Below are positions 1 through 64,000 of a stretch of 64,000 nucleotides of DNA, one piece after another. The notes beneath the pieces were generated by a model, which was given only the letters and a program-made list of their open reading frames with translations, had not been told where the DNA came from and ran no database searches. This DNA comes from an uncultured Gemmatimonadaceae bacterium. Lineage in GTDB: Bacteria > Gemmatimonadota > Gemmatimonadetes > Gemmatimonadales > Gemmatimonadaceae. The stretch is from assembly GCA_963781585.1 (NCBI GenBank), contig CAWAGQ010000013.1:502597-566596 (forward strand), given 5' to 3'. Positions within the stretch are counted from its first letter, which is position 1. Each line of letters starts with the position of its first letter. Position numbers and translations under genes: made by a program.

Positions 1-207
1 GACGAAGCCGTGCATCACCTCCGACGAGGGCACCGGACCGGACGACCACAACCATCGGGAGCGCGGCCAGCAATGATGCCCTCGTGCGCATGATGGGTCC
101 CTCGCTTCAGCTTGATGTGGGGGAGCGGATGCCGGGCAGCGATCGGCGCGGCGCCCGACTGGAGGGGCCGCGCCGTCACGAACAGAATGTTGCCGGGAGC
201 CGCGGGG

Positions 208-459
208 CTAAGCGCCTTCGCGCACCTCGACGACCTCGTCGGGAATGAGACCGTGCGCTTCCCGGTGGACGGCGATGGCCGATTCCTTGTCCGGGGCTTC
301 GGAGAGACAGAACACGTCGCCGGTCGCCTCGTTGAACCAGTACTTGAGATACTTCACCTGGTACTTGTCCTGTACCGACAGGTCCTTCTTGTGCGCCCCC
401 GCGACCGCGTCGGCCGTCAGTCCCGGCACGTGCTTGTGTACATCCATGAACAATGGCAT
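208..459 (-). CDS. DUF4242 (SCO4226-like nickel-binding) small protein
   Basis: MPLFMDVH...AVAGAHKKDL...YLKYWFNEATGDVFCLSEAPDKESAIAVHREAHG matches the family pattern; AAGGAGG RBS precedes the ATG at 459. Confidence 0.85.
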   Translation of the reverse strand: MPLFMDVHKHVPGLTADAVAGAHKKDLSVQDKYQVKYLKYWFNEATGDVFCLSEAPDKESAIAVHREAHGLIPDEVVEVREGA

Positions 460-757
460 GCGCGTTTCCTCCTTACGGTGATTCCAGACTGCTTGTGTTC
501 CACGATGCGGCACCCAGCGTCCTGCAAACCTCGGACCCGCCGGCGGTCTCCGGAGGAGGCCCGCCACCGCCGGACCGCGTGGCGAGTGCCAAAGAACGAC
601 CTCACGGTCTCCGCGAACGCGTTGTGCCTCTCGTCGCCTAGAAATGACGTGGGGCGGACTGGAACCGCAAGAGTGGACAAGCGCCGCGATCGCAGCGAAC
701 CAGGGACTGGCACCGACCAGGCGGCTGCCCGCTGATCGCTGAAACCTGTCCCTTCAC

Positions 758-1615
758 CTAACGCGGGCGGTCGCTCCCTTCCGCCGTCGGCTGATCGAAG
801 ATGTCGCGCATGACGGCTTCGAGTGCGGTGCGGAGCTCGGCGGCGGTGGCCCCCAGATGAAAACCCGACACCGCCACCGGACGCAGCAGTCCGGCAAGCG
901 TCTGGGGTCGTTCTGCGTCGGGCATGCCCGGAGGCTTCTGCGCCGCAACCCGCGTGCCCCGCGCGCCTTCGGTCACGACCACCCCCAACCGCTCGAGCTC
1001 TCCGTAGGCCCGTGCCACCGTCCCGGGCGCGATGTCGAGGTCGTCGGCCAGGCGGCGCACCGTCGGCAATCGATCACCCGCATTCAACTGGCCCGTCGCC
1101 ACGCCCTCCTGGATCCGCGCCACGATCTGTTCGTAGATCGAGCGATCCGAGGTGTCGTCCACCTGGATCTGAAACGGCGCGGGCAGGTCACCGCTCAACG
1201 CGGACCGCGCGCGCTCCGCCGTCACCCCGAGGGCGTTCAACACCTGCGCGGCGACCCCCTTCTCTTCGTCGAGCAGTCCGAGCAACAGATGCTCGGTGCC
1301 AACGTAGTTGTCGTTGCGTTCGCGCGCGGCAGACATCGCAAGCTCGAGGACTTTCTTCGCACGCGATGTATAGGGAAGATCAGGGCCGGTCGTCATTGTC
1401 CGGCCCTCCTTCACCGCTGCCAGAACCTCGCGACGGATCACGTCGGGCGTAGTCCCCAGCCGGGCGAGCAACCTGGTCGTCTCGTCGGACGGTTCGCGAG
1501 TCAATCCGAGCAGGAGGTGCTCGGTGCCGACGTACTCGTGGCGCTGGCGCTTCGCCTCAGCTCGCGCATGGACCAGCGCGACACGAACCCCCTCGGTGAA
1601 GTTGTAGGCGTTCAT
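758..1615 (-). CDS. Clp repeat N-terminal domain fused to GntR (YtrA-type) winged HTH
   Basis: Two ClpN repeats (FTEGVRVAL..HEYVGTEHLLLGL; YTSRAKKVLELA..YVGTEHLLLGLL) followed by IYEQIVARI..GDRLPTVRRLADDLDIAPGTVARAYGELERLG. Confidence 0.9.
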   Translation of the reverse strand: MNAYNFTEGVRVALVHARAEAKRQRHEYVGTEHLLLGLTREPSDETTRLLARLGTTPDVIRREVLAAVKEGRTMTTGPDLPYTSRAKKVLELAMSAARERNDNYVGTEHLLLGLLDEEKGVAAQVLNALGVTAERARSALSGDLPAPFQIQVDDTSDRSIYEQIVARIQEGVATGQLNAGDRLPTVRRLADDLDIAPGTVARAYGELERLGVVVTEGARGTRVAAQKPPGMPDAERPQTLAGLLRPVAVSGFHLGATAAELRTALEAVMRDIFDQPTAEGSDRPR

Positions 1616-1697
1616 CGTGCCAGTGACGCGTCTCCCCCAGCTGTAGCGCAGCATGACTGCCTCCGACGAAGTGCCTTCAGGACACTGGCTTGCAGCT

Positions 1698-1757
1698 TGT
1701 ACCAGTCTCGCTGAACAATGGGGCAGGGTCGATCTTGTGTCAATAGCGGTAGAACAA
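1698..1757 (-). promoter_or_regulatory. Putative sigma70 promoter overlapped by two GntR/YtrA-like operator boxes
   Basis: Minus-strand TTGACA (1743-1738), 17 bp, CATTGT (1720-1715); imperfect TGT...ACA dyads at 1698-1717 and ~1736-1757. Confidence 0.5.
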
Positions 1758-1886
1758 GATTTTCGATGGCCACCGCGTCAGCCTGCCGCGTTCGTGAACG
1801 CGGGAGCGTCGAGATGAAATCGGTCGACGCAGGGGGCGCCGCGCTGCCGGCGTGGCGCGGACTGCCGGCCGGCCCTGCGGCCCTCC

Positions 1887-2234
1887 TCACTTCTTCTTGC
1901 GACGCGCCCGGGGCTTCTTCTTCGCCGGCTCCTCGTTAGGCTCGAGCTGGATGTTGATGCTGCTGATCTCGTCCTTGAAGTGGTCGGCCAGCCGGCCGAT
2001 GAACGCCGACAGCAGTTGCCACTCCTTCGACGGTGGACGGCACCGCACCGTGACCAGCAGCGGACCGGGAGTCTGTTCCAGCCGCAGTTCGCCCGGATAC
2101 CGCTTGTGCTGGAGACGCACACCGCCGCGCACCTGCGTCACCTCAAACGAGCGGATGCGTCCCTCGGCGATCGCCGAGCGGAGCTCCGTCTGGAGAGTGG
2201 GACCGTGACGACCGACGATCTGCACGTGGACCAT
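1887..2234 (-). CDS. Hypothetical protein with basic C-terminus
   Basis: ORF with genome-typical codon usage; start uncertain (2234 or 2282). Confidence 0.6.
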   Translation of the reverse strand: MVHVQIVGRHGPTLQTELRSAIAEGRIRSFEVTQVRGGVRLQHKRYPGELRLEQTPGPLLVTVRCRPPSKEWQLLSAFIGRLADHFKDEISSINIQLEPNEEPAKKKPRARRKKK

Positions 2235-2369
2235 GACGCCCTCCGGAAGGTCGACGATGCGGCTGCCGCGAAGACGCTGCACGCGCCCGTCCGGCGCGCG
2301 ACCATAACGTTAGGCGTCCGGCGCCCCGCGCGCCATGCCCGATTTGCGCGGCGCGGGCGCGGGCGTGAA

Positions 2370-3206
2370 TCAGCCGGCAGTCGCCGGCTCCGGCGCCGGA
2401 CGCTTCATCACGAATCCCATCGGGGCCAGTTCGCAGCCCAGACGCTGGAAGAACCCCACGCTGTCGCTGGTGGCGCCGATCATCAGCGTGCCGCCCGGCG
2501 CCAGCGCCAGCGCCCGATTCATCAGTTCCCGCCCAATGCCGCGCCCGCGATACGCGGGATCGACCATCACCTCGGGGATGATCGTGAACAGGTAGCCGTC
2601 GGTGAGCATGCGCAGCACGCCCACCAGCCGCGTGCCATCCCAGGCGCCGATGTTGCGCGTCCGGCGGATCGCGGCCGACGTCGGCAGCACGTCATAGCGG
2701 TGCGGCCAGACCCGCGCTGCGAGGGCAATGAAGTCGGGGGCCGACAGTCCGGAGGTGTCGTACCGGATTCCCGCGTGGTCCACGCCGGTCTCGCCGCGCG
2801 CATCGCGGCCGTCGGTCGACGGGATGGCCACCGCCGCTGGCCCTCCGACTTCCGCCAGGCGCGACGCCGCGTCGGCGGCCGCAACGCCGGCGAGATGGTC
2901 GGCGACCTCCTTCCGGCGGCGCCGCCGCAGGTGAAAACGCTCCCACGACATCCCCACGATGTAGCCCGCGCCAATGCCGATCACACCGCCCAGCAGCCCC
3001 CACCACAGCATCATCTTCGCGAAATCGTAGACCGCACGCGCGAAGTTGCCGTGACGGAAATTCACGTTGAGGATCTGCCACCGCAGCGCCACCGCGGCCA
3101 TCAGCCCGATGGCGAATCCGATGAACGCGACCCCGTCGGTTATCCGGTTGCGCCGGATCGTGTAGTAGTCAGACAGGCTCCGCTCCTCGCGTCCGCGACG
3201 CCTCAC
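2370..3206 (-). CDS. GNAT acetyltransferase with N-terminal two-TM segment
   Basis: VMVDPAYRGRGIGRELM acetyl-CoA motif A and VGFFQRLG; hydrophobic N-terminal helices. Confidence 0.8.
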   Translation of the reverse strand: MRRRGREERSLSDYYTIRRNRITDGVAFIGFAIGLMAAVALRWQILNVNFRHGNFARAVYDFAKMMLWWGLLGGVIGIGAGYIVGMSWERFHLRRRRRKEVADHLAGVAAADAASRLAEVGGPAAVAIPSTDGRDARGETGVDHAGIRYDTSGLSAPDFIALAARVWPHRYDVLPTSAAIRRTRNIGAWDGTRLVGVLRMLTDGYLFTIIPEVMVDPAYRGRGIGRELMNRALALAPGGTLMIGATSDSVGFFQRLGCELAPMGFVMKRPAPEPATAG

Positions 3207-3209
3207 CGC

Positions 3210-4448
3210 TCATTGGTCATCCGGGGAGCCCGGCAACAGGGGTTCGAGATCGGGCGTGGTGGCCCCATTCTCCGTGCAGAGCGCGAACTTCGTCTCCCCG
3301 GCGTGGTACATGCACACGCCGGCGTGCTCCCCTCGCTTGTCGAGGACGAAGAAGCGGATGTTGAAGTTCGGATTTCCCCTGGCATTGAGCAGGCGCGCTT
3401 CGATCGTGTTCGCCTTGATCCGCTTCAACGCATCCATGCCGGCGTCCTTCGGCGACATTCCCCGTCGCATGTTCTCGACGATGAGATACGAGCTGAGGTT
3501 GTAGAGATTCGCCTCGCCGCGTCCGGTGGAACCGGCCGCTCCCACGTCGTTGTCCACGTACAGGCCCGCGCCCAGGATGGGCGAGTCTCCCACCCGACCG
3601 GGAATCTTCCAGGCCAGTCCGCTGGTGGTGGTCGTGCCGCAGATGTCGCCGGTGGGACTGATGCCGTTGCAGTTGATCGTCCCCCAGAAGCTCCCTTCCG
3701 GAATCAGGCCGTCCCGCACCATCGACCTGCCCGCCGCCAGCGCCCGCTGCTCCCACGCCGCGTCGCGGACGCCCGACTCCGGCGTGCCTGGCCGTCCGGT
3801 CGGCGGCTTGGGGGGCTTTCGACCCGGTCCATTCGGGTCGAGCCAGTGTTCGGGGTCGATGCGGCGCCGCCACTCCAGCCACAGTTGTCGGGAACGCGCC
3901 GTGTTCAGGTCCGGCTCGATCGTGAACCCCATCTGGCGCGCGAAATCCTGCGCCCCCTGGCCCACCAGCAGATGGTGGTCGGTCATGTCCATGACCGCCT
4001 GGGCGACCAGCGACGGCGTCCGTACCCCTTCGATCGCCGCCACCGCCCCGGCCCGACGCCGGGGCCCGTGCATGCACGACGCGTCCAGCTGAATGACGCC
4101 GTCGGCGTTAGGCAGCGCGCCGTAGCCGATGCCGGTTTCCTCGGGATCGAGTTCCGGAATGTTGACGCCGGCAATCAGGGCGTCGAGCACATCCTTCCCT
4201 TCGGTGATGAGCCGGAAGGCGCGCTCGACCGCGTTCTCGGGACCGCCGTTCCTGAACTCGAAGCCACTGTAATCGGACACGACCACCGGCCGCACGGCAC
4301 TTCGAAGGAACAGTGCCGGCGCTCCGAGGCGCCTGCTGGCGGCGGCCGGGTCGCTGGTGATGCGTTGGAGCGCGTCGACGGGCGATCCCGCCGCGCCGGC
4401 AGCGAGCCCGGCCGCGGCAAAACGGACGAAATCGCGGCGATCTGGCAT
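3210..4448 (-). CDS. Tat-exported N(4)-(beta-N-acetylglucosaminyl)-L-asparaginase family Ntn-hydrolase
   Basis: RRDFV Tat signal; QLDASCMHG, W-G-T-I nucleophile site, TTTSGLAWKIPGRVGDSPILGAG, TGRGE. Confidence 0.92.
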   Translation of the reverse strand: MPDRRDFVRFAAAGLAAGAAGSPVDALQRITSDPAAASRRLGAPALFLRSAVRPVVVSDYSGFEFRNGGPENAVERAFRLITEGKDVLDALIAGVNIPELDPEETGIGYGALPNADGVIQLDASCMHGPRRRAGAVAAIEGVRTPSLVAQAVMDMTDHHLLVGQGAQDFARQMGFTIEPDLNTARSRQLWLEWRRRIDPEHWLDPNGPGRKPPKPPTGRPGTPESGVRDAAWEQRALAAGRSMVRDGLIPEGSFWGTINCNGISPTGDICGTTTTSGLAWKIPGRVGDSPILGAGLYVDNDVGAAGSTGRGEANLYNLSSYLIVENMRRGMSPKDAGMDALKRIKANTIEARLLNARGNPNFNIRFFVLDKRGEHAGVCMYHAGETKFALCTENGATTPDLEPLLPGSPDDQ

Positions 4449-4663
4449 GGGAACGAGGGGGCGTGTGAGTCCGGCGGGCGCGGGAAGGCCCGGCGAACAA
4501 GCCGGTCGGAGCGAACGATTGGACCATGCTCCCGCTCAATGTACGGCGGAGCGATCGACGCCGCTGCGGCGGCAGGCGGCGTCCGGAGACACCGGTCGTT
4601 AGCCGAGAGCCGGTGCGCGATGTAGGCTAGTGCTGTCTCCATACCCTTTTCCGCCCGCCCGCC

Positions 4664-5437
4664 ATGCCGAAATATCCCGCCCTTGCACCGCTCACGATGT
4701 CGGTTCCCGCCGCTGACGGACTCGTGCTCCGCGGGTCGCTCACGTATCCGCACGGTCTCACCGGCGCGCGGTATCCCCTGGCCGTGCTCGCCCACCAGTA
4801 TCCGTCGGCGCGCGAGAGCTACGCGCCGCTGGCCACCGACCTTCATGCGTTAGGCGTGGCGACGTTGTCGTTCGACCTGCGCGGTCACGGCGACTCGATC
4901 TGGACACCGACCGGCGTGCGGGTGGTCGACACACCGGCCCTGCCCACGATGGAAGCCTTCGCCACGGCCTTCATGGCGAGCTTCGCCAAAGCCGGCTTTG
5001 CGCACATCTCCGACGATATCGTGCGCGTATCGGCGTGGGGAATGACCCAGAATTACGTGGACCACGGTCGCGTGCTGCTGGTAGGATCGAGTGTGGGTGG
5101 CACCGGCGCCCTGCTGGCCGCCGCGAGTATCGGGAACGGGCTGCGTGGCGTGCTCACCTTCTGCGCGGCCGGCGCCCCGGCGCACGGATCCGATGCCGAC
5201 CAGCGAATCCGGCGCAACTGCGAGCGCCTCACCGTGCCTGTCCTGCTGGCGTCGTCGGAGAATGATCCGTTCGATGGCGCGGCCAACGCGCGAGCGTGGA
5301 GCGACAAGTTGTCCCACGTGCACGCCACCATCGTGAAGGGCGCGGATCACGGAATGGCCATCTACTACGCGGTTCGGAAGGAAGTCCAGGGCTTCGCGGC
5401 CCGCGCGCTGGGCATCAAGCGGCCGCGCGCGAAATAG
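4664..5437 (+). CDS. Alpha/beta hydrolase
   Basis: FDLRGHGDS, GSSVGG nucleophile elbow, C-terminal Asp and GADHG His. Confidence 0.85.
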   Translation: MPKYPALAPLTMSVPAADGLVLRGSLTYPHGLTGARYPLAVLAHQYPSARESYAPLATDLHALGVATLSFDLRGHGDSIWTPTGVRVVDTPALPTMEAFATAFMASFAKAGFAHISDDIVRVSAWGMTQNYVDHGRVLLVGSSVGGTGALLAAASIGNGLRGVLTFCAAGAPAHGSDADQRIRRNCERLTVPVLLASSENDPFDGAANARAWSDKLSHVHATIVKGADHGMAIYYAVRKEVQGFAARALGIKRPRAK

Positions 5438-5597
5438 CGGGCGGCGCAATTCGCGCGGACCGCATGCGGGTCGGGACGACGAGGCAATCTTCCGGTGCTC
5501 CCGGACGGCCCGGTGGCGAGGTGCGCTGTCCCTTCCCCGATGCCATACCCGCGAGCGAGTTTCCCTCGATCATCCATACCGCGGCGGGGGAGTCGAG

Positions 5598-6116
5598 ATG
5601 CATCCTGCGAACAGCAAGTGGGAGAGGGCCGGAACCATCGATCCGGGCGCGGACATCGGCCACGCGCACCTCAAGGTGGCCGATCTCGATCGTGCGCTCG
5701 ACTTCTACTGTGGCGTGCTGGGCTTCGAGCTGATGCAGTACTACGGCGATTCGGCGGCGTTCGTCTCGGCCGGCGGATACCATCACCACATCGGTCTCAA
5801 CACCTGGCACAGCAAGGGTGGATCGCCCCCGCCGCGCAACGCGACCGGCCTGTATCACGTGGCGATCCGATACCCGACCAGAGCGGCGCTGGCCCAGGCA
5901 GCGCGGCGTCTGGTGGATGCCGGGGTGCGGTTGCACGGGGCCAGCGACCACGGAGTGAGCGAAGCGCTCTACCTCGCCGATCCCGATGGGAACGGTCTCG
6001 AGCTGTACCGGGATCGGCCGCCGGATGAGTGGCCTCGCGCCGCCGGCGGGGAGATCGCGATGGTCAGCGAGCCGCTCGACGTGGATGCCCTGCTGGCGGA
6101 GGCCGGCATATCGTGA
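5598..6116 (+). CDS. VOC/glyoxalase family protein (CatE-like)
   Basis: IGHAHLKVADLDRALDFY, GGYHHHIGLNTW, ASDHGVSEALYLADPDGNGLELYRD. Confidence 0.92.
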   Translation: MHPANSKWERAGTIDPGADIGHAHLKVADLDRALDFYCGVLGFELMQYYGDSAAFVSAGGYHHHIGLNTWHSKGGSPPPRNATGLYHVAIRYPTRAALAQAARRLVDAGVRLHGASDHGVSEALYLADPDGNGLELYRDRPPDEWPRAAGGEIAMVSEPLDVDALLAEAGIS

Positions 6117-7393
6117 TGGGCGCAGCCGGCGCCACGGTTGCGGCGGTTCCCTGGTATCGCACCATCACGCGGGCGCAGTGGCGGGCTCTGGTCGCGGCCA
6201 AGCTGGGGTGGATGCTGGACTCGATGGACTTCATGCTGTACGTGATGGCCGTCGGGCGGCTCAAGAGCTACTTCGGGTTCAGCGACGCCACGGCCGGATT
6301 GCTCGGCACCGTGACGCTGCTGACGTCGGCGGTAGGGGGAATTCTGTTCGGTCTGGTGGCCGACCGGATCGGGCGGGCCCGGGCGCTGATCGTGACCATC
6401 CTGATCTTCTCCGTATGCTCGTTAGGTGCGGCCACCTCGCAGGCGGTCTGGCAACTGATGCTCTGGCGTACGGTCCTCGGGATCGGGATGGGCGGCGAAT
6501 GGGCCTCGGGGGCGGTGCTGGTGAGCGAGACCTGGCCGGCGGAGCATCGCACCAAGGCGGTGAGCATCATGCAGTCGGGGTGGGCGCTGGGGTACATCCT
6601 TGCCGCCCTGATCGCCGCCCTGGTCCTCGACGTACTGCCGTTAGGCGATGCGGCGTGGCGATGGCTGTTCGTGGCAGGCGTGCTGCCGGCGCTGTTCACG
6701 CTCTGGATCCGTCGCCAGGTCGCCGAACCCGAGGCCTGGGTGCAGCGGCAATCCGGCAGGCGCCAGTCGGGCCGCCCGTTTGCGACGCTGTTCAGCCAGA
6801 CGTTCCGGCGCCGGACGGTGCTCGCCACCCTGCTCTCGGCGTTCGTCCAGTTCGCGAACTGGGGGCTCTTCTTCTGGCTCCCGGGTTTTCTGGCCAGGCC
6901 CCTGGAACAGGGCGGCGCGGGGATGTCGATCATCCGCTCCACGGGCTGGATCATTCCGGTGCAGATCGGCGCCTACATCGGTTACAACTCGTTCGGCTTC
7001 ATTTCCGACCGGCTCGGGCGCCGTCGCACGTTCATCGGCTATCTGGTCACGGCCGCGATCCTGGTGCCGCTCTACGGCCAGATGGCGCGGAGCCCGCTGG
7101 TGCTGATGGCGCTCGGCCCGCTGCTCGGCTTCGTCGGCTACGGCTACTTCAGCATGTTCGGATCGTTCCTGGCCGAGTTGTTCCCGACCGCGGTTCGCGC
7201 CACCGGCCAGGGACTCACCTACAACCTCGGACGCGGGCTGGGCGCGCTTGCGCCGTACACCATCGGCTACGTGGCCACCCTGCCTAACGTCGGGATCGGA
7301 TCCGCGCTCGGCCTCACCTCGGCCTTCTTCCTGGCCGGTGCCCTGCTGAGCCTGGCCTTTCCGGACCGGAGCCGACAGCCTCTGGATGACTGA
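6116..7393 (+). CDS. MFS transporter
   Basis: 12 TM pattern, GLVADRIGRAR motif A, GIGMGGEW. Confidence 0.92.
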   Translation: MGAAGATVAAVPWYRTITRAQWRALVAAKLGWMLDSMDFMLYVMAVGRLKSYFGFSDATAGLLGTVTLLTSAVGGILFGLVADRIGRARALIVTILIFSVCSLGAATSQAVWQLMLWRTVLGIGMGGEWASGAVLVSETWPAEHRTKAVSIMQSGWALGYILAALIAALVLDVLPLGDAAWRWLFVAGVLPALFTLWIRRQVAEPEAWVQRQSGRRQSGRPFATLFSQTFRRRTVLATLLSAFVQFANWGLFFWLPGFLARPLEQGGAGMSIIRSTGWIIPVQIGAYIGYNSFGFISDRLGRRRTFIGYLVTAAILVPLYGQMARSPLVLMALGPLLGFVGYGYFSMFGSFLAELFPTAVRATGQGLTYNLGRGLGALAPYTIGYVATLPNVGIGSALGLTSAFFLAGALLSLAFPDRSRQPLDD

Positions 7394-7417
7394 GCGCGCC
7401 TTGGGCCGGAGCTCGCG

Positions 7418-10400
7418 ATGAACCGCCGACGTGTTCGTTCTTCCGCCCGTGTGATCGGGCTCGGGATCACGGCCCTCGTGCTGTGCGGCGACGCGGTGGT
7501 TGCGCAACGGACCAGGCCGCCGCGGCCAACGGCGGCAGCGCCCGTGCCGCCGCCGCCGCGGGTCGCGCCACTCACCACGTACCTCGACCAGGAATTCCTC
7601 GGCGGGCTCCGCTATCGGATGGTCGGGCCGGCGCGCGGAGGGCGCGTCACTGCGGTCACCGGCGTTCCACGGGAACCGCTCACGTTCTACATGGGCTCGA
7701 CCGGGGGCGGAGTCTGGAAGACGACCGACGCCGGCCAGACGTGGACGAACGTCAGCGACGGGTTCCTCGCGGTGGGTTCGATCGGCGCCATCGACGTGTC
7801 GAAGTCCGATCCGAACGTGATCTACGTTGGTACGGGGTCAGATGCGCTGCGGTCGAACGTGTCGATCGGGAAGGGTGTGTACCGTTCCACCAACGCTGGC
7901 CGGACCTGGCAGTTTGTCGGTCTCGACCGCGCGGGGAATATCGGCGCGGTGGCAATTCACCCCGGAACGCCCCGCATCGTATTCGTGGCCGCACTCGGAA
8001 ATCCGTTCGCCGCGAATCCGGAACGCGGTGTATATCGGACCACGAACAGCGGCGATACCTGGGAGCGGGTGCTGCACGTGTCGGACAGCACGGGCGCGGT
8101 GGACGTGGAATTGCAGCCCGGCAATTCCCGGGTCGTGTACGCATCCATGTGGCGTGCCGAGCGAAAGCCGTGGACGATCATCTCCGGGGCGCGCGAAGGG
8201 GGCATCTACAAGAGCGCCGACGGCGGCACGACGTGGCGGAAGCTGACCAACGGGCTGCCCGATGGTCTGGTCGGGAAGAGCAACATCGCCGTCACTCCCG
8301 CCGATTCGGACATCGTCTACGTCCTCATGGAAGCGAGGCCCGGCGGCGGGCTGTATCGCTCTGACGACGCCGGTGAGTCGTTTCACCTGGTGAGCGACTA
8401 CCCCCCGCTGCTCTCCCGCCCGTTCTACTACACGGACCTGGCGGTCGATCCGCACGACCCGGACATCGTCTGGGTGGGCACCGAGGACCTGTATCGCAGC
8501 GGAGACGGTGGCCACACCTGGCGGGTGCAGCAGAATCCGCACGGCGACAACCACGATCTGTGGATCAATCCCAACGCCGCCGACATCATGATCCAGGCGA
8601 ACGACGGCGGCGCCACGGTGACGCTCAACGGCGGCGGGACGTGGTCCAGCCTCTACAACCAGCCGACCGCCGAGATCTATCAGGTGGCAGCCGACAACCA
8701 GTTTCCGTACCGGCTGTACGGCGCGCAGCAGGACAACACCACGCTCATCGTCCCGAGTCTGCCGCTCTCGTCAGGCAGCGCCGACAGTCCGGTGCAGACA
8801 TGGCGGGCGGGCCCGGGGTGCGAGACCGGTCCGATTCTGCCGCACCCGGTCGATCCCGACACGGTGTATGGCTCCTGCAAGGGGCGGTTCTCGCGAATGA
8901 ACCTGAGGACGGGGCAGGAGAAGCAGTACTGGGTGGGAGCGCAATCACTGTACGGAAACACCGGGGCGGCGCTGATCTACCGGTTTCAGCGGGTCGCGCC
9001 GATGGAGATCTCTCCCCACGATCCGCGGGTGATCTACTACGGATCGCAGTACGTCCATCGGACGCGCGACGAAGGCGTGACCTGGGAGCGCATTTCGCCG
9101 GATCTGACCTGGAATCCCCCGGAGCGACAGAACCGTCCCAGCGGTGAGCCCATCACGATCGACGTCACCGGTGAGGAGACCTACAGCGCGCTGTACGCCA
9201 TCCGCGAATCACCCCGGGAGGCCGGCGTGATCTGGACCGGCGCGAACGATGGCCCGTTCTACGTGACCCGAGACGATGGCAGGCACTGGACGAACGTCAC
9301 CCCCGCCGGGCAGCCTCCCGGCTGCCGGGTGCAGAACATCGAGCCGTCGCCTGCCAGCCGGGGGTCCGCGTATTACGCGGTGACCTGCTACCTGACAGGC
9401 GACTTCCGCCCGTGGCTGTGGCGCACCGATGACTACGGCGCACACTGGACGCTGCTCACCGATGGCACCAACGGCATTCCGCGCGACGAACCGACGCGGG
9501 TGGTGCGCGAGGACCCGGACCGCGAGGGCCTGCTGTATGCCGGCACCGAGTTCGGACTCTATGTCACGTTCGATGCCGGAAAGACGTGGCGTTCGCTCCA
9601 GCTCAATCTGCCGCACACACCGGTCACGGACCTGCGCGTGTTCCGGCAGGACCTCGTGATATCCACTCAGGGTCGCGGGTTCTGGATTCTCGACAACCTG
9701 ACGCCGCTCCACCAACTGACGGACGCCATCGCGACCGGACCGGCGCATCTCTTCGCGCCACGGCCGGCGTACCGCATGCGCTACGCGCGAGGGTTTGGCG
9801 GAGCGGACGTTCGGCGCGATGAGCCGTCGGATCCCGGCTACCCGCCGCCGGGAGCCGCGATCGACTTCTGGCTTTCCCCCGACGCGTCGCGCGAGCCGGT
9901 GACCCTGGAGATTCTCGATTCCCTCGGGAACGTGGAGCGGCGGTTCGAAGCGGTCGATCGGTCCGCACGCGCGGCCGTCAGTGACCGCGTCGAGGACGAC
10001 GCGCAGGATCGCCTGACGCGGCAGGCGGGCGTCAACCGTTTCGTCTGGGACCTGGCCCTGCCGGGACCGCGCGCGATGCACGGATCGCGAGGGCTGCGCG
10101 GTCCGTTGGTCGTTCCCGGTGCCTATCGAGTCCGTCTCACGGCGGGGAGCTATCGCGCCGAGCGACCGCTCACGCTGCGGATCGATCCGCGGGTGGCCGC
10201 CGACGGCGTGTCGTCGGCGGATCTGCGCGAGCAACTGGAGCACAACCTGCAGGTGCGCGATCTGGTGAGCGAAGTGAACGATCTGGTGGACCGCGTGGAC
10301 GTGGCGCGCGCGCGACTGGCTGGTGCGGCGGGAGTGGCGGCGGACACGCTGGCGAAGCTGAACGCGTTGCGTGCCACGCTCGTCACCTCCGCGGTGCGCT

Positions 10401-10594
10401 ACTCGGAGCCGCAACTGCAAGCGCAGATCACGTATCTGTACGGCATGACGACGACCGCGGACCAGAAGATCGGGCGGGACGCGGTGGAGCGATATCGGGC
10501 TCTCCGCGGCGAGTTGGACGATCGCGAGCGGGAAGGTCGGGCTCTGGGCGTTGGGGGTGTGGGACAGAAGAAGGCCAAAGGTCCAAGGTCATAG
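7418..10594 (+). CDS. Secreted BNR/VPS10-repeat (sortilin-like) glycosyl hydrolase-like protein
   Basis: Signal peptide; many S/TxDxGxTW BNR repeats. Confidence 0.9.
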   Translation: MNRRRVRSSARVIGLGITALVLCGDAVVAQRTRPPRPTAAAPVPPPPRVAPLTTYLDQEFLGGLRYRMVGPARGGRVTAVTGVPREPLTFYMGSTGGGVWKTTDAGQTWTNVSDGFLAVGSIGAIDVSKSDPNVIYVGTGSDALRSNVSIGKGVYRSTNAGRTWQFVGLDRAGNIGAVAIHPGTPRIVFVAALGNPFAANPERGVYRTTNSGDTWERVLHVSDSTGAVDVELQPGNSRVVYASMWRAERKPWTIISGAREGGIYKSADGGTTWRKLTNGLPDGLVGKSNIAVTPADSDIVYVLMEARPGGGLYRSDDAGESFHLVSDYPPLLSRPFYYTDLAVDPHDPDIVWVGTEDLYRSGDGGHTWRVQQNPHGDNHDLWINPNAADIMIQANDGGATVTLNGGGTWSSLYNQPTAEIYQVAADNQFPYRLYGAQQDNTTLIVPSLPLSSGSADSPVQTWRAGPGCETGPILPHPVDPDTVYGSCKGRFSRMNLRTGQEKQYWVGAQSLYGNTGAALIYRFQRVAPMEISPHDPRVIYYGSQYVHRTRDEGVTWERISPDLTWNPPERQNRPSGEPITIDVTGEETYSALYAIRESPREAGVIWTGANDGPFYVTRDDGRHWTNVTPAGQPPGCRVQNIEPSPASRGSAYYAVTCYLTGDFRPWLWRTDDYGAHWTLLTDGTNGIPRDEPTRVVREDPDREGLLYAGTEFGLYVTFDAGKTWRSLQLNLPHTPVTDLRVFRQDLVISTQGRGFWILDNLTPLHQLTDAIATGPAHLFAPRPAYRMRYARGFGGADVRRDEPSDPGYPPPGAAIDFWLSPDASREPVTLEILDSLGNVERRFEAVDRSARAAVSDRVEDDAQDRLTRQAGVNRFVWDLALPGPRAMHGSRGLRGPLVVPGAYRVRLTAGSYRAERPLTLRIDPRVAADGVSSADLREQLEHNLQVRDLVSEVNDLVDRVDVARARLAGAAGVAADTLAKLNALRATLVTSAVRYSEPQLQAQITYLYGMTTTADQKIGRDAVERYRALRGELDDREREGRALGVGGVGQKKAKGPRS

Positions 10595-10631
10595 GCCAAG
10601 CGAGAAGGCCATAGGTCAAAGGCCATAGGGA
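10570..10631 (+). repeat. Degenerate heptamer tandem repeat (AAAGGCC/ATAGGTC family)
   Basis: gaaggcc aaaggtc caaggtc ataggcc aagcga gaaggcc ataggtc aaaggcc ataggga; contains the upstream gene's stop codon. Confidence 0.85.
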
Positions 10632-10691
10632 CGGAAGCCGGTCAGCGACCAGACGCTGTGGGGCCTTTTCGGGTTGACGCGCAGGCATCGC

Positions 10692-10716
10692 ACTTTGTGA
10701 CGAAAAGTACTTGACA
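10692..10716 (+). promoter_or_regulatory. Palindromic operator ACTTT-N7-AAAGT and -35 TTGACA upstream of the membrane protein/HTH/uppS operon
   Basis: ACTTTgtgacgaAAAGT at 10692-10708, TTGACA at 10711-10716. Confidence 0.55.
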
Positions 10717-10739
10717 TTGCACCGCGCCACCGGCAGGTT

Positions 10740-11360
10740 GTGCGGGTGACCGTGGTCCCGTCGCCCGACGACACGCCGCCCGCGTCGCCCGCCCTCCATG
10801 AGCGGGCGATTGCCAACCTGCGCTTCATCCGCGAGACGATGGAGCGCGCCGGTTCGTTCACCGCGGTGTCGGGAGCCGGGGTGATCGCGGGCGGTGGGAT
10901 CGCCGTCCTTGCTGGGGTGGTCGCCGCGCGGGAGGCGACGGCGGCGCGATGGATTGCGGTCTGGGTGGGGGCCGCGGCTGTGGCCCTGGCGGTGAATGTC
11001 GGCTTCACCGTGCGGAAGGCCCGCTCGCTGGGGCCGCCGTTGATGTCGGGCCCTGCTCGCAAGGCACTGCTGGCCTTCACACCCGCCGTGCTGGCGGGTG
11101 TCCTCCTCACCGTGGCGGTTGTACGCGCCGGGGCCGAGGAGCTGCTGGCCGGGATGTGGCTGGTGCTATATGGCGCGGGAGTTACAGCCGGGGGCGCACT
11201 GTCGGTCCCGATCGTGCCGGTGCTGGGGATTCTGTTCATGGCACTGGGCGTGGTGGCGCTGGCGTCGCCGCCCGGGTTGGCCAACTGGTTCATGCTCGCC
11301 GGTTTCGGCGGGCTGCACATCGTGTTCGGTATCGCAATCGCCCGGAGGTACGGTGGCTAA
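10740..11360 (+). CDS. Hypothetical integral membrane protein
   Basis: About 6 TM helices; overlaps the downstream regulator. Confidence 0.8.
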   Translation: MRVTVVPSPDDTPPASPALHERAIANLRFIRETMERAGSFTAVSGAGVIAGGGIAVLAGVVAAREATAARWIAVWVGAAAVALAVNVGFTVRKARSLGPPLMSGPARKALLAFTPAVLAGVLLTVAVVRAGAEELLAGMWLVLYGAGVTAGGALSVPIVPVLGILFMALGVVALASPPGLANWFMLAGFGGLHIVFGIAIARRYGG

Positions 11361-11760
11361 GCGCAGTGCACTGGCAGACGATCGCCGGCGGAATCGCGGA
11401 TCGGAGCACGAGCATGGCGACGAGGCGGGCCTGCGCGGCGCGCGCGGGAAGACCGCTGACGCGACGCCGGCCGCCCTCGATCGTCTCATTCACGAACGGA
11501 TGCGGCTGGGCATCGTCAGTGCGCTGGCGGTGAACGACTCGCTCGCCTTCAACGAACTGAAGGAGCTGATGAAGACGACCGACGGCAACCTCAGCGTCCA
11601 TGCGCGAAAGCTCGAGGATGCGGGGTACGTCACCTGCACCAAGACCTTCGAGGGGCGGGTGCCCAAAACCGTCTACGCGTTGACGGCAGCGGGACGCCGG
11701 GCGCTGGAGCGCTATCTCGACCACATGGAAGCGATCATTCGGGTGACAAGGGAGCGGTGA
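11353..11760 (+). CDS. Winged-helix transcriptional regulator (HTH_34/MarR-like)
   Basis: [45 protein letters not shown]. Confidence 0.9.
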
Positions 11761-12512
11761 GGGTGGACTTCAGCTCGAATGGTGTCGCGGTTCGATCCGG
11801 TCGCCTGACGACGAATCTGCCGCGGCACGTCGCCATCATCATGGATGGCAACGGCCGATGGGCCACAACCCGCGGCAAGTCACGCACGGCCGGGCACCTC
11901 GCGGGCGCGAAGGCGGTCCGTCGTGTGGTCGAGCACGCCCGGCGCCTGGAGCTCGAGTTCCTGACGCTCTACGCGTTCTCGTCGGACAACTGGGCGCGGC
12001 CCCCGGAGGAAGTCGGGGCGCTGATGGCACTGTTCCGCCGTTACCTGGCGGCCGAGGTGCCGCGCTGCGTCGAGCACGGCATCCGCCTGACGATCATCGG
12101 ACGCCGGGATCGGCTGACGCCCCAGCTGCGGCGCGCCATCGCGGCGGCCGAGCGCGCCACGCGCGCGGGCAGCGCCCTGCGCCTCCGCATTGCCATCGAC
12201 TACTCCTCCCGCGATCTGATTGTGCGGGCAGCCGCCCGGGTGCCCCAGGGGGAACCGGTGTCGCGCGAAGACTTCGCGCGCGCCCTGCGCGACGCGGAAC
12301 ACGACGCCAACCGGGTTCCCGATGTCGATCTTCTGGTGCGCACCGGCGGTGAGCAGCGTCTGAGCGACTTCCTGCTCTGGGAGTGCGCGTACGCCGAGCT
12401 GGTATTCTCGCGCCGCATGTGGCCGGAGTTCGGCGAGACCGATCTCGACTCCGCCCTGCAGGAGTTCATGTCGCGCGAGCGCCGGTTCGGAGCGGTGCGG
12501 CGGGCGGTGTAG
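11757..12512 (+). CDS. uppS: Undecaprenyl-diphosphate synthase (cis-prenyltransferase)
   Basis: [45 protein letters not shown]. Confidence 0.93.
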
Positions 12513-12518
12513 CCGGCA

Positions 12519-12618
12519 GCTGAACGATCTGCCTGATCGCTGATGGCGATGGGCCCTCCCGCCCGGGAGGAGCGGCCCGGTGGACCGCGGTCACGCGCTG
12601 ATCGCTGACCGCTGAACG
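12519..12618 (+). repeat. Degenerate GCTGA(T/C/A)C heptamer repeats around a GC hairpin between convergent genes
   Basis: gctgaac..ctgatcg ctgatgg..ctccc-gccc-gggag..gctgatc gctgacc gctgaac. Confidence 0.6.
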
Positions 12619-12622
12619 CGTC

Positions 12623-13138
12623 CTACGGTATGGTCTGCCTCAGCACGTCCTCGCGCCGCGCCGCGCGGAACACGCGCAGGCGATCCATCACGCCGGACCG
12701 CGACGTGGCGATGATCTGTGTGGCGAGGATCGCGGCGTTGATCGCACCGGCCTTCCCGATGGCAAGCGTTCCCACCGGCACACCGGCCGGCATCTGCACG
12801 GTAGAAAGCAGCGAATCCATTCCATTGAGGTGCTGCGATGGCATCGGCACTCCCAGGACGGGAAGCAACGTCTTGGAGGCCATGACGCCGGCGAGATGCG
12901 CGGCGCCGCCGGCCGCGGCGATGATGACAATCAACCCACGCGACGCGGCGTCGGCCGAGTAGGCGGCTGCCTCGTCGGGCGTCCGGTGCGCCGAGAGCAC
13001 GCGGGCCTCGAACGGAATGCCCAGCTCGTCGAGCGTCTTGCCGCAGTGCTGCATGATCTCATAGTCGCTCTTGCTCCCCATCAGCACGCCGACGAGTGGT
13101 TGGGAGTCGGTGGGGGTGGCGGGTGCGCGTTCGGTCAT
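12623..13138 (-). CDS. purE: N5-carboxyaminoimidazole ribonucleotide mutase
   Basis: VGVLMGSKSD, LSAHRTP, AAAGGAAHLAG, GMDSLLSTVQMPAGVPV. Confidence 0.95.
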   Translation of the reverse strand: MTERAPATPTDSQPLVGVLMGSKSDYEIMQHCGKTLDELGIPFEARVLSAHRTPDEAAAYSADAASRGLIVIIAAAGGAAHLAGVMASKTLLPVLGVPMPSQHLNGMDSLLSTVQMPAGVPVGTLAIGKAGAINAAILATQIIATSRSGVMDRLRVFRAARREDVLRQTIP

Positions 13139-13198
13139 CGGATCGTATCGGGTGCGGTGAGGGTGGCAAGGATGAATCGAAGGGAAACGTAGGCGTGA

Positions 13199-13275
13199 GG
13201 AGGCCAAAGACCAAAGGCCACAGGCCAAAGGCCAGAGGTCAAAGGCCAGAGGCGAAAGGAGAGAGTTCAGGAGCG
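13199..13275 (+). repeat. Degenerate heptamer tandem repeat (AAAGGCC family), 11 units
   Basis: ggaggcc aaagacc aaaggcc acaggcc aaaggcc agaggtc aaaggcc agaggcg aaaggag agagttc aggagcg. Confidence 0.9.
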
Positions 13276-13355
13276 GTACGTTCTGGTGCGGGATTCGGCC
13301 ACGGGCCAGCGTCAGTCGTTCTCCTTCGATTGCAACGCGCGGTATCTTCTGCGCC

Positions 13356-14321
13356 ATGGGGCCAGGGCTCGCACTTCTCGTGATCGCCGGCGGTCTGGCG
13401 TTGCTCGCCGGTGGGGGCGAGGTCCTGATCCGTGGCGCGGTGTCGCTGGCGCGGCTGGCCGGGCTCACGACGGCGGTGATCGGCCTCACCGTGGTGGCAT
13501 TCGGAACGTCGCTCCCCGAGCTGACCGTCTCCCTGCTGGCGGCCGCCCGGCACCAGCCCGACATCGCGGTCGGCAATGTGGTCGGGTCGAACATCTTCAA
13601 CATTGTCCTCACCCTCGGCATTGCCTCCCTCGTCAGGCCGATGGAGGTGCACGGCACCGCGGTGAAGGTCGACTGGCCGGTGATGCTGGTGGTGACGGCG
13701 GCCGGGGTGATCGTCATGCGCGACCTGGTGATCGATCGGGCCGAGGGCGGGTTTCTGGTGCTCGGCCTGATCGCATTCACGTCGTTTTCCGTCTGGCTGG
13801 CGCGCCGCGAGGTGAAGGATGCCGAGGTGCGGGAGCTGGACGCCGAGGTCACGACGCTGACGCCGCCGCGCGAATGGCGAGCGCTCGGCGTCTCGATCAT
13901 GCTGCTCCTGGGCGGCATCGTAGCGCTCGTCATCGGGGCGCGACTGCTGGTCGAGGGCTCGGTGGTGGTGGCGCGGCTGGCCGGGGTCAGCGAGCGGGTG
14001 ATCGGTCTGACGGTCGTGGCAGCGGGCACCAGCCTGCCTGAGTTGGCGGCGTCGATCACCGCGGCGCGGCGCGGCCACTCCGACATCGCGATCGCCAATC
14101 TGCTTGGATCGAACGTCTTCAATATCCTGGGCATCCTGGGAATCACTGCCGCGATCCTTCCGATCCGTGTATCGCCGGAGATCATGCGCACCGACGTGTG
14201 GTGGATGCTGGGGTCGGCGCTCGCGCTGTTCCCACTGATGCGAACCGGACGTCGCATTTCGCGGCTCGAGGGCGGGTTGATGGTTGCGGCGTATGCCGTG
14301 TATCTGGCGTTGTTGATCTGA
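13356..14321 (+). CDS. Calcium/sodium antiporter (CaCA, YrbG-like)
   Basis: Two alpha repeats GTSLPEL...GNVVGSNIFN / GTSLPEL...NLLGSNVFN. Confidence 0.93.
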   Translation: MGPGLALLVIAGGLALLAGGGEVLIRGAVSLARLAGLTTAVIGLTVVAFGTSLPELTVSLLAAARHQPDIAVGNVVGSNIFNIVLTLGIASLVRPMEVHGTAVKVDWPVMLVVTAAGVIVMRDLVIDRAEGGFLVLGLIAFTSFSVWLARREVKDAEVRELDAEVTTLTPPREWRALGVSIMLLLGGIVALVIGARLLVEGSVVVARLAGVSERVIGLTVVAAGTSLPELAASITAARRGHSDIAIANLLGSNVFNILGILGITAAILPIRVSPEIMRTDVWWMLGSALALFPLMRTGRRISRLEGGLMVAAYAVYLALLI

Positions 14322-14539
14322 AGGGCAGCTCTCAGTCATCGGCTGACCGCCGCCGCCCCGCGGCAAATGCGAGAAGTCAGGGTTTTCCCGATGCCCGGGT
14401 GCGCGGTTGCCCTATGGTTGGCTGATTGCGGCGCCCCGATCCTTGGCGGCACGGAGGTAGAGAGGCCTGCCCGCACACTGACGGCGGTGCTCCCGCCGCC
14501 GGTCTGCCGCACCAACCAGAGCGACCGGAGGGCGCACGG

Positions 14540-15688
14540 ATGTACTACCCAACGTCCCATCCCTGGGTTGAGAGCGAGACGCTCGGGGAGAACCTCAAAT
14601 CACGGGGCATCTCGCGGCGCGACTTTGTCGAGTTCTGCGGCCAGATGGTCGCGGTGCTCGGACTGAGCAACAGCCTGCTGCCGAAGGTCGCGCAGACCCT
14701 CGAGTCGATCAAGCGTCCCAGCGTCATCTGGCTCCAGCTTCAGGAATGCACCGGATGCGTGGAGAGCGTCCTGCGCACCTCCGACCCGACGATCGGAGAC
14801 CTGCTGCTCGACATCGTCTCGCTCGACTACCAGCACACGCTGATGGCGGGTGCGGGCGCGGCGGTCGAGAAGGCGCTGGCCGATTCGATGGCGGCGAACA
14901 AGGGGAAGTACGTGCTGATCGTCACCGGCTCGGTGCCGCTCAACGACAACGGGATCTATCTGACCATCGGCGGCCGGACGGGCAAGGAGATTCTGGAGGA
15001 GGCGGCGAAGGACGCGGCGGCGGTGATCGCGGTCGGGGCGTGCGCGCACTGGGGGAGCGTCCAGGCGGCGCGCCCGAATCCGACCGGGGCCGTTGGCGTC
15101 AACAAGATCGTGACCAACAAGCCGGTGCTGAACATCGCCGGATGTCCCCCGATCGCCGACGTGGTGACGGCGACGGTGGTGCACTTCCTGACCTTCGGGC
15201 GGCTTCCGGAGATGGACAGCGAGGGGCGGCCCCTGTTCGCATACGGCAAGCGGATCCACGATCAGTGCCCGCGCCGCGCGCACTTCGATGCCGGCCAGTA
15301 CGTCGAGGTGTTCGACGACGAGGCGGCCCGAAAGGGATGGTGCCTCTACAAGGTGGGGTGCAAGGGCCCGGCGACGTTCTCGCCCTGCCCGATCTTCCAG
15401 TGGAATTCACACACCAGCTGGCCGATCGGCGCGGGCCATCCGTGCCTCGGGTGCACCGAGCCGTTTTTCTGGGACACCATGGCGCCGTTCTACGGCCGGC
15501 TGCCTAACGTGGCCGGGATCGGGATCGAGAACAAGATCGACACGGTCGGGGCGACGCTGGCGCTGGGCGCGGTGGTCGGCGTGACGGCCCACGCGATCGC
15601 GACCGGCATCTATCAGATCCAGCATCGCAGGGCACAGGCAACCGCATCGGGCGGCGCGCCGCCGGCGGCCCCCACGAGGGAGGAATAG
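14540..15688 (+). CDS. [NiFe]-hydrogenase small subunit (group 1, Tat-exported, C-terminal TM anchor)
   Basis: SRRDFVEFC Tat signal; ECTGC, GCPP, HDQCPRR, WCLYKVGCKGP, GHPCLGC. Confidence 0.95.
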   Translation: MYYPTSHPWVESETLGENLKSRGISRRDFVEFCGQMVAVLGLSNSLLPKVAQTLESIKRPSVIWLQLQECTGCVESVLRTSDPTIGDLLLDIVSLDYQHTLMAGAGAAVEKALADSMAANKGKYVLIVTGSVPLNDNGIYLTIGGRTGKEILEEAAKDAAAVIAVGACAHWGSVQAARPNPTGAVGVNKIVTNKPVLNIAGCPPIADVVTATVVHFLTFGRLPEMDSEGRPLFAYGKRIHDQCPRRAHFDAGQYVEVFDDEAARKGWCLYKVGCKGPATFSPCPIFQWNSHTSWPIGAGHPCLGCTEPFFWDTMAPFYGRLPNVAGIGIENKIDTVGATLALGAVVGVTAHAIATGIYQIQHRRAQATASGGAPPAAPTREE

Positions 15689-15691
15689 GTC

Positions 15692-17407
15692 ATGGCCGCC
15701 ACGAGAGTCGTCGTCGATCCGATCACCCGTATCGAGGGGCATCTCCGCATCGAAGCCCAATCGGACAACGGCAAGATCACCAATGCCTGGTCCACCTCGA
15801 CGCAGTTCCGCGGAATCGAGATCATCATGCAGGGGCGTGACCCGCGCGACGCGTGGGCCTACACCCAGCGCATCTGCGGCGTCTGCACGGTGGTACACGC
15901 CATCGCGTCCTGCCGCGCGGTGGAAGACGCGCTCGGCATCACCGTACCGCCGAACGCGAACCTGATCCGGAATCTGGTGCACGGCATGCAGTACGTGCAG
16001 GACCATGTCATTCACTTCTACCATCTCCACGCGCTCGACTGGGTGGATGTGACGAGCGCGCTCAAGGCCGATCCGGCGGCGACCTCGCGGATCGCCGCCA
16101 GCATTTCTCCGTGGCCGAAGAACTCGGCCACGTATTTCCGCGAAGTCCAGGACCGGGTGAAGAAGTTCGTCTCGTCGGGCCAGCTGGGCATCTTCACCAA
16201 CGGGTACTGGGGCCATCCGGCGTACAAACTCCCCCCGGAAGTAAACCTGCTGGCGGTGGCGCACTACCTGGAGGCCCTCGACTGGCAGCGCGACGTGATC
16301 CGTCTGCACACGATCTTCGGGGGAAAGAACCCGCACCCGAATTTCCTGGTGGGCGGAATGGCCTCGGCCATCAACCTCGAGGGTACCGCCACCATCAACG
16401 CCGCGCGGCTGACGGAAATCAGTGACATGATCGCGCGCGCCCAGCGCTTCGTGGAACAGGTGTACTGGCCCGACCTGGTGGCGATCGCCGGGTTCTACAA
16501 GGAGTGGGCGGCGATCGGTGGCGGTGTGAAGAACTATCTGGCGGTGGGGGCGTTTCCCGAAGGCGGCGTGAACGAGGTCGACAAGCTGTACCTGCCGCGC
16601 GGCATCATCATGAACCGCGACCTGAGCAAGGTGCTGCCCTACGACCAGGAGAAGGTGAAGGAGTACATCTTCAGTTCCTGGTACGAGTACACCCAGGGCG
16701 ACCAGGCCGCGCTGCATCCCTACGAGGGCGAAACGAAACCCAAGTACGACGGGCCGCCGACGCCGTGGAAGTACCTGCAGGACGAGAAGAAGTACTCGTG
16801 GCTCAAGTCGCCGCGGTACGACGGCCAGGTGATGGAGGTGGGACCGCTGGCCCGTATGCTGGTGGCTTACGCGTCCGGGCACCCCGAGGCGAAAACCGTC
16901 ATCGGCGACGCCCTCGGCAAGCTGGGCGTCGGCCCGGCCGCGCTGTTCTCAACGTTAGGCAGGACGGCGGCGCGCGGTGTCGAAACGCTGCTGCTCGCCC
17001 GCCGGATGAGTACCTGGTACGATGCCCTGGTGACCCGCATCAAGAGCGGCGACACACAGACCTTCAGCAAGGACAAGTGGGATCCGTCCACCTGGCCGGC
17101 CAAGGCCCAGGGTTACGGGTACCTCGACGCCGCCCGCGGCGCGCTCGGCCACTGGGTGCAGATCGAGAACGGCAAGATCTCCCGGTATCAGTGCGTGGTG
17201 CCGAGCACCTGGAACGCCGGTCCGCGTGACGCCAATGGGCAGGTGGGCCCCTACGAGGCGGCGCTCACCGACAACCATCCGCTCCTGGATCCGAACCGGC
17301 CGCTCGAGATCCTGCGCACCATCCATTCCTTCGACCCGTGCATGGCGTGCGGCGTCCACGTCCTCGACGCCGAGGGACGCCTGATCACCGAGGTACGGGT
17401 ACAATGA
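15692..17407 (+). CDS. [NiFe]-hydrogenase large subunit (group 1)
   Basis: VDPITRIEGH, QRICGVC (L1), SFDPCMACGVH (L2) plus cleavable tail. Confidence 0.96.
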   Translation: MAATRVVVDPITRIEGHLRIEAQSDNGKITNAWSTSTQFRGIEIIMQGRDPRDAWAYTQRICGVCTVVHAIASCRAVEDALGITVPPNANLIRNLVHGMQYVQDHVIHFYHLHALDWVDVTSALKADPAATSRIAASISPWPKNSATYFREVQDRVKKFVSSGQLGIFTNGYWGHPAYKLPPEVNLLAVAHYLEALDWQRDVIRLHTIFGGKNPHPNFLVGGMASAINLEGTATINAARLTEISDMIARAQRFVEQVYWPDLVAIAGFYKEWAAIGGGVKNYLAVGAFPEGGVNEVDKLYLPRGIIMNRDLSKVLPYDQEKVKEYIFSSWYEYTQGDQAALHPYEGETKPKYDGPPTPWKYLQDEKKYSWLKSPRYDGQVMEVGPLARMLVAYASGHPEAKTVIGDALGKLGVGPAALFSTLGRTAARGVETLLLARRMSTWYDALVTRIKSGDTQTFSKDKWDPSTWPAKAQGYGYLDAARGALGHWVQIENGKISRYQCVVPSTWNAGPRDANGQVGPYEAALTDNHPLLDPNRPLEILRTIHSFDPCMACGVHVLDAEGRLITEVRVQ

Positions 17408-18183
17408 CCGCTTCCACCGAAGGGCAGGCGAAGCACCAACACATTCCGCCGGTCCGCGTTGGCGTCTTCGACTTCATGCGTCGGATCCCGCCGCCCAGCG
17501 GGGAATACGAGTGGGTCTACCTGTGGGAACGCCCCCTGCGCTTCATGCACTGGGTCGCCGCGCTCTGTATCGCAGTCCTCGCGGTGACCGGCCTGTACAT
17601 CGGCAAACCGTACTTCGTGACCTCCGGCGAGGCGAGCTCCCATTTCCTGATGGGATACGTGCGCTTCACCCACTTCGCCGCGGCTGCGGTCCTGGTGATG
17701 ACCGCGATCGTGCGCTTCTACTGGATGTTCATGGGGAACCGCTTCGAACGGTTTTCGGCGCTCTTCCCGGTGCGTCCGCGGGACCTGCGGAACCTGATGC
17801 AGATGGTGAAGTTCTACGCGATGATCCAGCCGGACCGGGCACCGCGCTACCTGGGCCACAACCCGCTCCAGCAGCTCAGCTACACGTTCGTATACGGGGC
17901 GGCGGCGGTATCGGCGATCACCGGCTTCGCGCTCTACGGACAGTCGAATCCCGGCGGGTTCATCTACTCGACCTTCAACTGGGTAAACGCCCTGTTCGGC
18001 GGCGCGCAGATTGTGCGGTTCACCCACCACACGTTCACCTGGATCTTCCTGATTTTCATTCCGATCCACATCTATCTCGCGATCCGGGCGGATCACCTGG
18101 AGCGGACGGGAACGATCTCGTCGATCATCAGCGGCGGCCGGTTCGTTCCGGTCGGCGAGGAGTATGTCGATGGCCGTCCGTGA
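17404..18183 (+). CDS. Ni/Fe-hydrogenase b-type cytochrome subunit
   Basis: WERPLRFMHW, RFTHF, GHNPLQQ, HHTFTW..IHIY. Confidence 0.93.
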   Translation: MTASTEGQAKHQHIPPVRVGVFDFMRRIPPPSGEYEWVYLWERPLRFMHWVAALCIAVLAVTGLYIGKPYFVTSGEASSHFLMGYVRFTHFAAAAVLVMTAIVRFYWMFMGNRFERFSALFPVRPRDLRNLMQMVKFYAMIQPDRAPRYLGHNPLQQLSYTFVYGAAAVSAITGFALYGQSNPGGFIYSTFNWVNALFGGAQIVRFTHHTFTWIFLIFIPIHIYLAIRADHLERTGTISSIISGGRFVPVGEEYVDGRP

Positions 18184-18682
18184 CGGGCCGCGCACGGTGG
18201 TGCTGGGTCTGGGCAACCTGCTCATGGCCGACGACAGTGTCGGCCTGGCGGCGCTGGCGCGTCTGCAGGACGACTGGTTCATTCCCCCGACCGTGGAGCT
18301 GGTGGACGGCGGCACTTGGGGGATGAACCTGCTGCCGGTGGTGGAGTCGGCGCAGCGCCTGCTGATTCTCGATGCGATCGACAGCGGCGCCGTACCCGGC
18401 ACGCTGGCGCGGCTCGAGGGCGACGGCGTCCCGCGGTTTCTGGCACAGAAGCTGTCGCCGCACCAGATCGACCTCCGGGAGGTGCTGGCGCTGGCGCAGC
18501 TGCGCGGCACGCTGCCTCCCGAGCTCGTCGCGTTAGGCATCCAGCCGGCGCGGGTCGAGATGTCCACCGCGCTCAGTCCGGAGGTCGAAGCGGGCCTCGA
18601 CGAGCTGGTGAGCCAGGCCGCCGCCGCCCTGGTGGCGTGGGGGGTGTCGTGCTTTCCGCTCACGGAGCCGGCCCGTGCATGA
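18170..18682 (+). CDS. Hydrogenase maturation protease (HyaD/HybD family)
   Basis: VLGLGNLLMADDSVG, VDGGTWG, ILDAID, SPHQ. Confidence 0.92.
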   Translation: MAVRDGPRTVVLGLGNLLMADDSVGLAALARLQDDWFIPPTVELVDGGTWGMNLLPVVESAQRLLILDAIDSGAVPGTLARLEGDGVPRFLAQKLSPHQIDLREVLALAQLRGTLPPELVALGIQPARVEMSTALSPEVEAGLDELVSQAAAALVAWGVSCFPLTEPARA

Positions 18683-18932
18683 GCTCAGCATCGCGGTCGA
18701 GGTGTGCCGGATGGCCGAGGAACGTCTGGGCGAGGGCGCCGCGCGACTGCGCGTCGTGGGCCTGGAGGTCGGCGACGACTGCGGACTGGAACCGGACAAC
18801 CTGAGCTTCTGCCTGGACGCGCTGCTGACCCAGCCGCCGTTCGGCGCCGCGCGATGCGCCCTGGAGCGACGCGTGGGCGACGTGCTCCGGCTCGACTACC
18901 TCGAGGTGGACGATGGCAATCCGGACGATTGA
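18675..18932 (+). CDS. hypA: Short HypA nickel metallochaperone
   Basis: N-terminal MHELSIA Ni motif and C-terminal GDVLRLDYLEV; position before hypB. Confidence 0.85.
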   Translation: MHELSIAVEVCRMAEERLGEGAARLRVVGLEVGDDCGLEPDNLSFCLDALLTQPPFGAARCALERRVGDVLRLDYLEVDDGNPDD

Positions 18933-19584
18933 GGTCCGCGAACGGGTCATGGCGAAGAACGACGAGCTGGCGTCGGAAGTCCGCCGCCGGCTCGAGGCCC
19001 ACGGGGTGACGGCCTTCAACCTCGTCTCGTCGCCCGGATCCGGAAAGACGACCCTGCTGGAGCGCACGCTCGACGCACTGGGGCACGAGCTGGGCATCGC
19101 CGTGGTCACCGGCGACGTGCAGACCCGGAACGACGCCGAGCGGCTGGCCCGGCGCACCACGCGGCTGGTGCAGGCGGTGGTCACCGGCGGCGCCTGCCAC
19201 CTGGACGCGCGCCAGGTTCTGGAGTCGCTCGACGCGATCGATCTGGCGGCCACGCGGCTGCTGTTCGTGGAAAACGTCGGCAACCTGGTCTGCCCGGCCA
19301 GCTGGGACCTCGGCGAGCTGGCGAAGATCGTGGTGTTCTCGGTTACCGAAGGTGAAGACAAGCCGCTCAAATACCCGAAGATGTTTCGCGAGGCGCGGTA
19401 CGCGGTGCTCAACAAGATCGACCTCCTGCCATACGTGCCGTTCGACGTCGAGCGGGCGCTCGATTGTGCGCATCAGGTGAATCCGGATCTGCAGTTCTTC
19501 CAGGTCTCGGCGCTCACCGGAAAGGGGCTCGATGTCTGGATGGACTTTCTCCGCAGCCACGCCGCACCCGCCGTCGCGGTGTGA
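18913..19584 (+). CDS. hypB: Hydrogenase nickel incorporation GTPase
   Basis: SSPGSGKTT, GACHLDA, ENVGNLVCPA, EGEDKPLKYP, NKIDL. Confidence 0.95.
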   Translation: MAIRTIEVRERVMAKNDELASEVRRRLEAHGVTAFNLVSSPGSGKTTLLERTLDALGHELGIAVVTGDVQTRNDAERLARRTTRLVQAVVTGGACHLDARQVLESLDAIDLAATRLLFVENVGNLVCPASWDLGELAKIVVFSVTEGEDKPLKYPKMFREARYAVLNKIDLLPYVPFDVERALDCAHQVNPDLQFFQVSALTGKGLDVWMDFLRSHAAPAVAV

Positions 19585-19585
19585 C

Positions 19586-21979
19586 GTGGGCGTAACGCGG
19601 GAGCTGAGCGACTCCGCCGGAGAGCGCGACCCTGCCGTGTCCGGCACGGCGCGTCGCGTGCGCGTGACCGGCCTGGTGCAGGGAGTCGGGTTTCGTCCAT
19701 TCGTGCATCGTCTCGCCCTGCGCCACGGCGTGACGGGGTGGGTGCTCAACGCCAGTGGCGCGGTGGAGATACACGCCGAGGGCGCCATCGCCCTGGTTGA
19801 CGCGTTCATCGCCGGGCTGCGCGCCGAGGCGCCGGTGCTGGCTCGGATCGAGGCGCTGGACGTCTCGCCTGCCGAAGCGTTAGGCGTTGACACCTTCGAG
19901 GTGCGCGCCAGCGCGGCGTCTCCCGACGGCCGGTTGCCCGTCTCTCCCGACGTCGCGACCTGCGACGCGTGCGCCCGCGAGCTCGCGGATCCATCGAACC
20001 GGCGATTTCGCTACCCGTTCATCACCTGCACCGACTGCGGCCCGCGCTTCACCGTCATCGAGTCGATGCCGTACGACCGCGAACGCACCAGCATGCGCGC
20101 GTTTGCCCAGTGTCCCGCCTGTCTGGCCGAGTACACCACGCCGGGTGACCGCCGATACCATTCGGAAACCAACAGCTGCCCAACCTGCGGCCCGTCACTC
20201 TGGTTCGAGCGCCGCGACGACCAGCGGTCTCCCACGTTCGGCGAGGGGGCCATGCGCAGCGCGGCACAGCTGCTGCGCGAAGGCGGCATTCTCGCCGTGC
20301 GCGGCCTGGGGGGATTTCACCTGGCGGTGGACGCGACCAGCCGGACAGCCGTGGATCGGTTGCGCAGTCGGAAGGGGCGCGAAGCCAAACCACTGGCGGT
20401 GATGGTCGGTGCCCTGGATGCTGTGCGGGAATTCGCGCAGGTGAACCCGGCCGAGGCCGGGCTGCTGGAGTCGGCGGCGCGGCCGGTCGTCCTGCTGGCC
20501 ACCAGGACCGGCCGTGGTGACGACCGGGATCGCGACGGCGGGCCGCCGCTGGCGCCTAACGTGGCGCCCGGCCTGGCGCACGTGGGCGTGATGCTGGCGT
20601 ACACACCGCTGCACCAGCTGCTGCTTCGCGCCGCGGGACGGCCGCTGGTGATGACCAGCGGCAACCTGAGCGACGAGCCGATCGCCATCGCCAACGACGA
20701 AGCGCGCCAGCGACTCCGCGACATCGCCGACGGGTTCCTGCTGCACGACCGGGAAATCGTGGCGCGCTACGACGACTCGGTGATGCGCGTCGTCGACGGT
20801 GCACCGGTCTTTCTCCGGAGGGCGCGCGGCTACGCGCCCATGCCGATCGACCTGCCGATCGCTTCGCCCCGTCCGCTGCTGGCCGTGGGCCCGCATCTCA
20901 AGAACACGTTCACCCTGCTGGAAGGCAGTCGTGCCTACGTCAGCCAGCACATTGGCGATCTGGAGACGGTGGAGACTGTGGAGCACTTCTCGGTCGCCCT
21001 TCGCCGGTTCGAGCAACTGTTCCGCATCCGTCCCCAGGCGGTGGTGCGCGACCTGCACCCGGGGTACCTCTCCACGCGGCTGGCGCGCGAGACCGGACTG
21101 GAGCCCGACATGCCGGTGCAGCACCATCACGCGCACATCGCGGCCGTCATGGCCGAGCATGGGCGCACCGATCCGGTCATCGGCATCGCATTCGACGGCA
21201 CTGGCTACGGCGACGACGGGCATGTGTGGGGCGCGGAAGTTCTCCACGCGGACCTGGTCGGGTACCGCCGGCTCGGCCACCTGCGTTACGCTCCGCTCCC
21301 GGGCGGCGACGCGGCGGCACGGGCCCCATGGCGTGCCGCGCTGGGCTACCTGTCGCTCGATCCGGCCGGGTCGGCGATCGCGTCGGGCCTGATCGGCGTC
21401 AGTCCGCGGTCTCGGGAGGTGGCGGTTCGCCAGATCGAGCGACGGCTCAACGCACCCCTCGCGTCGTCGATGGGACGCCTCTTCGACGCCGCGGCGGCCG
21501 TGATCGGTGTGCGCTACGAATCGCGCTACGAGGGACAGGCGGCGATGGAACTGGAGGCCCTGGCGGGTGCGCGTCAGGCGCAGCCGCTTCCGTGGCGCCT
21601 GACGACGAACGCCGAGGGCATGGATGAGCTCGACCCCATCCCGCTGCTGGTGGCGCTGGGCGAGCGTGCGCGATTCGGCGTCTCGAAGCCCGAGCTGGCC
21701 GCGGCCTTCCATGAGACCGTGACCGCGGCCACTATTGCGATGGTACAACGCGCGGCTGACCGCACGGGCTGCCGCACGGTCGCGCTGGCCGGCGGCTGCT
21801 TCCAGAATGCGCGTCTCCTGTCGTCGCTGAGCCGCCGCCTGAAAGAGATGGAGTTCGAGGTGCTGGTCCCGGTGCAGCTCGGTCCGAACGACGGTGCAGT
21901 GAGCTTCGGCCAGGCGGCGGTTGGCGCCGCGCAACTCGCCGGTGTGGAGTGCAGGGTGGCCACCACGCTGCGCGCCTGA
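19586..21979 (+). CDS. hypF: Carbamoyltransferase (start uncertain)
   Basis: GLVQGVGFRPFV acylphosphatase, two Zn fingers, QHHHAH, DGTGYG, NDGAVSFGQ. Confidence 0.95.
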   Translation: MGVTRELSDSAGERDPAVSGTARRVRVTGLVQGVGFRPFVHRLALRHGVTGWVLNASGAVEIHAEGAIALVDAFIAGLRAEAPVLARIEALDVSPAEALGVDTFEVRASAASPDGRLPVSPDVATCDACARELADPSNRRFRYPFITCTDCGPRFTVIESMPYDRERTSMRAFAQCPACLAEYTTPGDRRYHSETNSCPTCGPSLWFERRDDQRSPTFGEGAMRSAAQLLREGGILAVRGLGGFHLAVDATSRTAVDRLRSRKGREAKPLAVMVGALDAVREFAQVNPAEAGLLESAARPVVLLATRTGRGDDRDRDGGPPLAPNVAPGLAHVGVMLAYTPLHQLLLRAAGRPLVMTSGNLSDEPIAIANDEARQRLRDIADGFLLHDREIVARYDDSVMRVVDGAPVFLRRARGYAPMPIDLPIASPRPLLAVGPHLKNTFTLLEGSRAYVSQHIGDLETVETVEHFSVALRRFEQLFRIRPQAVVRDLHPGYLSTRLARETGLEPDMPVQHHHAHIAAVMAEHGRTDPVIGIAFDGTGYGDDGHVWGAEVLHADLVGYRRLGHLRYAPLPGGDAAARAPWRAALGYLSLDPAGSAIASGLIGVSPRSREVAVRQIERRLNAPLASSMGRLFDAAAAVIGVRYESRYEGQAAMELEALAGARQAQPLPWRLTTNAEGMDELDPIPLLVALGERARFGVSKPELAAAFHETVTAATIAMVQRAADRTGCRTVALAGGCFQNARLLSSLSRRLKEMEFEVLVPVQLGPNDGAVSFGQAAVGAAQLAGVECRVATTLRA

Positions 21980-22003
21980 GGGCGCGCTGGAGGGTAACGA
22001 CCG

Positions 22004-22300
22004 ATGTGTCTCGGAATCCCCGGACGAATCGTTGAGCGCCACGAGGACCGCGGCCTGCCGATGGGGGTGGTGGACTTCGGCGGCGTGCGACGCTCGTGCT
22101 GTCTGGCCTATGTGGCCGAGGACGTCGACGTTGGCGACTACGTGATCGTGCACGTCGGCTTCGCGATCTCCAAGGTGGCCGAGGACGAAGCGCGGCGGAC
22201 GTACGAGGTGCTGCGCGACATGAGCCAGCTGGACGAGCTGGAATGGATGCGGGAGGTGGCGGACACGGGGCTTGCCGCGTTAGGGCCGACGGGAGATTAG
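22004..22300 (+). CDS. hypC: Hydrogenase chaperone
   Basis: [19 protein letters not shown]. Confidence 0.95.
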
Positions 22301-22395
22301 CGGGCCACAGGCTACCGCCAAGGGGCCAGGGGACAAAGGCCAAGGGCCAAGGGCCAAAGGATGAACGGACAGGCCGCCGGTCAGAGTCACAGGCC
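22300..22395 (+). repeat. Degenerate heptamer repeat in the hypC-hypD spacer
   Basis: aggggcc aggggac aaaggcc aagggcc aagggcc aaaggat ... acaggcc. Confidence 0.85.
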
Positions 22396-22413
22396 AAACG
22401 GGACGGAGGACGG

Positions 22414-23610
22414 ATGAAGTACCTCGACGAGTATCGCGATGCCGCGATCGTGCGATCACTGGCGGAACGGATCCGGCGCACCGCGACGCGCCCGTGGGTG
22501 CTGATGGAAGTCTGCGGCGGGCAGACGCACACGATCGTCAAGCAGGGCCTGGACGAGCTGCTGGGTGATGCGGTGGAGATGATCCACGGTCCGGGGTGCC
22601 CCGTGTGCGTGACGCCGCTGGAGCAGATCGACAAGGCGATCCGGCTGGCGCAGGATCGGCAGGTCATCTTCACGTCGTTCGGCGACATGCTGCGGGTGCC
22701 CGGGAGCGAGTGCGACCTGCAGCAGGTGCGCTCGCGCGGCGGCACGGTGCGGGTGGTGTATTCGCCGCTCGACGCGCTGCAGCTGGCGATCAAGAACCCT
22801 GACCGGCAGGTCGTCTTTTTCGCCGTGGGCTTCGAGACGACCGCGCCGGCCAACGCGATGGCGGTGCTTCGCGCGAAGGAACTCCGCGTGCCGAACTTCA
22901 GCGTGCTCGTCTCGCACGTCACGGTGCCGCCGGCGATGACCGCCATCCTCGATGCTCCCGACAACCGCGTTCAGGGGTTTCTCGCGGCCGGCCACGTCTG
23001 CACGATCATGGGGTGGACGGAGTACGAACCGATCGCGCAGACGTATCGGGTGCCGATCATCGTCACCGGCTTCGAGCCGGTGGACATCATCGAAGGCATC
23101 CACATGGCGGTGCAGCAGCTCGAGAGCGGACGGCACGAGGTGGAGAACCAGTACGTTCGTTCGGTACGCCGTGACGGGACGGTGCCGGCGCGCTCGGCGG
23201 TGGAGCAGGTGTTCGAGCTCGTCAACCGCAAGTGGCGGGGCATCGGCGAGATTCCGATGTCGGGGCTCAGCCTGCGCCCGGAGTTCTCCGATTTCGACGC
23301 CGAGCTCCGGTTCGGACTGAGCGACGTGAGCGTGGAGGAGCCGGCCGAGTGCCGGGCCGGTGACGTGCTGCGCGGGAAGATCAAACCGTTCGAGTGCGCG
23401 GCGTTCGGGACGCTGTGTACACCCGACCACCCGTTAGGCGCTCCGATGGTGTCGTCGGAGGGCGCGTGTGCGGCGTACCACAACTACGGACGTTATCGCG
23501 GCAGTCTGGGCGACGACGTTGAGGCCAAAGGCCAAGGGTCAGAGGCCCAGGGCCACAGGGAGGCCACCGGCCAGAGGCGAGAGGCCGACGTGCCGGGCGC
23601 GGCGCCATGA
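22414..23610 (+). CDS. hypD: Hydrogenase formation protein
   Basis: [33 protein letters not shown]. Confidence 0.95.
23520..23586 (+). repeat. Heptamer repeat translated as the HypD C-terminal tail
   Basis: tgaggcc aaaggcc aagggtc agaggcc cagggcc acaggga .. accggcc agaggcg agaggcc. Confidence 0.85.
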
Positions 23611-24668
23611 CGACTCCTTCTCTCGCCTCCGGTCCCGTGTGTCCGGCGCCCCTCACCGCCATCGATCGCGTGCAGCTCGGGCACGGGTCGGGGGGCAAGA
23701 TGAGCGCTGCCCTGATGCGCGAGCGCTTCCTCCCGCTGCTCGACAACGAGGTGCTCCGGCAACTGGCCGATGCGGCGGTGGTGGCGGTACCGGGCGGCCA
23801 GATCGCCATGTCCACTGATACGTTCGTCGTCAGTCCGGCGGAGTTTCCGGGCGGCAACATCGGGTCGCTGGCGGTGCACGGCACCGTGAACGACCTGGCC
23901 ATGATGGGTGCGACCCCGCGCTTCTTGTCGGCCGGATTCGTGCTGGAGGAAGGGCTGCCGTTCGACGTGCTCGACCGGGTGATCGCCGCCATGGCGGCGG
24001 CGGCGCGGGAGAGTGGAGTGCAGCTGGTGGCCGGGGACACGAAGGTGGTGGAGCGGGGAAGGGCCGATGGCCTGTACGTCAACACGACCGGCATCGGCTT
24101 CCTCGAGCCCGGGTTCGGGCCGCGGCCCGATGCCGCGCGTGCGGGCGACGCGGTGCTGATCAGCGGACCGATCGGGCGCCACGGGATGGCAATCATGGCG
24201 GCGCGCGAGGGTCTGGAGTTCGAGGCGCAGATCGAGAGCGACAGCGCGAATCTGGTGCCCCTGGTGGCCCGACTGCGGGAGCGTGTCGGCGAAGCAGTAC
24301 ACGTGCTGCGCGATCCCACGCGCGGTGGCGTGGCGAGCGCGCTCAACGAAATTGCGGCCGCGTCGCAGGTGGGCGTCCTGATCGAAGAGGCGTCGCTGAT
24401 CGTTCCCGAGGCGGTGGCCGCGGCGTGCGAGATGCTGGGGCTCGATCCGCTCTACGTGGCGAACGAAGGCATCCTGGTCGCCTTCGTGGACGCCGCCGCG
24501 GCCGACGACGCGCTGGCGGCGCTGCGCGGGCACGAACGCGGACAGCGCGCGATGATTGCCGGGCGGGTGACCACCGACCATCCGGGGCTGGTGATGCTGC
24601 GCACGCGGATCGGTTCGCGCCGCGTGGTCGACATGCTGCCGGGGGACCAGCTGCCCCGGATTTGTTAG
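23607..24668 (+). CDS. hypE: Hydrogenase carbamoyl dehydratase
   Basis: HGSGG, GTVNDL, GDTKVV, RDPTRGG, terminal QLPRIC. Confidence 0.95.
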
Positions 24669-24697
24669 GCGGGCGACAGTCCCGGCGCCCGGAGGCG

Positions 24698-25201
24698 TCA
24701 GTGCTTCGCGAACTCTCCCTGCACCTGCCACTCATCCACCCGGCGGCAGTCGAGGTTCGCGAAATGGAACTCCACCAGCGCGCCGGGCGCCACGACCGGC
24801 GCCTCCTTGACGTCGCGGCCCAGCGCGGCGCCTGACGAGTCGGTCACGAACAGCGTCAGGCGGCGGGGACTCTTCCCCATCGCCGTGACGCGGATGGTGG
24901 CGATGCAGGTTCCCTTGTCGTTGCGCCATCCGGCGTCCTCGAAACGGAAGGCGGTGTCCGCGGCGGTGGTGGTGGCGGTCTGCGGCGCTGCCGCCCCTTC
25001 GGGCAATCGCTGCCGGAGCAGAAGAAGAATGCCGAGGGTAATCGCCGCGCCCCCGGCGATGGTGAGGACAGCCGGGAGGAGGTAGTAAAAGCGCGGCCGC
25101 GCCGCCTCCGGGTCAGGTGCCGAACGGGGCCGATTCGCCGGTCGCAGGGGTGGACCGGGCGGCGGCGTGGGTGCTGGACTGCGCGGGCCTTCTTCTCCCA
25201 T
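24698..25201 (-). CDS. Hypothetical single-pass membrane protein
   Basis: One TM helix followed by a beta-rich domain with two Cys. Confidence 0.6.
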   Translation of the reverse strand: MGEEGPRSPAPTPPPGPPLRPANRPRSAPDPEAARPRFYYLLPAVLTIAGGAAITLGILLLLRQRLPEGAAAPQTATTTAADTAFRFEDAGWRNDKGTCIATIRVTAMGKSPRRLTLFVTDSSGAALGRDVKEAPVVAPGALVEFHFANLDCRRVDEWQVQGEFAKH

Positions 25202-26495
25202 CGAACGGAATCTCCCGGACGCGGGTCAGTTGGGCTCTGATCGACGCAGAAGAATCGCCGGATTTCGTGGGATTGTCCACGGAGGGCGGGTCGTTCCGGG
25301 CGCCGATGGCCCTCCCCGGGGCGACACGGGAAGCCGCGCGGCGGCCGCCGGCGAAACCCCACCTGTCGCCCCCCACCTGTCGCCCCCCGGTTCGCCGCAC
25401 GACCTTTCCCGTGCGCGGGCGCCCGGCACGGCGCTGCCACACGGCGCGGACCCGTCCCAGGAGGAGGCACCACTGTCGCTGCGCGAACGGGCGGGCCGTC
25501 TCTGGCGCCGCCATCGGACGCTGTTCTGGTTGCTCCACTCGACGTGGGCATTGTCGGCCGGCATGGTGCTTGTGGTGCTGGCGCGGGAGCGTTACCACCT
25601 GGTGCCCTGGTCGGCGGTCTTCCTGGCGCTGGCCTGGACGTCCACGCTGTACTTCGGCCGTGCCGCCGCCGTAGCGGGGGAGCCACCGGGGCTCGTGCAC
25701 GAGGTGGCATCCTGGATCACCCGCGTGCTCTACCAGGAGACGCTCTTCTTCCTGCTGCCGTTCTACGCGTACTCCACCGTGGTCCGCTCGCCTAACGTCG
25801 GGTTCCTCGTGCTGCTGGGGGCGCTGGCCGTACTGTCGTGCATCGACATGCTCTTTGACCGATGGCTGCGGACGCGCCCCGTCTTTTCGCTGCTGTACTT
25901 CGCTGTCGTCGCCTTCGCCGCGATCAACCTGCTGCTTCCGCTGCTGCTGGGGGTGCGACCCCGCTTCGCCGCCCCTGTTGCGGCGCTGCTCGCCGTCGGC
26001 AGCGCCGCACCGCTGGCGCGGCACGCGGCGCGTCGTGGGTGGGGGGCGCGGTTGCGCCTCGCCGCGGCGGCCGTCGTCGTCCTTGGCGTGCCGGTCGGCA
26101 TGCCGGGACTGATCCCGCCGGTCCCGCTCCGCCTGGAAAACGCAACATTCGGCTCGGGATTCGACCGCAGCACGCTCACGCTGGCGGATACGCTGGCCGA
26201 TCACGTCGCCCCGGCCGCTGCCGGCGGGTCGCTCTATGTAGTGGTCGAGGTGTTCGCGCCGAGGGCACTGCCCACCAACGTGCAGCTCGAATGGTGGCGC
26301 AACGGCGCGCTGTTGCGCCTTTCCCGCGAGGTCGGCATCACGGCGCACGCCGCTGGCTTCCGGGTGTGGGACGGCTGGCACTCGCCGGGCGGGGCCGTCC
26401 CCGCGGGGCGGTACCGCGTCGTGCTGCGCACAACCGGCCGGCGGGTCTTCGGTGTCGCGACGCTGACGGTTGGCGACGGCGACGCAGCCCCGTGA
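25167..26495 (+). CDS. Membrane protein with C-terminal DUF2914-like domain (true start probably downstream)
   Basis: About 7 TM helices, then EVFAP..W..GFRVW..GRYRVVLRT..G pattern. Confidence 0.7.
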   Translation: MGAGLRGPSSPIERNLPDAGQLGSDRRRRIAGFRGIVHGGRVVPGADGPPRGDTGSRAAAAGETPPVAPHLSPPGSPHDLSRARAPGTALPHGADPSQEEAPLSLRERAGRLWRRHRTLFWLLHSTWALSAGMVLVVLARERYHLVPWSAVFLALAWTSTLYFGRAAAVAGEPPGLVHEVASWITRVLYQETLFFLLPFYAYSTVVRSPNVGFLVLLGALAVLSCIDMLFDRWLRTRPVFSLLYFAVVAFAAINLLLPLLLGVRPRFAAPVAALLAVGSAAPLARHAARRGWGARLRLAAAAVVVLGVPVGMPGLIPPVPLRLENATFGSGFDRSTLTLADTLADHVAPAAAGGSLYVVVEVFAPRALPTNVQLEWWRNGALLRLSREVGITAHAAGFRVWDGWHSPGGAVPAGRYRVVLRTTGRRVFGVATLTVGDGDAAP

Positions 26496-26553
26496 GTCGC
26501 CGGTTGGCACGAGCGCCGGGAATTCGTAGCCGACTCTAAATATTCTATTAGCG

Positions 26554-29297
26554 GGTCGATCCCCGCGCGCGCGGGGGAAACGGTAGTCCGGGCCGTGTAT
26601 TGCGCAGTGCTTGGCGCGGGTCGATCCCCGCGCGCGCGGGGGAAACGTCTCCCTGAGTGGCGGCGGCGAATGCGCCGCGGGTCGATCCCCGCGCGCGCGG
26701 GGGAAACCCGGCTACGGGGATTTGAACCCCGGAACGCCCGAGGTCGATCCCCGCGCGCGCGGGGGAAACTCCCGGAGCGGCATCGGGACGTTTCCGGGAC
26801 ACGGTCGATCCCCGCGCGCGCGGGGGAAACGTCGATGAATGGCGTAAGCGCCTGGGCGAAAGGGTCGATCCCCGCGCGCGCGGGGGAAACGGAGTCGAAC
26901 CTCCGGACGTTCACCATACGCGCGGTCGATCCCCGCGCGCGCGGGGGAAACCCTATCCGGCAGGGCGGGCTCGCGTGAGCCAGCGGTCGATCCCCGCGCG
27001 CGCGGGGGAAACCGGCCGGCCGGGCGCCGCCGTGGCCCATCCGAGGGTCGATCCCCGCGCGCGCGGGGGAAACGTCGTCGTGGGACTTCTTCGCCATGTC
27101 GTCCAGGGTCGATCCCCGCGCGCGCGGGGGAAACGACCATACGCCGACGTGGGGAGATTATCGCCGCGGTCGATCCCCGCGCGCGCGGGGGAAACCAGGG
27201 CACCTGTGCGCTGAACGCGCGCGAATGGGGTCGATCCCCGCGCGCGCGGGGGAAACTTCCTCGGCACGCTGCCGTCGGACCCGGCCGGCGGTCGATCCCC
27301 GCGCGCGCGGGGGAAACGGCGCGCCCCACCTGGAGGATAGGACCATGCGGGGTCGATCCCCGCGCGCGCGGGGGAAACTCTTTGTGGACGCGCCCAATCT
27401 CACCATCAATGGGTCGATCCCCGCGCGCGCGGGGGAAACGGCAATGGCATGCAACGCGACTACTGCCGCACGGGTCGATCCCCGCGCGCGCGGGGGAAAC
27501 TGGCGGGCGGTGCTGGCCGCGGTCCCGGCCCGAGGTCGATCCCCGCGCGCGCGGGGGAAACGGAGACCCTGCGGCGTGGTCTGGCGCGACAGGAGGTCGA
27601 TCCCCGCGCGCGCGGGGGAAACTCCTCGATCTCCACCTCGGTAGTGACGGTGGGGGGTCGATCCCCGCGCGCGCGGGGGAAACTCGAATCACAGAGAGTG
27701 TGGAGTTAGGCGCCAAGGTCGATCCCCGCGCGCGCGGGGGAAACTGCGGGACCTGGAGCGGATTGGTCCAGGCGAAGGGTCGATCCCCGCGCGCGCGGGG
27801 GAAACACATGTTATCCGGGCTCATAGCGGTCGCCCTCCGGTCGATCCCCGCGCGCGCGGGGGAAACGCTCCAGCCGCCGATGCCGGCGAAGAAGTGACAG
27901 GTCGATCCCCGCGCGCGCGGGGGAAACAGCGTCGCTCCGACGAGCGCCCGTTTCTGGGCCAGGTCGATCCCCGCGCGCGCGGGGGAAACCACGATTCGCG
28001 CATGCGTGGGAGCAGTACCACCGGTCGATCCCCGCGCGCGCGGGGGAAACATTTCGGCCTCACTGAAAAGGGGAAGGTGGAAGGGTCGATCCCCGCGCGC
28101 GCGGGGGAAACATCGTCGACCGTGCACGTCGATGCGCGGCGAACTCGCGTGCGCAGGGTCGATCCCCGCGCGCGCGGGGGAAACCCGTCGATCGGCGACC
28201 GCGCGCCGAACTCGCGAGCATGCGGTCGATCCCCGCGCGCGCGGGGGAAACCCGCCGATCGCTCGTGCGCCCGAGCACTCCGGCGAGGTCGATCCCCGCG
28301 CGCGCGGGGGAAACCTCACGCCGTGGCACGACACGGAGGCCAGTAGCGGTCGATCCCCGCGCGCGCGGGGGAAACCTATCACCTCTGCATGCAATATGGC
28401 GACAGTCGGGTCGATCCCCGCGCGCGCGGGGGAAACAAGCCGGCCACTACGTCCGTCGCAAGATTCCAGGGTCGATCCCCGCGCGCGCGGGGGAAACGGT
28501 ACCGCACGGAAGGATAGCCCCGGCTTGCCGGGTCGATCCCCGCGCGCGCGGGGGAAACATCGTCACGAGTCCACATGCGATGCCGACTGCTCCGGACGAG
28601 CTATCGGTCGATCCCCGCGCGCGCGGGGGAAACCGACCTCGATGCGCGCTGCGATCCCCGCGCGAACGCCTGACGCTACGGACGGTCGATCCCCGCGCGC
28701 GCGGGGGAAACGCCGTGACCGCATCGCGTGGCGATCCCGCGCGCGCGAAGTCTGCGCTGCCAGTCAACGGGTCGATCCCCGCGCGCGCGGGGGAAACCGC
28801 TCCGCGCCCCGCGGTACATCGCGGAGGAGAGGTCGATCCCCGCGCGCGCGGGGGAAACACAACCCTCGATTTTCAAACAACGGCCTGCAAGGGTCGATCC
28901 CCGCGCGCGCGGGGGAAACTTTGTCGCTGCGCCGACCTTGCTCGCTGCGCCGGGTCGATCCCCGCGCGCGCGGGGGAAACGCTGGGCGGACGGTCGCCGG
29001 CACCTGACCGCGCGGTCGATCCCCGCGCGCGCGGGGGAAACTGCGGGACCTGGAGCGGATTGGCCCAGGCGAAGGGTCGATCCCCGCGCGCGCGGGGGAA
29101 ACTCCCGCCCGCGCCCCCAGAGCCGCCCATCGCGCGGTCGATCCCCGCGCGCGCGGGGGAAACGCGCGGCGGCTTCGCCATCGCATCGACGCCGAAGGTC
29201 GATCCCCGCGCGCGCGGGGGAAACGCTGACGCATCGGCGATCGCGCACGCGACGAGCTCGCCGGGATCGGGTCGATCCCCGCGCGCGCGGGGGAAAC
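26554..29297 (-). CRISPR. Type I-E CRISPR array: 44 identical 28-bp repeats (crRNA sense GTTTCCCCCGCGCGCGCGGGGATCGACC), 43 spacers
   Basis: Parsed by hand: 32 spacers of 33 bp, one of 32, two of 34, eight of 35-58; orientation from similarity to the E. coli I-E repeat and adjacency to cas2. Confidence 0.98.
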
Positions 29298-29381
29298 CCT
29301 CTCGCGTTTTGCAAGAGGGTGCGAATGACCTGAAGACCGGTTCGCCGGATCGTTAGTACTAACCAGCAGTTGTCAAATAGC
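29298..29381 (-). promoter_or_regulatory. CRISPR leader
   Basis: 84-bp lower-GC non-coding stretch between the cas2 stop and the first repeat. Confidence 0.8.
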
Positions 29382-29711
29382 TTACTCCGGTTCCAAGTCG
29401 GCTTCGATTGCAGGTAAGAGCTCCCGTCGTGCCAGGAAGATGCCATCCGCATCCTGCAGGTCCTTCGGCGGCAGGCCGAGCATCGAAACCCCTTGGCCGC
29501 CTGGCAAACGCACGTCGCGCCAGGTCATCACTATGCCCCCCGTACCCAGTTCGCCATGCCAATCCTCCAGGACCGACCAGATGCGCTCGCGAACGGCCCG
29601 TGTCATCCGGGGCGCTGTGTATACGCCGGGTGCAATCTCCAGCATGCAGGACGCCAGAAAGCCCCGGAAGCGCGGAGCGAGGTCAACCGTTGCGACCACC
29701 GTCATGGGCAT
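29382..29711 (-). CDS. cas2: Type I-E Cas2
   Basis: RFRGFLASCMLEIAPGVY..MTRAVRERIW, DADGIFL. Confidence 0.93.
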   Translation of the reverse strand: MPMTVVATVDLAPRFRGFLASCMLEIAPGVYTAPRMTRAVRERIWSVLEDWHGELGTGGIVMTWRDVRLPGGQGVSMLGLPPKDLQDADGIFLARRELLPAIEADLEPE

Positions 29712-30564
29712 CGAAGAGGTCCTTGATTCGGTCGATCATTGCGGGGATCAGTTTCTGCTGCTGGAAAGACCGTCCGGCGAGCCGACGAACAACTCGCTCC
29801 AAGGGTTGGTCGGGTCGTTTCTCAAACCCGCGCACTGCCGAAAACGCGATCGGCAGGGTGAACGTGTCACGATACAAGTCTGCAATGTCTAGGCAGAATG
29901 CGGTTGCCGAGTCCTCGTGGACGAACCCCAGTTGGGGAATCGTCCTTGTCGCGGAGACGGCGACCATGGCGGCAGCCTCGACAGCGGTTGCCGCGTGGTT
30001 GATGGCCTGGTTCGGGGCATCGGCCATCTCCGGTCGCCCACGGTCGTAGCGCCGACCGGCCCAGTCGACACCATGCTGGGTGGCCAGCTGCTTATAACTC
30101 TCCTTCATCCGGGCGCCCTCGATCCCGCGGAGGACGGCAATATCAGAGTGCGGCAAGACTTCGCCGAGGCGCCAGGCATACATGCGCCGCGCGGCGTCGA
30201 GTCTCCGCTCCGGGTCCGACCACGTCTCGATCTGTTTGCGCGCGAGGATCGACTCATCGGAGCCAAACGGCATACTTGCGTAGAAGCGCACGCCGTCATC
30301 ACCGACTGCCACCAGTGCCGTCCCATGACGCGCCATGAGGCGCATGGCATCGTGACTCACGGTGGTCCCGGGTCCAAGAAGGATGCAGGAGAGTAGCTGA
30401 AACGGGATCGAATAGTCGCCCGCTGGCAAATCGCCGCTTCCGGTTGTCGCGAAGCGCAATGTGCCATCCTCGACCCATAGACGCCCGCGCGAGAGCCACA
30501 AGAGGCCGTGTCGGTCGCCGTGCGGGATTCGCGCCGTTTCGAGGCCGAGGCGACCCTTCAGCAC
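29683..30564 (-). CDS. cas1: Type I-E Cas1
   Basis: LLGPGTTVSHDA, LRGIEGARM, LGFVH, FCLDIADLY. Confidence 0.95.
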   Translation of the reverse strand: MLKGRLGLETARIPHGDRHGLLWLSRGRLWVEDGTLRFATTGSGDLPAGDYSIPFQLLSCILLGPGTTVSHDAMRLMARHGTALVAVGDDGVRFYASMPFGSDESILARKQIETWSDPERRLDAARRMYAWRLGEVLPHSDIAVLRGIEGARMKESYKQLATQHGVDWAGRRYDRGRPEMADAPNQAINHAATAVEAAAMVAVSATRTIPQLGFVHEDSATAFCLDIADLYRDTFTLPIAFSAVRGFEKRPDQPLERVVRRLAGRSFQQQKLIPAMIDRIKDLFDAHDGGRNG

Positions 30565-30567
30565 GAC

Positions 30568-31389
30568 TCAACGACCGACAGGCCGCAGCAGCAGCATCCC
30601 GAACCCGAATGCTCTGTGGCGGCCAACTCCACGCCGAAAGAAAGCCCGAAAACCCTCAGGATCAACGACCCGCAAATGGCCTTCCAGAATCGCGTTGGGC
30701 CGCTCAAGGACCCTCCCTGAGTCGGCATTTCGACGATAGAGACGGTCCCGCTTGAACGTTACCAGACTTGGCGGCTCGTCGAGCACGGCCCCGCTGTGTC
30801 GTGCGAACTCGGCCTCAAGCCAGCCTCCATATGCCGCCTCGCGGCCGCACCATACCTTGGCGCTATGTGCGAATGGCAGCTCAGCCCGGGGGTCCTCCGC
30901 GTCGCTTCGGCCAGCCCGTTCCAGAGAGGCGAGCCAAGAGTCGAGCTCCCGGGTCCGGCCCCGGCCATCAGCGTTCGTGCCAAGCCCGGGAGCGACCGGC
31001 GTCCGCGTGCGCACGATGGGGCACGCGCGCACGCGGAAACCAGTGCGCGCCCCCGCTGGGAGGACGGGCAAATTCCTCGAATCGCACATGTGGACCAGGA
31101 ATTCCTTCGGCGGCCCCATACGGTGGACCAGCGCCCAGTGGTCGAGGTCCGAGTAGGCCAGCAGGAATATGAATTCTGGATGTCGCCGGGCGGATTCCAG
31201 CGTGTCGTCCACCGCAAAGGTGTGAAACGGAATCTCAGCCGCCTGACGCGAGGTGGCGAACAGTTGAGCCAGTCCGGCGTGAAGCAGGTAGCCGTCATCG
31301 ACGTTGCGCCCGAGATGGTGACGACGAGCGAGGCGGAGGAGTTCGCGGCGGTGGAGGACCAGGCGGATGATGTGAAGGGGCGTGCTCAC
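30568..31389 (-). CDS. cas6e: Cas6e/Cse3 endoribonuclease
   Basis: FRVRACP and C-terminal G-rich loop GVGRHRAFGFGMLLL. Confidence 0.9.
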   Translation of the reverse strand: MSTPLHIIRLVLHRRELLRLARRHHLGRNVDDGYLLHAGLAQLFATSRQAAEIPFHTFAVDDTLESARRHPEFIFLLAYSDLDHWALVHRMGPPKEFLVHMCDSRNLPVLPAGARTGFRVRACPIVRTRTPVAPGLGTNADGRGRTRELDSWLASLERAGRSDAEDPRAELPFAHSAKVWCGREAAYGGWLEAEFARHSGAVLDEPPSLVTFKRDRLYRRNADSGRVLERPNAILEGHLRVVDPEGFRAFFRRGVGRHRAFGFGMLLLRPVGR

Positions 31390-32087
31390 GGGCTTGCCTT
31401 CGGCCAATCTCCGTTTTGACCCGCCGACTTCACTTCATCGGTAACCTCAACCCACTCCGTGCGCACGTAGCGCAGTCCGTACCGTCGGTTGCCCTCTGCG
31501 AAGGACAGAGGAACATCATACCGCGCTTCTCCGTCCTCGGCCGGCTCGACCTCGACCACGGCGCGGAGCGGTCCAGGATCGATGCGTTCGGCGGGTGGGG
31601 CGTCGCGCACGGCAGCCGCCGCGTCGCCCTCGCCGAAACCTGCAAACGGCGGCACTGACGGGACGCAGGCGCGCCGGCCGAGAAACAGAGGCCAGCGAGG
31701 CGATTGCAGCGCATCGCCGATTGACCGAACCAACAGGGCGTCGCCCGCCAGCGCCGCGACGAAACTCGCGTCCTGCAGGTAGTAGCGGTGACTTGGCACA
31801 CAGTCCTTGGCACCGAACACGAGGTAACGGTCGCCGCGAAACCGCCCACCACCGGCCGTGTGATAATCGTGAAGCAACGACCCCTGGCGGTCGACGCGAA
31901 CCGCGAGCCTCAACTCTCGAAGATCCGCGAGCCTTGCCTCGTCGTCGCGGGCCATGCCGAGCGCGGATCCCACAAGGCCCAGGACGCCGCTCTTGCTCGG
32001 CTCCTGATCGGTGTCACGGATGCCGAGCTTGATCTGGGTGGACCAGGCCTGAAGGGGTCCTTCAAGACGGATAAGCACCGACGTCAT
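31386..32087 (-). CDS. cas5: Cas5e
   Basis: LEGPLQAW, RDTDQEPSKSGVLGLVGSALG, DYHT, RYYLQDA, LFLGRRACVPS. Confidence 0.95.
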   Translation of the reverse strand: MTSVLIRLEGPLQAWSTQIKLGIRDTDQEPSKSGVLGLVGSALGMARDDEARLADLRELRLAVRVDRQGSLLHDYHTAGGGRFRGDRYLVFGAKDCVPSHRYYLQDASFVAALAGDALLVRSIGDALQSPRWPLFLGRRACVPSVPPFAGFGEGDAAAAVRDAPPAERIDPGPLRAVVEVEPAEDGEARYDVPLSFAEGNRRYGLRYVRTEWVEVTDEVKSAGQNGDWPKASP

Positions 32088-33319
32088 GCGGACGCCCCGA
32101 CTGCACGATCTGTGATCTGTGTGAAAAAGTCACCCAGTTTCTTGGCTCGAGCCACGCCGTCCTCGTCAGCCAAGTCCCGGTCGGCCCACGTTATCGCGAA
32201 CCGGTCGCGGGCGCCGATGGCATCCTCCATGCGACCGAAATAGGCTTCCAGCTTGGTGATCGAATCGTCCACCAGGTCGGCCTCGCCATCACCGGCCCCG
32301 TGCGGGCGGGCCGGTTTCAGGAACGCGTTCGTTAGAGAGACGGACTGGCCGCCCGCGCGAACGACCGCAAGGGCGTAGCTCGGGAAATTGTGTGCGGCCA
32401 TGCTGTTCTGCTTGCCTGTGGGAATAGCGGAGACGAAGGCGCGGACGAAGGCCTCCACCGATCGCTTCAGGAGATCTTCGGCATCGTCGCCGTCGCCGAG
32501 GTTTTCGTGAAGCTTCCTGACATCCAGGACCGCGTACCGGTAGAAGCACGATGAGTTGAACTGGATGGTGCCCATCATGTCCGAACCGGCGGTGTCATCA
32601 GGCTTGAAGTCATCCACCGCAGTGAAGAAGTCGAAGTCCATCTGAACTTTGTTGGTCGAAATTGCGTGGGCGACCTGGCATGAGGCTTCGACATTCCACT
32701 CCGGCCTGTCGGCAATCATTCGGCCAAATAGCGCCAGATCCGCGGCGGCGCGGGCGTTCTCGAAGAGCTCCTGAATCTTCGTGCCGATTTCCTTTGGGTA
32801 CGCCAGTTCCTTCTCCCTCTTCCTCTGCTTCGTCGACTTCTTCTTGCTAGGCGTTGCGTCTGTGTCGCCCTCGGCTACGGGCTCGGGTGACGACGGCAAA
32901 GTGTGTAACTCGTCCCGATGCTCGTGAAGCAGGGCCGCGAGTTCATTAATCGTTCTGCGCGGCACGAACAGCAAGTACTCGGTCTTCCACCCCTCCTCAC
33001 CCTCAGCCTTCTTTCGGCCAAGTCCCGCCCCTTCCAACGAGCCGAGTGCCAGAGTCATCGCCTCCTCAGAATTGTGCCCATGCTCTTCCACCAACACTCG
33101 GGCTACCTCCTGCGCAATCCGCTTAGTCCGCGCTCCCAGATTCTCGAGGTTCACCAGCTTCTCGAGTCGAAACAATTCTCGAACGGCGCGCTTCTGGCAC
33201 TGGCTCGAGATGCGTGCGCGCCTATGCCCGCCAAGCTCGCAGTCCTTGGGAGCCCCTGTGTCGTCGCGGTTGAGATTGGAAGGGGCGAAGTTCTGGAGCA
33301 GATGCAATTCGACTTTCAT
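32084..33319 (-). CDS. cas7: Cas7e/Cse4
   Basis: NLNRDDTGAPK, RARISSQCQKR, LALFGRM, QVAHAIST, DFFTAVDD, PTGKQNSMA. Confidence 0.96.
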   Translation of the reverse strand: MKVELHLLQNFAPSNLNRDDTGAPKDCELGGHRRARISSQCQKRAVRELFRLEKLVNLENLGARTKRIAQEVARVLVEEHGHNSEEAMTLALGSLEGAGLGRKKAEGEEGWKTEYLLFVPRRTINELAALLHEHRDELHTLPSSPEPVAEGDTDATPSKKKSTKQRKREKELAYPKEIGTKIQELFENARAAADLALFGRMIADRPEWNVEASCQVAHAISTNKVQMDFDFFTAVDDFKPDDTAGSDMMGTIQFNSSCFYRYAVLDVRKLHENLGDGDDAEDLLKRSVEAFVRAFVSAIPTGKQNSMAAHNFPSYALAVVRAGGQSVSLTNAFLKPARPHGAGDGEADLVDDSITKLEAYFGRMEDAIGARDRFAITWADRDLADEDGVARAKKLGDFFTQITDRAVGASA

Positions 33320-33333
33320 TGCCGCGCCTCCGT

Positions 33334-33867
33334 TCACGTAGTTGCCGTTTCTGTGCGAGCGATACTTGCATCTTCGCCTTTCAGCGCCCAGAAGTCGCGC
33401 GCCCAGCGGCGACGAACGAAATCGCTCTCGTAGTCCCAATACCTAATGGCACGATACAGATCATCCCAGTCAATGCCGAGGTCGCTCGCCGCGAGCAACG
33501 AGATCGCGCGACGAAGATGCACGGCCAGGTCCGTGCGCTCGGCGGCCATAAGCGCCAAGAATCGCTTTTCCACACTGTCGCGCGAGTCCCTGCCAGGTGG
33601 GCGCCACACCATCCGCAAGCCCTTGGCGAGCGAGAGTGAGGTAGTGACAGGGCGAAGGGCGAAGAGCCCGGCCAAGAGCACGGCGTCGTCCTCCGCGCGC
33701 TGCCCAGCGTCTTGAGGGAGGAAAGGCAGGACGACCCGAAGTCCCGCGAGCGAGTGATCGCCATCCAGCGAAGCGCGGAGAGCCGCAAGAGTCGCGCGGT
33801 CTTCACGCGCGGCGATGTCCTCGAGATACTCGACCAAGGGAGCCTTCGACCTCTGTTGCTGGTTCAC
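33334..33867 (-). CDS. cse2: Cse2/Cas11 small subunit
   Basis: RATLAALR, SVEKRFLAL, IDWDDL, RRWARDFW. Confidence 0.92.
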   Translation of the reverse strand: MNQQQRSKAPLVEYLEDIAAREDRATLAALRASLDGDHSLAGLRVVLPFLPQDAGQRAEDDAVLLAGLFALRPVTTSLSLAKGLRMVWRPPGRDSRDSVEKRFLALMAAERTDLAVHLRRAISLLAASDLGIDWDDLYRAIRYWDYESDFVRRRWARDFWALKGEDASIARTETATT

Positions 33868-35453
33868 GTTTCAGCCTCCTGCATCGTTTCCTTTCCAGCA
33901 GCAAGTGACTCGGTGTCGACGAGGTACGTCAACGTCCTTTCGAACTCTGTTTCTGCCAGCGCGCGCGCCTTCATCGTTCGGCCATCCGCCATCGCACTCG
34001 AGACCGCTTCGTAAAATTGCTTGCGCACCACTTGGCGGGTTCGCTCCTCGAAGCGACGCCGCGCATCGTCCTTGTCACCACTCAGACCCAATACGAACGC
34101 CTCAAAGGCGGCACCGAGTGCGCTCCACGCCGCTGGCTGAGCCCCTAAGGAGCGTACGAAATCTTGGCGCTGCTCCCGTTGTTCTCTCCCATCGCTGCCC
34201 GCCCGTGGCAAGCTCTCGCGAGCGAAAGTGGAGAGGGCCGCCCAAAGACACCGCACCGCTGCTTCGGCAAACCTGAGGGCATGCTCGATGGCTTCGCGGG
34301 CATCCGGATCGGCGAAGAGCCCCACAGCGGCGGCGAGCTGTTCGGCCCGAGTGTAGTCAATGCGCGATTTCTCGGCCGAAAGCCCGAACATGCCAATCGT
34401 GTAGACGGTGGACGTTCCGACAACATCCAGGGCCTCGGGGCTGGCCATCTGATCCAAGGTCATCGGGCGTCGAAATTTCTTACCATCGCTGCGCCCGCCT
34501 TCGAAGAGACTATCTGCGTTGCGCCAGAACGCCTTTTCAGGATCGATACCAATGCTCAAGAACCCGCGCTTTTCATCAAGCCGATATGACACCATCGGGT
34601 CAAGATCGCACCCTTCCGCCAAACCTTGTCCCACACACCGCACGAAGTGAAGAACCTGGTGATCCTCCCCCACAAGTTCGATTCGTCGGCTGACCCACGT
34701 GAGCACGTCCAACCACCCCGTGGGAAGGCGCTTGGGCTCTTGTGTCACCGGCATTCTCTCGGGCAACGCCCCCCGCTCCCAAGCTGGAGCGTCGTCTTGG
34801 CTTGCGACGATCGGGCGGTTCTGGGCCGGGTCATAAACGAGTAAGTTCGCCACCAAGGTCTCGAATAGGGACGCTCCGCGAAGCAGCACAACGGCGGCCC
34901 GGACCAAAGGCGCCGCTGTGGCGGATGTCGGCTCGTTGGGCTTCTTCACCAAGCCCCCCGTGGCGAACGCTTGATGTGCCAAGAGGGCTCGCGTAGCCTG
35001 CGCCGGTTCCATCGATGGGTGATGCGCGACAGGGCGGTGTTGAAACAACTCCCGGGCCGATCCCCAGCTGGAACGCTCCAAGGTGAGCGCGTCGATCGGA
35101 TCCGCCGCGAACTGCTGTACCAATCCTCGAGTCTGCGCAAATGGATGCGTCGGATGGAACAAATCCATCCGATCTCGTACACCACTCAGGTATCTCTCAA
35201 CATGGTCGGCCTCAAAGCGTCCGCTGCGCGCGATGACGCACCATTCGTTCATGGTTGTCGGCCCCACATAAGCCCGATGCAGCACCGCCAGTAAGTGCCG
35301 ATGCAGCACGGCGAGAACCAATGGCGATGGGTCTGCGATCGTCCTGACGCGATGCGCCTCGACCAGGGCATCCCTGGTGGAAAGCTCCGCGCGCTGGCCA
35401 TCCATGAATTCGCAGGGGATCCACGGTTGCGTGGTGAGGTTGAATGAGTCCAT
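33864..35453 (-). CDS. cas8e: Cas8e/Cse1 large subunit
   Basis: FNLTTQPWIP, DLFHPTHPFAQ, SLFETLVANL; ATG overlaps the cas3 stop. Confidence 0.93.
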   Translation of the reverse strand: MDSFNLTTQPWIPCEFMDGQRAELSTRDALVEAHRVRTIADPSPLVLAVLHRHLLAVLHRAYVGPTTMNEWCVIARSGRFEADHVERYLSGVRDRMDLFHPTHPFAQTRGLVQQFAADPIDALTLERSSWGSARELFQHRPVAHHPSMEPAQATRALLAHQAFATGGLVKKPNEPTSATAAPLVRAAVVLLRGASLFETLVANLLVYDPAQNRPIVASQDDAPAWERGALPERMPVTQEPKRLPTGWLDVLTWVSRRIELVGEDHQVLHFVRCVGQGLAEGCDLDPMVSYRLDEKRGFLSIGIDPEKAFWRNADSLFEGGRSDGKKFRRPMTLDQMASPEALDVVGTSTVYTIGMFGLSAEKSRIDYTRAEQLAAAVGLFADPDAREAIEHALRFAEAAVRCLWAALSTFARESLPRAGSDGREQREQRQDFVRSLGAQPAAWSALGAAFEAFVLGLSGDKDDARRRFEERTRQVVRKQFYEAVSSAMADGRTMKARALAETEFERTLTYLVDTESLAAGKETMQEAET

Positions 35454-38230
35454 TACGACGCCTTGTCTGCTTGTCGGATACAAAGCCCCAGTTCAGCATC
35501 GAGGACGAAGCTCACGCCCGCCACCCGTGCGCGTCCCTCTTCGAATGCGAGCAGTCGCCGATATCGCAACAGCGGCGATTTCTTCCAGCTCTCCGGTATC
35601 GCCGTTTGAGGATCGTTAATGATGGCATGGAAGGCGCGTCGGTTGCTCACGCCGATAGAGCGGCGCACCAGCCGTTCGACGAGCAGCCAGTCAGGCTCTT
35701 TGCAAAGGTCGAGAGGCGTTTCGTCGCCGTCACCCACGAGGAGCTGCCCTCCCCGCCGGTCCACACAAAGGAGTTCAACTGACGGGGGCCCGAGGCGCGT
35801 ATCCGCACGCAACTGCTGGTGCAGCACGGGATCGTCATCATCTGTCAGGAACACTCGCAAGTTGCCGAAAGGATCGTCGACGACGTAGGGATGCGGCATG
35901 AGCTTCTGTTCCGAGAGGTTGCGTTGAACCGCCTTCGCGCCGTGGTGCGCGATCCAGGCGGCATGGAGCTGTTCGCCCGCAGCGACCGGCCTGTCGCAAT
36001 AGACTTCTTCGACCAGTGGCTCGATATCGGTAGGTAGGGTGAAGGTCTCCGTGTTCTCGAGCTTCTCCAGCGTCCGGCGAACCAACATTTCTGCGTACAC
36101 AACTGCAACCTGATCCAATGAAGCCGTCGTCCAAGGGCCATCGGGACACACAATCGTGAGCCGCGGCTCCTTCACCCCCGGAAATCGGTTACCTCGCTGA
36201 TGCCGCCACAGGCGCCCGGCCCGCTGGAGTAGGAGGTCCATCGGCGCGACATCGGTGACCATGAAGTCGAAGTCGACATCGAGGCTCTGCTCTAGCACCT
36301 GGGTCCCGATCACGACGCATCCCTCCGGTCGCTCGGTGTCGCCGCCCTCAGGCCCCAGCCACTTGGCCAGCCGTTCCTCGCGCTCCACGCGGTCAGCTGG
36401 CAGAAGCTGTGAGTGCAGAAGCAGGCGGCCAAGGCCCGCAGCCATCTCGCACACGCGTGTGGTGGCTTCCTGTGCGCGCGCGACCGTGTTGCAGATCCAC
36501 CCTACACATCCGCCGCGCCGCGCCACCTCGATAACCCTGCGCGTAAGCTCGTCTACGTCGTCTCGGCTGCGCTCGACCCCCACCGAGATCGGTTTCCCGC
36601 GAGGTGCAAACGAGTCGACCTTGTTGGAAGTGCGAGATGCGAGAGTGATCCGCGGATAAGGTCCCGTCGGCTGTTCTCCTTCAGGCATTCCGGCACCCTT
36701 GCGATACGCACGAAGGAGGTCGGCGCGGCGGCTGGAGGGCAGGGTGGCCGAGAGCAAGACTACAGTGGTGCCGGTGGCAGCGAGCCACTCGACGAGACGA
36801 TCGAGCAGATTACTGGTATAGGTGTCATATGCATGGATCTCATCGAAGATCACGACCTTGCTGGCAAGCCCGTAGAGTCGGACGAATGCGTGGGGCACAC
36901 GCATGACGCCAAGTAACGCCTGGTCGATCGTCCCGACTGCGAATTCGCCGAGCAGTTTGCGCTTCTTCGACAGGAACCACGCCTCGGCGCGCACCGCCCC
37001 GACGCCTTCAGCATCGCTGTCGTACACCGCCCCTACGCGGAGTTTTCGAAAGCCCTCCCAGAGCGATGCTTCGCCGTGCGCCAAGAGGAGGGTCGAGAGC
37101 GCTCCTCCGCGCGTGCGCGCCAGGAATCGCTCGATACGGCCGAACATCTGATTCGCCGTCGCCTGGGTGGGGAGGCCGATATAGAACCCTCCCTCGCCGA
37201 TCTGCGCGGCCGCGGCATCGGCCAGGGTGAGCGCGGCCTCCGTCTTTCCTTCGCCCATTGGTGCTTCCACGACGATCAGTGAAGGTGTGTCTAGGGTCGG
37301 TGCGATCGAGTCCGCGGCGGAATGCAGGGGCCAAGGGTCCAGCTGCGGGAATAGTTGCCGAAACGACCGCGCCGTCGATGGCGGCGCTGGGCGAAAGCCT
37401 GCATTCTCCAATGCCGTGTCTGCCCGAGCCAGAGCGATTCGCCAGTAGGTGGGCAGCGACCGTTGAGGTGGCTCGTAAAGGAAGAAGTCCTCCATCGAAC
37501 CGATCCAATCCGCGACCGACGTGACACCTGCGAGCAAGACGACGTAGGCGTGATCAATCTGCGCGACACCGGACAGCGAAGTGACACGGAAATGGTCAGC
37601 CATCACCTTGACGACGGCCGCCCGTGCGGAGTCCCATTGCGCTTTCCGGCCACGCTCCCGCGACCCCGGCGGTTTGCAGACGGACGCGTCGGTGGGAAAC
37701 TGCCCGTGATGGGCAGTGACCGCACGCGCCAGACGTAGTGCAGTCGAGGTCGACGCTCCGTAGTGTTCCTCCAACTCTGGTTTGAGGAAGAACAGGCCGA
37801 TGTCTCCGTGAAACCGAGCCCCCTGGTCCGCCTGGAGATCGAATCCACGCTTCGGGAATTCACGTCGGGCCCAATCGACCTTCGCCTGGAAGGCCGGTGT
37901 GGCCTTTCCAAGGTCGTGCAGCGCGATGACAAACAGCAAGGTCCGCAGGCTGTCGAGGCGATCCGTCGACAGCGCCAGCAGCCGGTCCCGTACGGCAGGT
38001 GGCTGTATCGCTGTGAGCAATCGCGCAGCCACGGCTGCGACGTCCAACATGTGACAGAGTAGCGAATGCGCGGGGCAAGACCCCTTGGGTTGTGCCTTAC
38101 CCCAGAGCAGCCACTCCGGCCGCCCGCCCGCATGGCCCAACCACTCGTCAATTGTGTCGGCGGTGAGAGCGGCCGCAGGAGGGACCGGACCGCCAAGCGA
38201 TGCTACCCAGTCACACAAGACGTCGGCCAC
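35453..38230 (-). CDS. cas3: Cas3 HD nuclease-helicase
   Basis: HMLDV, LHDLGKATPAFQ, ADWIGS, APMGEGKTE, DEIHAYD, LSAT, QRAGRLWRH. Confidence 0.96.
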   Translation of the reverse strand: MADVLCDWVASLGGPVPPAAALTADTIDEWLGHAGGRPEWLLWGKAQPKGSCPAHSLLCHMLDVAAVAARLLTAIQPPAVRDRLLALSTDRLDSLRTLLFVIALHDLGKATPAFQAKVDWARREFPKRGFDLQADQGARFHGDIGLFFLKPELEEHYGASTSTALRLARAVTAHHGQFPTDASVCKPPGSRERGRKAQWDSARAAVVKVMADHFRVTSLSGVAQIDHAYVVLLAGVTSVADWIGSMEDFFLYEPPQRSLPTYWRIALARADTALENAGFRPAPPSTARSFRQLFPQLDPWPLHSAADSIAPTLDTPSLIVVEAPMGEGKTEAALTLADAAAAQIGEGGFYIGLPTQATANQMFGRIERFLARTRGGALSTLLLAHGEASLWEGFRKLRVGAVYDSDAEGVGAVRAEAWFLSKKRKLLGEFAVGTIDQALLGVMRVPHAFVRLYGLASKVVIFDEIHAYDTYTSNLLDRLVEWLAATGTTVVLLSATLPSSRRADLLRAYRKGAGMPEGEQPTGPYPRITLASRTSNKVDSFAPRGKPISVGVERSRDDVDELTRRVIEVARRGGCVGWICNTVARAQEATTRVCEMAAGLGRLLLHSQLLPADRVEREERLAKWLGPEGGDTERPEGCVVIGTQVLEQSLDVDFDFMVTDVAPMDLLLQRAGRLWRHQRGNRFPGVKEPRLTIVCPDGPWTTASLDQVAVVYAEMLVRRTLEKLENTETFTLPTDIEPLVEEVYCDRPVAAGEQLHAAWIAHHGAKAVQRNLSEQKLMPHPYVVDDPFGNLRVFLTDDDDPVLHQQLRADTRLGPPSVELLCVDRRGGQLLVGDGDETPLDLCKEPDWLLVERLVRRSIGVSNRRAFHAIINDPQTAIPESWKKSPLLRYRRLLAFEEGRARVAGVSFVLDAELGLCIRQADKAS

Positions 38231-38658
38231 ATTAGCCTCATCTTACTAATAAGGTGGGAGGGTTCGTCGCCCATTGCACATCCATGGCCGCACCTCCAAG
38301 ACAAGCCGGGTCAGGATGCCTCGTGGGACCTCCCGCGCGACGCCGCGTCAAGCTAGCGGTCGATGCCCTGGCCGGTTTGGTCTTCGGGCTTCACGGTCGA
38401 GCGATCATGCCGGGATCGCGGGCCCTGATCGCAAACTTCTCGAACTTGTTTCGGATTCGCTAGGCGCTGTCCGCGCCGCCGTCCTTCGCCTTCCGGCCGG
38501 AAATGCTGCGGCCCCCTCCACCGCGGCAAGAATCCGGTACGTCCTGCGTCATTCTGGTAATTCGGAACGGCGGGATGAGCTCACATTGCCGGTGCGGTTC
38601 GGAGCTCTTTGCGAACCCCGCGCCTGAGTATGCCGGTCTCGCCAGCCCGTTCAGGGTC

Positions 38659-38742
38659 GCCGGCGTGGCGGAACTGGCAGACGCGGCACCCTCGCAAGGC
38701 GCTGGGCGCAAGCCCGTGTGGGTTCCATTCCCATCGCCGGCA
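38659..38742 (+). tRNA. Atypical class II tRNA: tRNA-Leu-type body with CGC (Ala) anticodon; possibly a pseudo-tRNA
   Basis: Acceptor GCCGGCG/CGCCGGC with A73; D-arm GCG-GAACTGGCAGA-CGC; anticodon arm GCACC-CTCGCAA-GGCGC; variable arm GGGC-GCAA-GCCC; T-arm GTGGG-TTCCATT-CCCAT. Confidence 0.8.
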
Positions 38743-38826
38743 CCCACCGTGGTTTCCCTTGACTCGGCACGCCGAGCACGATTATGCTCGGCATACCTTG
38801 CGAGGGTGCCGCGGTCCAGCCACGCT

Positions 38827-39168
38827 GTGATCGCGCTGAGACGGAGGCGTCAGGTCGGCGCCTCCGTTCCTCTTTACACCGAGGCCCTGCTAGCCCAGGG
38901 ACTCGAGCGTCGCCAGCTCGGGACGATCGTTGAGACGCTGGCACAAGGCGTCTTCGAGGTCGAGTTCTCTCACGACCGGGGTCACACCTATGCGTCGGTG
39001 AGCGTCCCCGCCACCACGCTGCCGATCCTGCACCACCAGCCCGCCGGGCGCTGGCGCGCGCTCTTCGGCATCGTCCGATCAATCTGGATGGTTGCGGCCT
39101 TCGGCCTCACGGCGGAACCTGGCGCCGTCTCGCTTGGAACAGTCGCGGCCGCGGGCTCAACTCTATAG
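38827..39168 (+). pseudogene. Probably degraded DUF4926-like protein
   Basis: GLERRQLGTIVETLAQGVFEVEFSHDRGHTYAS resembles the DUF4926 core; start and C-terminus atypical. Confidence 0.6.
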
Positions 39169-39228
39169 ATGATGCCGATAGCACAAGCACTTTCTCCCGC
39201 GGATGGCCAGGAAGGTCCTTATGGAGAA

Positions 39229-39301
39229 CTCCCGAGGCAGGACTCGAACCTGCGACCCGGTGATTAACAGTCACCTGCTCTACCAGCTGAGCTACTCGGG
39301 A
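39229..39301 (-). tRNA. tRNA-Asn(GTT), CCA not encoded
   Basis: TCCCGAGTAGCTCAGCTGGTAGAGCAGGTGACT-GTT-AATCACCGGGTCGCAGGTTCGAGTCCTGCCTCGGGAG, canonical cloverleaf. Confidence 0.97.
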
Positions 39302-39458
39302 ATGGGTGCGAAAGCTAGACAACCCCCGGCGGGCGGGTCAAGCGAAAGCGATCCCGCCCGCGCCACGCTTGACCGCCGGCCGGACTGCGCGCAAGCTCGC
39401 ACCGTCGGCCGGCCGCGCCGCCGCCACCAGCCCCGGGCCACTCTCGCCCGCCACTCTC

Positions 39459-40307
39459 GTGACCGCACCTAACGAACGCACCAGACCCATCGCCCTCGTC
39501 ACCGGCGCCTCCGGCGGCATCGGCCAGGCACTCGCCTCCCAGCTGGCCGCCCGCGGCTACGACCTCGTCCTCGTCGCGCGCCGCGAGGAACGACTCCGCG
39601 ACCTGGCCGCATCACTGGCCCGGTCCCACAGCGTGCAGTGCGAAATCGTTGTCGCCGATCTCGCGAAGCATGAACAACGCGAGCGCATCATCCGGGACCT
39701 GGAACCGCACCGCGACCGCGTCGAAATCCTGATCAACAACGCCGGATTCGGCACCCACGGCTACTTCCGCGAGACGGACCTCGAGCGCGAGCTCGAGCTC
39801 ATCGCCGTGAACTGCGACGCTCCGGTCCACCTCGCCAAGCGCATCCTCCCGTGGCTGCTCGCGCGCCGTCGCGGCTTCATCATGAACGTGGGCTCGGTCG
39901 CGAGCTTCACTCCCGGACCGGTGATGGCGCTGTACTACGCATCCAAGGCATTCCTCCTCTCCTTCTCCGAGGCCCTGTGGGAAGAGTGCCGAGCGAGCGG
40001 TGTCGCCGTCACCGCCCTCTGTCCCGGCCCGGTACGCACGGGATTCCAGGAGGCCGCCGGCGTCGTCTCGACCGCGCGATCGAGCATTGCCGCGCCGATG
40101 TCGGCCGATGACGTCGCTGCCTCCGGCCTGTCCGCGATGTTCGCCGGGCGGCGACTGGACGTCCCCGGGGGCGCCAACAAGCTCTCGGTCTCCCTGATGA
40201 GGTGGCTGCCGCGCACGTTCGCCCTCTCCACCGTGCGCAAGTTCCAGGAGGAACGCCGCCGCCAGACCCGGCGCGCGCGCGGACTCCCGGACGACACCAG
40301 CGCCTAA
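39459..40307 (+). CDS. SDR family oxidoreductase
   Basis: TGASGGIG, NNAGFG, YYASK. Confidence 0.92.
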   Translation: MTAPNERTRPIALVTGASGGIGQALASQLAARGYDLVLVARREERLRDLAASLARSHSVQCEIVVADLAKHEQRERIIRDLEPHRDRVEILINNAGFGTHGYFRETDLERELELIAVNCDAPVHLAKRILPWLLARRRGFIMNVGSVASFTPGPVMALYYASKAFLLSFSEALWEECRASGVAVTALCPGPVRTGFQEAAGVVSTARSSIAAPMSADDVAASGLSAMFAGRRLDVPGGANKLSVSLMRWLPRTFALSTVRKFQEERRRQTRRARGLPDDTSA

Positions 40308-42043
40308 CGCGCGCGCTCCCGCACCTCGGCATTCACCCGGAACGCCGGCGCCTCGTAGTCGCTCGGGCGCTGGTCGGCGGGAATGGCGATCGTGTTGCCG
40401 TCACGTGCCGCCATGTAGTGCGGCGACATGATCTCCACCCCCGCCTTCGCGAACTCATCCTGGATGTTCTGGTGCAGTTCGCCGTAGGTCACCGCCATGC
40501 GGCTCGCCTGGTCGGTATAGGCGTTGATCTCGTACGACACGAAGAAGTCGTTCAGGGCCGTCTGCAGCACGAATGGCGCCGGCTTCTCGAGGATGCTCCT
40601 GGTCCGTGCCGCCGCCGTGATCAGCAGCTCGTGCACGGTGCGCCACGGCGCATCGTAGCCGATCGTGACCGTCGAACAGAGAATGAGACCGTCGTTCTCC
40701 GCGCGCGTCGAATAGTTCACGATGTGGCTGGCCAGCACCGCCGCGTTGGGGATTGTGATCTCCACGTTCTTGATGGTCCGCACCCGCACCACCAGCAGGT
40801 TGCTCTCCACCACGTCGCCTACCGTGTCGGCGATCTTCACGCGATCGCCGGGGCGAAACGGGATCATGTAGGTGAGGACAATGCCGGCGACGATGTTCGC
40901 CACCGCCGACGTCGATCCGAGCGAGAGCAGGACGCCAAAGAAGATCGACACGCCGCGAAACGCCGGTGACTGGGAACCGGGCAGATAGGGAAACGCGATG
41001 ACCGTGGCGAACGCCATGATCAGGAAGCGCACGATCTTGTAGGTGGGGTCGGCCCACTCCGCGTGAAAACTGGGGAGATGGATCTCACTCCGCTCCACGG
41101 CGTCGAAGAAGAGCTTCGTAGCGCGCATCACGAATCGGGCGATCACGACGATGATCGCGATGTACAGGACCTTCGGCAGGTAGCCCAGCACCGAGAGCGA
41201 CGTGTCGCGCACCGCCGACCACCCGTAGTCGAACATCCGGCCCGCCACGCCCCGCGTCCACGGGAAGAACCCCAGGACCAGCTGCACGTAGATGGCCAGC
41301 GCGACCAGCATCAGAACCACCCGGAGCGCCCGAACCATCCGAATTGCCGCCGCGGTCAGACGGGCCGCGGAAATGAACTCCACCCGCTGGAACCGCACGC
41401 CGCGAATGCGCGTCCCCTGCCACGATCGAACCTCGCGCGCCAGTCGCGGGAAAAGGTTCCCGGTGACCCGGAACAGGAGGAAGAGCAGGACGGTTGTGAT
41501 CGCCGTGAGTGCCAGCCCGATTCCAATTCCGCGCAGGCTTCGACCGCTGAACTCGTCTCGCAGAGCCTGACTCAACTGCACCGCATAGTCGGCCGCGAGT
41601 TGCTCGCGCGTGCGTCCGGTGGGTGACGCGTCGGCGTCGGTGACCGACAGCACGAGGGTCTCGCCGGCCACCAGATCGCTGGTGCGCTCACGCTCCACCA
41701 CGCGAACCGAGTCGAGCGTGCTGGACGGGCCGGACGCAATCTTCGCCAGCCTCCCCTCGATCGCGGCCGCGCGCTCGGCGGGACTGAGATCGCCGAGTCG
41801 GGACCGCACGGTGAACAGCGTCTGCCCGCGGAACCGGACGGACGCCTCGACGCCCGACGAGATGCCCGTTTCGGTCACGATCTGGGCGTCGCCGCGTGGC
41901 GCCACGGTCAGAACGCCGGCACCGGACGCAAGGACCGCCAGGGCGAGCGCGCGGAAGGTCTCCACGGCGGAAAGGCAACGCCCGCGGCTGCCGATTGTCA
42001 ATCCCGCATCGGCCAGACACATTGGCAGCCATGCGAGCGACAC
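40304..42043 (-). CDS. MscS-family mechanosensitive channel with periplasmic N-domain (start uncertain)
   Basis: ANIVAG..PFRPGDRVKI..GDVVE..ITIPN, VTIGYDAPW. Confidence 0.9.
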   Translation of the reverse strand: MSLAWLPMCLADAGLTIGSRGRCLSAVETFRALALAVLASGAGVLTVAPRGDAQIVTETGISSGVEASVRFRGQTLFTVRSRLGDLSPAERAAAIEGRLAKIASGPSSTLDSVRVVERERTSDLVAGETLVLSVTDADASPTGRTREQLAADYAVQLSQALRDEFSGRSLRGIGIGLALTAITTVLLFLLFRVTGNLFPRLAREVRSWQGTRIRGVRFQRVEFISAARLTAAAIRMVRALRVVLMLVALAIYVQLVLGFFPWTRGVAGRMFDYGWSAVRDTSLSVLGYLPKVLYIAIIVVIARFVMRATKLFFDAVERSEIHLPSFHAEWADPTYKIVRFLIMAFATVIAFPYLPGSQSPAFRGVSIFFGVLLSLGSTSAVANIVAGIVLTYMIPFRPGDRVKIADTVGDVVESNLLVVRVRTIKNVEITIPNAAVLASHIVNYSTRAENDGLILCSTVTIGYDAPWRTVHELLITAAARTRSILEKPAPFVLQTALNDFFVSYEINAYTDQASRMAVTYGELHQNIQDEFAKAGVEIMSPHYMAARDGNTIAIPADQRPSDYEAPAFRVNAEVRERAR

Positions 42044-43290
42044 GTACCGGGTTGTGGATCATCGCCCTCCTGGGTGCGGGGGCGGCGTGCCGGGGCAGCA
42101 GCGGATCCGCCGCCGGTGCGGCGAGGGCGACAGATGTCGTGGTAGTGCCGTCAACGGTCCGGTTGCGCGCCGGGGAAGGTGTGCAGCTGGTGGCTCAGGT
42201 GAACGACTCGGTGGGGCGCCCGGTGGGCGCCGCGGACGTGCTGTACGCCGCTGCAACCGACGCCGTCATTCGAGTGAGCAGCGCGGGCTACGTGGTCGCG
42301 CGCGGTCGCGTGGGGAGCGACACGGTGCGGGTGACCAGCGGCGCATTGACCCGCGCCGTCCCCGTGACCGTGACCGCCGGCATTCCTCGCCAGATCCAGG
42401 CGCTGTCGGGATCCACCCAGCTCGGCGAGGTGGGAACCTCGTTGTCCGATCCCCTCGCACTGCGTGTCACGGACGCCTTCGGCAACCCCGTGCCGCGTGC
42501 GTCGGTGCACTTCGAATCGTTCGGAGGGGGCACGCTCGAACCGGCGACGACATTCACCAACGCCGCGGGAGAGGCCCGCAGCGTCTGGACGCTGGGCACC
42601 GTGGCTGGTGCGCAGACAGCGGTCGCCACCTGTGACAGCATCACGGCGACCTTCGAGGCAACCGCGGCGCCCGGAGCACTGGCCAAGGTGGAGCAGGTTG
42701 GCGTTCCGGAGCGTCGCGCGCACGCCGCGGACACCATCGCCGTCCGGCTGCGCGCGGTGGACGCGCACGGCAATGGTGTTCCCGGTGTCGCGGCGCTGTT
42801 CACGGTCAGGGGCGGCGGCGGATCGGTCCAGGGCGATCGCGCCGAGACGGACGCCCAGGGCCTGGTGGCGGGGCGGTGGGGCCTGGGACCGAAGGTCGGC
42901 GTCAACGAACTGGAGGCTCGCATCCGCGACGTGCGCGATACGACCTTGCGCTTCATGCTCCGCACGGTCGCCGCCGCCCCCGCGCGCCTAACGACGGTCG
43001 CGGGCGATCAGCAGCGCGCGAACGCGGGCGCGGCGGTGTCCGCTGCCCCTGTGGTGCAGGTGGACGATGCCTTCGGCAACCCGGTCCCATCGGTACACGT
43101 CCGGTTCGCGGTGGTGGGCGGCTCCGGTACCGTCGAGCCGGCTGAAGGAGTGACTGATGAGCGCGGTCGCGCAGCGGTCAAGCGCTGGACCCTCGGGCAA
43201 CCGGGGCCGAACTTTCTCGCGGTCACAGCAGACGGCGTCCCCGACACGCTTCGCTTCTCGGCGACCGCGAGAGCCCGACCGGGTGGATGA
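42031..43290 (+). CDS. Lipoprotein with tandem bacterial Ig-like domains
   Basis: Lipobox GAAC; repeated VxDAxGNPVP..V.F..GG...T...G.A...WTLG units. Confidence 0.85.
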   Translation: MRATRTGLWIIALLGAGAACRGSSGSAAGAARATDVVVVPSTVRLRAGEGVQLVAQVNDSVGRPVGAADVLYAAATDAVIRVSSAGYVVARGRVGSDTVRVTSGALTRAVPVTVTAGIPRQIQALSGSTQLGEVGTSLSDPLALRVTDAFGNPVPRASVHFESFGGGTLEPATTFTNAAGEARSVWTLGTVAGAQTAVATCDSITATFEATAAPGALAKVEQVGVPERRAHAADTIAVRLRAVDAHGNGVPGVAALFTVRGGGGSVQGDRAETDAQGLVAGRWGLGPKVGVNELEARIRDVRDTTLRFMLRTVAAAPARLTTVAGDQQRANAGAAVSAAPVVQVDDAFGNPVPSVHVRFAVVGGSGTVEPAEGVTDERGRAAVKRWTLGQPGPNFLAVTADGVPDTLRFSATARARPGG

Positions 43291-43502
43291 GCGGTCCGGA
43301 GCTCCGAGGTTGCGCCGCTCTGGCTCGCCGCCCGGCTGGACAGCGGGCGGGAGACTCGCGACCGTACACGAAGACATTTTCCCGCGTAGCCCTCCGATGA
43401 CCTCTCCTGCCGCCGGGGCCAGTTCGCTCGTCCCCGACGCCGCGATCCCTGACCGCATCGGGTACAGGGAATCTTCTCGAACACGCCGCAACCACTACGG
43501 AT

Positions 43503-43928
43503 ATGCCACGTTCTCCGCGCAAGGTGTCCGCCCGTCGCGAGCGACGCGCCCCGCTCCCGGAACCCGAAGTGCTCTCGAAAGAGGGCAAGTCGGCACGCGG
43601 GCGCACAACCGCGTCGACCACGCCGCTCGTGATCCGGACCCATGGAGTCGACCTGGATGACGCGACGCGGACTTTCGCGCACGAGCGCGCAGGCTTCAAG
43701 CTCGCGAAATTCGCCCTCTATATCGAGCAGGTGACGCTGCATGTGGACAACGTGAGCCGCCCCACCGGCACACCGGCTATTGCCTGCCGCGCCGTCATCT
43801 CGGCGGCGGGATTCGATCCGATTGTCGTGGAGTCGGAGAGCCGTGACGTGCGCGACGTCATCGAGCAGACGCTCGAGCGGAGCGAACGATCAGTGCGGCG
43901 GGCGATCGAGCGGAGGCAGGGGAAGTGA
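43503..43928 (+). CDS. HPF/RaiA-like ribosome-associated protein
   Basis: IRTHGVDLDDATRTFAHER..KLAKFALYIEQVTL..CR..IVVE pattern. Confidence 0.65.
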   Translation: MPRSPRKVSARRERRAPLPEPEVLSKEGKSARGRTTASTTPLVIRTHGVDLDDATRTFAHERAGFKLAKFALYIEQVTLHVDNVSRPTGTPAIACRAVISAAGFDPIVVESESRDVRDVIEQTLERSERSVRRAIERRQGK

Positions 43929-43957
43929 TCCTGCAGGCCACAGGGGAAGGATATAGC

Positions 43958-46930
<2,973 letters not shown>

Positions 46931-47132
46931 AAAGCTAACGGAGTGCCGAAGGGGTCTCGACGTGCGGCGGTGTGCCGTGCCGGAAGGGGCAAGTCACGTT
47001 CTCATCGATGCTTGCGGCCTTCCCGGTTCGGCGGATACTTTCCGTCGCCTCACTGAGCAGGTCCGTGCTCGCGGGTGGAGGTGCCGCGCGTCACATCGCG
47101 CGGCCGTTCCGAGGGATCGACAGTCAAACTTC

Positions 47133-48617
47133 ATGCCCTATCTCCGGCTCGACGACACGCATTTTCCCCTCCTGCCAGGAGAGACGCGTGTCGGGAGAGG
47201 CCGCGGGGCCGATGTGGGGCTTCCGTCGGACGGTGACACGGAGTCGATTGACGCGATCGTCACGGTGGGGATGGACCAGTCGGCTTCGGTACGCCGGGCC
47301 TCCCGGGACGCTTCGATCGCGGTGAATGACGTCGCGCTCGGAACGCAGCCAACGCCCCTTTTCCACGGTGACCGGATCACAATCCAGGGAATCCAGCTCC
47401 TCTTTGCCGACGAAGCACATTCGGGCCTGACCACGCAGGTGGCCGTGGTGCAGAACGGAGAGGCCGACGCCGGGACGCAACGCGGTGCCGGTGGTGCCCC
47501 ATCGGCTCCTACCGCCATGCGCGGCTCGCGGGGGCGTGGGAGGCTCGTGTCGCTGACCGACGGACGGGAGTACACCGTGGGCAGCGGCGGGCTGTCGTTT
47601 GGCCGGGATGCGGCATGCGACGTGGTGATTTCGTCGAGCGAGGTTTCGCGTCGCCATGCCCGCATCGAGCTCAGGCCAGAGGGATACGTCCTGGTGGATC
47701 TGAGCACCAACGGGCTGCTGGTGAACGACGAGCGCGCGGCGCGCGTACGACCCCTCGCGCGCGGCGACCGGATCGTGATCGGGCCGGAGGAGTTTCGCTT
47801 TCACGCAGATGTCGAGATTACCGTGGAAGTGAAACCGCCTCCGATCATCCTCGCCACGCCGCCGGCCCCTGCGAGGTCTCCGATCGCGGCAGCTGAGGTC
47901 CAGCCGCCGCCGGCTGCGACGTCTCCGAACGCGGCAGCTGAAGTCCCGCCACCGCCGGCCCAACCCGTGACTGCCGCCCCGGACGCCGTCTCGTCAGCCG
48001 CCCTGGACTCCGCTGCATCCACCGCGCCGACCGCTGTCTCGCCGGCTGCTGGACGCTCTCACCGCAGGCCCGTGCTCGCGACGCTCGAGAACATCAATGA
48101 AGGGCCCGGCAAGGGGACGCGATTCGAGATTCGTGGTCCACTCACGCACGTAGGGCGGGGCGAACACAATGACCTCGTCATCCCGAACGAGAGCGTGTCC
48201 GACACGCACGCCAAGATTCAGCGTCGCGAGGGCGGTTGGTTCGTGGTCGACATCGATTCCACGAATGGCACCTACGTGTCCGGTCAACGCATTCTCGGTG
48301 AAGTACCCCTCACCTCCGGGACCAACCTGCGTTTCGGAGGCGTGAAATTCGTTTTCCGGAGTGCCACACCCGAGCGCGACGAGGCGAGCGGGACTCGGGT
48401 GATCGTGGGGTATCAGCCGGCTGCGCCGGCGGAGCCCATGGCCGTGTCACTGGAGTCGTCGACCACGGCGGCGCAAGGAGTTGGATCGGAGCCGGGAGAG
48501 GACCTTCCCGGGGTTCCGACCGGCCTGCCGACGGAGCCCGGCATCCCAAAGTGGTTGCTGGGCGGTATTCTCTTGCTCGCGTTCGTCGTAGTCTATCTCA
48601 TTCTCCAGACTCTGTAG
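47133..48617 (+). CDS. Protein with three FHA domains, Pro/Ala linker and C-terminal TM
   Basis: [40 protein letters not shown]; degenerate first FHA. Confidence 0.88.
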
Positions 48618-48710
48618 CGCAACCGCACTCATCGACACTATGGTGAAGAATTGCGCTCTCGAATCTCCTCTTTTCAGTAGCTCCTGTCCGAATCCGTTCA
48701 CCGCCATGGA

Positions 48711-49508
48711 ATGTCCCTAGTGGAGATGACCGTCGCGGCCCGCAGCGATGTGGGCATGATCCGATCCGGGAACGAGGATTCCTTCTTCGTCCTGCCTTCG
48801 AAGGAGCGAGGTGTCTTCATCGTCGCCGACGGGATGGGTGGGCACGCCGCCGGCGAAGTGGCGAGCGAGATGGCGGTGCAGATCATCTCGCGCGAGCTGC
48901 AGGAGGTGCGGGACCTGCATGGCGAAGCGGCTCGCGAGCGGCTCGCCACCGCCATCCGGACCGCCAACCGTGCCATCTACGACCGGACGATCGCCGAGTC
49001 GGACAAGCAGGGAATGGGGACCACCACGTCGGTACTGATGGTGGCGGGGGCGCGTTACCTCATCGGGCAGGTGGGCGATTCGCGGATCTACCTCCTCCGT
49101 GATGGCGCTCTGAAGCAACTGACCAAGGACCATTCCTACGTACAGGAGCAGGTGGACGCCGGGCTGCTGACCCCCGAGCAAGCGCGATACCACCCCTATA
49201 GCAACGTGATCACGCGCTGCGTCGGGGCGAGCGAAGAGGTCGATCCGGATACCTTTGCAGGCGAGCTGCGGGTCGGCGATGTGTTTCTCGTGGCCAGCGA
49301 CGGCCTCACCGGCATGGTGGACGATCGCCGGCTGCAGCAGCTCCTGCTCTCCCGGGCCTCGGCCGGTCGCGTTGTGGACGCGCTGATTGCCGAAGCGAAC
49401 TACCGCGGTGGTCTGGACAACATTACCGCAGTCGTGGTGCAGGTCACGGCGGTCGACTCTCCGCAGGCCGACGAGGACACTGACGAAAAGCCCGCGGTAT
49501 CGACCTGA
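48711..49508 (+). CDS. PP2C-type Ser/Thr phosphatase (Stp1/PrpC)
   Basis: NEDS, VADGMGGH, GMGTT, VGDSR, SDGL, GGLDNIT. Confidence 0.94.
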   Translation: MSLVEMTVAARSDVGMIRSGNEDSFFVLPSKERGVFIVADGMGGHAAGEVASEMAVQIISRELQEVRDLHGEAARERLATAIRTANRAIYDRTIAESDKQGMGTTTSVLMVAGARYLIGQVGDSRIYLLRDGALKQLTKDHSYVQEQVDAGLLTPEQARYHPYSNVITRCVGASEEVDPDTFAGELRVGDVFLVASDGLTGMVDDRRLQQLLLSRASAGRVVDALIAEANYRGGLDNITAVVVQVTAVDSPQADEDTDEKPAVST

Positions 49509-49524
49509 TTCCGTTGGAGGGAAG

Positions 49525-49695
49525 GTGGCGGACAGTGAGGTCGGGGAGCTGGCGGAGCTGTATCTCGGCAACATCCTGTATGCGCTGGAGCGCACGGCGC
49601 TCGCCCTGGAGAACGAGGGCAAGCCTGAAGATGCGGCCTTCTACCGCGCCATCGCGCGCAAGCTGGCGGAGGCGCGGGGGAAGAGGGGCAGCTAG
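49525..49695 (+). CDS. Small helical hypothetical protein (56 aa)
   Basis: GGAGGG RBS before GTG; typical codon usage. Confidence 0.6.
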   Translation: MADSEVGELAELYLGNILYALERTALALENEGKPEDAAFYRAIARKLAEARGKRGS

Positions 49696-50963
49696 CGCAG
49701 AAGCGGATCGCCGTCCGCCACCCGCCTCCGCACGTCGCCGGCCGGCATGTTGACCAGCGCCAGGACCTGGCGCCGCTCCAGCGAGACCGGGCGTGCCACG
49801 AAGACCCGCAGCCAGCGTGCGGAGCGGTAGAGTTCCTGCGAGAGCATCGGCAGGTTGATCGCGCCCAGGATGCCTTCGCCGGTCAAGCGGCGCACCTGTC
49901 CGTCGCGACCGAGCACGGGCAGATCGAGATCGAGCATCTGGGTCTTCATCGGGTAGTCGAGCAGGAGTTCACCCGGCGCCAGCCCGAGTTCGCGCGCCAG
50001 CGCGTCTTCGGCGGCGAGGGTGAGGGTCCGGTCGGCCGCGAGCCACTCCGCCGCGTCGGTTTCCAGCTCCGCGCCGGGACACTCGAAGGCGCGCTTGTAC
50101 AGCCGGCGCTGGCGCAGGCCCTCCAGCAGCGGGGATGGGGCGCGCTGCTCCAGACGGTGCAACAACCCCTCGTCGCTGAACGCCACCAGATTCGCCGCGT
50201 CCAGCGCGCCCCGTGCGATCGCGTCCTCCACCAGCCGCTTGTACATCGCGGTGGCGCTGCGCACCGCATGATGCCAGTAGACGTTGCGGTACATCTGGTA
50301 CTTCGCGAAGAGCAGGGACTCGAGTGCGGAGAGGCCTTTTTCGGCGAGTCCGATCACGTCTGCGCCGGTCGCCGGGTCCGGGACGATGGTCAGCGAGTGG
50401 ATCAGGCGATCGACGTCGATTTCGCCGTAGGGGACACCGCACATGAACGCGTCGCGCTTGAGGTATTCGATCTTGTCGAGATCCAGCGAGCCCGAGATGA
50501 GCCCCTGGAGCGGGCTGGCCGCGGCGCCCCGGATCAGCGCCCAGATCTGCTCCGGGGCGCCGCGGCCGACGCGCTCCCGGAGCTGGGCGGCGACCTCTCC
50601 CTCGGAGAGGAGCGCCCGGGCCACGTCTTCATGATGCGGGGCGCCGATTTCCTCGAGGGCGTGCGAGAACGGATAGTGGCCGATGTCGTGGAGGAGTGCG
50701 GCCGTGCGGACCGTCACCACCTCGGCCTCGGGGAGCCGGGCCAGTGCACCGCGCCCCCCGAGCAGCGCCAATGTGCGCCCGGCGAGGTGGTACGTGCCTA
50801 ACGCGTGCTCGAAGCGGGTGTGGGTCGCGCCGGGATACACCAGGTGCGCCAGACCGAGCTGCCGCACGTAGCGCAACCGCTGGAACGGGCGGGTGTCGAC
50901 CAGGCGCAGGGCCAGGTCGTCGAGGCCGATGTTGTTCCAGAGCGGGTCGCGGATGATATCCAA
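49692..50963 (-). CDS. HD-domain phosphohydrolase (SAMHD1/YdhJ-like)
   Basis: FQRLRYVRQLG..YPGATHTRFEHALG, LLHDIGH.PFSH, MYRNVYWH. Confidence 0.92.
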   Translation of the reverse strand: MDIIRDPLWNNIGLDDLALRLVDTRPFQRLRYVRQLGLAHLVYPGATHTRFEHALGTYHLAGRTLALLGGRGALARLPEAEVVTVRTAALLHDIGHYPFSHALEEIGAPHHEDVARALLSEGEVAAQLRERVGRGAPEQIWALIRGAAASPLQGLISGSLDLDKIEYLKRDAFMCGVPYGEIDVDRLIHSLTIVPDPATGADVIGLAEKGLSALESLLFAKYQMYRNVYWHHAVRSATAMYKRLVEDAIARGALDAANLVAFSDEGLLHRLEQRAPSPLLEGLRQRRLYKRAFECPGAELETDAAEWLAADRTLTLAAEDALARELGLAPGELLLDYPMKTQMLDLDLPVLGRDGQVRRLTGEGILGAINLPMLSQELYRSARWLRVFVARPVSLERRQVLALVNMPAGDVRRRVADGDPLLR

Positions 50964-50964
50964 A

Positions 50965-51042
50965 GCTGTCAGCCGACAGTGATCAGCCGTCAGGAAGAGC
51001 GATCAGTGGTGAGCGAGCAGCTGACCGCGTTCGGCCGTCAGT
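50965..51042 (+). repeat. Degenerate CAGYNRY heptamer repeats in intergenic region
   Basis: cagccga cagtgat cagccgt caggaag .. cagtggt gagcgag cagctga ccgcgtt cggccgt cag. Confidence 0.65.
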
Positions 51043-52665
51043 TCAACCTTTTGGCCCCGCCGTCACGATTGCCGGGTCCATCTTCCCGAACTTCTCGAAG
51101 TTCCGGCGAAACATCTCGGCAAGCTTCCGCGCCTGGGTATCGTAGGCCCCCGGATCACGCCACGTCTTGCGGGGAGTCAGCACCTCGGCCGGCACTCCCT
51201 GGACGTCGGTCGGGCTGGCCAGGCCGAAGATCGGATCCACCTCACGCGGCGTGCTGTCGAGCGCCCCGGAGAGGGCCGCGCGGACCATCGCCCGCGTATA
51301 GGCCAGCTTCATCCGAGCGCCGACGCCATAGGGCCCACCGCTCCATCCGGTGTTTACGAGCCAGACCCGTGACTGGTGCTTGTCGATGAGCTTCCCCAGC
51401 ATCTCGGCGTACTTCCACGGATGCCAGACCAGAAACACCGCGCCGAAGCACGAACTGAACGTCGCCTGCGGCTCGGTCACCCCGCGCTCCGTCCCCGCGA
51501 CCTTGGCCGTGTACCCGGACATGAAGTAGTACATCGCCTGCTCGCGCGTGAGGCGCGCGATCGGAGGCAGGACGCCGAAGGCATCGGCGGTGAGAAAGAC
51601 CACGTTGCGTGGATGGCCGCCCCGTCCGCTGGGCACGTGGTTGCGGATGTAGGGCAGGGGATACGACGCCCGCGTGTTCTCGGTGATCGTCTGATCCTCG
51701 AAGCGCACGCGCCGGGTGGCCGGATCGAGCGTCACGTTCTCGAGGATCGTACCGAACATCTCGGTGGTGGCGTAGATGTCGGGCTCCTGCTCGCGCGACA
51801 GGTTGATGACCTTTGCGTAGCAGCCTCCCTCGAAGTTGAACACGCCGCCGTCCGCCCACCCGTGCTCGTCGTCTCCGATCAGCGACCGCTCGGGATCGGC
51901 GGAGAGGGTGGTCTTCCCGGTCCCCGACAGGCCGAAGAAAAGCACGGTGTCGCCTTTCGGACCCACATTGGCCGAACAGTGCATGGACAGGACGCCGTCC
52001 TTCGGCATCAGGTAGTTCATGACCGTGAACATCGCCTTCTTCAATTCGCCGGCGTAGCGGGTTCCGCCGATCAGGATCATCCGTCGCGCGAGGTGAAGAA
52101 CGATGAACGTGCCGGTCCGCGTGCCATGGCGCTCGGGCGTGGCCTGGAACTCGGGGGCGTGGAGGACCACGAAGTTCGGCTGAAACGACGCCAGCGCATC
52201 GACGTCGGGCCGGATGAACATGTTGCGCACGAACGCGGCATGCCACGCGTTAGGCAACACGTAGCGCACGCTCAACCGGTGCCGCGGATCGGCCCCGCAG
52301 AACAGGTCCTGGACGAACAGGTCGCTCGCGCCGTTCAGATAGACGCGCACGTCGGCCAGCAGCCGGTCGAAGGACGCTTCGGCAAGCGGCTGGTTCACCT
52401 TCCCCCAATCCACGACGCCGTCGCTCGCCGTCTCACGCACGAGGAACTTGTCGTTGGGCGAGCGCCCGGTGTGCGGTGCCGTGACGGCGACGAATGGCCC
52501 CATGTCGGCCAGCACCCCTTCGTCGCGCCGTACCGCCTGCTCGATCAGGGCCGCCGCCACGAGATTCCAGTGTATGGTGCCCGACGGGTCGAGCCCCTGG
52601 ACGTCGAGTCCCTGCCGCTGCTCCGATTCGAAAGCGGCAGCGGCGGGAGGTGTTTGAGTCGCCAT
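51043..52665 (-). CDS. pckA: Phosphoenolpyruvate carboxykinase (ATP)
   Basis: TGRSPNDK, YAGELKK, FFGLSGTGKTTLS, LIGDDEHGW, NFEGGCYAK. Confidence 0.97.
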   Translation of the reverse strand: MATQTPPAAAAFESEQRQGLDVQGLDPSGTIHWNLVAAALIEQAVRRDEGVLADMGPFVAVTAPHTGRSPNDKFLVRETASDGVVDWGKVNQPLAEASFDRLLADVRVYLNGASDLFVQDLFCGADPRHRLSVRYVLPNAWHAAFVRNMFIRPDVDALASFQPNFVVLHAPEFQATPERHGTRTGTFIVLHLARRMILIGGTRYAGELKKAMFTVMNYLMPKDGVLSMHCSANVGPKGDTVLFFGLSGTGKTTLSADPERSLIGDDEHGWADGGVFNFEGGCYAKVINLSREQEPDIYATTEMFGTILENVTLDPATRRVRFEDQTITENTRASYPLPYIRNHVPSGRGGHPRNVVFLTADAFGVLPPIARLTREQAMYYFMSGYTAKVAGTERGVTEPQATFSSCFGAVFLVWHPWKYAEMLGKLIDKHQSRVWLVNTGWSGGPYGVGARMKLAYTRAMVRAALSGALDSTPREVDPIFGLASPTDVQGVPAEVLTPRKTWRDPGAYDTQARKLAEMFRRNFEKFGKMDPAIVTAGPKG

Positions 52666-52682
52666 CGGCGAATTCTCGGAAA

Positions 52683-54998
52683 TCAGGAAGTGGTGTAGGC
52701 GTGCGATGCGTCCCCGGCCCTGGTCCCGCTTTGCGTCCGGTCCTGCGGGCGACGGGATCGATCCTGCGCGTCCATCACCGCGACCGCAACCATGTTCACG
52801 ATGTCCTGGACGTCAGCGCCCTGCTCGAGCACGTGGACCGGTTTGGCCATGCCCACGAGAATCGGGCCGATCGCCGTCGCCCCGCCCAGATGATGGAGCA
52901 ATTTGTAGGCGATGTTCCCCGCGCTCAAGTTGGGGAATATCAACACGTTGGCCGGCTCTTTCAAGGCGGAAAAGGGGAACGTTCCTGTCAGCGTTTCCGG
53001 ATCGACCGCCGTGTCGGCCTGCATCTCCCCATCCACCATGAGGTTCGGGTCACGCTCGCGGAGAAGCGCGACCGCCTTCGCCACGCGGTCGGCCACCGGG
53101 TGGCGCACCGAACCGAAGTTGGAGAATGAAAGCATCGCCACCCGGGGCGTCTCGCCGAAAGCGCGCACCACGCGGCTCGCGGCGTACCCGATTTGCGCCA
53201 GCTGCTCCGGCGACGGTTCGATGTTCACCGTAGTGTCGGCGCAGAAGACCAACCGCCGCTCGAGCACGAGCATGTACATCCCGCTCACCAGGCCGGCTCT
53301 TGGATGCGCGCCCACGACCTCCAGCGCCGGTCGCAGCGTTTCCGGATAGGTCGTAGTCGCGCCCGAGACAAAGGCATCCACTTCGCCCAGCGCAACCATG
53401 ACCAGCCCGAAGTAGTTCGCGTTGTACAGACGCCGGTTGGCCTCGGCCAGGCTCATGCCCTTGCGTTGCCGCCGCTTCCAGAGGAACTCGGCGTACGACT
53501 CGCGCCGCTCCGACTGCGACGGATCCTCGATCGCGATGTCCTCGAGCGAGATGTTCTCCCTGGCGGCGCTTCGCTGAATGCGTTCGCGGCTCCCCAACAG
53601 CAGCGGGTACGCGATGCCGTCGTCGGCGAGAATTCTGGCGGCCCGGATGGTCCTCCGCTCTTCTCCTTCCGGCAGCACCACGCGCTTGGGCGCGCTCGTG
53701 GCGCGGTTGATGATCCCGCGCATCACGCCGCGGGCCCGTCCGAGCCGTGCCTCGAGGTGCTCGCGATACCCCTCGATCTCGATGAACTCGTTGGCCACAC
53801 CGCTCGCGACCGCGGCCCAGGCCACCGCCGGCGCCACCCAGAGCAGCACGCGCGGGTCGAAGGGGAAGGGAATGAGGTAGTCGCGCCCGAAGTGCACGCC
53901 CTTGAGGCCGTACCGCGCGGCCACGCTTTCGGGCACGGCCTCCCGCGCCAGCTTCGCCAGCGCATGGGTGGCCGCCATCTTCATTTCCTCGTTCACCTGG
54001 GTGGCCCGCGCGTCGAGCGCGCCGCGGAAGATGGCCGGGAATCCGAGGACGTTGTTGACCTGGTTCGGGTAATCGCTACGTCCGGTGGCCACGACCGCAT
54101 CGGGACGATGCTTCTTCACCTCTTCCGGGAGGATTTCCGGAACCGGATTGGCGAGCGCGAACACCACGGGATCGCGCGCCATCCGCGCGATCATCTCGCC
54201 GGTGACCGCGCCCGCGGCCGACAGCCCCACGAACACATCGGCGTCGGCCAGCGCGTCGCCGAGCGTTCGCGCGCTGGTGCGGCCCGCGAAACGCGCCTTG
54301 TAGCGATCCAGCTCCCCGTCGCGTTCCTGGTGGATCACACCCCGTCGGTCACAGAGGATGATGTTCTCATGTTTCACGCCGAGTCGCTCGTAATGCATCG
54401 CGGTGGCGATCGCCGATGCCCCGGCCCCCGAAAAGACCACCCGTACGTCGGCGACGTCCTTCCCCACGATCACGAGCGCGTTCAGCAGCGCCGCCCCCGA
54501 GATGATCGCGGTGCCGTGCTGGTCATCGTGGAACACGGGGATGCGCATGGTGCGGCGCAGCGTCTCCTCGATGTGAAAGCAGTCCGGGGCGCGAATGTCT
54601 TCGAGGTTGATGCCTCCCACCGATGGCTCGAGCAGCTCGCAGAACCGGATGCAGTCCTCGGCCTTCTCCGACCCCACCTCGAGATCGAAGACGTCGATGT
54701 CGGCGAACTGCTTGAAGAGGTTGCCCTTGCCTTCCATCACCGGCTTTCCGGCCAGCGCGCCGATGTTGCCGAGGCCGAGTACCGCCGTGCCATTGGTGAC
54801 TACTGCCACCAGGTTCCCCTTTGCCGTGTAGCGGTAGGCGTCATTGGGGCTCTTCTGGATCTCGAGGCACGGCTCGGCCACGCCGGGGGAGTACGCCAGC
54901 GACAGGTCGCGCTGGTTGTTGAGCGGTTTGGTGGGGACGACGGCGATCTTGCCGGGCCGGGGGAACTCGTGGTACTCGAGGGCGTCGGAGGGAGGCAT
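52683..54998 (-). CDS. maeB: NADP-dependent malic enzyme with PTA domain
   Basis: [32 protein letters not shown]-terminal DGEMQAD PTA-like domain. Confidence 0.96.
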
Positions 54999-55008
54999 GG
55001 GAGTAAAG

Positions 55009-55137
55009 ATAGCTCATAGGTCACACGTCACAGGGCTCTGGATGCCGCTATGAGCTATGAGCTATGAGCTATGAGCTATGAGCTATGAGCTATGAGCTAT
55101 GAGCTATGAGCGATGCGCCATGAGCCATGAGTCAGGG
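55009..55137. repeat. (GCTATGA)x9 perfect tandem repeat plus degenerate units and an inverted arm
   Basis: Perfect units at 55047-55109, degenerate units to 55137; ATAGCTC ATAGGTC ACACGTC at 55009-55029 in opposite orientation. Confidence 0.95.
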
Positions 55138-56583
55138 TTCTTTCACCACCGGCTCGGGGTAGGCCTTGCCCAGCGCTTCGATGTACCGCGAGCGGAGCGC
55201 CTTCAGGCCGTCGAACTCGTGCTGCACGAGCTTCCGATAGTCCTCGTGGGTGGCGAACGTGACGAGGAGCGCCGCCATGGACTGCGCATCCACGACGAAT
55301 CCGTGGTGGCCGACCTCGGTGGTCGCGTCGGCGAGCATCTCGTACGTATGGTTGCCGCCGTTGGACGAGTACGATGAGAAGCCGAGTCCCGGAACCGCGC
55401 TCGAGACGCTGCCGGTTTCCTCGAAGCCCTGCGGCTTGCCGGGCGCGTCGGCCGCCCGGGTGGCGCCGAACTGCTTCATGAACGCGAATCCCACCTCGCC
55501 TAACGATCCGAGCGCGATGCCGTCGCGGGCGCCCGGTTCGCGCGCGATCTGCACCTTGGTGCCGGTGGCCAGCGCGGCGGCGCGGGCCGCGTTGTCCACC
55601 ATCTGCGCTTCCTGGGCCAGGTACACCTCATCCGGATAACGGATGTAGAACTCGGCGACCGCCCGATCGGGCACCACGTTAGGCGCCTTGCCGCCTTCGG
55701 TGATGATGCCCTGGATGCGCTCCTCGGGGCGCAGGTTTTTGCGCAGGGCGTCGATGTTCTCGAACAGGTGGATCACCGCGGTGAGGGCGTCCCGTCCTTC
55801 CCATGCCGTCATCTGGTGCGCCGGCGCTCCGGAGAACGTATAGCGCGCGAAGTCGATGTTCAGGCAGCAGGTGCCGAATCCCGCCGCCGGACGGGTCGTG
55901 GCGGTGGACGAGTGCGAGCGGACGATGATGTCGGCGCCCGTGAAGGCACCGGCATTGAACATCACGGTCTTCACTGAGGGCGGAAGGATCTCTTCGGCCG
56001 GCGTGCCATACACGGTCACCGTCCCCGGCGTGTGAGTCCGGGTGAGGAACTCGGACACTGCCACCGCGGCCGCCAACCCCACCGGCCCCTGGGCGCTGTG
56101 CTGGTCGCCGTGGAAGTCGCCGGTGGTTCCCCGCAGCGCGTCGTATTCGACGATCACGCCGAGGTTGGGACCGGGCGTACCCTTGCGATAGTGCGCCACG
56201 AAGGCGGTCGCGAATCCGGCGACGCCCGAATCCACGTCGAAGCCGTGGGCCCGCAGGTAGTCCATGACGATCTTCACCGACCGGAACTCCTTGAAACCCG
56301 TTTCCGGGTGTCGCGTGATATCGTCGGCCATCGCGAGGAGCTCCTGGTCCATGAGCGCCTTGGCGCGCGCCGCCACCGCGTCCCGAGCCGGATCGGGCGC
56401 CGTGAGACGGGTGACCAGATGGGGCAGATCGAGCGACTGCTCGAGCGCGTTCATCCGCGCCACGACGTCGGCAGCGGCCGAGCGTTCGGTGGGCGTCTCC
56501 TGCGCGGAAAGAAAACCACCGGCACAGAACAGAACCGGCAGCGCGGCGCGCGCGATGCGGACAGGCAGCGAGGGAGCGGTCAT
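55132..56583 (-). CDS. Secreted M20D-family amidohydrolase (AbgB-like)
   Basis: PETGFKEF, EYDAL, GTPAEE, GAPAH, GGKAPNVVPD; signal peptide. Confidence 0.85.
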   Translation of the reverse strand: MTAPSLPVRIARAALPVLFCAGGFLSAQETPTERSAAADVVARMNALEQSLDLPHLVTRLTAPDPARDAVAARAKALMDQELLAMADDITRHPETGFKEFRSVKIVMDYLRAHGFDVDSGVAGFATAFVAHYRKGTPGPNLGVIVEYDALRGTTGDFHGDQHSAQGPVGLAAAVAVSEFLTRTHTPGTVTVYGTPAEEILPPSVKTVMFNAGAFTGADIIVRSHSSTATTRPAAGFGTCCLNIDFARYTFSGAPAHQMTAWEGRDALTAVIHLFENIDALRKNLRPEERIQGIITEGGKAPNVVPDRAVAEFYIRYPDEVYLAQEAQMVDNAARAAALATGTKVQIAREPGARDGIALGSLGEVGFAFMKQFGATRAADAPGKPQGFEETGSVSSAVPGLGFSSYSSNGGNHTYEMLADATTEVGHHGFVVDAQSMAALLVTFATHEDYRKLVQHEFDGLKALRSRYIEALGKAYPEPVVKEP

Positions 56584-56585
56584 CG

Positions 56586-57362
56586 TCAGGTGTGTGATGG
56601 GGAGGACGACGGGGAGCGGAGCTGATGGTCGGGCACGGGGCCGCGTCCACGGTCGAGCGCGTCGATCTTCGCGACCCGGGCCTGGTGCCGGCCGCCGCCG
56701 AAGGCCGTGTCGAGAAAGGCGCGGACGATCTCGAGCGCGAGGCGCGCCCCGATCAGACCTCCGCCGAGTGTCAGCAGGTTGGCGTTGTTGTGCTCGCGGG
56801 CATTGCGCGCGGTCGTCACGTCGTGGCACATGGCGGCCCGCACGCCCGCGACCTTGTTGGCGACCATGCAGCTGCCGATGCCGGCCCCGTCGACCATGAT
56901 ACCGAACTCGGCGGCGCCAGCCGACACCGACCGCGCCACGGCCAGGGCGAAGTCGGGATAGTCCACCGCGGCGCTGCCAGTGGTGCCGTGATCGACCACC
57001 GCATGACCCAGTTCGCGGAGGTGTGCGGCGATGGCGTCCTTCAACGCCACGCCGCCATGGTCGGCGCCCACCGCGATGCGCAGCGTGACTGCCGCCGAGG
57101 GAACGCCGGAGGCCGCGTTTGCGGCGCCGTCTCCCGCCCTCTCGTTCACGCTGTTGCCTCCGGCGGCGCCGACCGGCACCGGCTTCCCGCCGGTCCGCAC
57201 CTTCCCTCGTTCACCGGCCAGTCCGGGCAACGCGATTCCCTTGGCATGCGCCAGGTCGATAGCGCTGGGCGTCACCGCAGCATCCCGGACGTCCAGCGCC
57301 GCAATGCCGTCGGCAATCGCCTTCCGCACCTCGCGCTCCGTTACGACTCGTCGCCGGGCCAT
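56586..57362 (-). CDS. rpiB: Ribose-5-phosphate isomerase B with N-terminal extension
   Basis: IAVGADHGG, VDYPDFA, DGAGIGSCMVANK, AREHNNAN, GGRHQARV. Confidence 0.92.
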   Translation of the reverse strand: MARRRVVTEREVRKAIADGIAALDVRDAAVTPSAIDLAHAKGIALPGLAGERGKVRTGGKPVPVGAAGGNSVNERAGDGAANAASGVPSAAVTLRIAVGADHGGVALKDAIAAHLRELGHAVVDHGTTGSAAVDYPDFALAVARSVSAGAAEFGIMVDGAGIGSCMVANKVAGVRAAMCHDVTTARNAREHNNANLLTLGGGLIGARLALEIVRAFLDTAFGGGRHQARVAKIDALDRGRGPVPDHQLRSPSSSPSHT

Positions 57363-57560
57363 TAATCAGTCACATCCGTCATCAGTCGACAGTCGTCAGA
57401 AATCGGCGGTCCGTCAATCTGCGACAACGTTGACCGGCGGTCGAGCGTGCGCCGGATACCCTCCCGTCGATCGCCCGGCCGCCGTGTACCCGGGCGGCAC
57501 GGTGAGTGACGGGCTGGAGGTTCTAGCGTTTCGGGCAGCCGCCGCGTACAGTCTGTACGT

Positions 57561-57917
57561 ATGCCTAGCGAGACAGGCGACCCGCGCGGCCGCCAGAACG
57601 TGTACGCGCGGATCGTCGCCATCGTATTGCTCCTCGTCCAGGCGGTAGTCGTCTCAACGCCCCTGGCGGAAGGACGCAGTGGTCCCGGTGCGCGACAGCA
57701 CGTCGAGGCGCGTAATGAGCAGCGCCACTACGCGCACGCGGAGGCCAACTGCGCGTTCTGCGCCGTGCGGTCGATCCATGCGCCGGCCGCCACTGCACCC
57801 GCGCGGTCGCCCCGGAGCGTGGTGGTGCATCGCGGCGTCCGTGCCGTCCTCCTCCTCCCCCCCTCCACCGACTTCCCGCTCCCGCACCTCTCGCGCGCGC
57901 CCCCCGCGCTGAGCTGA
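57561..57917 (+). CDS. DUF2946-like leader protein (TM, His, CxxC, C-terminal RAPP)
   Basis: Hydrophobic N-terminus, HVE..HYAH..NCAFC, HLSRAPP. Confidence 0.75.
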   Translation: MPSETGDPRGRQNVYARIVAIVLLLVQAVVVSTPLAEGRSGPGARQHVEARNEQRHYAHAEANCAFCAVRSIHAPAATAPARSPRSVVVHRGVRAVLLLPPSTDFPLPHLSRAPPALS

Positions 57918-57989
57918 GCACGGCCACCGGCCGTTGCGACCCGTCCCACCGACGGGTTTGCGCTCGACTCGCGTCTTCTGGGGGATTGC

Positions 57990-59309
57990 ATGCGCATTTG
58001 GAAGATCGTGTGCGCGCTGGCCACCACGGCCGGCGTCACATGGGCACAACAGACCGGATCGCCAACGGCCACCCGGCCGGCGTCGCGCGCGAGCGCCGCC
58101 TACCCGGATACCCTGCGCCTCACGCGCAGCGCGGCTGTGGCCGCGGCGCTGGCAAACAACCCGCAGCTGGAGGTCGCCCGCGAGCAGACGTCGCAGGCCC
58201 GGGCGCGCCGCGTGCAGGCGGTGGCCATTCCCGACCCCACGCTCGTCGCGTCGCTCGATCAGCAACCAGGATTCCTCAGGCTGGGGCAGGCCGGCGAGAA
58301 GAACGTGGAGATGGACCTCTCGGTCCCGTTCCCCGACAAGTTCCGGCTGTACAACCGGATAGCGACCGCCGACGTGGAGTCGTCCGACTACCAGTTCACG
58401 TTGCTGCGCCAGCAGGTGGCCGCCGATGTGGCGCGTGCCTACGACGACCTGCTGCTCACGCGACGTCATCGCCGCGACCTGCTCGACGGCCGCGCCCTGG
58501 CCGACTCGTTCCTCACCCGGGCGCAGGCCCGGTTCAACGCCGGCACGGTGGCCAAGCTCGACGTCATCAAGGCGCGGGTCGACGTGGCCCAGGCCGACAA
58601 TGACCTGATCGCCAACGAGCGGGACATCGCCAACGCCGAATCCGCCCTCAACCGGCTGCTCGGACGCTCGTTAGGTGCCTCGATCATCGAGCTCGATTCG
58701 CTCGACGTCCCGCGCGGATTGCCCGATCTGGGCGTGCTCGAGAGCACGGCGATGACCGCGCGCCCCGAGTTGGGCGACCTCATGTCGCAGCGCAACGGGG
58801 CCCGTGCCAACACCGCGCTGGCCCGCGAGTTCTGGCTGCCGGACCTCTTCGTCGGTGCCACGCGTGACTACAACGCCCCGGGCAGCCAGGCCTACTCGGC
58901 CGGCATCGGACTCGCCTTCCCGCTCTTCTTCTGGCAGCACACGCGGGGCGAGATCGCCGAGTCCCAGCACCGCGAGCGCGAACTCGCCGCCGCCTATCAG
59001 GACCTCCGCGCCGAGGTTGGACAGGACGTGCGGCAGGCATACGCCAGCGCCGAGACGGCGCTCCGACAGGCGCTCTACATCCGCGACGAGCTGCTTCCGG
59101 CCACCCAGGAGGCCTTTCGCGTGGCGTCGGTGAGCTACGGACTGGGTGGTTCTTCGGCTCTGGAAGTGCTCGACGCGCGGCGCACACTCCTCGATGCCCA
59201 GAGCCAGTATGCCGAGGCCCTCGCCAATGCGAACTCGGCGCGCTCCGACCTGGAACGCGCGGTGGGCCGTCCCCTCGACTCGTTCCCAACCGGAGATGCC
59301 CGTGAGTAG
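57990..59309 (+). CDS. TolC/CzcC-family outer membrane efflux protein
   Basis: Signal peptide, ALANNPQL, two OEP repeats (RFNAG..KLDV; SYGLG..ALEVLDA). Confidence 0.92.
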   Translation: MRIWKIVCALATTAGVTWAQQTGSPTATRPASRASAAYPDTLRLTRSAAVAAALANNPQLEVAREQTSQARARRVQAVAIPDPTLVASLDQQPGFLRLGQAGEKNVEMDLSVPFPDKFRLYNRIATADVESSDYQFTLLRQQVAADVARAYDDLLLTRRHRRDLLDGRALADSFLTRAQARFNAGTVAKLDVIKARVDVAQADNDLIANERDIANAESALNRLLGRSLGASIIELDSLDVPRGLPDLGVLESTAMTARPELGDLMSQRNGARANTALAREFWLPDLFVGATRDYNAPGSQAYSAGIGLAFPLFFWQHTRGEIAESQHRERELAAAYQDLRAEVGQDVRQAYASAETALRQALYIRDELLPATQEAFRVASVSYGLGGSSALEVLDARRTLLDAQSQYAEALANANSARSDLERAVGRPLDSFPTGDARE

Positions 59310-60480
59310 TCGCCACCTAGTCCCGAGAGCGCTTCCCGTCGTCGTCCTGGCCGCGTCGACCTGGTGGATCGCCGGCTGCTCGTCAGGCGACGCCGATGCG
59401 AACGGCGCCGGCGCCGCCAATGCACATCCCGACTCGCTCGCGGCCCAAGGGTACACACTGAGCGACTCACAACGCGCGCGTATCACCGTCCGGAGCGTCG
59501 CCGAGACCACCTTCATGCCCGTTCTGGAGGTGACCGGCAACGTCGCCTTCAACGGCGATCATTCCACTCCCGTGCTTTCACAGATGTCGGGACCGGTGAC
59601 GCGGATTCTGGCGGAGCCGGGCACGATGGTGCACGCCGGCGACCCGCTGGCCGTGGTATCGTCGCCCGACTTCGCGACGGCCGTGGCCGATTATCGCAAG
59701 GCCGACGCCGGGTGGCGCAATGCCAAACGCATCGCCGATCGCGACGAGGAACTGTTCAAGAACGACGCGCTCGCGCGAAGCGATCTCGATCAGGCGCGGA
59801 CCGATCTGGCTGCCGCCGCGGCCGACCTCGAGGCGTCGACACAGCAGCTCCACGCGCTGGGGGTCGATGACCAGACTGTCGCCGCGATCCGGGACGGGAC
59901 CGGGACCGTACCCGTCGAGGGGATCCTTCGGACACCGATCGCCGGCACCGTGGTCGAGAAGCTCATCTCGCCGGGCCAGGTGCTGGAGGGAGGTGGCACG
60001 GTCGCATTCACCGTGGCCGACCTGTCCACGATGTGGGTCTTCGCCAACGTCTTCGAGACCGATCTGGCGGTGGTACACGAGGGCGAGGACGCTGACGTCG
60101 TGACTGGCGCGTCGACGACTCCGGTGCCCGGGCGCATCGACTACATCGCGGCCCTCGTCGACCCGGCCACCAAGGCGACCCAGGTGCGGGTGGTGGCGCA
60201 GAATCCGCGGCACGTCCTCAGGCGCGACATGCTGGTGACGGTGCGCATCCACGCCGACCGTCCGCGCAAGGGGATCCTGCTGCCGGCGTCCGCGGTGATG
60301 CGCGATGACGACAACCTGCCGTTCGTGTTCATGGCCCGTCCCGACTCCAGCTTCGTGCGTCGCCGCGTCGATCTGGGGTCCCACCTTGGCGACCGATACG
60401 AGATCCTGTCAGGAGTGAACAGCGGGGACCGCGTCGTCGTCGACGGGGCGCTGTTCATTCAGTTCGCGGAGTCCCAGTGA
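59302..60480 (+). CDS. RND periplasmic adaptor subunit (CzcB/CusB-like)
   Basis: Lipobox IAGC, lipoyl halves, VADLSTMWV, GDRVVVDG. Confidence 0.92.
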   Translation: MSSRHLVPRALPVVVLAASTWWIAGCSSGDADANGAGAANAHPDSLAAQGYTLSDSQRARITVRSVAETTFMPVLEVTGNVAFNGDHSTPVLSQMSGPVTRILAEPGTMVHAGDPLAVVSSPDFATAVADYRKADAGWRNAKRIADRDEELFKNDALARSDLDQARTDLAAAAADLEASTQQLHALGVDDQTVAAIRDGTGTVPVEGILRTPIAGTVVEKLISPGQVLEGGGTVAFTVADLSTMWVFANVFETDLAVVHEGEDADVVTGASTTPVPGRIDYIAALVDPATKATQVRVVAQNPRHVLRRDMLVTVRIHADRPRKGILLPASAVMRDDDNLPFVFMARPDSSFVRRRVDLGSHLGDRYEILSGVNSGDRVVVDGALFIQFAESQ

Positions 60481-63400
60481 GCCATTCGTCCCTGCCGACG
60501 TCGGCGGACCAGGCACCCAGCGGCCCGTCGCTGATTCACCGCATCGTCACCGCGGCGCTGGGACAGCCGCTGCTGGTGCTCATCTTCTCGCTGGTCGTGG
60601 TCGGAGCGGGCGTCTGGTCGTTCACGCGGCTGCCGGTGGATGCCTACCCCGACATCTCCCCGCCCATCGTCGACATCATCACGCAGTGGCCCGGCCATGC
60701 CGCCGAGGAGGTCGAGCGCCTGATCACGGTGCCGTTGGAGAACGAGATGAACGGTGTGGAACGGCTGCGGGTGGAGCGGTCGATCTCGCTGTTCGGGTTG
60801 TCCGACGTGTCGCTGACGTTCGTTGATCGAACAGACCCCTACTTCGCGCGCCAGCGCGTGTTCGAGCGGATCGCCGACGCCGAGTTGCCGGACGGCGTCT
60901 CGCCGTCGGTGGAGCCGTTGATGGCGCCCTCGGGCCTCATCTACCGCTACGTGCTGGACAGCCCCGACCGCTCGGCGATGGACCTGAAGGTCATCAACGA
61001 CTGGGAGCTCGCCAAGGCCTACAAGGGCGTGCCGGGTGTGGCCGAGATGTCGGGCATTGGCGGGGAGACCATGGAATACCAGGTGGTGGTCGATCCGATC
61101 AAGCTGGCCGGCGCCGGTCTGGGCATCGGCGACCTCGTCTCGACGTTAGGCGCCAATAACAGCAACGCGGGCGGCGGCTTCTACGCCGAAGGGGGGCAGT
61201 TCTTCTATGTCCGCGGCCTGGGTCGCGTCGAGACGCTCGACGACATCGGGAAGGTGGTCCTCAAGGTCGACAACGGGAAGCCGGTCACGGTAAAGGACAT
61301 CGGGCAGGTGGAGATCGGCCACGCCCCCCGGCTGGGTCAGTTCGGGTTCAATGAGCGCGATGATGCTGTGGAGGGCATCGTGCTGATGCGCTCCGGCGAG
61401 CAGGCCCAGACGGTCCTGAAACGGGTCGAGGCGAAGACCGCCGAGCTCAATCGCTCGGTCCTGCCGCCCGACGTGAAGATCCGGCCCTACTACGACCGCA
61501 GCGACCTGATCGCGCTCACGACGCGCACCGTGGAGGACAACCTGTTGCGCGGAATCGTGCTGGTGATCGTCGTCCTGATCTTCTTCCTGTACAATGTGCG
61601 TACCGGGTTGATTGTGGCGGCCACCATTCCGCTCTCGCTCCTGTTCGCCTTCATCATCCTCGACCTGCGAAACATTCCGGCGAACCTGTTGTCAATCGGT
61701 GCCATCGATTTCGGCATCCTGGTGGATGGCGGAGTGGTGATGGTGGAGAACATCTACCGTCAGCTGGCGCGGCGACACGGCACGACGTACTCGATTCGCG
61801 AAGTCATCGCCACCGCCGCCGCCGAAGTGGACCGCCCGATCGTGTACGCGGTGGCGGTGATCGTCGCCGGATTCCTGCCCATTTACGTGCTCTCGGGACC
61901 GTCGGGACGGCTCTTCACGCCCATGGCCGACACGATGATCTACGCGTTGATCGGGTCGCTGGTGCTCACCCTCACGCTGCTGCCCGTGCTGTGCATGCGG
62001 TTGCTCCGACGCGGCGTGCGCGAACGGAGGAATCCGGTCTTCGAGCGCGTGCGGTCGTGGTACGAGCGCGGACTCGACTGGAGCCTGGTTCACCGGCGCA
62101 TCGTCATCGGGGGATCGGTGCTCCTCGCTGGGCTTGCCCTCGTGCTGGTGACCACGGTCGGGGCCGAGTTCATGCCCCATCTGGACGAAGGCGCGCTCTG
62201 GGTGCGCGCCACGATGCCGTACACCATTTCGCTCGAAGAATCGCAGAAGATCGTCCCGCAGATCCGCGCCATCCTCCGTTCGTTCCCGGAAGTCACCGTG
62301 GTGGGGTCCGAGCACGGACGGCCGGATGACGGCACCGATGCCACCGGCTTCTTCAACGCGGAGTTCTTCGTCGGGCTCAAGCCGTATTCGGAATGGAAAG
62401 GGCCGTATCACCGCAAACCGGATCTGATCGAGGCCGTTGACAAGAAGCTTTCCGCCTTCCCGGGAATCACGTTCAACTACACACAGCCCGCTGAAGACAA
62501 CGTCAACGAGGTGGAGACCGGCTTGAAGAGTTCTCTCGACGTCAAGCTCTTCGGCTCCGACCTGAAGGTGCTCCAGACCAAGGGATTGCAGATCAAGCAC
62601 GTCCTGGACGGTGTGCGTGGCATCACGCACGTCACGCTGGTGCAGGAGCTCGGGCAGCCCAGTCTCACCGTGACCGCGGACCGCGAGAAACTCGCCCGGT
62701 ACGGGCTCAATGTGGAGGATGTGAACGGCCTGATCGAAGCAGCGGTAGGTGGTGCGGCGGCGACGCAGGTGGTCCAGGGAGAGCGGCTGTTCGATCTGGT
62801 GGTGCGCCTGTCGCCGCAATACCGGGAAACGCCGGAGGCGATCGGGAATATTCTGCTCCCGACGCCGGTCGGCGATCAGGTTCCGCTGCGGACCGTGGCC
62901 CGCCTGGAGTTGAGCAACGGCGCGTCGTTCATCTACCGGCAGAACAACGCGCGATTCATCGGCATTCAGTACTCGGTGGAAGGACGCGATCTGGCAGGCG
63001 CGGTCCGCGACGCGCAGGCACAGGTGGCGCGAACCGTCTCGTTGCCGCAGGGATACCGCACGGTCTGGGGGGGCGAGTTCGAGGAGTACACGGCGTCGCG
63101 TCCCAGCTCCAACTGGTGCTCCCGATTACGCTGGGTCTCATCTTCCTGCTCCTGTTCGCCCTCTATCACAACTTCAAGTTTCCGTTGATCACGGTGGTGG
63201 GAGTGCTGCTGTCGGCGCCGATCGGGGGCATCATCGTCCTGGCGCTGACCGGCACGCCCTTCTCGGTGTCGTCGGGGATCGGCTTTCTGGCACTCTTCGG
63301 CGTGTCGGTCCAGACGGCCGTGGTCTACATCTCGTACGCCAACGAATTGCGGCTTGCGGGACGGGGCATCCATGACGCCACGCGCGAGGCAGCCATTCTC

Positions 63401-63607
63401 CGGCTGCGACCCATCATGATGACGGCCTTGGTTGCCGCGTTAGGCCTGCTCCCGGCCGCGCTATCTACCGGTGTGGGGTCGGACTCGCAGAAGCCGTTCG
63501 CGATGGTCATCGTGGGCGGCCTGTTCTCGCGCCTTCTGATCAGCGTCTTCCTCATGCCGGTGCTGTATCTGGTGGCGGCCAGGGAACACGATCACCTCAA
63601 GGTGTAG
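60477..63607 (+). pseudogene. CzcA/CusA heavy-metal RND permease with one frameshift near 63100 (pseudogene or sequence error)
   Basis: LPVDAYPDI, GAIDFGILVDG, EFMPHLDEG in the first frame; RLRPIMMTA continues in another frame to 63607. Confidence 0.85.
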
Positions 63608-63616
63608 CCGAACCGG

Positions 63617-64000
63617 ATGAGTGCGACATCGACGAACCGACCGACCGCCGAAGTGAAGGCGCGCGGGCGCGCGAGCAGCGCGGTCGACCGGCCCGTCTCG
63701 TGCGTGGTCCGCGAACGATCCTGGTTGCGGATCGGCCTGGCCGTGCTGGCCATGCTGCAGGCGCTGGCGCCGGGCATCGCATCGGTCGCCGACGCCCGTC
63801 CGGAAGCCGCGGCCCTCGCACAGCACATCGCGCCCCACGTCGAAGAGTTCGGCGCGAAGCACCCATGGCGTTCACACCTCGACAACTGCGTCCTCTGCCA
63901 GATCGCCGCGCGACACTTCACACCCACGCATCGCGCGCCGATCATCCCGGCCGCAAACGCCCGCGCCCTCCCCGCCGCGGACGTCCTCGCGTGCGCGGTG
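63617..64000 (+). CDS. Second DUF2946-like CxxC protein, truncated by window end
   Basis: My translation: ..WLRIGLAVLAMLQALAPGIASVAD..HVEEFGAKHPWRSHLDNCVLCQ..; not in the ORF track because it has no stop in the window. Confidence 0.65.
   Translation, partial: MSATSTNRPTAEVKARGRASSAVDRPVSCVVRERSWLRIGLAVLAMLQALAPGIASVADARPEAAALAQHIAPHVEEFGAKHPWRSHLDNCVLCQIAARHFTPTHRAPIIPAANARALPAADVLACAV

Follow-up and report, generated by a model that had tools for sequence, protein, structure and literature searches.

The question raised by the 64-kb window, that is, the whole stretch of Gemmatimonadaceae DNA analysed here (64,000 nucleotides), is why one octamer, CGTTAGGC, recurs along it so often, and what might read it. 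The word is not palindromic. The original prediction counted 23 exact copies, all of which were recovered with their coordinates and strands; 100 dinucleotide-preserving shuffles of the window held 0.94 copies on average and 3 at most, and none of the 100 reached 23. The seven one-mismatch copies with an intact GTTAGG core were also recovered (7/7), bringing GTTAGG to 30 occurrences (23 + 7) against 6.57 in the shuffles; four of the seven are CGTTAGGT and one is TGTTAGGC. Regarding reading frames, the claim that the word overrides codon bias holds: ten of the 23 copies lie in the sense frame xCG-TTA-GGC and eight in the antisense frame xxG-CCT-AAC-G; the other five comprise one antisense xGC-CTA-ACG, one supplying two convergent stops (40302-40309) and three outside the gene calls. 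The supply of stop codons, also claimed, is borne out by this convergent copy and by the near copies at 756 and 24663, both of which give TAG stops. The exact copies are as follows:

1934..1941, plus strand: antisense xxG-CCT-AAC-G in the ORF at 1887-2282 (minus), without Pfam hit
2308..2315, plus strand: outside gene calls
4106..4113, plus strand: antisense CCT-AAC in the asparaginase-family gene at 3210-4448 (minus)
4848..4855, plus strand: sense xCG-TTA-GGC in the hydrolase gene at 4664-5437 (plus)
6639..6646, plus strand: sense TTA-GGC in the MFS transporter gene at 6029-7393 (plus)
7282..7289, minus strand: antisense CCT-AAC in the same MFS transporter gene, 6029-7393 (plus)
15502..15509, minus strand: antisense CCT-AAC in the NiFe hydrogenase small subunit gene at 14426-15688 (plus)
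16953..16960, plus strand: sense TTA-GGC in the NiFe hydrogenase large subunit gene at 15692-17407 (plus)
18531..18538, plus strand: sense TTA-GGC in the hydrogenase maturation protease gene at 18164-18682 (plus)
19878..19885, plus strand: sense TTA-GGC in hypF, 19532-21979 (plus)
20554..20561, minus strand: antisense CCT-AAC in hypF, 19532-21979 (plus)
23432..23439, plus strand: sense TTA-GGC in hypD, 22096-23610 (plus)
25790..25797, minus strand: antisense CCT-AAC in the DUF5924 gene at 25167-26495 (plus), the last copy before a word-free island
40302..40309, minus strand: both convergent stops, TAA of 39306-40307 (plus) and TAG of 40304-42043 (minus)
42986..42993, minus strand: outside gene calls
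44942..44949, minus strand: sense xCG-TTA-GGC in uvrA, 43958-46930 (minus)
46841..46848, plus strand: antisense xGC-CTA-ACG in uvrA, 43958-46930 (minus)
50796..50803, minus strand: sense TTA-GGC in the HD-domain gene at 49692-50963 (minus)
52248..52255, plus strand: antisense CCT-AAC in the PEP carboxykinase gene at 51043-52665 (minus)
55498..55505, minus strand: sense TTA-GGC in the M20-like peptidase gene at 55132-56829 (minus)
55677..55684, plus strand: antisense CCT-AAC in the same M20-like peptidase gene, 55132-56829 (minus), 179 bp from the copy at 55498
61144..61151, plus strand: sense TTA-GGC in the AcrB-family gene at 60477-63188 (plus)
63438..63445, plus strand: outside gene calls

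The one-mismatch copies are:

756..763, minus strand: CGTTAGGT, whose TAG is the stop of 758-1654 (minus)
6420..6427, plus strand: CGTTAGGT, sense TTA-GGT in the MFS gene at 6029-7393 (plus)
22278..22285, plus strand: CGTTAGGG, in hypD
24663..24670, plus strand: TGTTAGGC, whose TAG is the stop of 23607-24668 (plus)
27704..27711, plus strand: AGTTAGGC, within a CRISPR spacer
39467..39474, minus strand: CGTTAGGT, antisense in 39306-40307 (plus)
58669..58676, plus strand: CGTTAGGT, sense TTA-GGT in the outer-membrane efflux gene at 57990-59309 (plus)

As for the whole genome of this soil bacterium, it contains 1,442 exact copies of CGTTAGGC against 44.3 expected from an order-2 Markov model, a 32.5-fold enrichment, and no other octamer comes close, the other top octamers being overlaps of CGTTAGGC itself. 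The enrichment also stands when codon usage is preserved, with 1,010 copies observed in genes compared with 46.6 on average and 59 at most over 25 synonymous-codon shuffles of the 3,542 called genes (21.7 times). The word is hyper-abundant against codon bias: about half of all TTA codons of the genome (663/1,291) are inside CGTTAGGC, and, of the sites able to encode it, the word fills 15% of those for x(NCG)-Leu-Gly and 31% of those for Pro-Asn-(Gnn). Of the 1,010 copies in genes, 663 read xCG-UUA-GGC in the sense frame, and 730 of the 863 word-bearing genes have a single copy; antisense frames are enriched 11-13 times, and 103 copies supply stop codons. The two strands carry 724 and 718 copies, in agreement with the predicted lack of strong strand skew; this balance, together with the antisense enrichment and the stop codons, indicates that CGTTAGGC is read as DNA and not as RNA. 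The density is even over all 17 contigs (0.19-0.34 per kb), and orientation tracks GC skew weakly, with 193:144 and 124:153 copies in 50-kb windows of |skew| above 0.02 (rho 0.25). Finally, the tolerated variants, all pyrimidine transitions, give the profile YGTYAGGY for a putative reader; C or T is tolerated at the last position, and the variant CGTCAGGC is also enriched.

The spacing of the copies was compared with a null in which the occupied sites were drawn randomly, 300 times, among 10,338 synonymous-compatible sites. Nearest gaps shorter than 100 bp numbered 1 against 21.7 expected, those below 250 bp 7 against 53.4, and those below 500 bp 28 against 100.5, the lowest of the 300 draws being 74. 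This deficit held for same-strand pairs below 250 bp (5 against 34.4), for opposite-strand pairs (2 against 19.3) and for sense-antisense pairs (2 against 19.6); for pairs in different genes 250-500 bp apart it was complete (0 against 8.5). Genome-wide, only 20 of 1,425 gaps measure 200 bp or less, including the 179-bp pair at 55498/55677. Within about 0.5 kb, the copies avoid one another, regardless of strand, coding sense or gene, which argues against a repair bias acting site by site and against a signal read in RNA; one copy per segment suffices.

The word is also under purifying conservation. In the alignment with the genome of a sister species of the same genus, G070 (344 kb, 87.5% identity), CGTTAGGC was intact in 63 of 81 cases, compared with 1,046 of 2,751 control 8-mers in the same phase (38%; p = 4e-13), and the third-codon positions within it were 93-99% identical, against 79% in the controls. 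At the uvrA site at 44942, the orthologous codons carry CGTTAGGC in 14 sequences, which between them cover each of the six word-rich clades of the UvrA tree; in word-poor relatives the site mostly reads CTC-GGC. The longest gap between copies in the window has the following features:

25798..40301, no strand assigned: word-free island of 14.5 kb with 0 exact CGTTAGGC and lower G+C (0.61-0.65 at 32-40 kb)

Within it lie a CRISPR array of about 44 repeats (26554 to about 29200) and, from cas1 (29683-30564) through cas3 (35453-38230), cas genes of type I-E; the stretch is probably acquired DNA. Across the genome, 10-kb windows below 62% G+C have a density of 0.03 per kb and those at 68-70% one of 0.35 per kb; CGTTAGGC is absent from acquired DNA.

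Regarding its taxonomic range, 53 of the 151 Gemmatimonadaceae genomes are word-rich, 88 are poor and 10 are intermediate, and none of the 92 genomes of the phylum outside the family is word-rich. Abundance varies 60-fold within one genus; the trait is all-or-nothing and patchy among relatives. In the four word-poor relatives examined for an alternative word, none was found (4/4), that is, there are no 'dialects' of the Neisseriaceae type.

As for the genes that could connect the word with DNA uptake, the genome has the uptake gene set: it encodes ComEC, and comEA lies immediately upstream of pilB-pilT-pilC (C14:143982-149194). ComEC is found in 139 and PilT in all 151 of the family genomes, rich and poor alike, hence neither discriminates; eight high-completeness genomes, belonging to three genera, lack ComEC, and every one of them is word-poor. 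The Pfam profile of the Neisseria DUS receptor, a ComP-type minor pilin (ComP_DUS, PF16732), had no match here, and none in any of the 14 control genomes. A FimT-like minor pilin is present in both rich and poor genomes and is not co-distributed with CGTTAGGC, and a search for papers joining Gemmatimonadetes with 'DNA uptake sequence' returned none.

Taken together, we tentatively read CGTTAGGC as a tag of native DNA akin to the DNA uptake sequence (DUS), recognised as double-stranded DNA by a putative uptake reader, an account whose chances we place somewhat short of even. A sequence-specific reader, present in some Gemmatimonadaceae lineages and absent in others, would recognise the word in either orientation; the type IV pilus/ComEA/ComEC route would then favour word-bearing fragments, as it does for DUS in Neisseriaceae and for the uptake signal sequence (USS) in Pasteurellaceae. 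Kin DNA, once taken up, would recombine into the chromosome, and word-bearing alleles could spread by molecular drive, whether or not they bring a fitness benefit, until there was about one copy per fragment. From this pattern we infer that the reader is part of the uptake machinery and that the driving force is biased uptake. The failure of the candidate reader genes to discriminate rich from poor genomes counts against the uptake reading, as do the near absence of close pairs, which sets the word apart from USS, and the lack of an alternative word in the four poor relatives; the identity of the word with an integron element, described below, is not predicted by an uptake model alone. The original prediction had preferred a DUS/HIP1-like or protein-binding signal to Chi or KOPS; its uptake-like half is strengthened by the way the copies are spaced and conserved and by their absence from acquired DNA, and the half that invoked HIP1 or modification is not, given the lack of a palindrome, the distribution of Vsr (10/53 rich and 17/88 poor genomes) and the avoidance of close pairs. 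The preference over Chi/KOPS is upheld by the strand totals and the weak dependence on GC skew.

The integron element is the attC site, whose core consensus is GTTRRRY, in the R' box. In a sister family, f2, real attC sites have CGTTAGGC as their 3' R' box, with the C that precedes GTTAGGC; these sites are hairpins of about 105-124 nt (folding energies of -70 to -87 kcal/mol) that follow one another on a single strand at intervals of 0.3-1.3 kb. The motif had been called uncharacterised: this stands for its use as a genome-wide word, of which nothing was found in print, and fails for the 8-mer itself, which is the R' crossover box of attC sites in integrons of the phylum. Accordingly, an integron-type tyrosine recombinase or a relative might read the word, and the copies would be half-sites (R boxes) that serve or suffer recombination. 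They could act as secondary 'attG' landing sites, for instance, or be bound by an IntI-like protein that has been domesticated; copies would keep apart, since two near sites could recombine. The tolerated C/T at the last position fits the Y of GTTRRRY, an integron integrase above the curated cut-off occurs in 88 of the 151 family genomes, including this one (C7:185885-186829), and cassette integration at genomic attG sites has been published, as cited in the available part of PMC12614218. Nevertheless, this explanation is unlikely: IntI does not track the word (32/53 rich and 49/88 poor genomes; Spearman rho 0.07), and of the three genomes of the richest genus, G082 and G130 show nothing better than E 1e-23 and G008 only a partial match (1.1e-49); all 53 f2 genomes searched are word-poor, despite their word-using integrons; at most 17 of the 1,442 copies here have an attC-like hairpin partner by a loose hairpin test, leaving at least 1,425 without; insertion sites in housekeeping genes would be expected to be harmful rather than favoured; and the enriched CGTCAGGC breaks the invariant GTT of the attC core. 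A variant of the uptake reading, in which the tag was borrowed from integrons, is rather improbable as well: a DNA receptor in some Gemmatimonadaceae would prefer DNA with the attC R' box, biasing natural transformation towards kin DNA and towards cassettes that IntI could file from the incoming single strands, and this bias would have left its trace in the thousands of copies within genes.

A chromosome-organising or other double-strand DNA-binding protein, involved in nucleoid structuring, loading or silencing-exclusion and needing sites every few kb but not closer, would account for the orientation-free spacing rule, the even density over the 17 contigs, the conservation and the absence from low-G+C acquired DNA; a core housekeeping role is unexpected for a trait found in 53 and missing from 88 of 151 genomes and varying 60-fold within a genus, no candidate was found, and no nucleoid protein is known to us to require an exact 8-mer at such density, so that its probability is low, if appreciable. 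Much less probable is a Chi-like role, in which the word would restrain a helicase-nuclease, shield native DNA and promote recombination: a non-palindromic octamer, one per 4 kb, concentrated in native DNA and weakly correlated in orientation with GC skew would suit it, but RecC gave no match and PDDEXK_1 only weak ones (ORFs of 557 and 576 aa) in this 93.5% complete genome, the orientation bias is about 55-57% only, and a polar signal should spare opposite-orientation pairs, which avoid each other equally strongly. Moreover, the excess is 21-32-fold and against codon bias; that of Chi is far below this. Sequence-specific methylation coupled to very-short-patch-type mismatch repair, or another mutational bias per site with a HIP1-like origin, is very improbable; its attraction lies in a C5 methyltransferase and a Vsr endonuclease sharing one 790-aa open frame (C7:477177-478451) and in the tolerated variants being all pyrimidine transitions. 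Against it, a per-site bias cannot produce mutual avoidance, the word is not a palindrome, the Dcm-Vsr gene is itself inside a 24.6-kb word-free stretch, and Vsr shows no association with CGTTAGGC, occurring in 28 of 151 genomes (10/53 rich, 17/88 poor and 1/10 intermediate, classes assigned by hand for this tally) and in none of the three genomes of the richest genus. As for a signal at the RNA or translation level, in Streptomyces bldA-dependent TTA codons regulate expression, and a rare UUA codon in a fixed context could do so here, in keeping with the prevalent sense frame and the single copy of most word-bearing genes; the antisense enrichment, the sense-antisense avoidance (also seen across genes), the 103 stop-codon copies and the copies outside genes all oppose it, and the strand-independent spacing refutes it for practical purposes, leaving it barely credible.

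Returning to the uptake tag, what is new here is the spacing rule, the variant profile, the conservation, the taxonomic range, the integron link and the missing co-distribution. To our knowledge, sequence-specific self tags for uptake are known from only two families, both of host-associated Proteobacteria, and for one of these the receptor is still unknown; the same type of genomic footprint now appears in a widespread soil phylum, where on/off contrasts between related genera, even within a genus, make the reader findable by association. If it is an uptake component, uptake specificity extends to soil bacteria and may link transformation with cassette capture; an integron-borrowed tag, if true, would tie the two together, a connection that, as far as we know, has been described for no bacterium. 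If it is otherwise, a new kind of genome-wide DNA signal claims half of the genome's rarest leucine codon.

Compared with known systems, CGTTAGGC resembles Chi (RecBCD/AddAB) and KOPS/AIMS in being an over-represented non-palindromic octamer of native DNA, present about once per 4 kb; unlike them, it has no marked replication-linked polarity, its opposite-orientation copies avoid each other, RecC was not found, and its excess is much larger and against codon usage. HIP1 (GCGATCGC) is a palindrome linked to methyltransferases; CGTTAGGC shares its hyper-abundance as an octamer but is non-palindromic and without Vsr association. The HIP1 of cyanobacteria is 15- to 300-fold over-represented, under selection and of unknown function, according to the available part of PMC5861425. 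With attC, the word shares its place at the end of real f2 hairpins and the tolerated C/T end; unlike attC, which forms an imperfect R''/L''...L'/R' hairpin of about 55-140 nt ending in the core, it lacks a hairpin partner in at least 1,425 of 1,442 cases, lies in frame in housekeeping genes and is not co-distributed with IntI, and integron-bearing genomes can be word-poor.

The comparison with USS and DUS has two sides. Unlike these, CGTTAGGC belongs to another phylum and is an attC box, its role in uptake is putative, and the trait switches on and off among genera of one family, with no variant word in 4/4 poor relatives; the frequent, terminator-like close inverted pairs of Neisseria and Haemophilus are not seen (20/1,425 gaps of 200 bp or less). 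In the available part of PMC7811141, 23% of USS in H. influenzae are within 100 bp of another, unlike the close pairs of CGTTAGGC, which are almost absent, and two USS within 100 bp give no extra uptake. According to the same portion of that source (PMC7811141), USS are scarcer than expected in segments of recent acquisition and have a relatively even distribution, which is what molecular drive would produce. Like USS and DUS, CGTTAGGC is a short non-palindromic word with hundreds to thousands of copies on both strands, lying within genes in few preferred frames, scarce in acquired DNA and conserved among close relatives.

As for its abundance, the word CGTTAGGC was counted 23 times in the window (C13:502597-566596 of the source genome G000), with each copy at the position and on the strand originally listed for it, compared with a mean of 0.94 and a maximum of 3 in 100 dinucleotide-preserving shuffles. 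All seven near copies that keep the GTTAGG core unbroken were found as well, and GTTAGG itself occurs 30 times in the window against 6.57 in the shuffles. Over the whole source genome G000 (5.72 Mb in 17 contigs, 67% G+C), the 724 and 718 copies on the two strands amount to a 32.5-fold excess over the order-2 Markov expectation of 44.3, and the density lies between 0.19 and 0.34 per kb on each contig. The remaining top over-represented octamers under this model are overlaps of the word, and the sequence flanking the copies carries near-zero information; the word is therefore a sharply bounded 8-mer. Under a maximal-order Markov model, the list is headed by an octamer unrelated to the word profile, AGGCCAAA/TTTGGCCT (331 vs 148.8).

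Genes of G000 were called with a crude, purpose-made caller that missed short genes and returned 3,542 genes over 4.40 Mb; 1,010 copies of the word fall inside them.

Reading frames of the word inside called genes of G000
xCG-TTA-GGC, sense, 663 copies
xxG-CCT-AAC-G, antisense, 243 copies
xGC-CTA-ACG, antisense, 62 copies
xxC-GTT-AGG-C, sense, 42 copies

The original claim that the word overrides codon bias survives a codon-preserving control: 25 within-gene synonymous shuffles averaged 46.6 copies and never exceeded 59, hence a 21.7-fold excess, and this null is conservative because the TTA codons created by the word itself are recycled. TTA accounts for 0.9% of leucine codons; the word contains 663 of the 1,291 TTA codons and fills 15% of the encodable tripeptide sites in frame xCG-TTA-GGC and 31% in xxG-CCT-AAC-G. 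Another 103 copies provide a stop codon: 58 do so as CGT-TAG-GC and 45 as GCC-TAA-CG, the second form making up 45 of the 278 TAA stops. The proposal that a single copy furnishes both stops of a convergent gene pair was borne out by one of these copies, at 40302-40309 of the window, where a short-chain dehydrogenase gene and a MscS-like channel gene converge and their stop codons overlap within the word.

Regarding the taxonomic range, 151 genomes of the Gemmatimonadaceae were classed as rich (40 copies per Mb or more), poor (<15 per Mb) or intermediate, with thresholds set after the bimodal histogram had been seen; 53 were rich (up to 1,327 per Mb), 88 poor and 10 intermediate, a tally that, like the other family tallies given here, includes the unpublished G007, G033, G034 and G133, on which alone no claim depends. 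None of 92 genomes of the phylum beyond the family (including the unpublished G197 and G227) was rich, the maximum being 26 per Mb. Summed over the family genomes, the strand totals were 43,809:43,642; same-strand runs in very rich genomes, considered as a sign of polarity, proved to be an artefact of match listing, the fetched DNA having 27:23 and 23:17 copies by strand. Abundance can differ within a genus: in g49, two genomes (G048 and G149, at about 950 per Mb) have 3,896 and 4,141 copies and a third (G107, at 13 per Mb) has 66. Considered as a recent natural knockout, the word-poor G107 could be aligned with G048 over 5.1 kb (78.6% identity), with just two informative sites, both ordinary CTC codons, which would fit either loss or original absence of the word.

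A UvrA tree of 66 rows (6 of 71 loci were left out, with an open frame <700 aa) had 55 labelled rows, of which 14 were rich and 41 poor. The rich rows all lie within a single well-supported clade of 43; the label changes six times, at least three of these changes being forced by supported branches, and none of 500 shuffles matched this. At the uvrA codon site of the window copy at 44942, xCG-TTA-GGC is found in 14 sequences representing all six rich clades, while poor sequences have chiefly CGCTCGGC (7) or CGATCGGC (4); the pattern is compatible with an early origin followed by recurrent loss, but also with recurrent gain where the site is favourable or with exchange between rich lineages. In 100 kb from each of four poor genomes, no further hyper-abundant 7- to 9-mer turned up, the best candidates for such a dialect being a REP-like palindromic repeat (G041) and Tyr-Tyr codon pairs (G002). 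The former, in the word-poor G041 (C1:1000001-1100000, L051-L055), contains CAATCATGT(C/T)AATCCTGTC and occurs about a dozen times in that 100 kb, often as inverted pairs.

Some departures from the word are tolerated. Four of the 24 single-letter variants exceed the codon-shuffle expectation in G000: CGTTAGGT (9.4-fold overall; 91 vs 3.2 in the main frame), TGTTAGGC (4.2-fold), CGTCAGGC (3.0-fold, 1,078 vs 361, and up in all five open frames) and CGTTATGC (2.2-fold, 141 vs 63.7), the last being a transversion. Synonymous one-step precursors of the word are mildly depleted (0.4-0.85). In samples of 96-400 kb from rich and poor genomes, the excess of variants is confined to the rich ones: CGTTAGGT reaches 8-12 times expectation there and is absent from the poor ones, and CGTCAGGC exceeds the Markov expectation 1.5- to 2.7-fold in four rich genomes, against 31 observed and 32.6 expected in four poor genomes pooled. 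The preferred profile is thus YGTYAGGY, with C, T and C favoured at the ambiguous positions; CGTTATGC falls outside it.

Conservation was assessed on 344 kb of G000 aligned to G070, a genome of the same genus, with 87.5% identity. The word was intact in G070 for 63 of 81 copies, compared with 1,046 of 2,751 control 8-mers of matching codon phase (38%; p = 4e-13), with identities of 99, 95 and 93% at its third-codon positions (79% for the controls). Copies that differ between the two genomes have mainly been replaced by CGTTAGGT (9 cases) or CGTCAGGC (5 cases). In genus g49, G048 and G149 have 11 of 14 aligned copies in common at 83.6% identity.

The distribution along the genome follows base composition, with 0.03, 0.17, 0.24 and 0.35 copies per kb in 10-kb windows of <62%, 62-66%, 66-68% and 68-70% G+C, respectively; density climbs with G+C although the word is more A+T-rich than the genome. 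In the window, the genes that carry it are ordinary (hydrogenase and maturation genes, uvrA, PEP carboxykinase, transporters), and the sole long word-free stretch, 25798-40301, is of lower G+C and contains a CRISPR array and a type I-E cas operon.

Features of the word-free stretch (window positions)
26554 to ~29200, CRISPR array, ~44 repeats, 28-29-nt unit, 61-bp period
29683-38230, type I-E cas genes, in the order cas1, cas6e-like, cas5, cas7 (CT1975), cse2, cse1, cas3

One CRISPR spacer, at ~27694-27716, includes the near-word AGTTAGGC. Elsewhere in G000, contigs C5 and C8 are a little lower in G+C and include long stretches without the word, and they share near-identical pilin genes (C5:319862-320245 / C8:324679-325062 and C5:203291-203743 / C8:211014-211436); the assembly, with an estimated contamination of 7.2%, may mix two related strains or hold a large duplication.

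A new observation is that the copies avoid one another. The null was built from 10,338 synonymous-compatible sites, from which the same occupied number per frame class was drawn randomly 300 times.

Nearest-neighbour gaps between copies in G000
<100 bp, observed 1, expected 21.7, lowest draw 11
<250 bp, observed 7, expected 53.4, lowest draw 29
<500 bp, observed 28, expected 100.5, lowest draw 74
<1,000 bp, observed 105, expected 183, lowest draw 153

Avoidance is equal for every type of pair: below 250 bp there are 5 same-strand pairs (34.4 expected), 2 opposite-strand pairs (19.3) and 2 sense-antisense pairs (19.6), and at 250-500 bp no pair lies in different genes (8.5 expected). Since the deficit is alike for all of them, one copy per ~0.5 kb of duplex DNA satisfies whatever favours the word, irrespective of orientation, coding sense and gene borders.

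This spacing bears on several readings of the word. A repair or mutation bias of the HIP1 kind has a low probability, because a bias acting per site alone cannot yield mutual avoidance; as for its possible enzymes, Vsr/Dcm was discarded as the driver, given that Vsr, found in 28 of 151 family genomes (classes assigned by hand), does not co-distribute with the word (10 of 53 rich, 17 of 88 poor, 1 of 10 intermediate). The sole C5 methyltransferase and Vsr of G000 form one 790-aa open frame (C7:477177-478451) inside a 24.6-kb word-free stretch (C7:457886-482458), and this is probably a mobile module. A signal acting at the RNA level is likewise improbable, for one read in codons could not make copies avoid one another either. 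A Chi-type signal is polar and would spare pairs in opposite orientation, yet these too are deficient, so that little weight is given to it; RecC was looked for in G000 and not found. Binding by a chromosome-organising protein, another reading of the word, is considered unlikely, though less so than these three.

A recombinase-linked role of the integron kind is rated as unlikely to the same degree as the chromosome-protein reading. In poor genomes of the sister family f2, the word is present in few copies, clustered on one strand and 0.3-1.3 kb apart, and at loci in G207 (L061-L063), G211 (L064) and G244 (L065) most of the clustered copies end hairpins (six of six on contig C27 of G207). These hairpins are ~105-124 nt long, start with GCCTAACA, finish with (C)CGTTAGGC and have folding energies of -70 to -87 kcal/mol; they are highly uniform, with GCCTAACAAGCGCATGAAGC at the start and CCGTTAGGC at the end, and are attC sites of the kind typical for cassette arrays, so the 8-mer is the R' crossover box of the phylum's cassettes. 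The word also conforms to the general attC core consensus, GTTRRRY. The copies spread over G000 are not such sites: no more than 17 of the 1,442 pass a lenient test for an attC-like hairpin, and at least one of these, at 19878 of the window within hypF, is probably a false positive. The integrase IntI is above the curated cut-off in 88 of 151 family genomes; with presence set at E <1e-80, it was rejected as the reader, since it occurs in 32 rich genomes out of 53 and 49 poor ones out of 88 (rho 0.07), with no co-distribution. In the richest genus, the search gave nothing beyond E 1e-23 in G082 and G130 and a partial match in G008, and f2 carries integrons that use the word yet is without the genome-wide word. 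The integron integrase is therefore not the reader of the word in any simple sense. A crude scan adjoining intI in six family genomes and G000 gave few or no attC sites. Still, exact identity over eight letters is unlikely by chance, so some link between the word and the attC box probably exists. One paper reports that single-stranded DNA entering via natural transformation is a source of cassettes, which chromosomal integrons excise and recruit from it (PMC12614218); this makes it conceivable that the link runs through DNA uptake.

As for the uptake machinery itself, G000 has ComEC, and its comEA lies immediately upstream of pilB, pilT and pilC (C14:143982-149194), encoding a 186-aa product with one helix-hairpin-helix domain and an Arg/Pro-rich tail; this gene order suggests a type IV pilus that would serve DNA uptake. 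Neither ComEC (139 of 151 family genomes) nor PilT (151 of 151) discriminates rich from poor genomes, both being near-universal; of the 12 genomes without ComEC, eight are of high completeness, belong to three genera and are all poor, and four are <81% complete, two of them rich. Searches with the ComP_DUS model gave no match in G000, and none in any control genome either. Among 11 pilin-like ORFs of G000, the FimT/GspH-like minor pilin at C7:29700-30143 was compared across the family and set aside as receptor: it is found in 61 of 151 genomes (E <=1e-6), including poor ones such as G028, G084 and G147, and was not found in rich ones such as G008 and G027.

In conclusion, the word is real, read as DNA and actively maintained; that it is an uptake tag is a plausible reading and the favoured one, put forward tentatively. 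A literature search for the genome-wide word found no description of it, the text matches to the word or its 7-mer, among those listed, being primers and constructs, and a search for Gemmatimonadetes together with "DNA uptake sequence" found nothing. According to PMC7811141, uptake sequences are scarce in new DNA and relatively even under molecular drive, with no gain from two close copies, and the word in G000 is similarly scarce in probably acquired DNA and evenly spread, with close pairs avoided; unlike it, the USS of H. influenzae has abundant close pairs, according to the same source. Among the systems compared, the uptake sequences of the Neisseriaceae (DUS) and Pasteurellaceae (USS) are those whose behaviour is closest to that of the word.

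What the first reader, a model, noticed from the sequence alone, without database searches (positions are those of the whole stretch)
38659..38742. tRNA with leucine identity elements but an alanine (CGC) anticodon beside cas3
Seen: a perfect 7-bp acceptor stem with C3:G70 (no G3:U70), A73, the Leu-type D-arm GGCGGAACTGGCAGACGC, A15 with U48, a long GGGC-GCAA-GCCC variable arm, and a well-formed loop CU-CGC-AA. Defects are an A29:C41 mismatch, C57 in the T-loop (TTCCATT) and no encoded CCA (tRNA-Asn here lacks it too). CGC differs from every Leu anticodon (NAG, YAA) at two or more positions, while the stems are nearly intact. Established: bacterial LeuRS largely ignores the anticodon and AlaRS needs G3:U70. 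Inference: if expressed, it could insert Leu at GCG, a very common codon here. It could be a mistranslating or toxic tRNA (addiction or anti-phage module linked to CRISPR-Cas), a non-ribosomal Leu donor, an anticodon-nuclease decoy, or a silenced relic of one.
Basis: partly seen in the sequence, partly recalled or inferred. Interest (0 to 1): 0.8.

Follow-up and report, generated by a model that had tools for sequence, protein, structure and literature searches.

The report
Leucine-type tRNA with antisense partner
A transfer RNA built like a leucine tRNA but reading an alanine codon sits beside a small RNA gene made to base-pair with it; related bacteria keep this pairing, which looks like an off-switch for a potentially toxic mistranslating tRNA.

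Summary
38659-38742(+) is a class II, Leu-type tRNA (A73, C3:G70, Leu D arm) with anticodon CGC.

54 nt downstream of the tRNA lies a sigma70-like promoter (38759-38788). It is followed by an ~80-nt RNA whose 5' end is an 18-nt perfect complement of the tRNA's anticodon arm (38796-38813). That RNA then complements the D-stem and acceptor 5' strand and ends in a hairpin with a U-rich tail.

One truncated scan of species genomes recovered four Gemmatimonadota loci with the same layout: L120 (CGC), L026 and L059 (GGC), L035 (ACC). Each antisense matches its own tRNA. 72 of 75 positions pair in cognate sets, against 6-12 of 15 in non-cognate sets.

Neighbouring genes differ, and 0 of 4 homologous loci carry cas genes, so cas3 adjacency is incidental. 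No CreA-like repeat was found.

Best reading: a self-contained two-RNA module in which an antisense sRNA silences a Leu-charged tRNA that decodes Ala or Gly codons. GCG is the commonest codon here. The logic is toxin-antitoxin-like. Expression, charging and toxicity are untested.

The parts
38659..38742 (+). Class II Leu-type tRNA with anticodon CGC (38693-38695), A73, C3:G70, no encoded CCA
   Evidence: ARAGORN. Rfam RF00005 45 bits against 29. Sequence. Closest to tRNA-Leu.
38640..38664 (+). 5' leader segment partly complementary to the tRNA's own 5' part (weak, imperfect palindrome with 38659-38683)
   Evidence: the repeat finder I2: 25 nt, 72% complementary. Leader-to-5'-half duplex is -50 kcal/mol but z is only -1.2 here and -1.7 to -3.4 in the homologues.
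38759..38788 (+). Sigma70-like promoter TTGACT-18-TATGCT between the tRNA and the antisense element
   Evidence: It is the only promoter-like site on either strand in 38200-39400, where 0.1 is expected. The same position holds a promoter in L059, L035 and L120 by the same tool. L026 matches only a looser pattern.
38795..38875 (+). Predicted ~80-nt small RNA: single-stranded 5' seed, small hairpin, then terminator-like hairpin (ends inferred, not mapped)
   Evidence: The -10 box ends 7 nt before the complement starts. Fold is -42.9 kcal/mol, z -3.43. No Rfam family matches.
38796..38813 (+). 18-nt perfect complement of tRNA 38682-38699 (3' strand of the D stem, 5' strand of the anticodon stem, the whole anticodon loop, and 2 nt beyond it)
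   Evidence: the repeat finder I1: 100% complementary. The exact 18-mer occurs twice in the window, and 0 of 100 shuffles gave any match.
38814..38825 (+). Second antisense block, complementary to tRNA 38663-38674 (acceptor 5' strand, positions 8-9, D-stem 5' strand). The D loop is skipped.
   Evidence: the repeat finder I10: 12 nt, 83%. 12 of 14 pairs over tRNA positions 3-16, and 10-12 of 14 in the homologues.
38840..38875 (+). 12-bp hairpin (38840-38868) followed by a C/U-rich tail ending in UUU; presumed terminator of the small RNA
   Evidence: Fold. Equivalent hairpins appear in all four homologues. The consensus terminator scan did NOT flag it or its homologues.
38827..39168 (+). Context: ORF with a DUF4926 domain. 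Its only in-frame start (GTG 38827) lies inside the small-RNA region, and it has a hydrophobic C-terminal extension.
   Evidence: Pfam PF16277, E 5.6e-12, profile positions 8-54 of 57. ORF list. It is not present beside the homologous modules.
35453..38230 (-). Context: cas3 of a type I-E operon (cse1, cas7, cas5, cas6e, cas1 further left; array 26554-29297)
   Evidence: Pfam. Repeats.
39229..39301 (-). Context: ordinary tRNA-Asn(GTT), no encoded CCA

Best explanation
The tRNA is one half of a compact, self-contained two-RNA module of about 400-450 bp.

Half one is a tRNA derived from the tRNA-Leu(CAA) lineage. It keeps the features bacterial LeuRS reads: A73, the Leu D arm and elbow nucleotides, and the long variable arm. 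It lacks the AlaRS mark G3:U70. Its anticodon arm has been replaced so that it reads GCG.

Half two is a small RNA made from its own strong promoter just downstream. Its first ~18 nt pair with the tRNA's anticodon loop and the 5' strand of the anticodon stem. Its next ~12 nt pair with the D-stem and acceptor 5' strand.

Inferred mechanism: the sRNA seed docks on the exposed anticodon loop and invades the stem. This unfolds or sequesters the tRNA or its precursor, so the tRNA cannot decode. A partly complementary 5' leader may add a second lock acting in cis. If the short-lived sRNA falls away, the stable Leu-charged tRNA would put Leu at the commonest Ala codon and poison protein synthesis.

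That is toxin-antitoxin logic with a tRNA as the toxin, whether it serves addiction, stress response or abortive infection.

Shown: the anatomy, its conservation, and the co-variation. Inferred: transcription of both RNAs, charging by LeuRS, ribosomal use, toxicity, and the direction of control.
For: 1. An 18-nt perfect inverted match sits next to a 10/12 block. 0 of 100 shuffles gave any exact match.

2. The same layout occurs in 4 Gemmatimonadota loci out of 121 fetched. Alignment z-scores of the reverse-complemented tRNA 5' half against the downstream DNA are window 6.3, L035 8.9, L026 6.1, L120 5.5 and L059 5.1. The next best ordinary site is 3.9.

3. The antisense follows its own tRNA even though the anticodon arms differ completely. 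72 of 75 cells pair over 15 positions, against 6-12 of 15 for the 20 non-cognate combinations and 3-8 of 15 with the register slid by 1-3. Cognate duplexes are -50 to -63 kcal/mol and non-cognate ones -27 to -47.

4. The window and L120 share CGC but differ by an indel and a substitution in the arm. Both changes are mirrored in the antisense.

5. A promoter-like site is the only one in each ~500-nt region in 4 of 5 modules, where 0.0-0.1 is expected. Its -10 box ends 3-6 nt before the first position of the pairing register.

6. The predicted dimer beats the two separately folded RNAs by 13-21 kcal/mol in 5 of 5.

7. The anticodons in the family read GCG, GCC and GGU. GCG and GCC are the two commonest codons in 10 window genes.

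8. The module lies in unrelated neighbourhoods, several of them defence- or TA-like: cas3 and DUF4926; HicA and ankyrin; NYN/HEC-09 and WYL.

9. Precedent: Ser-type allo-tRNAs with odd anticodons lie near TA systems, and two tested variants killed E. coli (PMC5389517, passages).
Against: - There are only five examples, and none has expression data.
- L026 and L035 carry 55-66-nt insertions in the T loop. ARAGORN finds no tRNA there, so they can hardly act on the ribosome, yet they keep 13-16-nt perfect antisense matches.
- The window tRNA has C57 and an A:C mismatch.
- Rfam at E<=1 reported only L059's tRNA among the four loci, not L120's.
- No promoter-like site precedes any of the five tRNAs.
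- The terminator scan flagged none of the five hairpins on the + strand, because the T runs are short.
- The D arm and the non-Leu anticodon of the homologues were imposed by my search pattern, so they are not independent evidence.
- Gene conversion between the inverted copies could keep them alike without any RNA pairing.
- Leader complementarity is barely above shuffles (z -1.2 to -3.4).
Confidence: 0.45

Rival explanations
1. Regulated, beneficial mistranslation. The same two RNAs work as described, but the tRNA is released on purpose under stress to diversify the proteome, as proposed for tRNAProX in Streptomyces. The sRNA is its dedicated repressor rather than an antitoxin.
For: The anatomy evidence is the same. 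Bacterial tRNAs with Pro identity and Ala, Asn or Thr anticodons are described as deliberate mistranslators (PMC11415595, passages).
Against: No dedicated synthetase or other conserved protein accompanies the module. Putting Leu at the two commonest codons is about the most damaging choice. The dispersed, variable genomic sites look like selfish or defence cargo.
Confidence: 0.15
2. The tRNA-shaped RNA is not an adaptor at all. It is a decoy or sponge that titrates the small RNA, or a processing scaffold. The small RNA is the real effector, acting on other targets such as the host's normal tRNA with the same anticodon loop, or on mRNAs.
For: 2 of 5 members have T-loop insertions that should abolish ribosomal use yet keep the pairing. 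The sRNA has the strong promoter and the tRNA has none detectable.
Against: Acceptor stems stay perfectly or near-perfectly paired and A73 is kept in 5 of 5. That is not needed for a sponge. The complement extends into parts specific to this tRNA, namely the stem and the D and acceptor strands, not only the loop shared with a normal tRNA.
Confidence: 0.15
3. Non-functional relic. An old inverted duplication of a tRNA-Leu 5' half sits around a pseudogene, kept similar by short-tract gene conversion. The promoter and hairpin belong to neighbouring genes.
For: The tRNA has defects (C57, a mismatch, T-loop insertions in two homologues). A canonical tRNA-Leu(CAA) in L045 also has an inverted 32-nt copy of its 5' part about 100 nt downstream. 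5'-half fragments of tRNA-Leu are common among the scan hits.
Against: The arrangement, including the D-loop deletion in the copy and the promoter register, is shared by two subfamilies whose anticodon arms have nothing in common. Neighbouring genes differ in every locus, and in L035 and L059 the downstream gene is convergent, so the promoter serves no protein gene.
Confidence: 0.15
4. The inverted repeats are DNA sites for an inversion switch that flips the 96-bp segment carrying the tRNA's 3' part and the promoter.
For: An 18-bp perfect inverted repeat flanks a promoter-bearing segment, as in invertible promoters (recalled).
Against: The repeat sequence differs in every locus and follows the anticodon arm, unlike sites read by one recombinase. 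No recombinase gene was found in the flanks. The match is only 10 perfect nt in L059.
Confidence: 0.05
5. A CRISPR-guarding addiction module of the CreTA kind, tied to the adjacent type I-E system.
For: It lies 428 bp from the cas3 start. CreT toxins act through tRNAs (PMC8501985, abstract in the search listing).
Against: No repeat-like sequence with up to 6 mismatches lies outside the array. The best spacer match to the region is 11 nt. 0 of 4 homologous modules lie beside cas genes.
Confidence: 0.03

Closest known systems
nev-tRNAs of nematodes (PMC3333845, PMC4300185; abstracts seen in search listings)
   Same: Class II, Leu-type bodies that carry anticodons for other amino acids (Gly, Ile) and are charged with Leu in vitro.
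   Different: They are eukaryotic and described as nematode-specific. No antisense partner is reported. Here the organism is bacterial, the anticodons are Ala and Gly, and a cognate sRNA gene is attached.
allo-tRNAs of Acidobacteria and others (PMC5389517; passages read)
   Same: Irregular bacterial tRNAs from soil metagenomes with many non-matching anticodons. Active and inactive forms exist, often near toxin-antitoxin genes. Some are suspected to be regulatory RNAs rather than adaptors.
   Different: They have Ser identity and an 8/4 or 9/3 acceptor/T geometry. Here the tRNA has a Leu body with standard 7/5 geometry. The word 'antisense' does not occur in that paper's main text.
tRNAProX (ProA, ProN, ProT) of Streptomyces and Kitasatospora (PMC11415595; passages read)
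   Same: Bacterial tRNAs that combine one identity with another amino acid's anticodon, including Ala.
   Different: They have Pro identity, a class I body and A34 anticodons. Their pairing with a dedicated synthetase is recalled, not checked here. No RNA partner is known.
RNA-only toxin-antitoxin pairs (type VIII; CreTA: PMC8501985, PMC9458426, PMC10097628, abstracts in the search listing) and type I pairs with separately encoded ~18-nt antisense RNAs (recalled)
   Same: A small RNA neutralises a harmful RNA encoded next to it. The complementary stretch is short and the antitoxin promoter is strong. The loci sit near defence genes.
   Different: In those systems the toxin is an mRNA or a small RNA, and CreA works through Cascade on DNA. 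Here the presumed toxin is a tRNA and neutralisation would be by direct pairing to its anticodon arm.
T-box leaders
   Same: An RNA reads a specific tRNA through its anticodon.
   Different: A T-box pairs with 3 nt plus the acceptor end and controls a downstream gene. Here 18 + 12 nt pair, no T-box was found by Rfam, and no common downstream gene exists.

Membership tests
tRNA (Rfam RF00005) | Covariance-model score above the gathering threshold, with a cloverleaf | tested here: met
   45.0 bits against 29. ARAGORN agrees.
Bacterial tRNA-Leu | Discriminator A73 | tested here: met
   A follows the acceptor 3' strand. A73 is present in 25 of 27 Leu-bodied odd-anticodon tRNAs from the scan.
Bacterial tRNA-Leu | Class II body: long variable arm and a Leu-type D arm with A14, A15, G18, G19 | tested here: met
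   Sequence. 62/84 identity to a canonical Gemmatimonadales tRNA-Leu(CAA). Nearest neighbours are all Leu-bodied.
Bacterial tRNA-Leu | Leu anticodon (NAG or YAA) | tested here: not met
   The anticodon is CGC.
Bacterial tRNA-Leu | Charged by LeuRS | not testable with these tools
   Needs an aminoacylation assay. tRNAscan-SE isotype models were not on hand.
tRNA-Ala | G3:U70 in the acceptor stem | tested here: not met
   C3:G70. [quoted passage not shown]
allo-tRNA | 8/4 or 9/3 acceptor/T-stem geometry with Ser identity | tested here: not met
   7-bp acceptor and 5-bp T stem in the Rfam alignment.
CreTA (CRISPR-regulated toxin-antitoxin) | Ectopic degenerate CRISPR repeat(s) flanking a guide that matches the toxin promoter | tested here: not met
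   All 45 repeat-like hits with up to 6 mismatches lie within 26554-29297. The best spacer match is 11 nt. More degenerate repeats would escape this test.
CreTA (CRISPR-regulated toxin-antitoxin) | Conserved association with cas genes | tested here: not met
   0 of 4 homologous modules have cas genes in the flanks held. Only 0.1-10 kb is held on each side.
RNA-RNA toxin-antitoxin pair (type VIII-like) | Adjacent antitoxin RNA complementary to the toxin RNA | tested here: met
   18 + 10/12 nt complementarity that co-varies in 5 loci.
RNA-RNA toxin-antitoxin pair (type VIII-like) | Toxin RNA arrests growth and the antitoxin RNA rescues it | not testable with these tools
   Needs expression tests.
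T-box riboswitch | Stem I specifier plus T-box antiterminator upstream of a regulated gene | tested here: not met
   No Rfam match other than tRNA in 38300-39500 or in the four loci. The downstream genes are not shared.

The most novel reading that the evidence does not exclude
This is a previously undescribed class of all-RNA toxin-antitoxin module in which the toxin is a tRNA. It is Leu-charged and re-aimed at the cell's commonest Ala or Gly codons. It is neutralised by a cognate antisense sRNA that pairs with its anticodon arm. Matched, swappable anticodon-arm and seed cassettes insulate paralogous modules from one another. The 27 or more Leu-bodied tRNAs with non-Leu anticodons seen in other phyla would then be relatives controlled in other ways.
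Probability: 0.3. Interest if true: 0.92.

Novelty: new variant of a known kind. Interest (0 to 1): 0.8.

Why it matters
Natural tRNAs whose identity and anticodon disagree are rare, and they bear on how rigid the genetic code is.

Here such a tRNA comes with its own co-evolving antisense RNA. That implies the cell, or a selfish element, treats it as dangerous and switchable. If confirmed, it would add a new toxin type, a mis-decoding tRNA, to toxin-antitoxin biology. It would also be a first case of an sRNA dedicated to silencing one tRNA through its anticodon arm, and a natural template for switchable missense suppression.

The scan also suggests that Leu-bodied tRNAs with foreign anticodons are widespread in uncultured bacteria. 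None of my ten literature searches turned up a report of such a module.

Tried and rejected
- **CreTA-like link to the adjacent type I-E system.** Rejected: no ectopic repeat, no spacer match, and no cas genes at the homologues.
- **T-box or other known RNA family for the downstream element.** There are no Rfam matches.
- **Leader of a downstream protein gene.** Rejected: downstream genes differ, and they are convergent in L035 and L059.
- **Conserved protein partner.** None was found.
- **Plasmid and phage collections.** They returned only ordinary or unannotated tRNA-Leu-like hits at 72-81% identity, plus one 27-nt perfect match to the 5' end in an unannotated phage contig, and nothing with the module.
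- **The single genome-contig scan.**
Rfam reports a group I intron match (E <= 1e-6; only L108 reaches the gathering score) in 4 of 5 intron-type (CTTGA-type) loci among 9 tested.
  - The counts are therefore lower bounds. The source genome was not recovered, and relatives with Leu anticodons or altered D arms could not be seen.
- **MAFFT alignment of the five whole modules.** It did not align the antisense parts across the two subfamilies. I counted pairs in a fixed register by script instead of using count of structure pairs.
- **L045's strong inverted match (z 17.4).** It is a different case: a canonical tRNA-Leu(CAA) with an inverted 5' fragment.
- **L117 (Gemmatimonadaceae, GTG).** It has no significant antisense (z 0.9).
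- **Not checked.** No paper supplements were consulted.

Full report
**1.

ARAGORN reports tRNA-Ala(cgc) at 38659-38744(+) and tRNA-Asn(gtt) at 39228-39302(-). Rfam's tRNA model scores 45.0 bits at 38659-38742, against a gathering score of 29, with one non-standard pair in the anticodon stem. tRNA-Asn scores 70 bits.

- acceptor GCCGGCG/CGCCGGC with C3:G70
- discriminator A
- D arm GGCGGAACTGGCAGACGC
- loop CT-CGC-AA
- variable arm GGGC-GCAA-GCCC
- T loop TTCCATT
- an A:C mismatch
- no encoded CCA, which tRNA-Asn also lacks

The body is Leu-type.
- The best annotated matches in phage records are tRNA-Leu at about 80%.
- It is 62/84 identical to a canonical Gemmatimonadales tRNA-Leu(CAA) whose loop reads CTCAAAA where this one reads CTCGCAA.
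- Among 86 tRNAs in the fetched loci, its 25 nearest are all tRNA-Leu or Leu-bodied. That set is biased, because a Leu D-arm pattern fetched it.
- The plain MFE fold is not a cloverleaf.

**2.

The stretch 38682-38699 covers the end of the D stem, the 5' strand of the anticodon stem, the whole loop and 2 nt more. It recurs as a perfect 18-nt reverse complement at 38796-38813. Directly after that, 38814-38825 complements tRNA 38663-38674 at 10 of 12 positions, and the D loop is skipped. No exact match occurred in 100 shuffles.

Between the tRNA and this antisense copy lies TTGACT-18-TATGCT (38759-38788). It is the only promoter-like site on either strand in 38200-39400, where 0.1 is expected. 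Its -10 box ends 7 nt before the complement begins.

The RNA predicted from about 38795 has a free 5' seed and a 12-bp hairpin at 38840-38868, followed by a C/U-rich tail ending in UUU (z -3.43). The consensus terminator scan did not flag this hairpin.

If transcription ran through from the tRNA, the antisense would pair with the anticodon arm in cis and abolish the cloverleaf (z -5.05).

**3. Relatives.**

I had one genome-contig scan. I used a pattern that fixes the Leu D arm and forbids A at anticodon position 35.

It was swamped by tRNA-Leu genes interrupted after U34. Rfam reports a group I intron match (E <= 1e-6; only L108 reaches the gathering score) in 4 of 5 intron-type (CTTGA-type) loci among 9 tested. 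The source genome was not among the hits.

ARAGORN found a full tRNA at 30 of 129 matched sites. Three are normal tRNA-Leu in a shifted register. The other 27 are Leu-bodied tRNAs with non-Leu anticodons from many phyla. Of these, 25 of 27 have A73 and none has G3:U70.

I tested every site for an inverted copy of its own 5' half downstream. Only six stand out: the window (z 6.3), L035 (8.9), L026 (6.1), L120 (5.5), L059 (5.1) and L045 (17.4). The next best is 3.9. L045 is a different case, a canonical tRNA-Leu(CAA) with an inverted 5' fragment. The other four loci are all labelled Gemmatimonadota.

**4. A conserved module.**

L120 (CGC), L026 (GGC), L059 (GGC) and L035 (ACC) show the same order as the window: Leu-type tRNA, promoter, antisense of the tRNA's own anticodon arm, antisense of its D-stem and acceptor 5' strand with the D loop skipped, then a hairpin.

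Promoter evidence:
- The promoter tool finds exactly one site, in the same place, in L059, L035 and L120, where 0.0-0.1 is expected.
- L026 has only a looser match, TTGCAC-17-TATGAT.

Pairing evidence:
- In a fixed register, 72 of 75 cells pair over 15 positions.
- Non-cognate tRNA/sRNA combinations give 6-12 of 15, and slid registers give 3-8 of 15.
- Several positions show three or four different pair types.
- Cognate duplex energies are -50 to -63 kcal/mol, against -27 to -47 for non-cognate pairs.
- The dimer is predicted to beat the two separately folded RNAs by 13-21 kcal/mol in all five.

The window and L120 share CGC but differ by one indel and one substitution in the arm. Both changes are mirrored in the antisense.

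L035 and L059 share about 110 nt of upstream leader and the rest of the module, but their anticodon arms and seeds are unrelated. Homology stops at the module's edges. The window, L120 and L026 share the 3' trailer CCCACCG.

**5. Context.**

The window has a type I-E cas operon to the left of the module, and a DUF4926 ORF, tRNA-Asn, an SDR gene and an MscS gene to the right.

The other loci differ:

| Locus | Neighbouring genes |
|---|---|
| L120 | a protein kinase fragment |
| L035 | gltX and uvrC |
| L059 | a BlaR1-type peptidase, HicA, an ankyrin protein |
| L026 | WYL/WCX regulators, DUF2779, VWA, DUF6717, an NYN nuclease (PADLOC HEC-09) |

None of the four has cas genes in the DNA held. 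In the window, no repeat-like sequence with up to 6 mismatches lies outside the array at 26554-29297, and no spacer matches the region over more than 11 nt. The position beside cas3 is therefore best read as incidental, although some sites look like defence or TA neighbourhoods.

**6. Mechanism.**

The anatomy is what the calls show. The rest rests on outside knowledge or inference.

Established knowledge:
- AlaRS needs G3:U70 (PMC7609411, passage).
- LeuRS, AlaRS and SerRS do not read the anticodon (PMC11028032, abstract in the listing; PMC11415595, passage).
- On that basis the tRNA, if made and matured, should carry Leu to GCG.

GCG is the commonest codon in 10 window genes at 47.3 per 1000. 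GCC is second at 45.0.

Inference: a strongly promoted sRNA, whose 5' end matches the anticodon loop and then the stem, would dock on the loop and invade the stem. That would keep the tRNA or its precursor out of translation. A partly complementary leader (weak statistics) may add a lock in cis. The combination of a weak toxin promoter, a strong antisense promoter and short complementarity is the pattern of RNA-based toxin-antitoxin pairs (recalled).

**7. Evidence that cuts the other way.**

- There are five loci and no expression data.
- Two members (L026, L035) have 55-66-nt insertions in the T loop, and ARAGORN does not call them.
- The window copy has C57 and a mismatch.
- Rfam at E<=1 reported only L059's tRNA among the four loci.
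- No promoter-like site precedes any of the tRNAs, and none of the hairpins passes the terminator scan on the + strand.
- The D arm and non-Leu anticodon of the relatives were imposed by my pattern.
- Gene conversion could mimic co-variation.

The rivals are therefore regulated mistranslation, a sponge or decoy role, a relic, a DNA inversion switch, and a CreTA-like guard. Each is listed above with its odds.

**8. Comparison and novelty.**

The closest known things are:
- nematode nev-tRNAs, which have a Leu body and foreign anticodons
- allo-tRNAs, which have Ser identity, odd geometry, and lie near TA genes (PMC5389517)
- tRNAProX
- RNA-only TA pairs such as CreTA

None of them has a tRNA coupled to its own antisense RNA gene. 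Ten full-text searches found no description of such a module or of bacterial Leu-bodied tRNAs with Ala anticodons. Subscription-only papers and supplements were not seen.

I rate it a new variant of known kinds, namely mismatched-identity tRNAs and RNA antitoxins. If the toxin reading proves right, it would be a new class.

Noticed in passing
L001-L121 (scan): At least 27 full-length Leu-bodied tRNAs (25 with A73) carry non-Leu anticodons across many phyla and have no antisense partner. Examples: GTC in Planctomycetota (L023, L037, L078, L079) and in L096; TGG in Acidobacteriota (L002, L047/L072) and in L080; TCC in L019, L091 and L107. L016, L088 and L109 have 8-nt loops and were given four-base anticodons by ARAGORN. 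ARAGORN missed further apparent members that have encoded CCA and very long variable arms (L033 CGC, L007 GGC, L101 TGG).
   Followed up: partly
L026:7859-7998 and L035:6033-6178: Two module tRNAs carry unrelated 55-66-nt hairpin-forming insertions inside the T loop, while the acceptor, D, anticodon and variable stems stay paired. These are independent insertions at the same site in the two subfamilies.
   Followed up: partly
L045:9995-10212: A canonical tRNA-Leu(CAA) on the minus strand (10126-10212) has a 32-nt, 94% inverted copy of its 5' part about 100 nt beyond its 3' end. The geometry matches the module, but no clear promoter or terminator is present.
   Followed up: partly
L039: about 9997-10030(-) and 6287-6369(-): A 5'-half fragment whose first 34 nt or so match, by eye, the canonical tRNA-Leu(CAA) lies 3.6 kb upstream of that gene in the same orientation. 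This may be the scar of an element that integrated into the anticodon loop.
   Followed up: no
L012, L022, L028, L030, L031, L094, L108, L111, L121 and many others: tRNA-Leu genes are interrupted after U34 in Acidobacteriota, Alphaproteobacteria, Binatia and others. Rfam reports a group I intron match (E <= 1e-6; only L108 reaches the gathering score) in 4 of 5 intron-type (CTTGA-type) loci among 9 tested. A second interrupted type in Ruminococcus and Clostridia (L063, L105, L113 and others, sometimes in tandem) matched no Rfam family.
   Followed up: partly
window 38827-39168: The DUF4926 ORF has no start codon near the domain's N terminus. Its only in-frame start lies inside the small-RNA region, the sRNA hairpin overlaps its 5' end, and it ends in a ~50-aa hydrophobic extension. 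It may be a gene truncated or captured by insertion of the module.
   Followed up: partly
window 38743-38750; L120:378-385; L026: about 7997-8005: The 3' trailer CCCACCG directly after the discriminator is shared by three modules. The other subfamily has CGCC. It may be a processing signal.
   Followed up: no
window 26554-29297: A type I-E-like CRISPR array of 44 identical 28-nt repeats. Spacers are mostly 32-35 nt, but some are 37-58 nt long.
   Followed up: no
window 13201-13269, 22317-22360, 46098-46134, 55047-55131: Short tandem heptamer arrays (for example GCTATGA x12 at 55047-55131) of unknown meaning.
   Followed up: no
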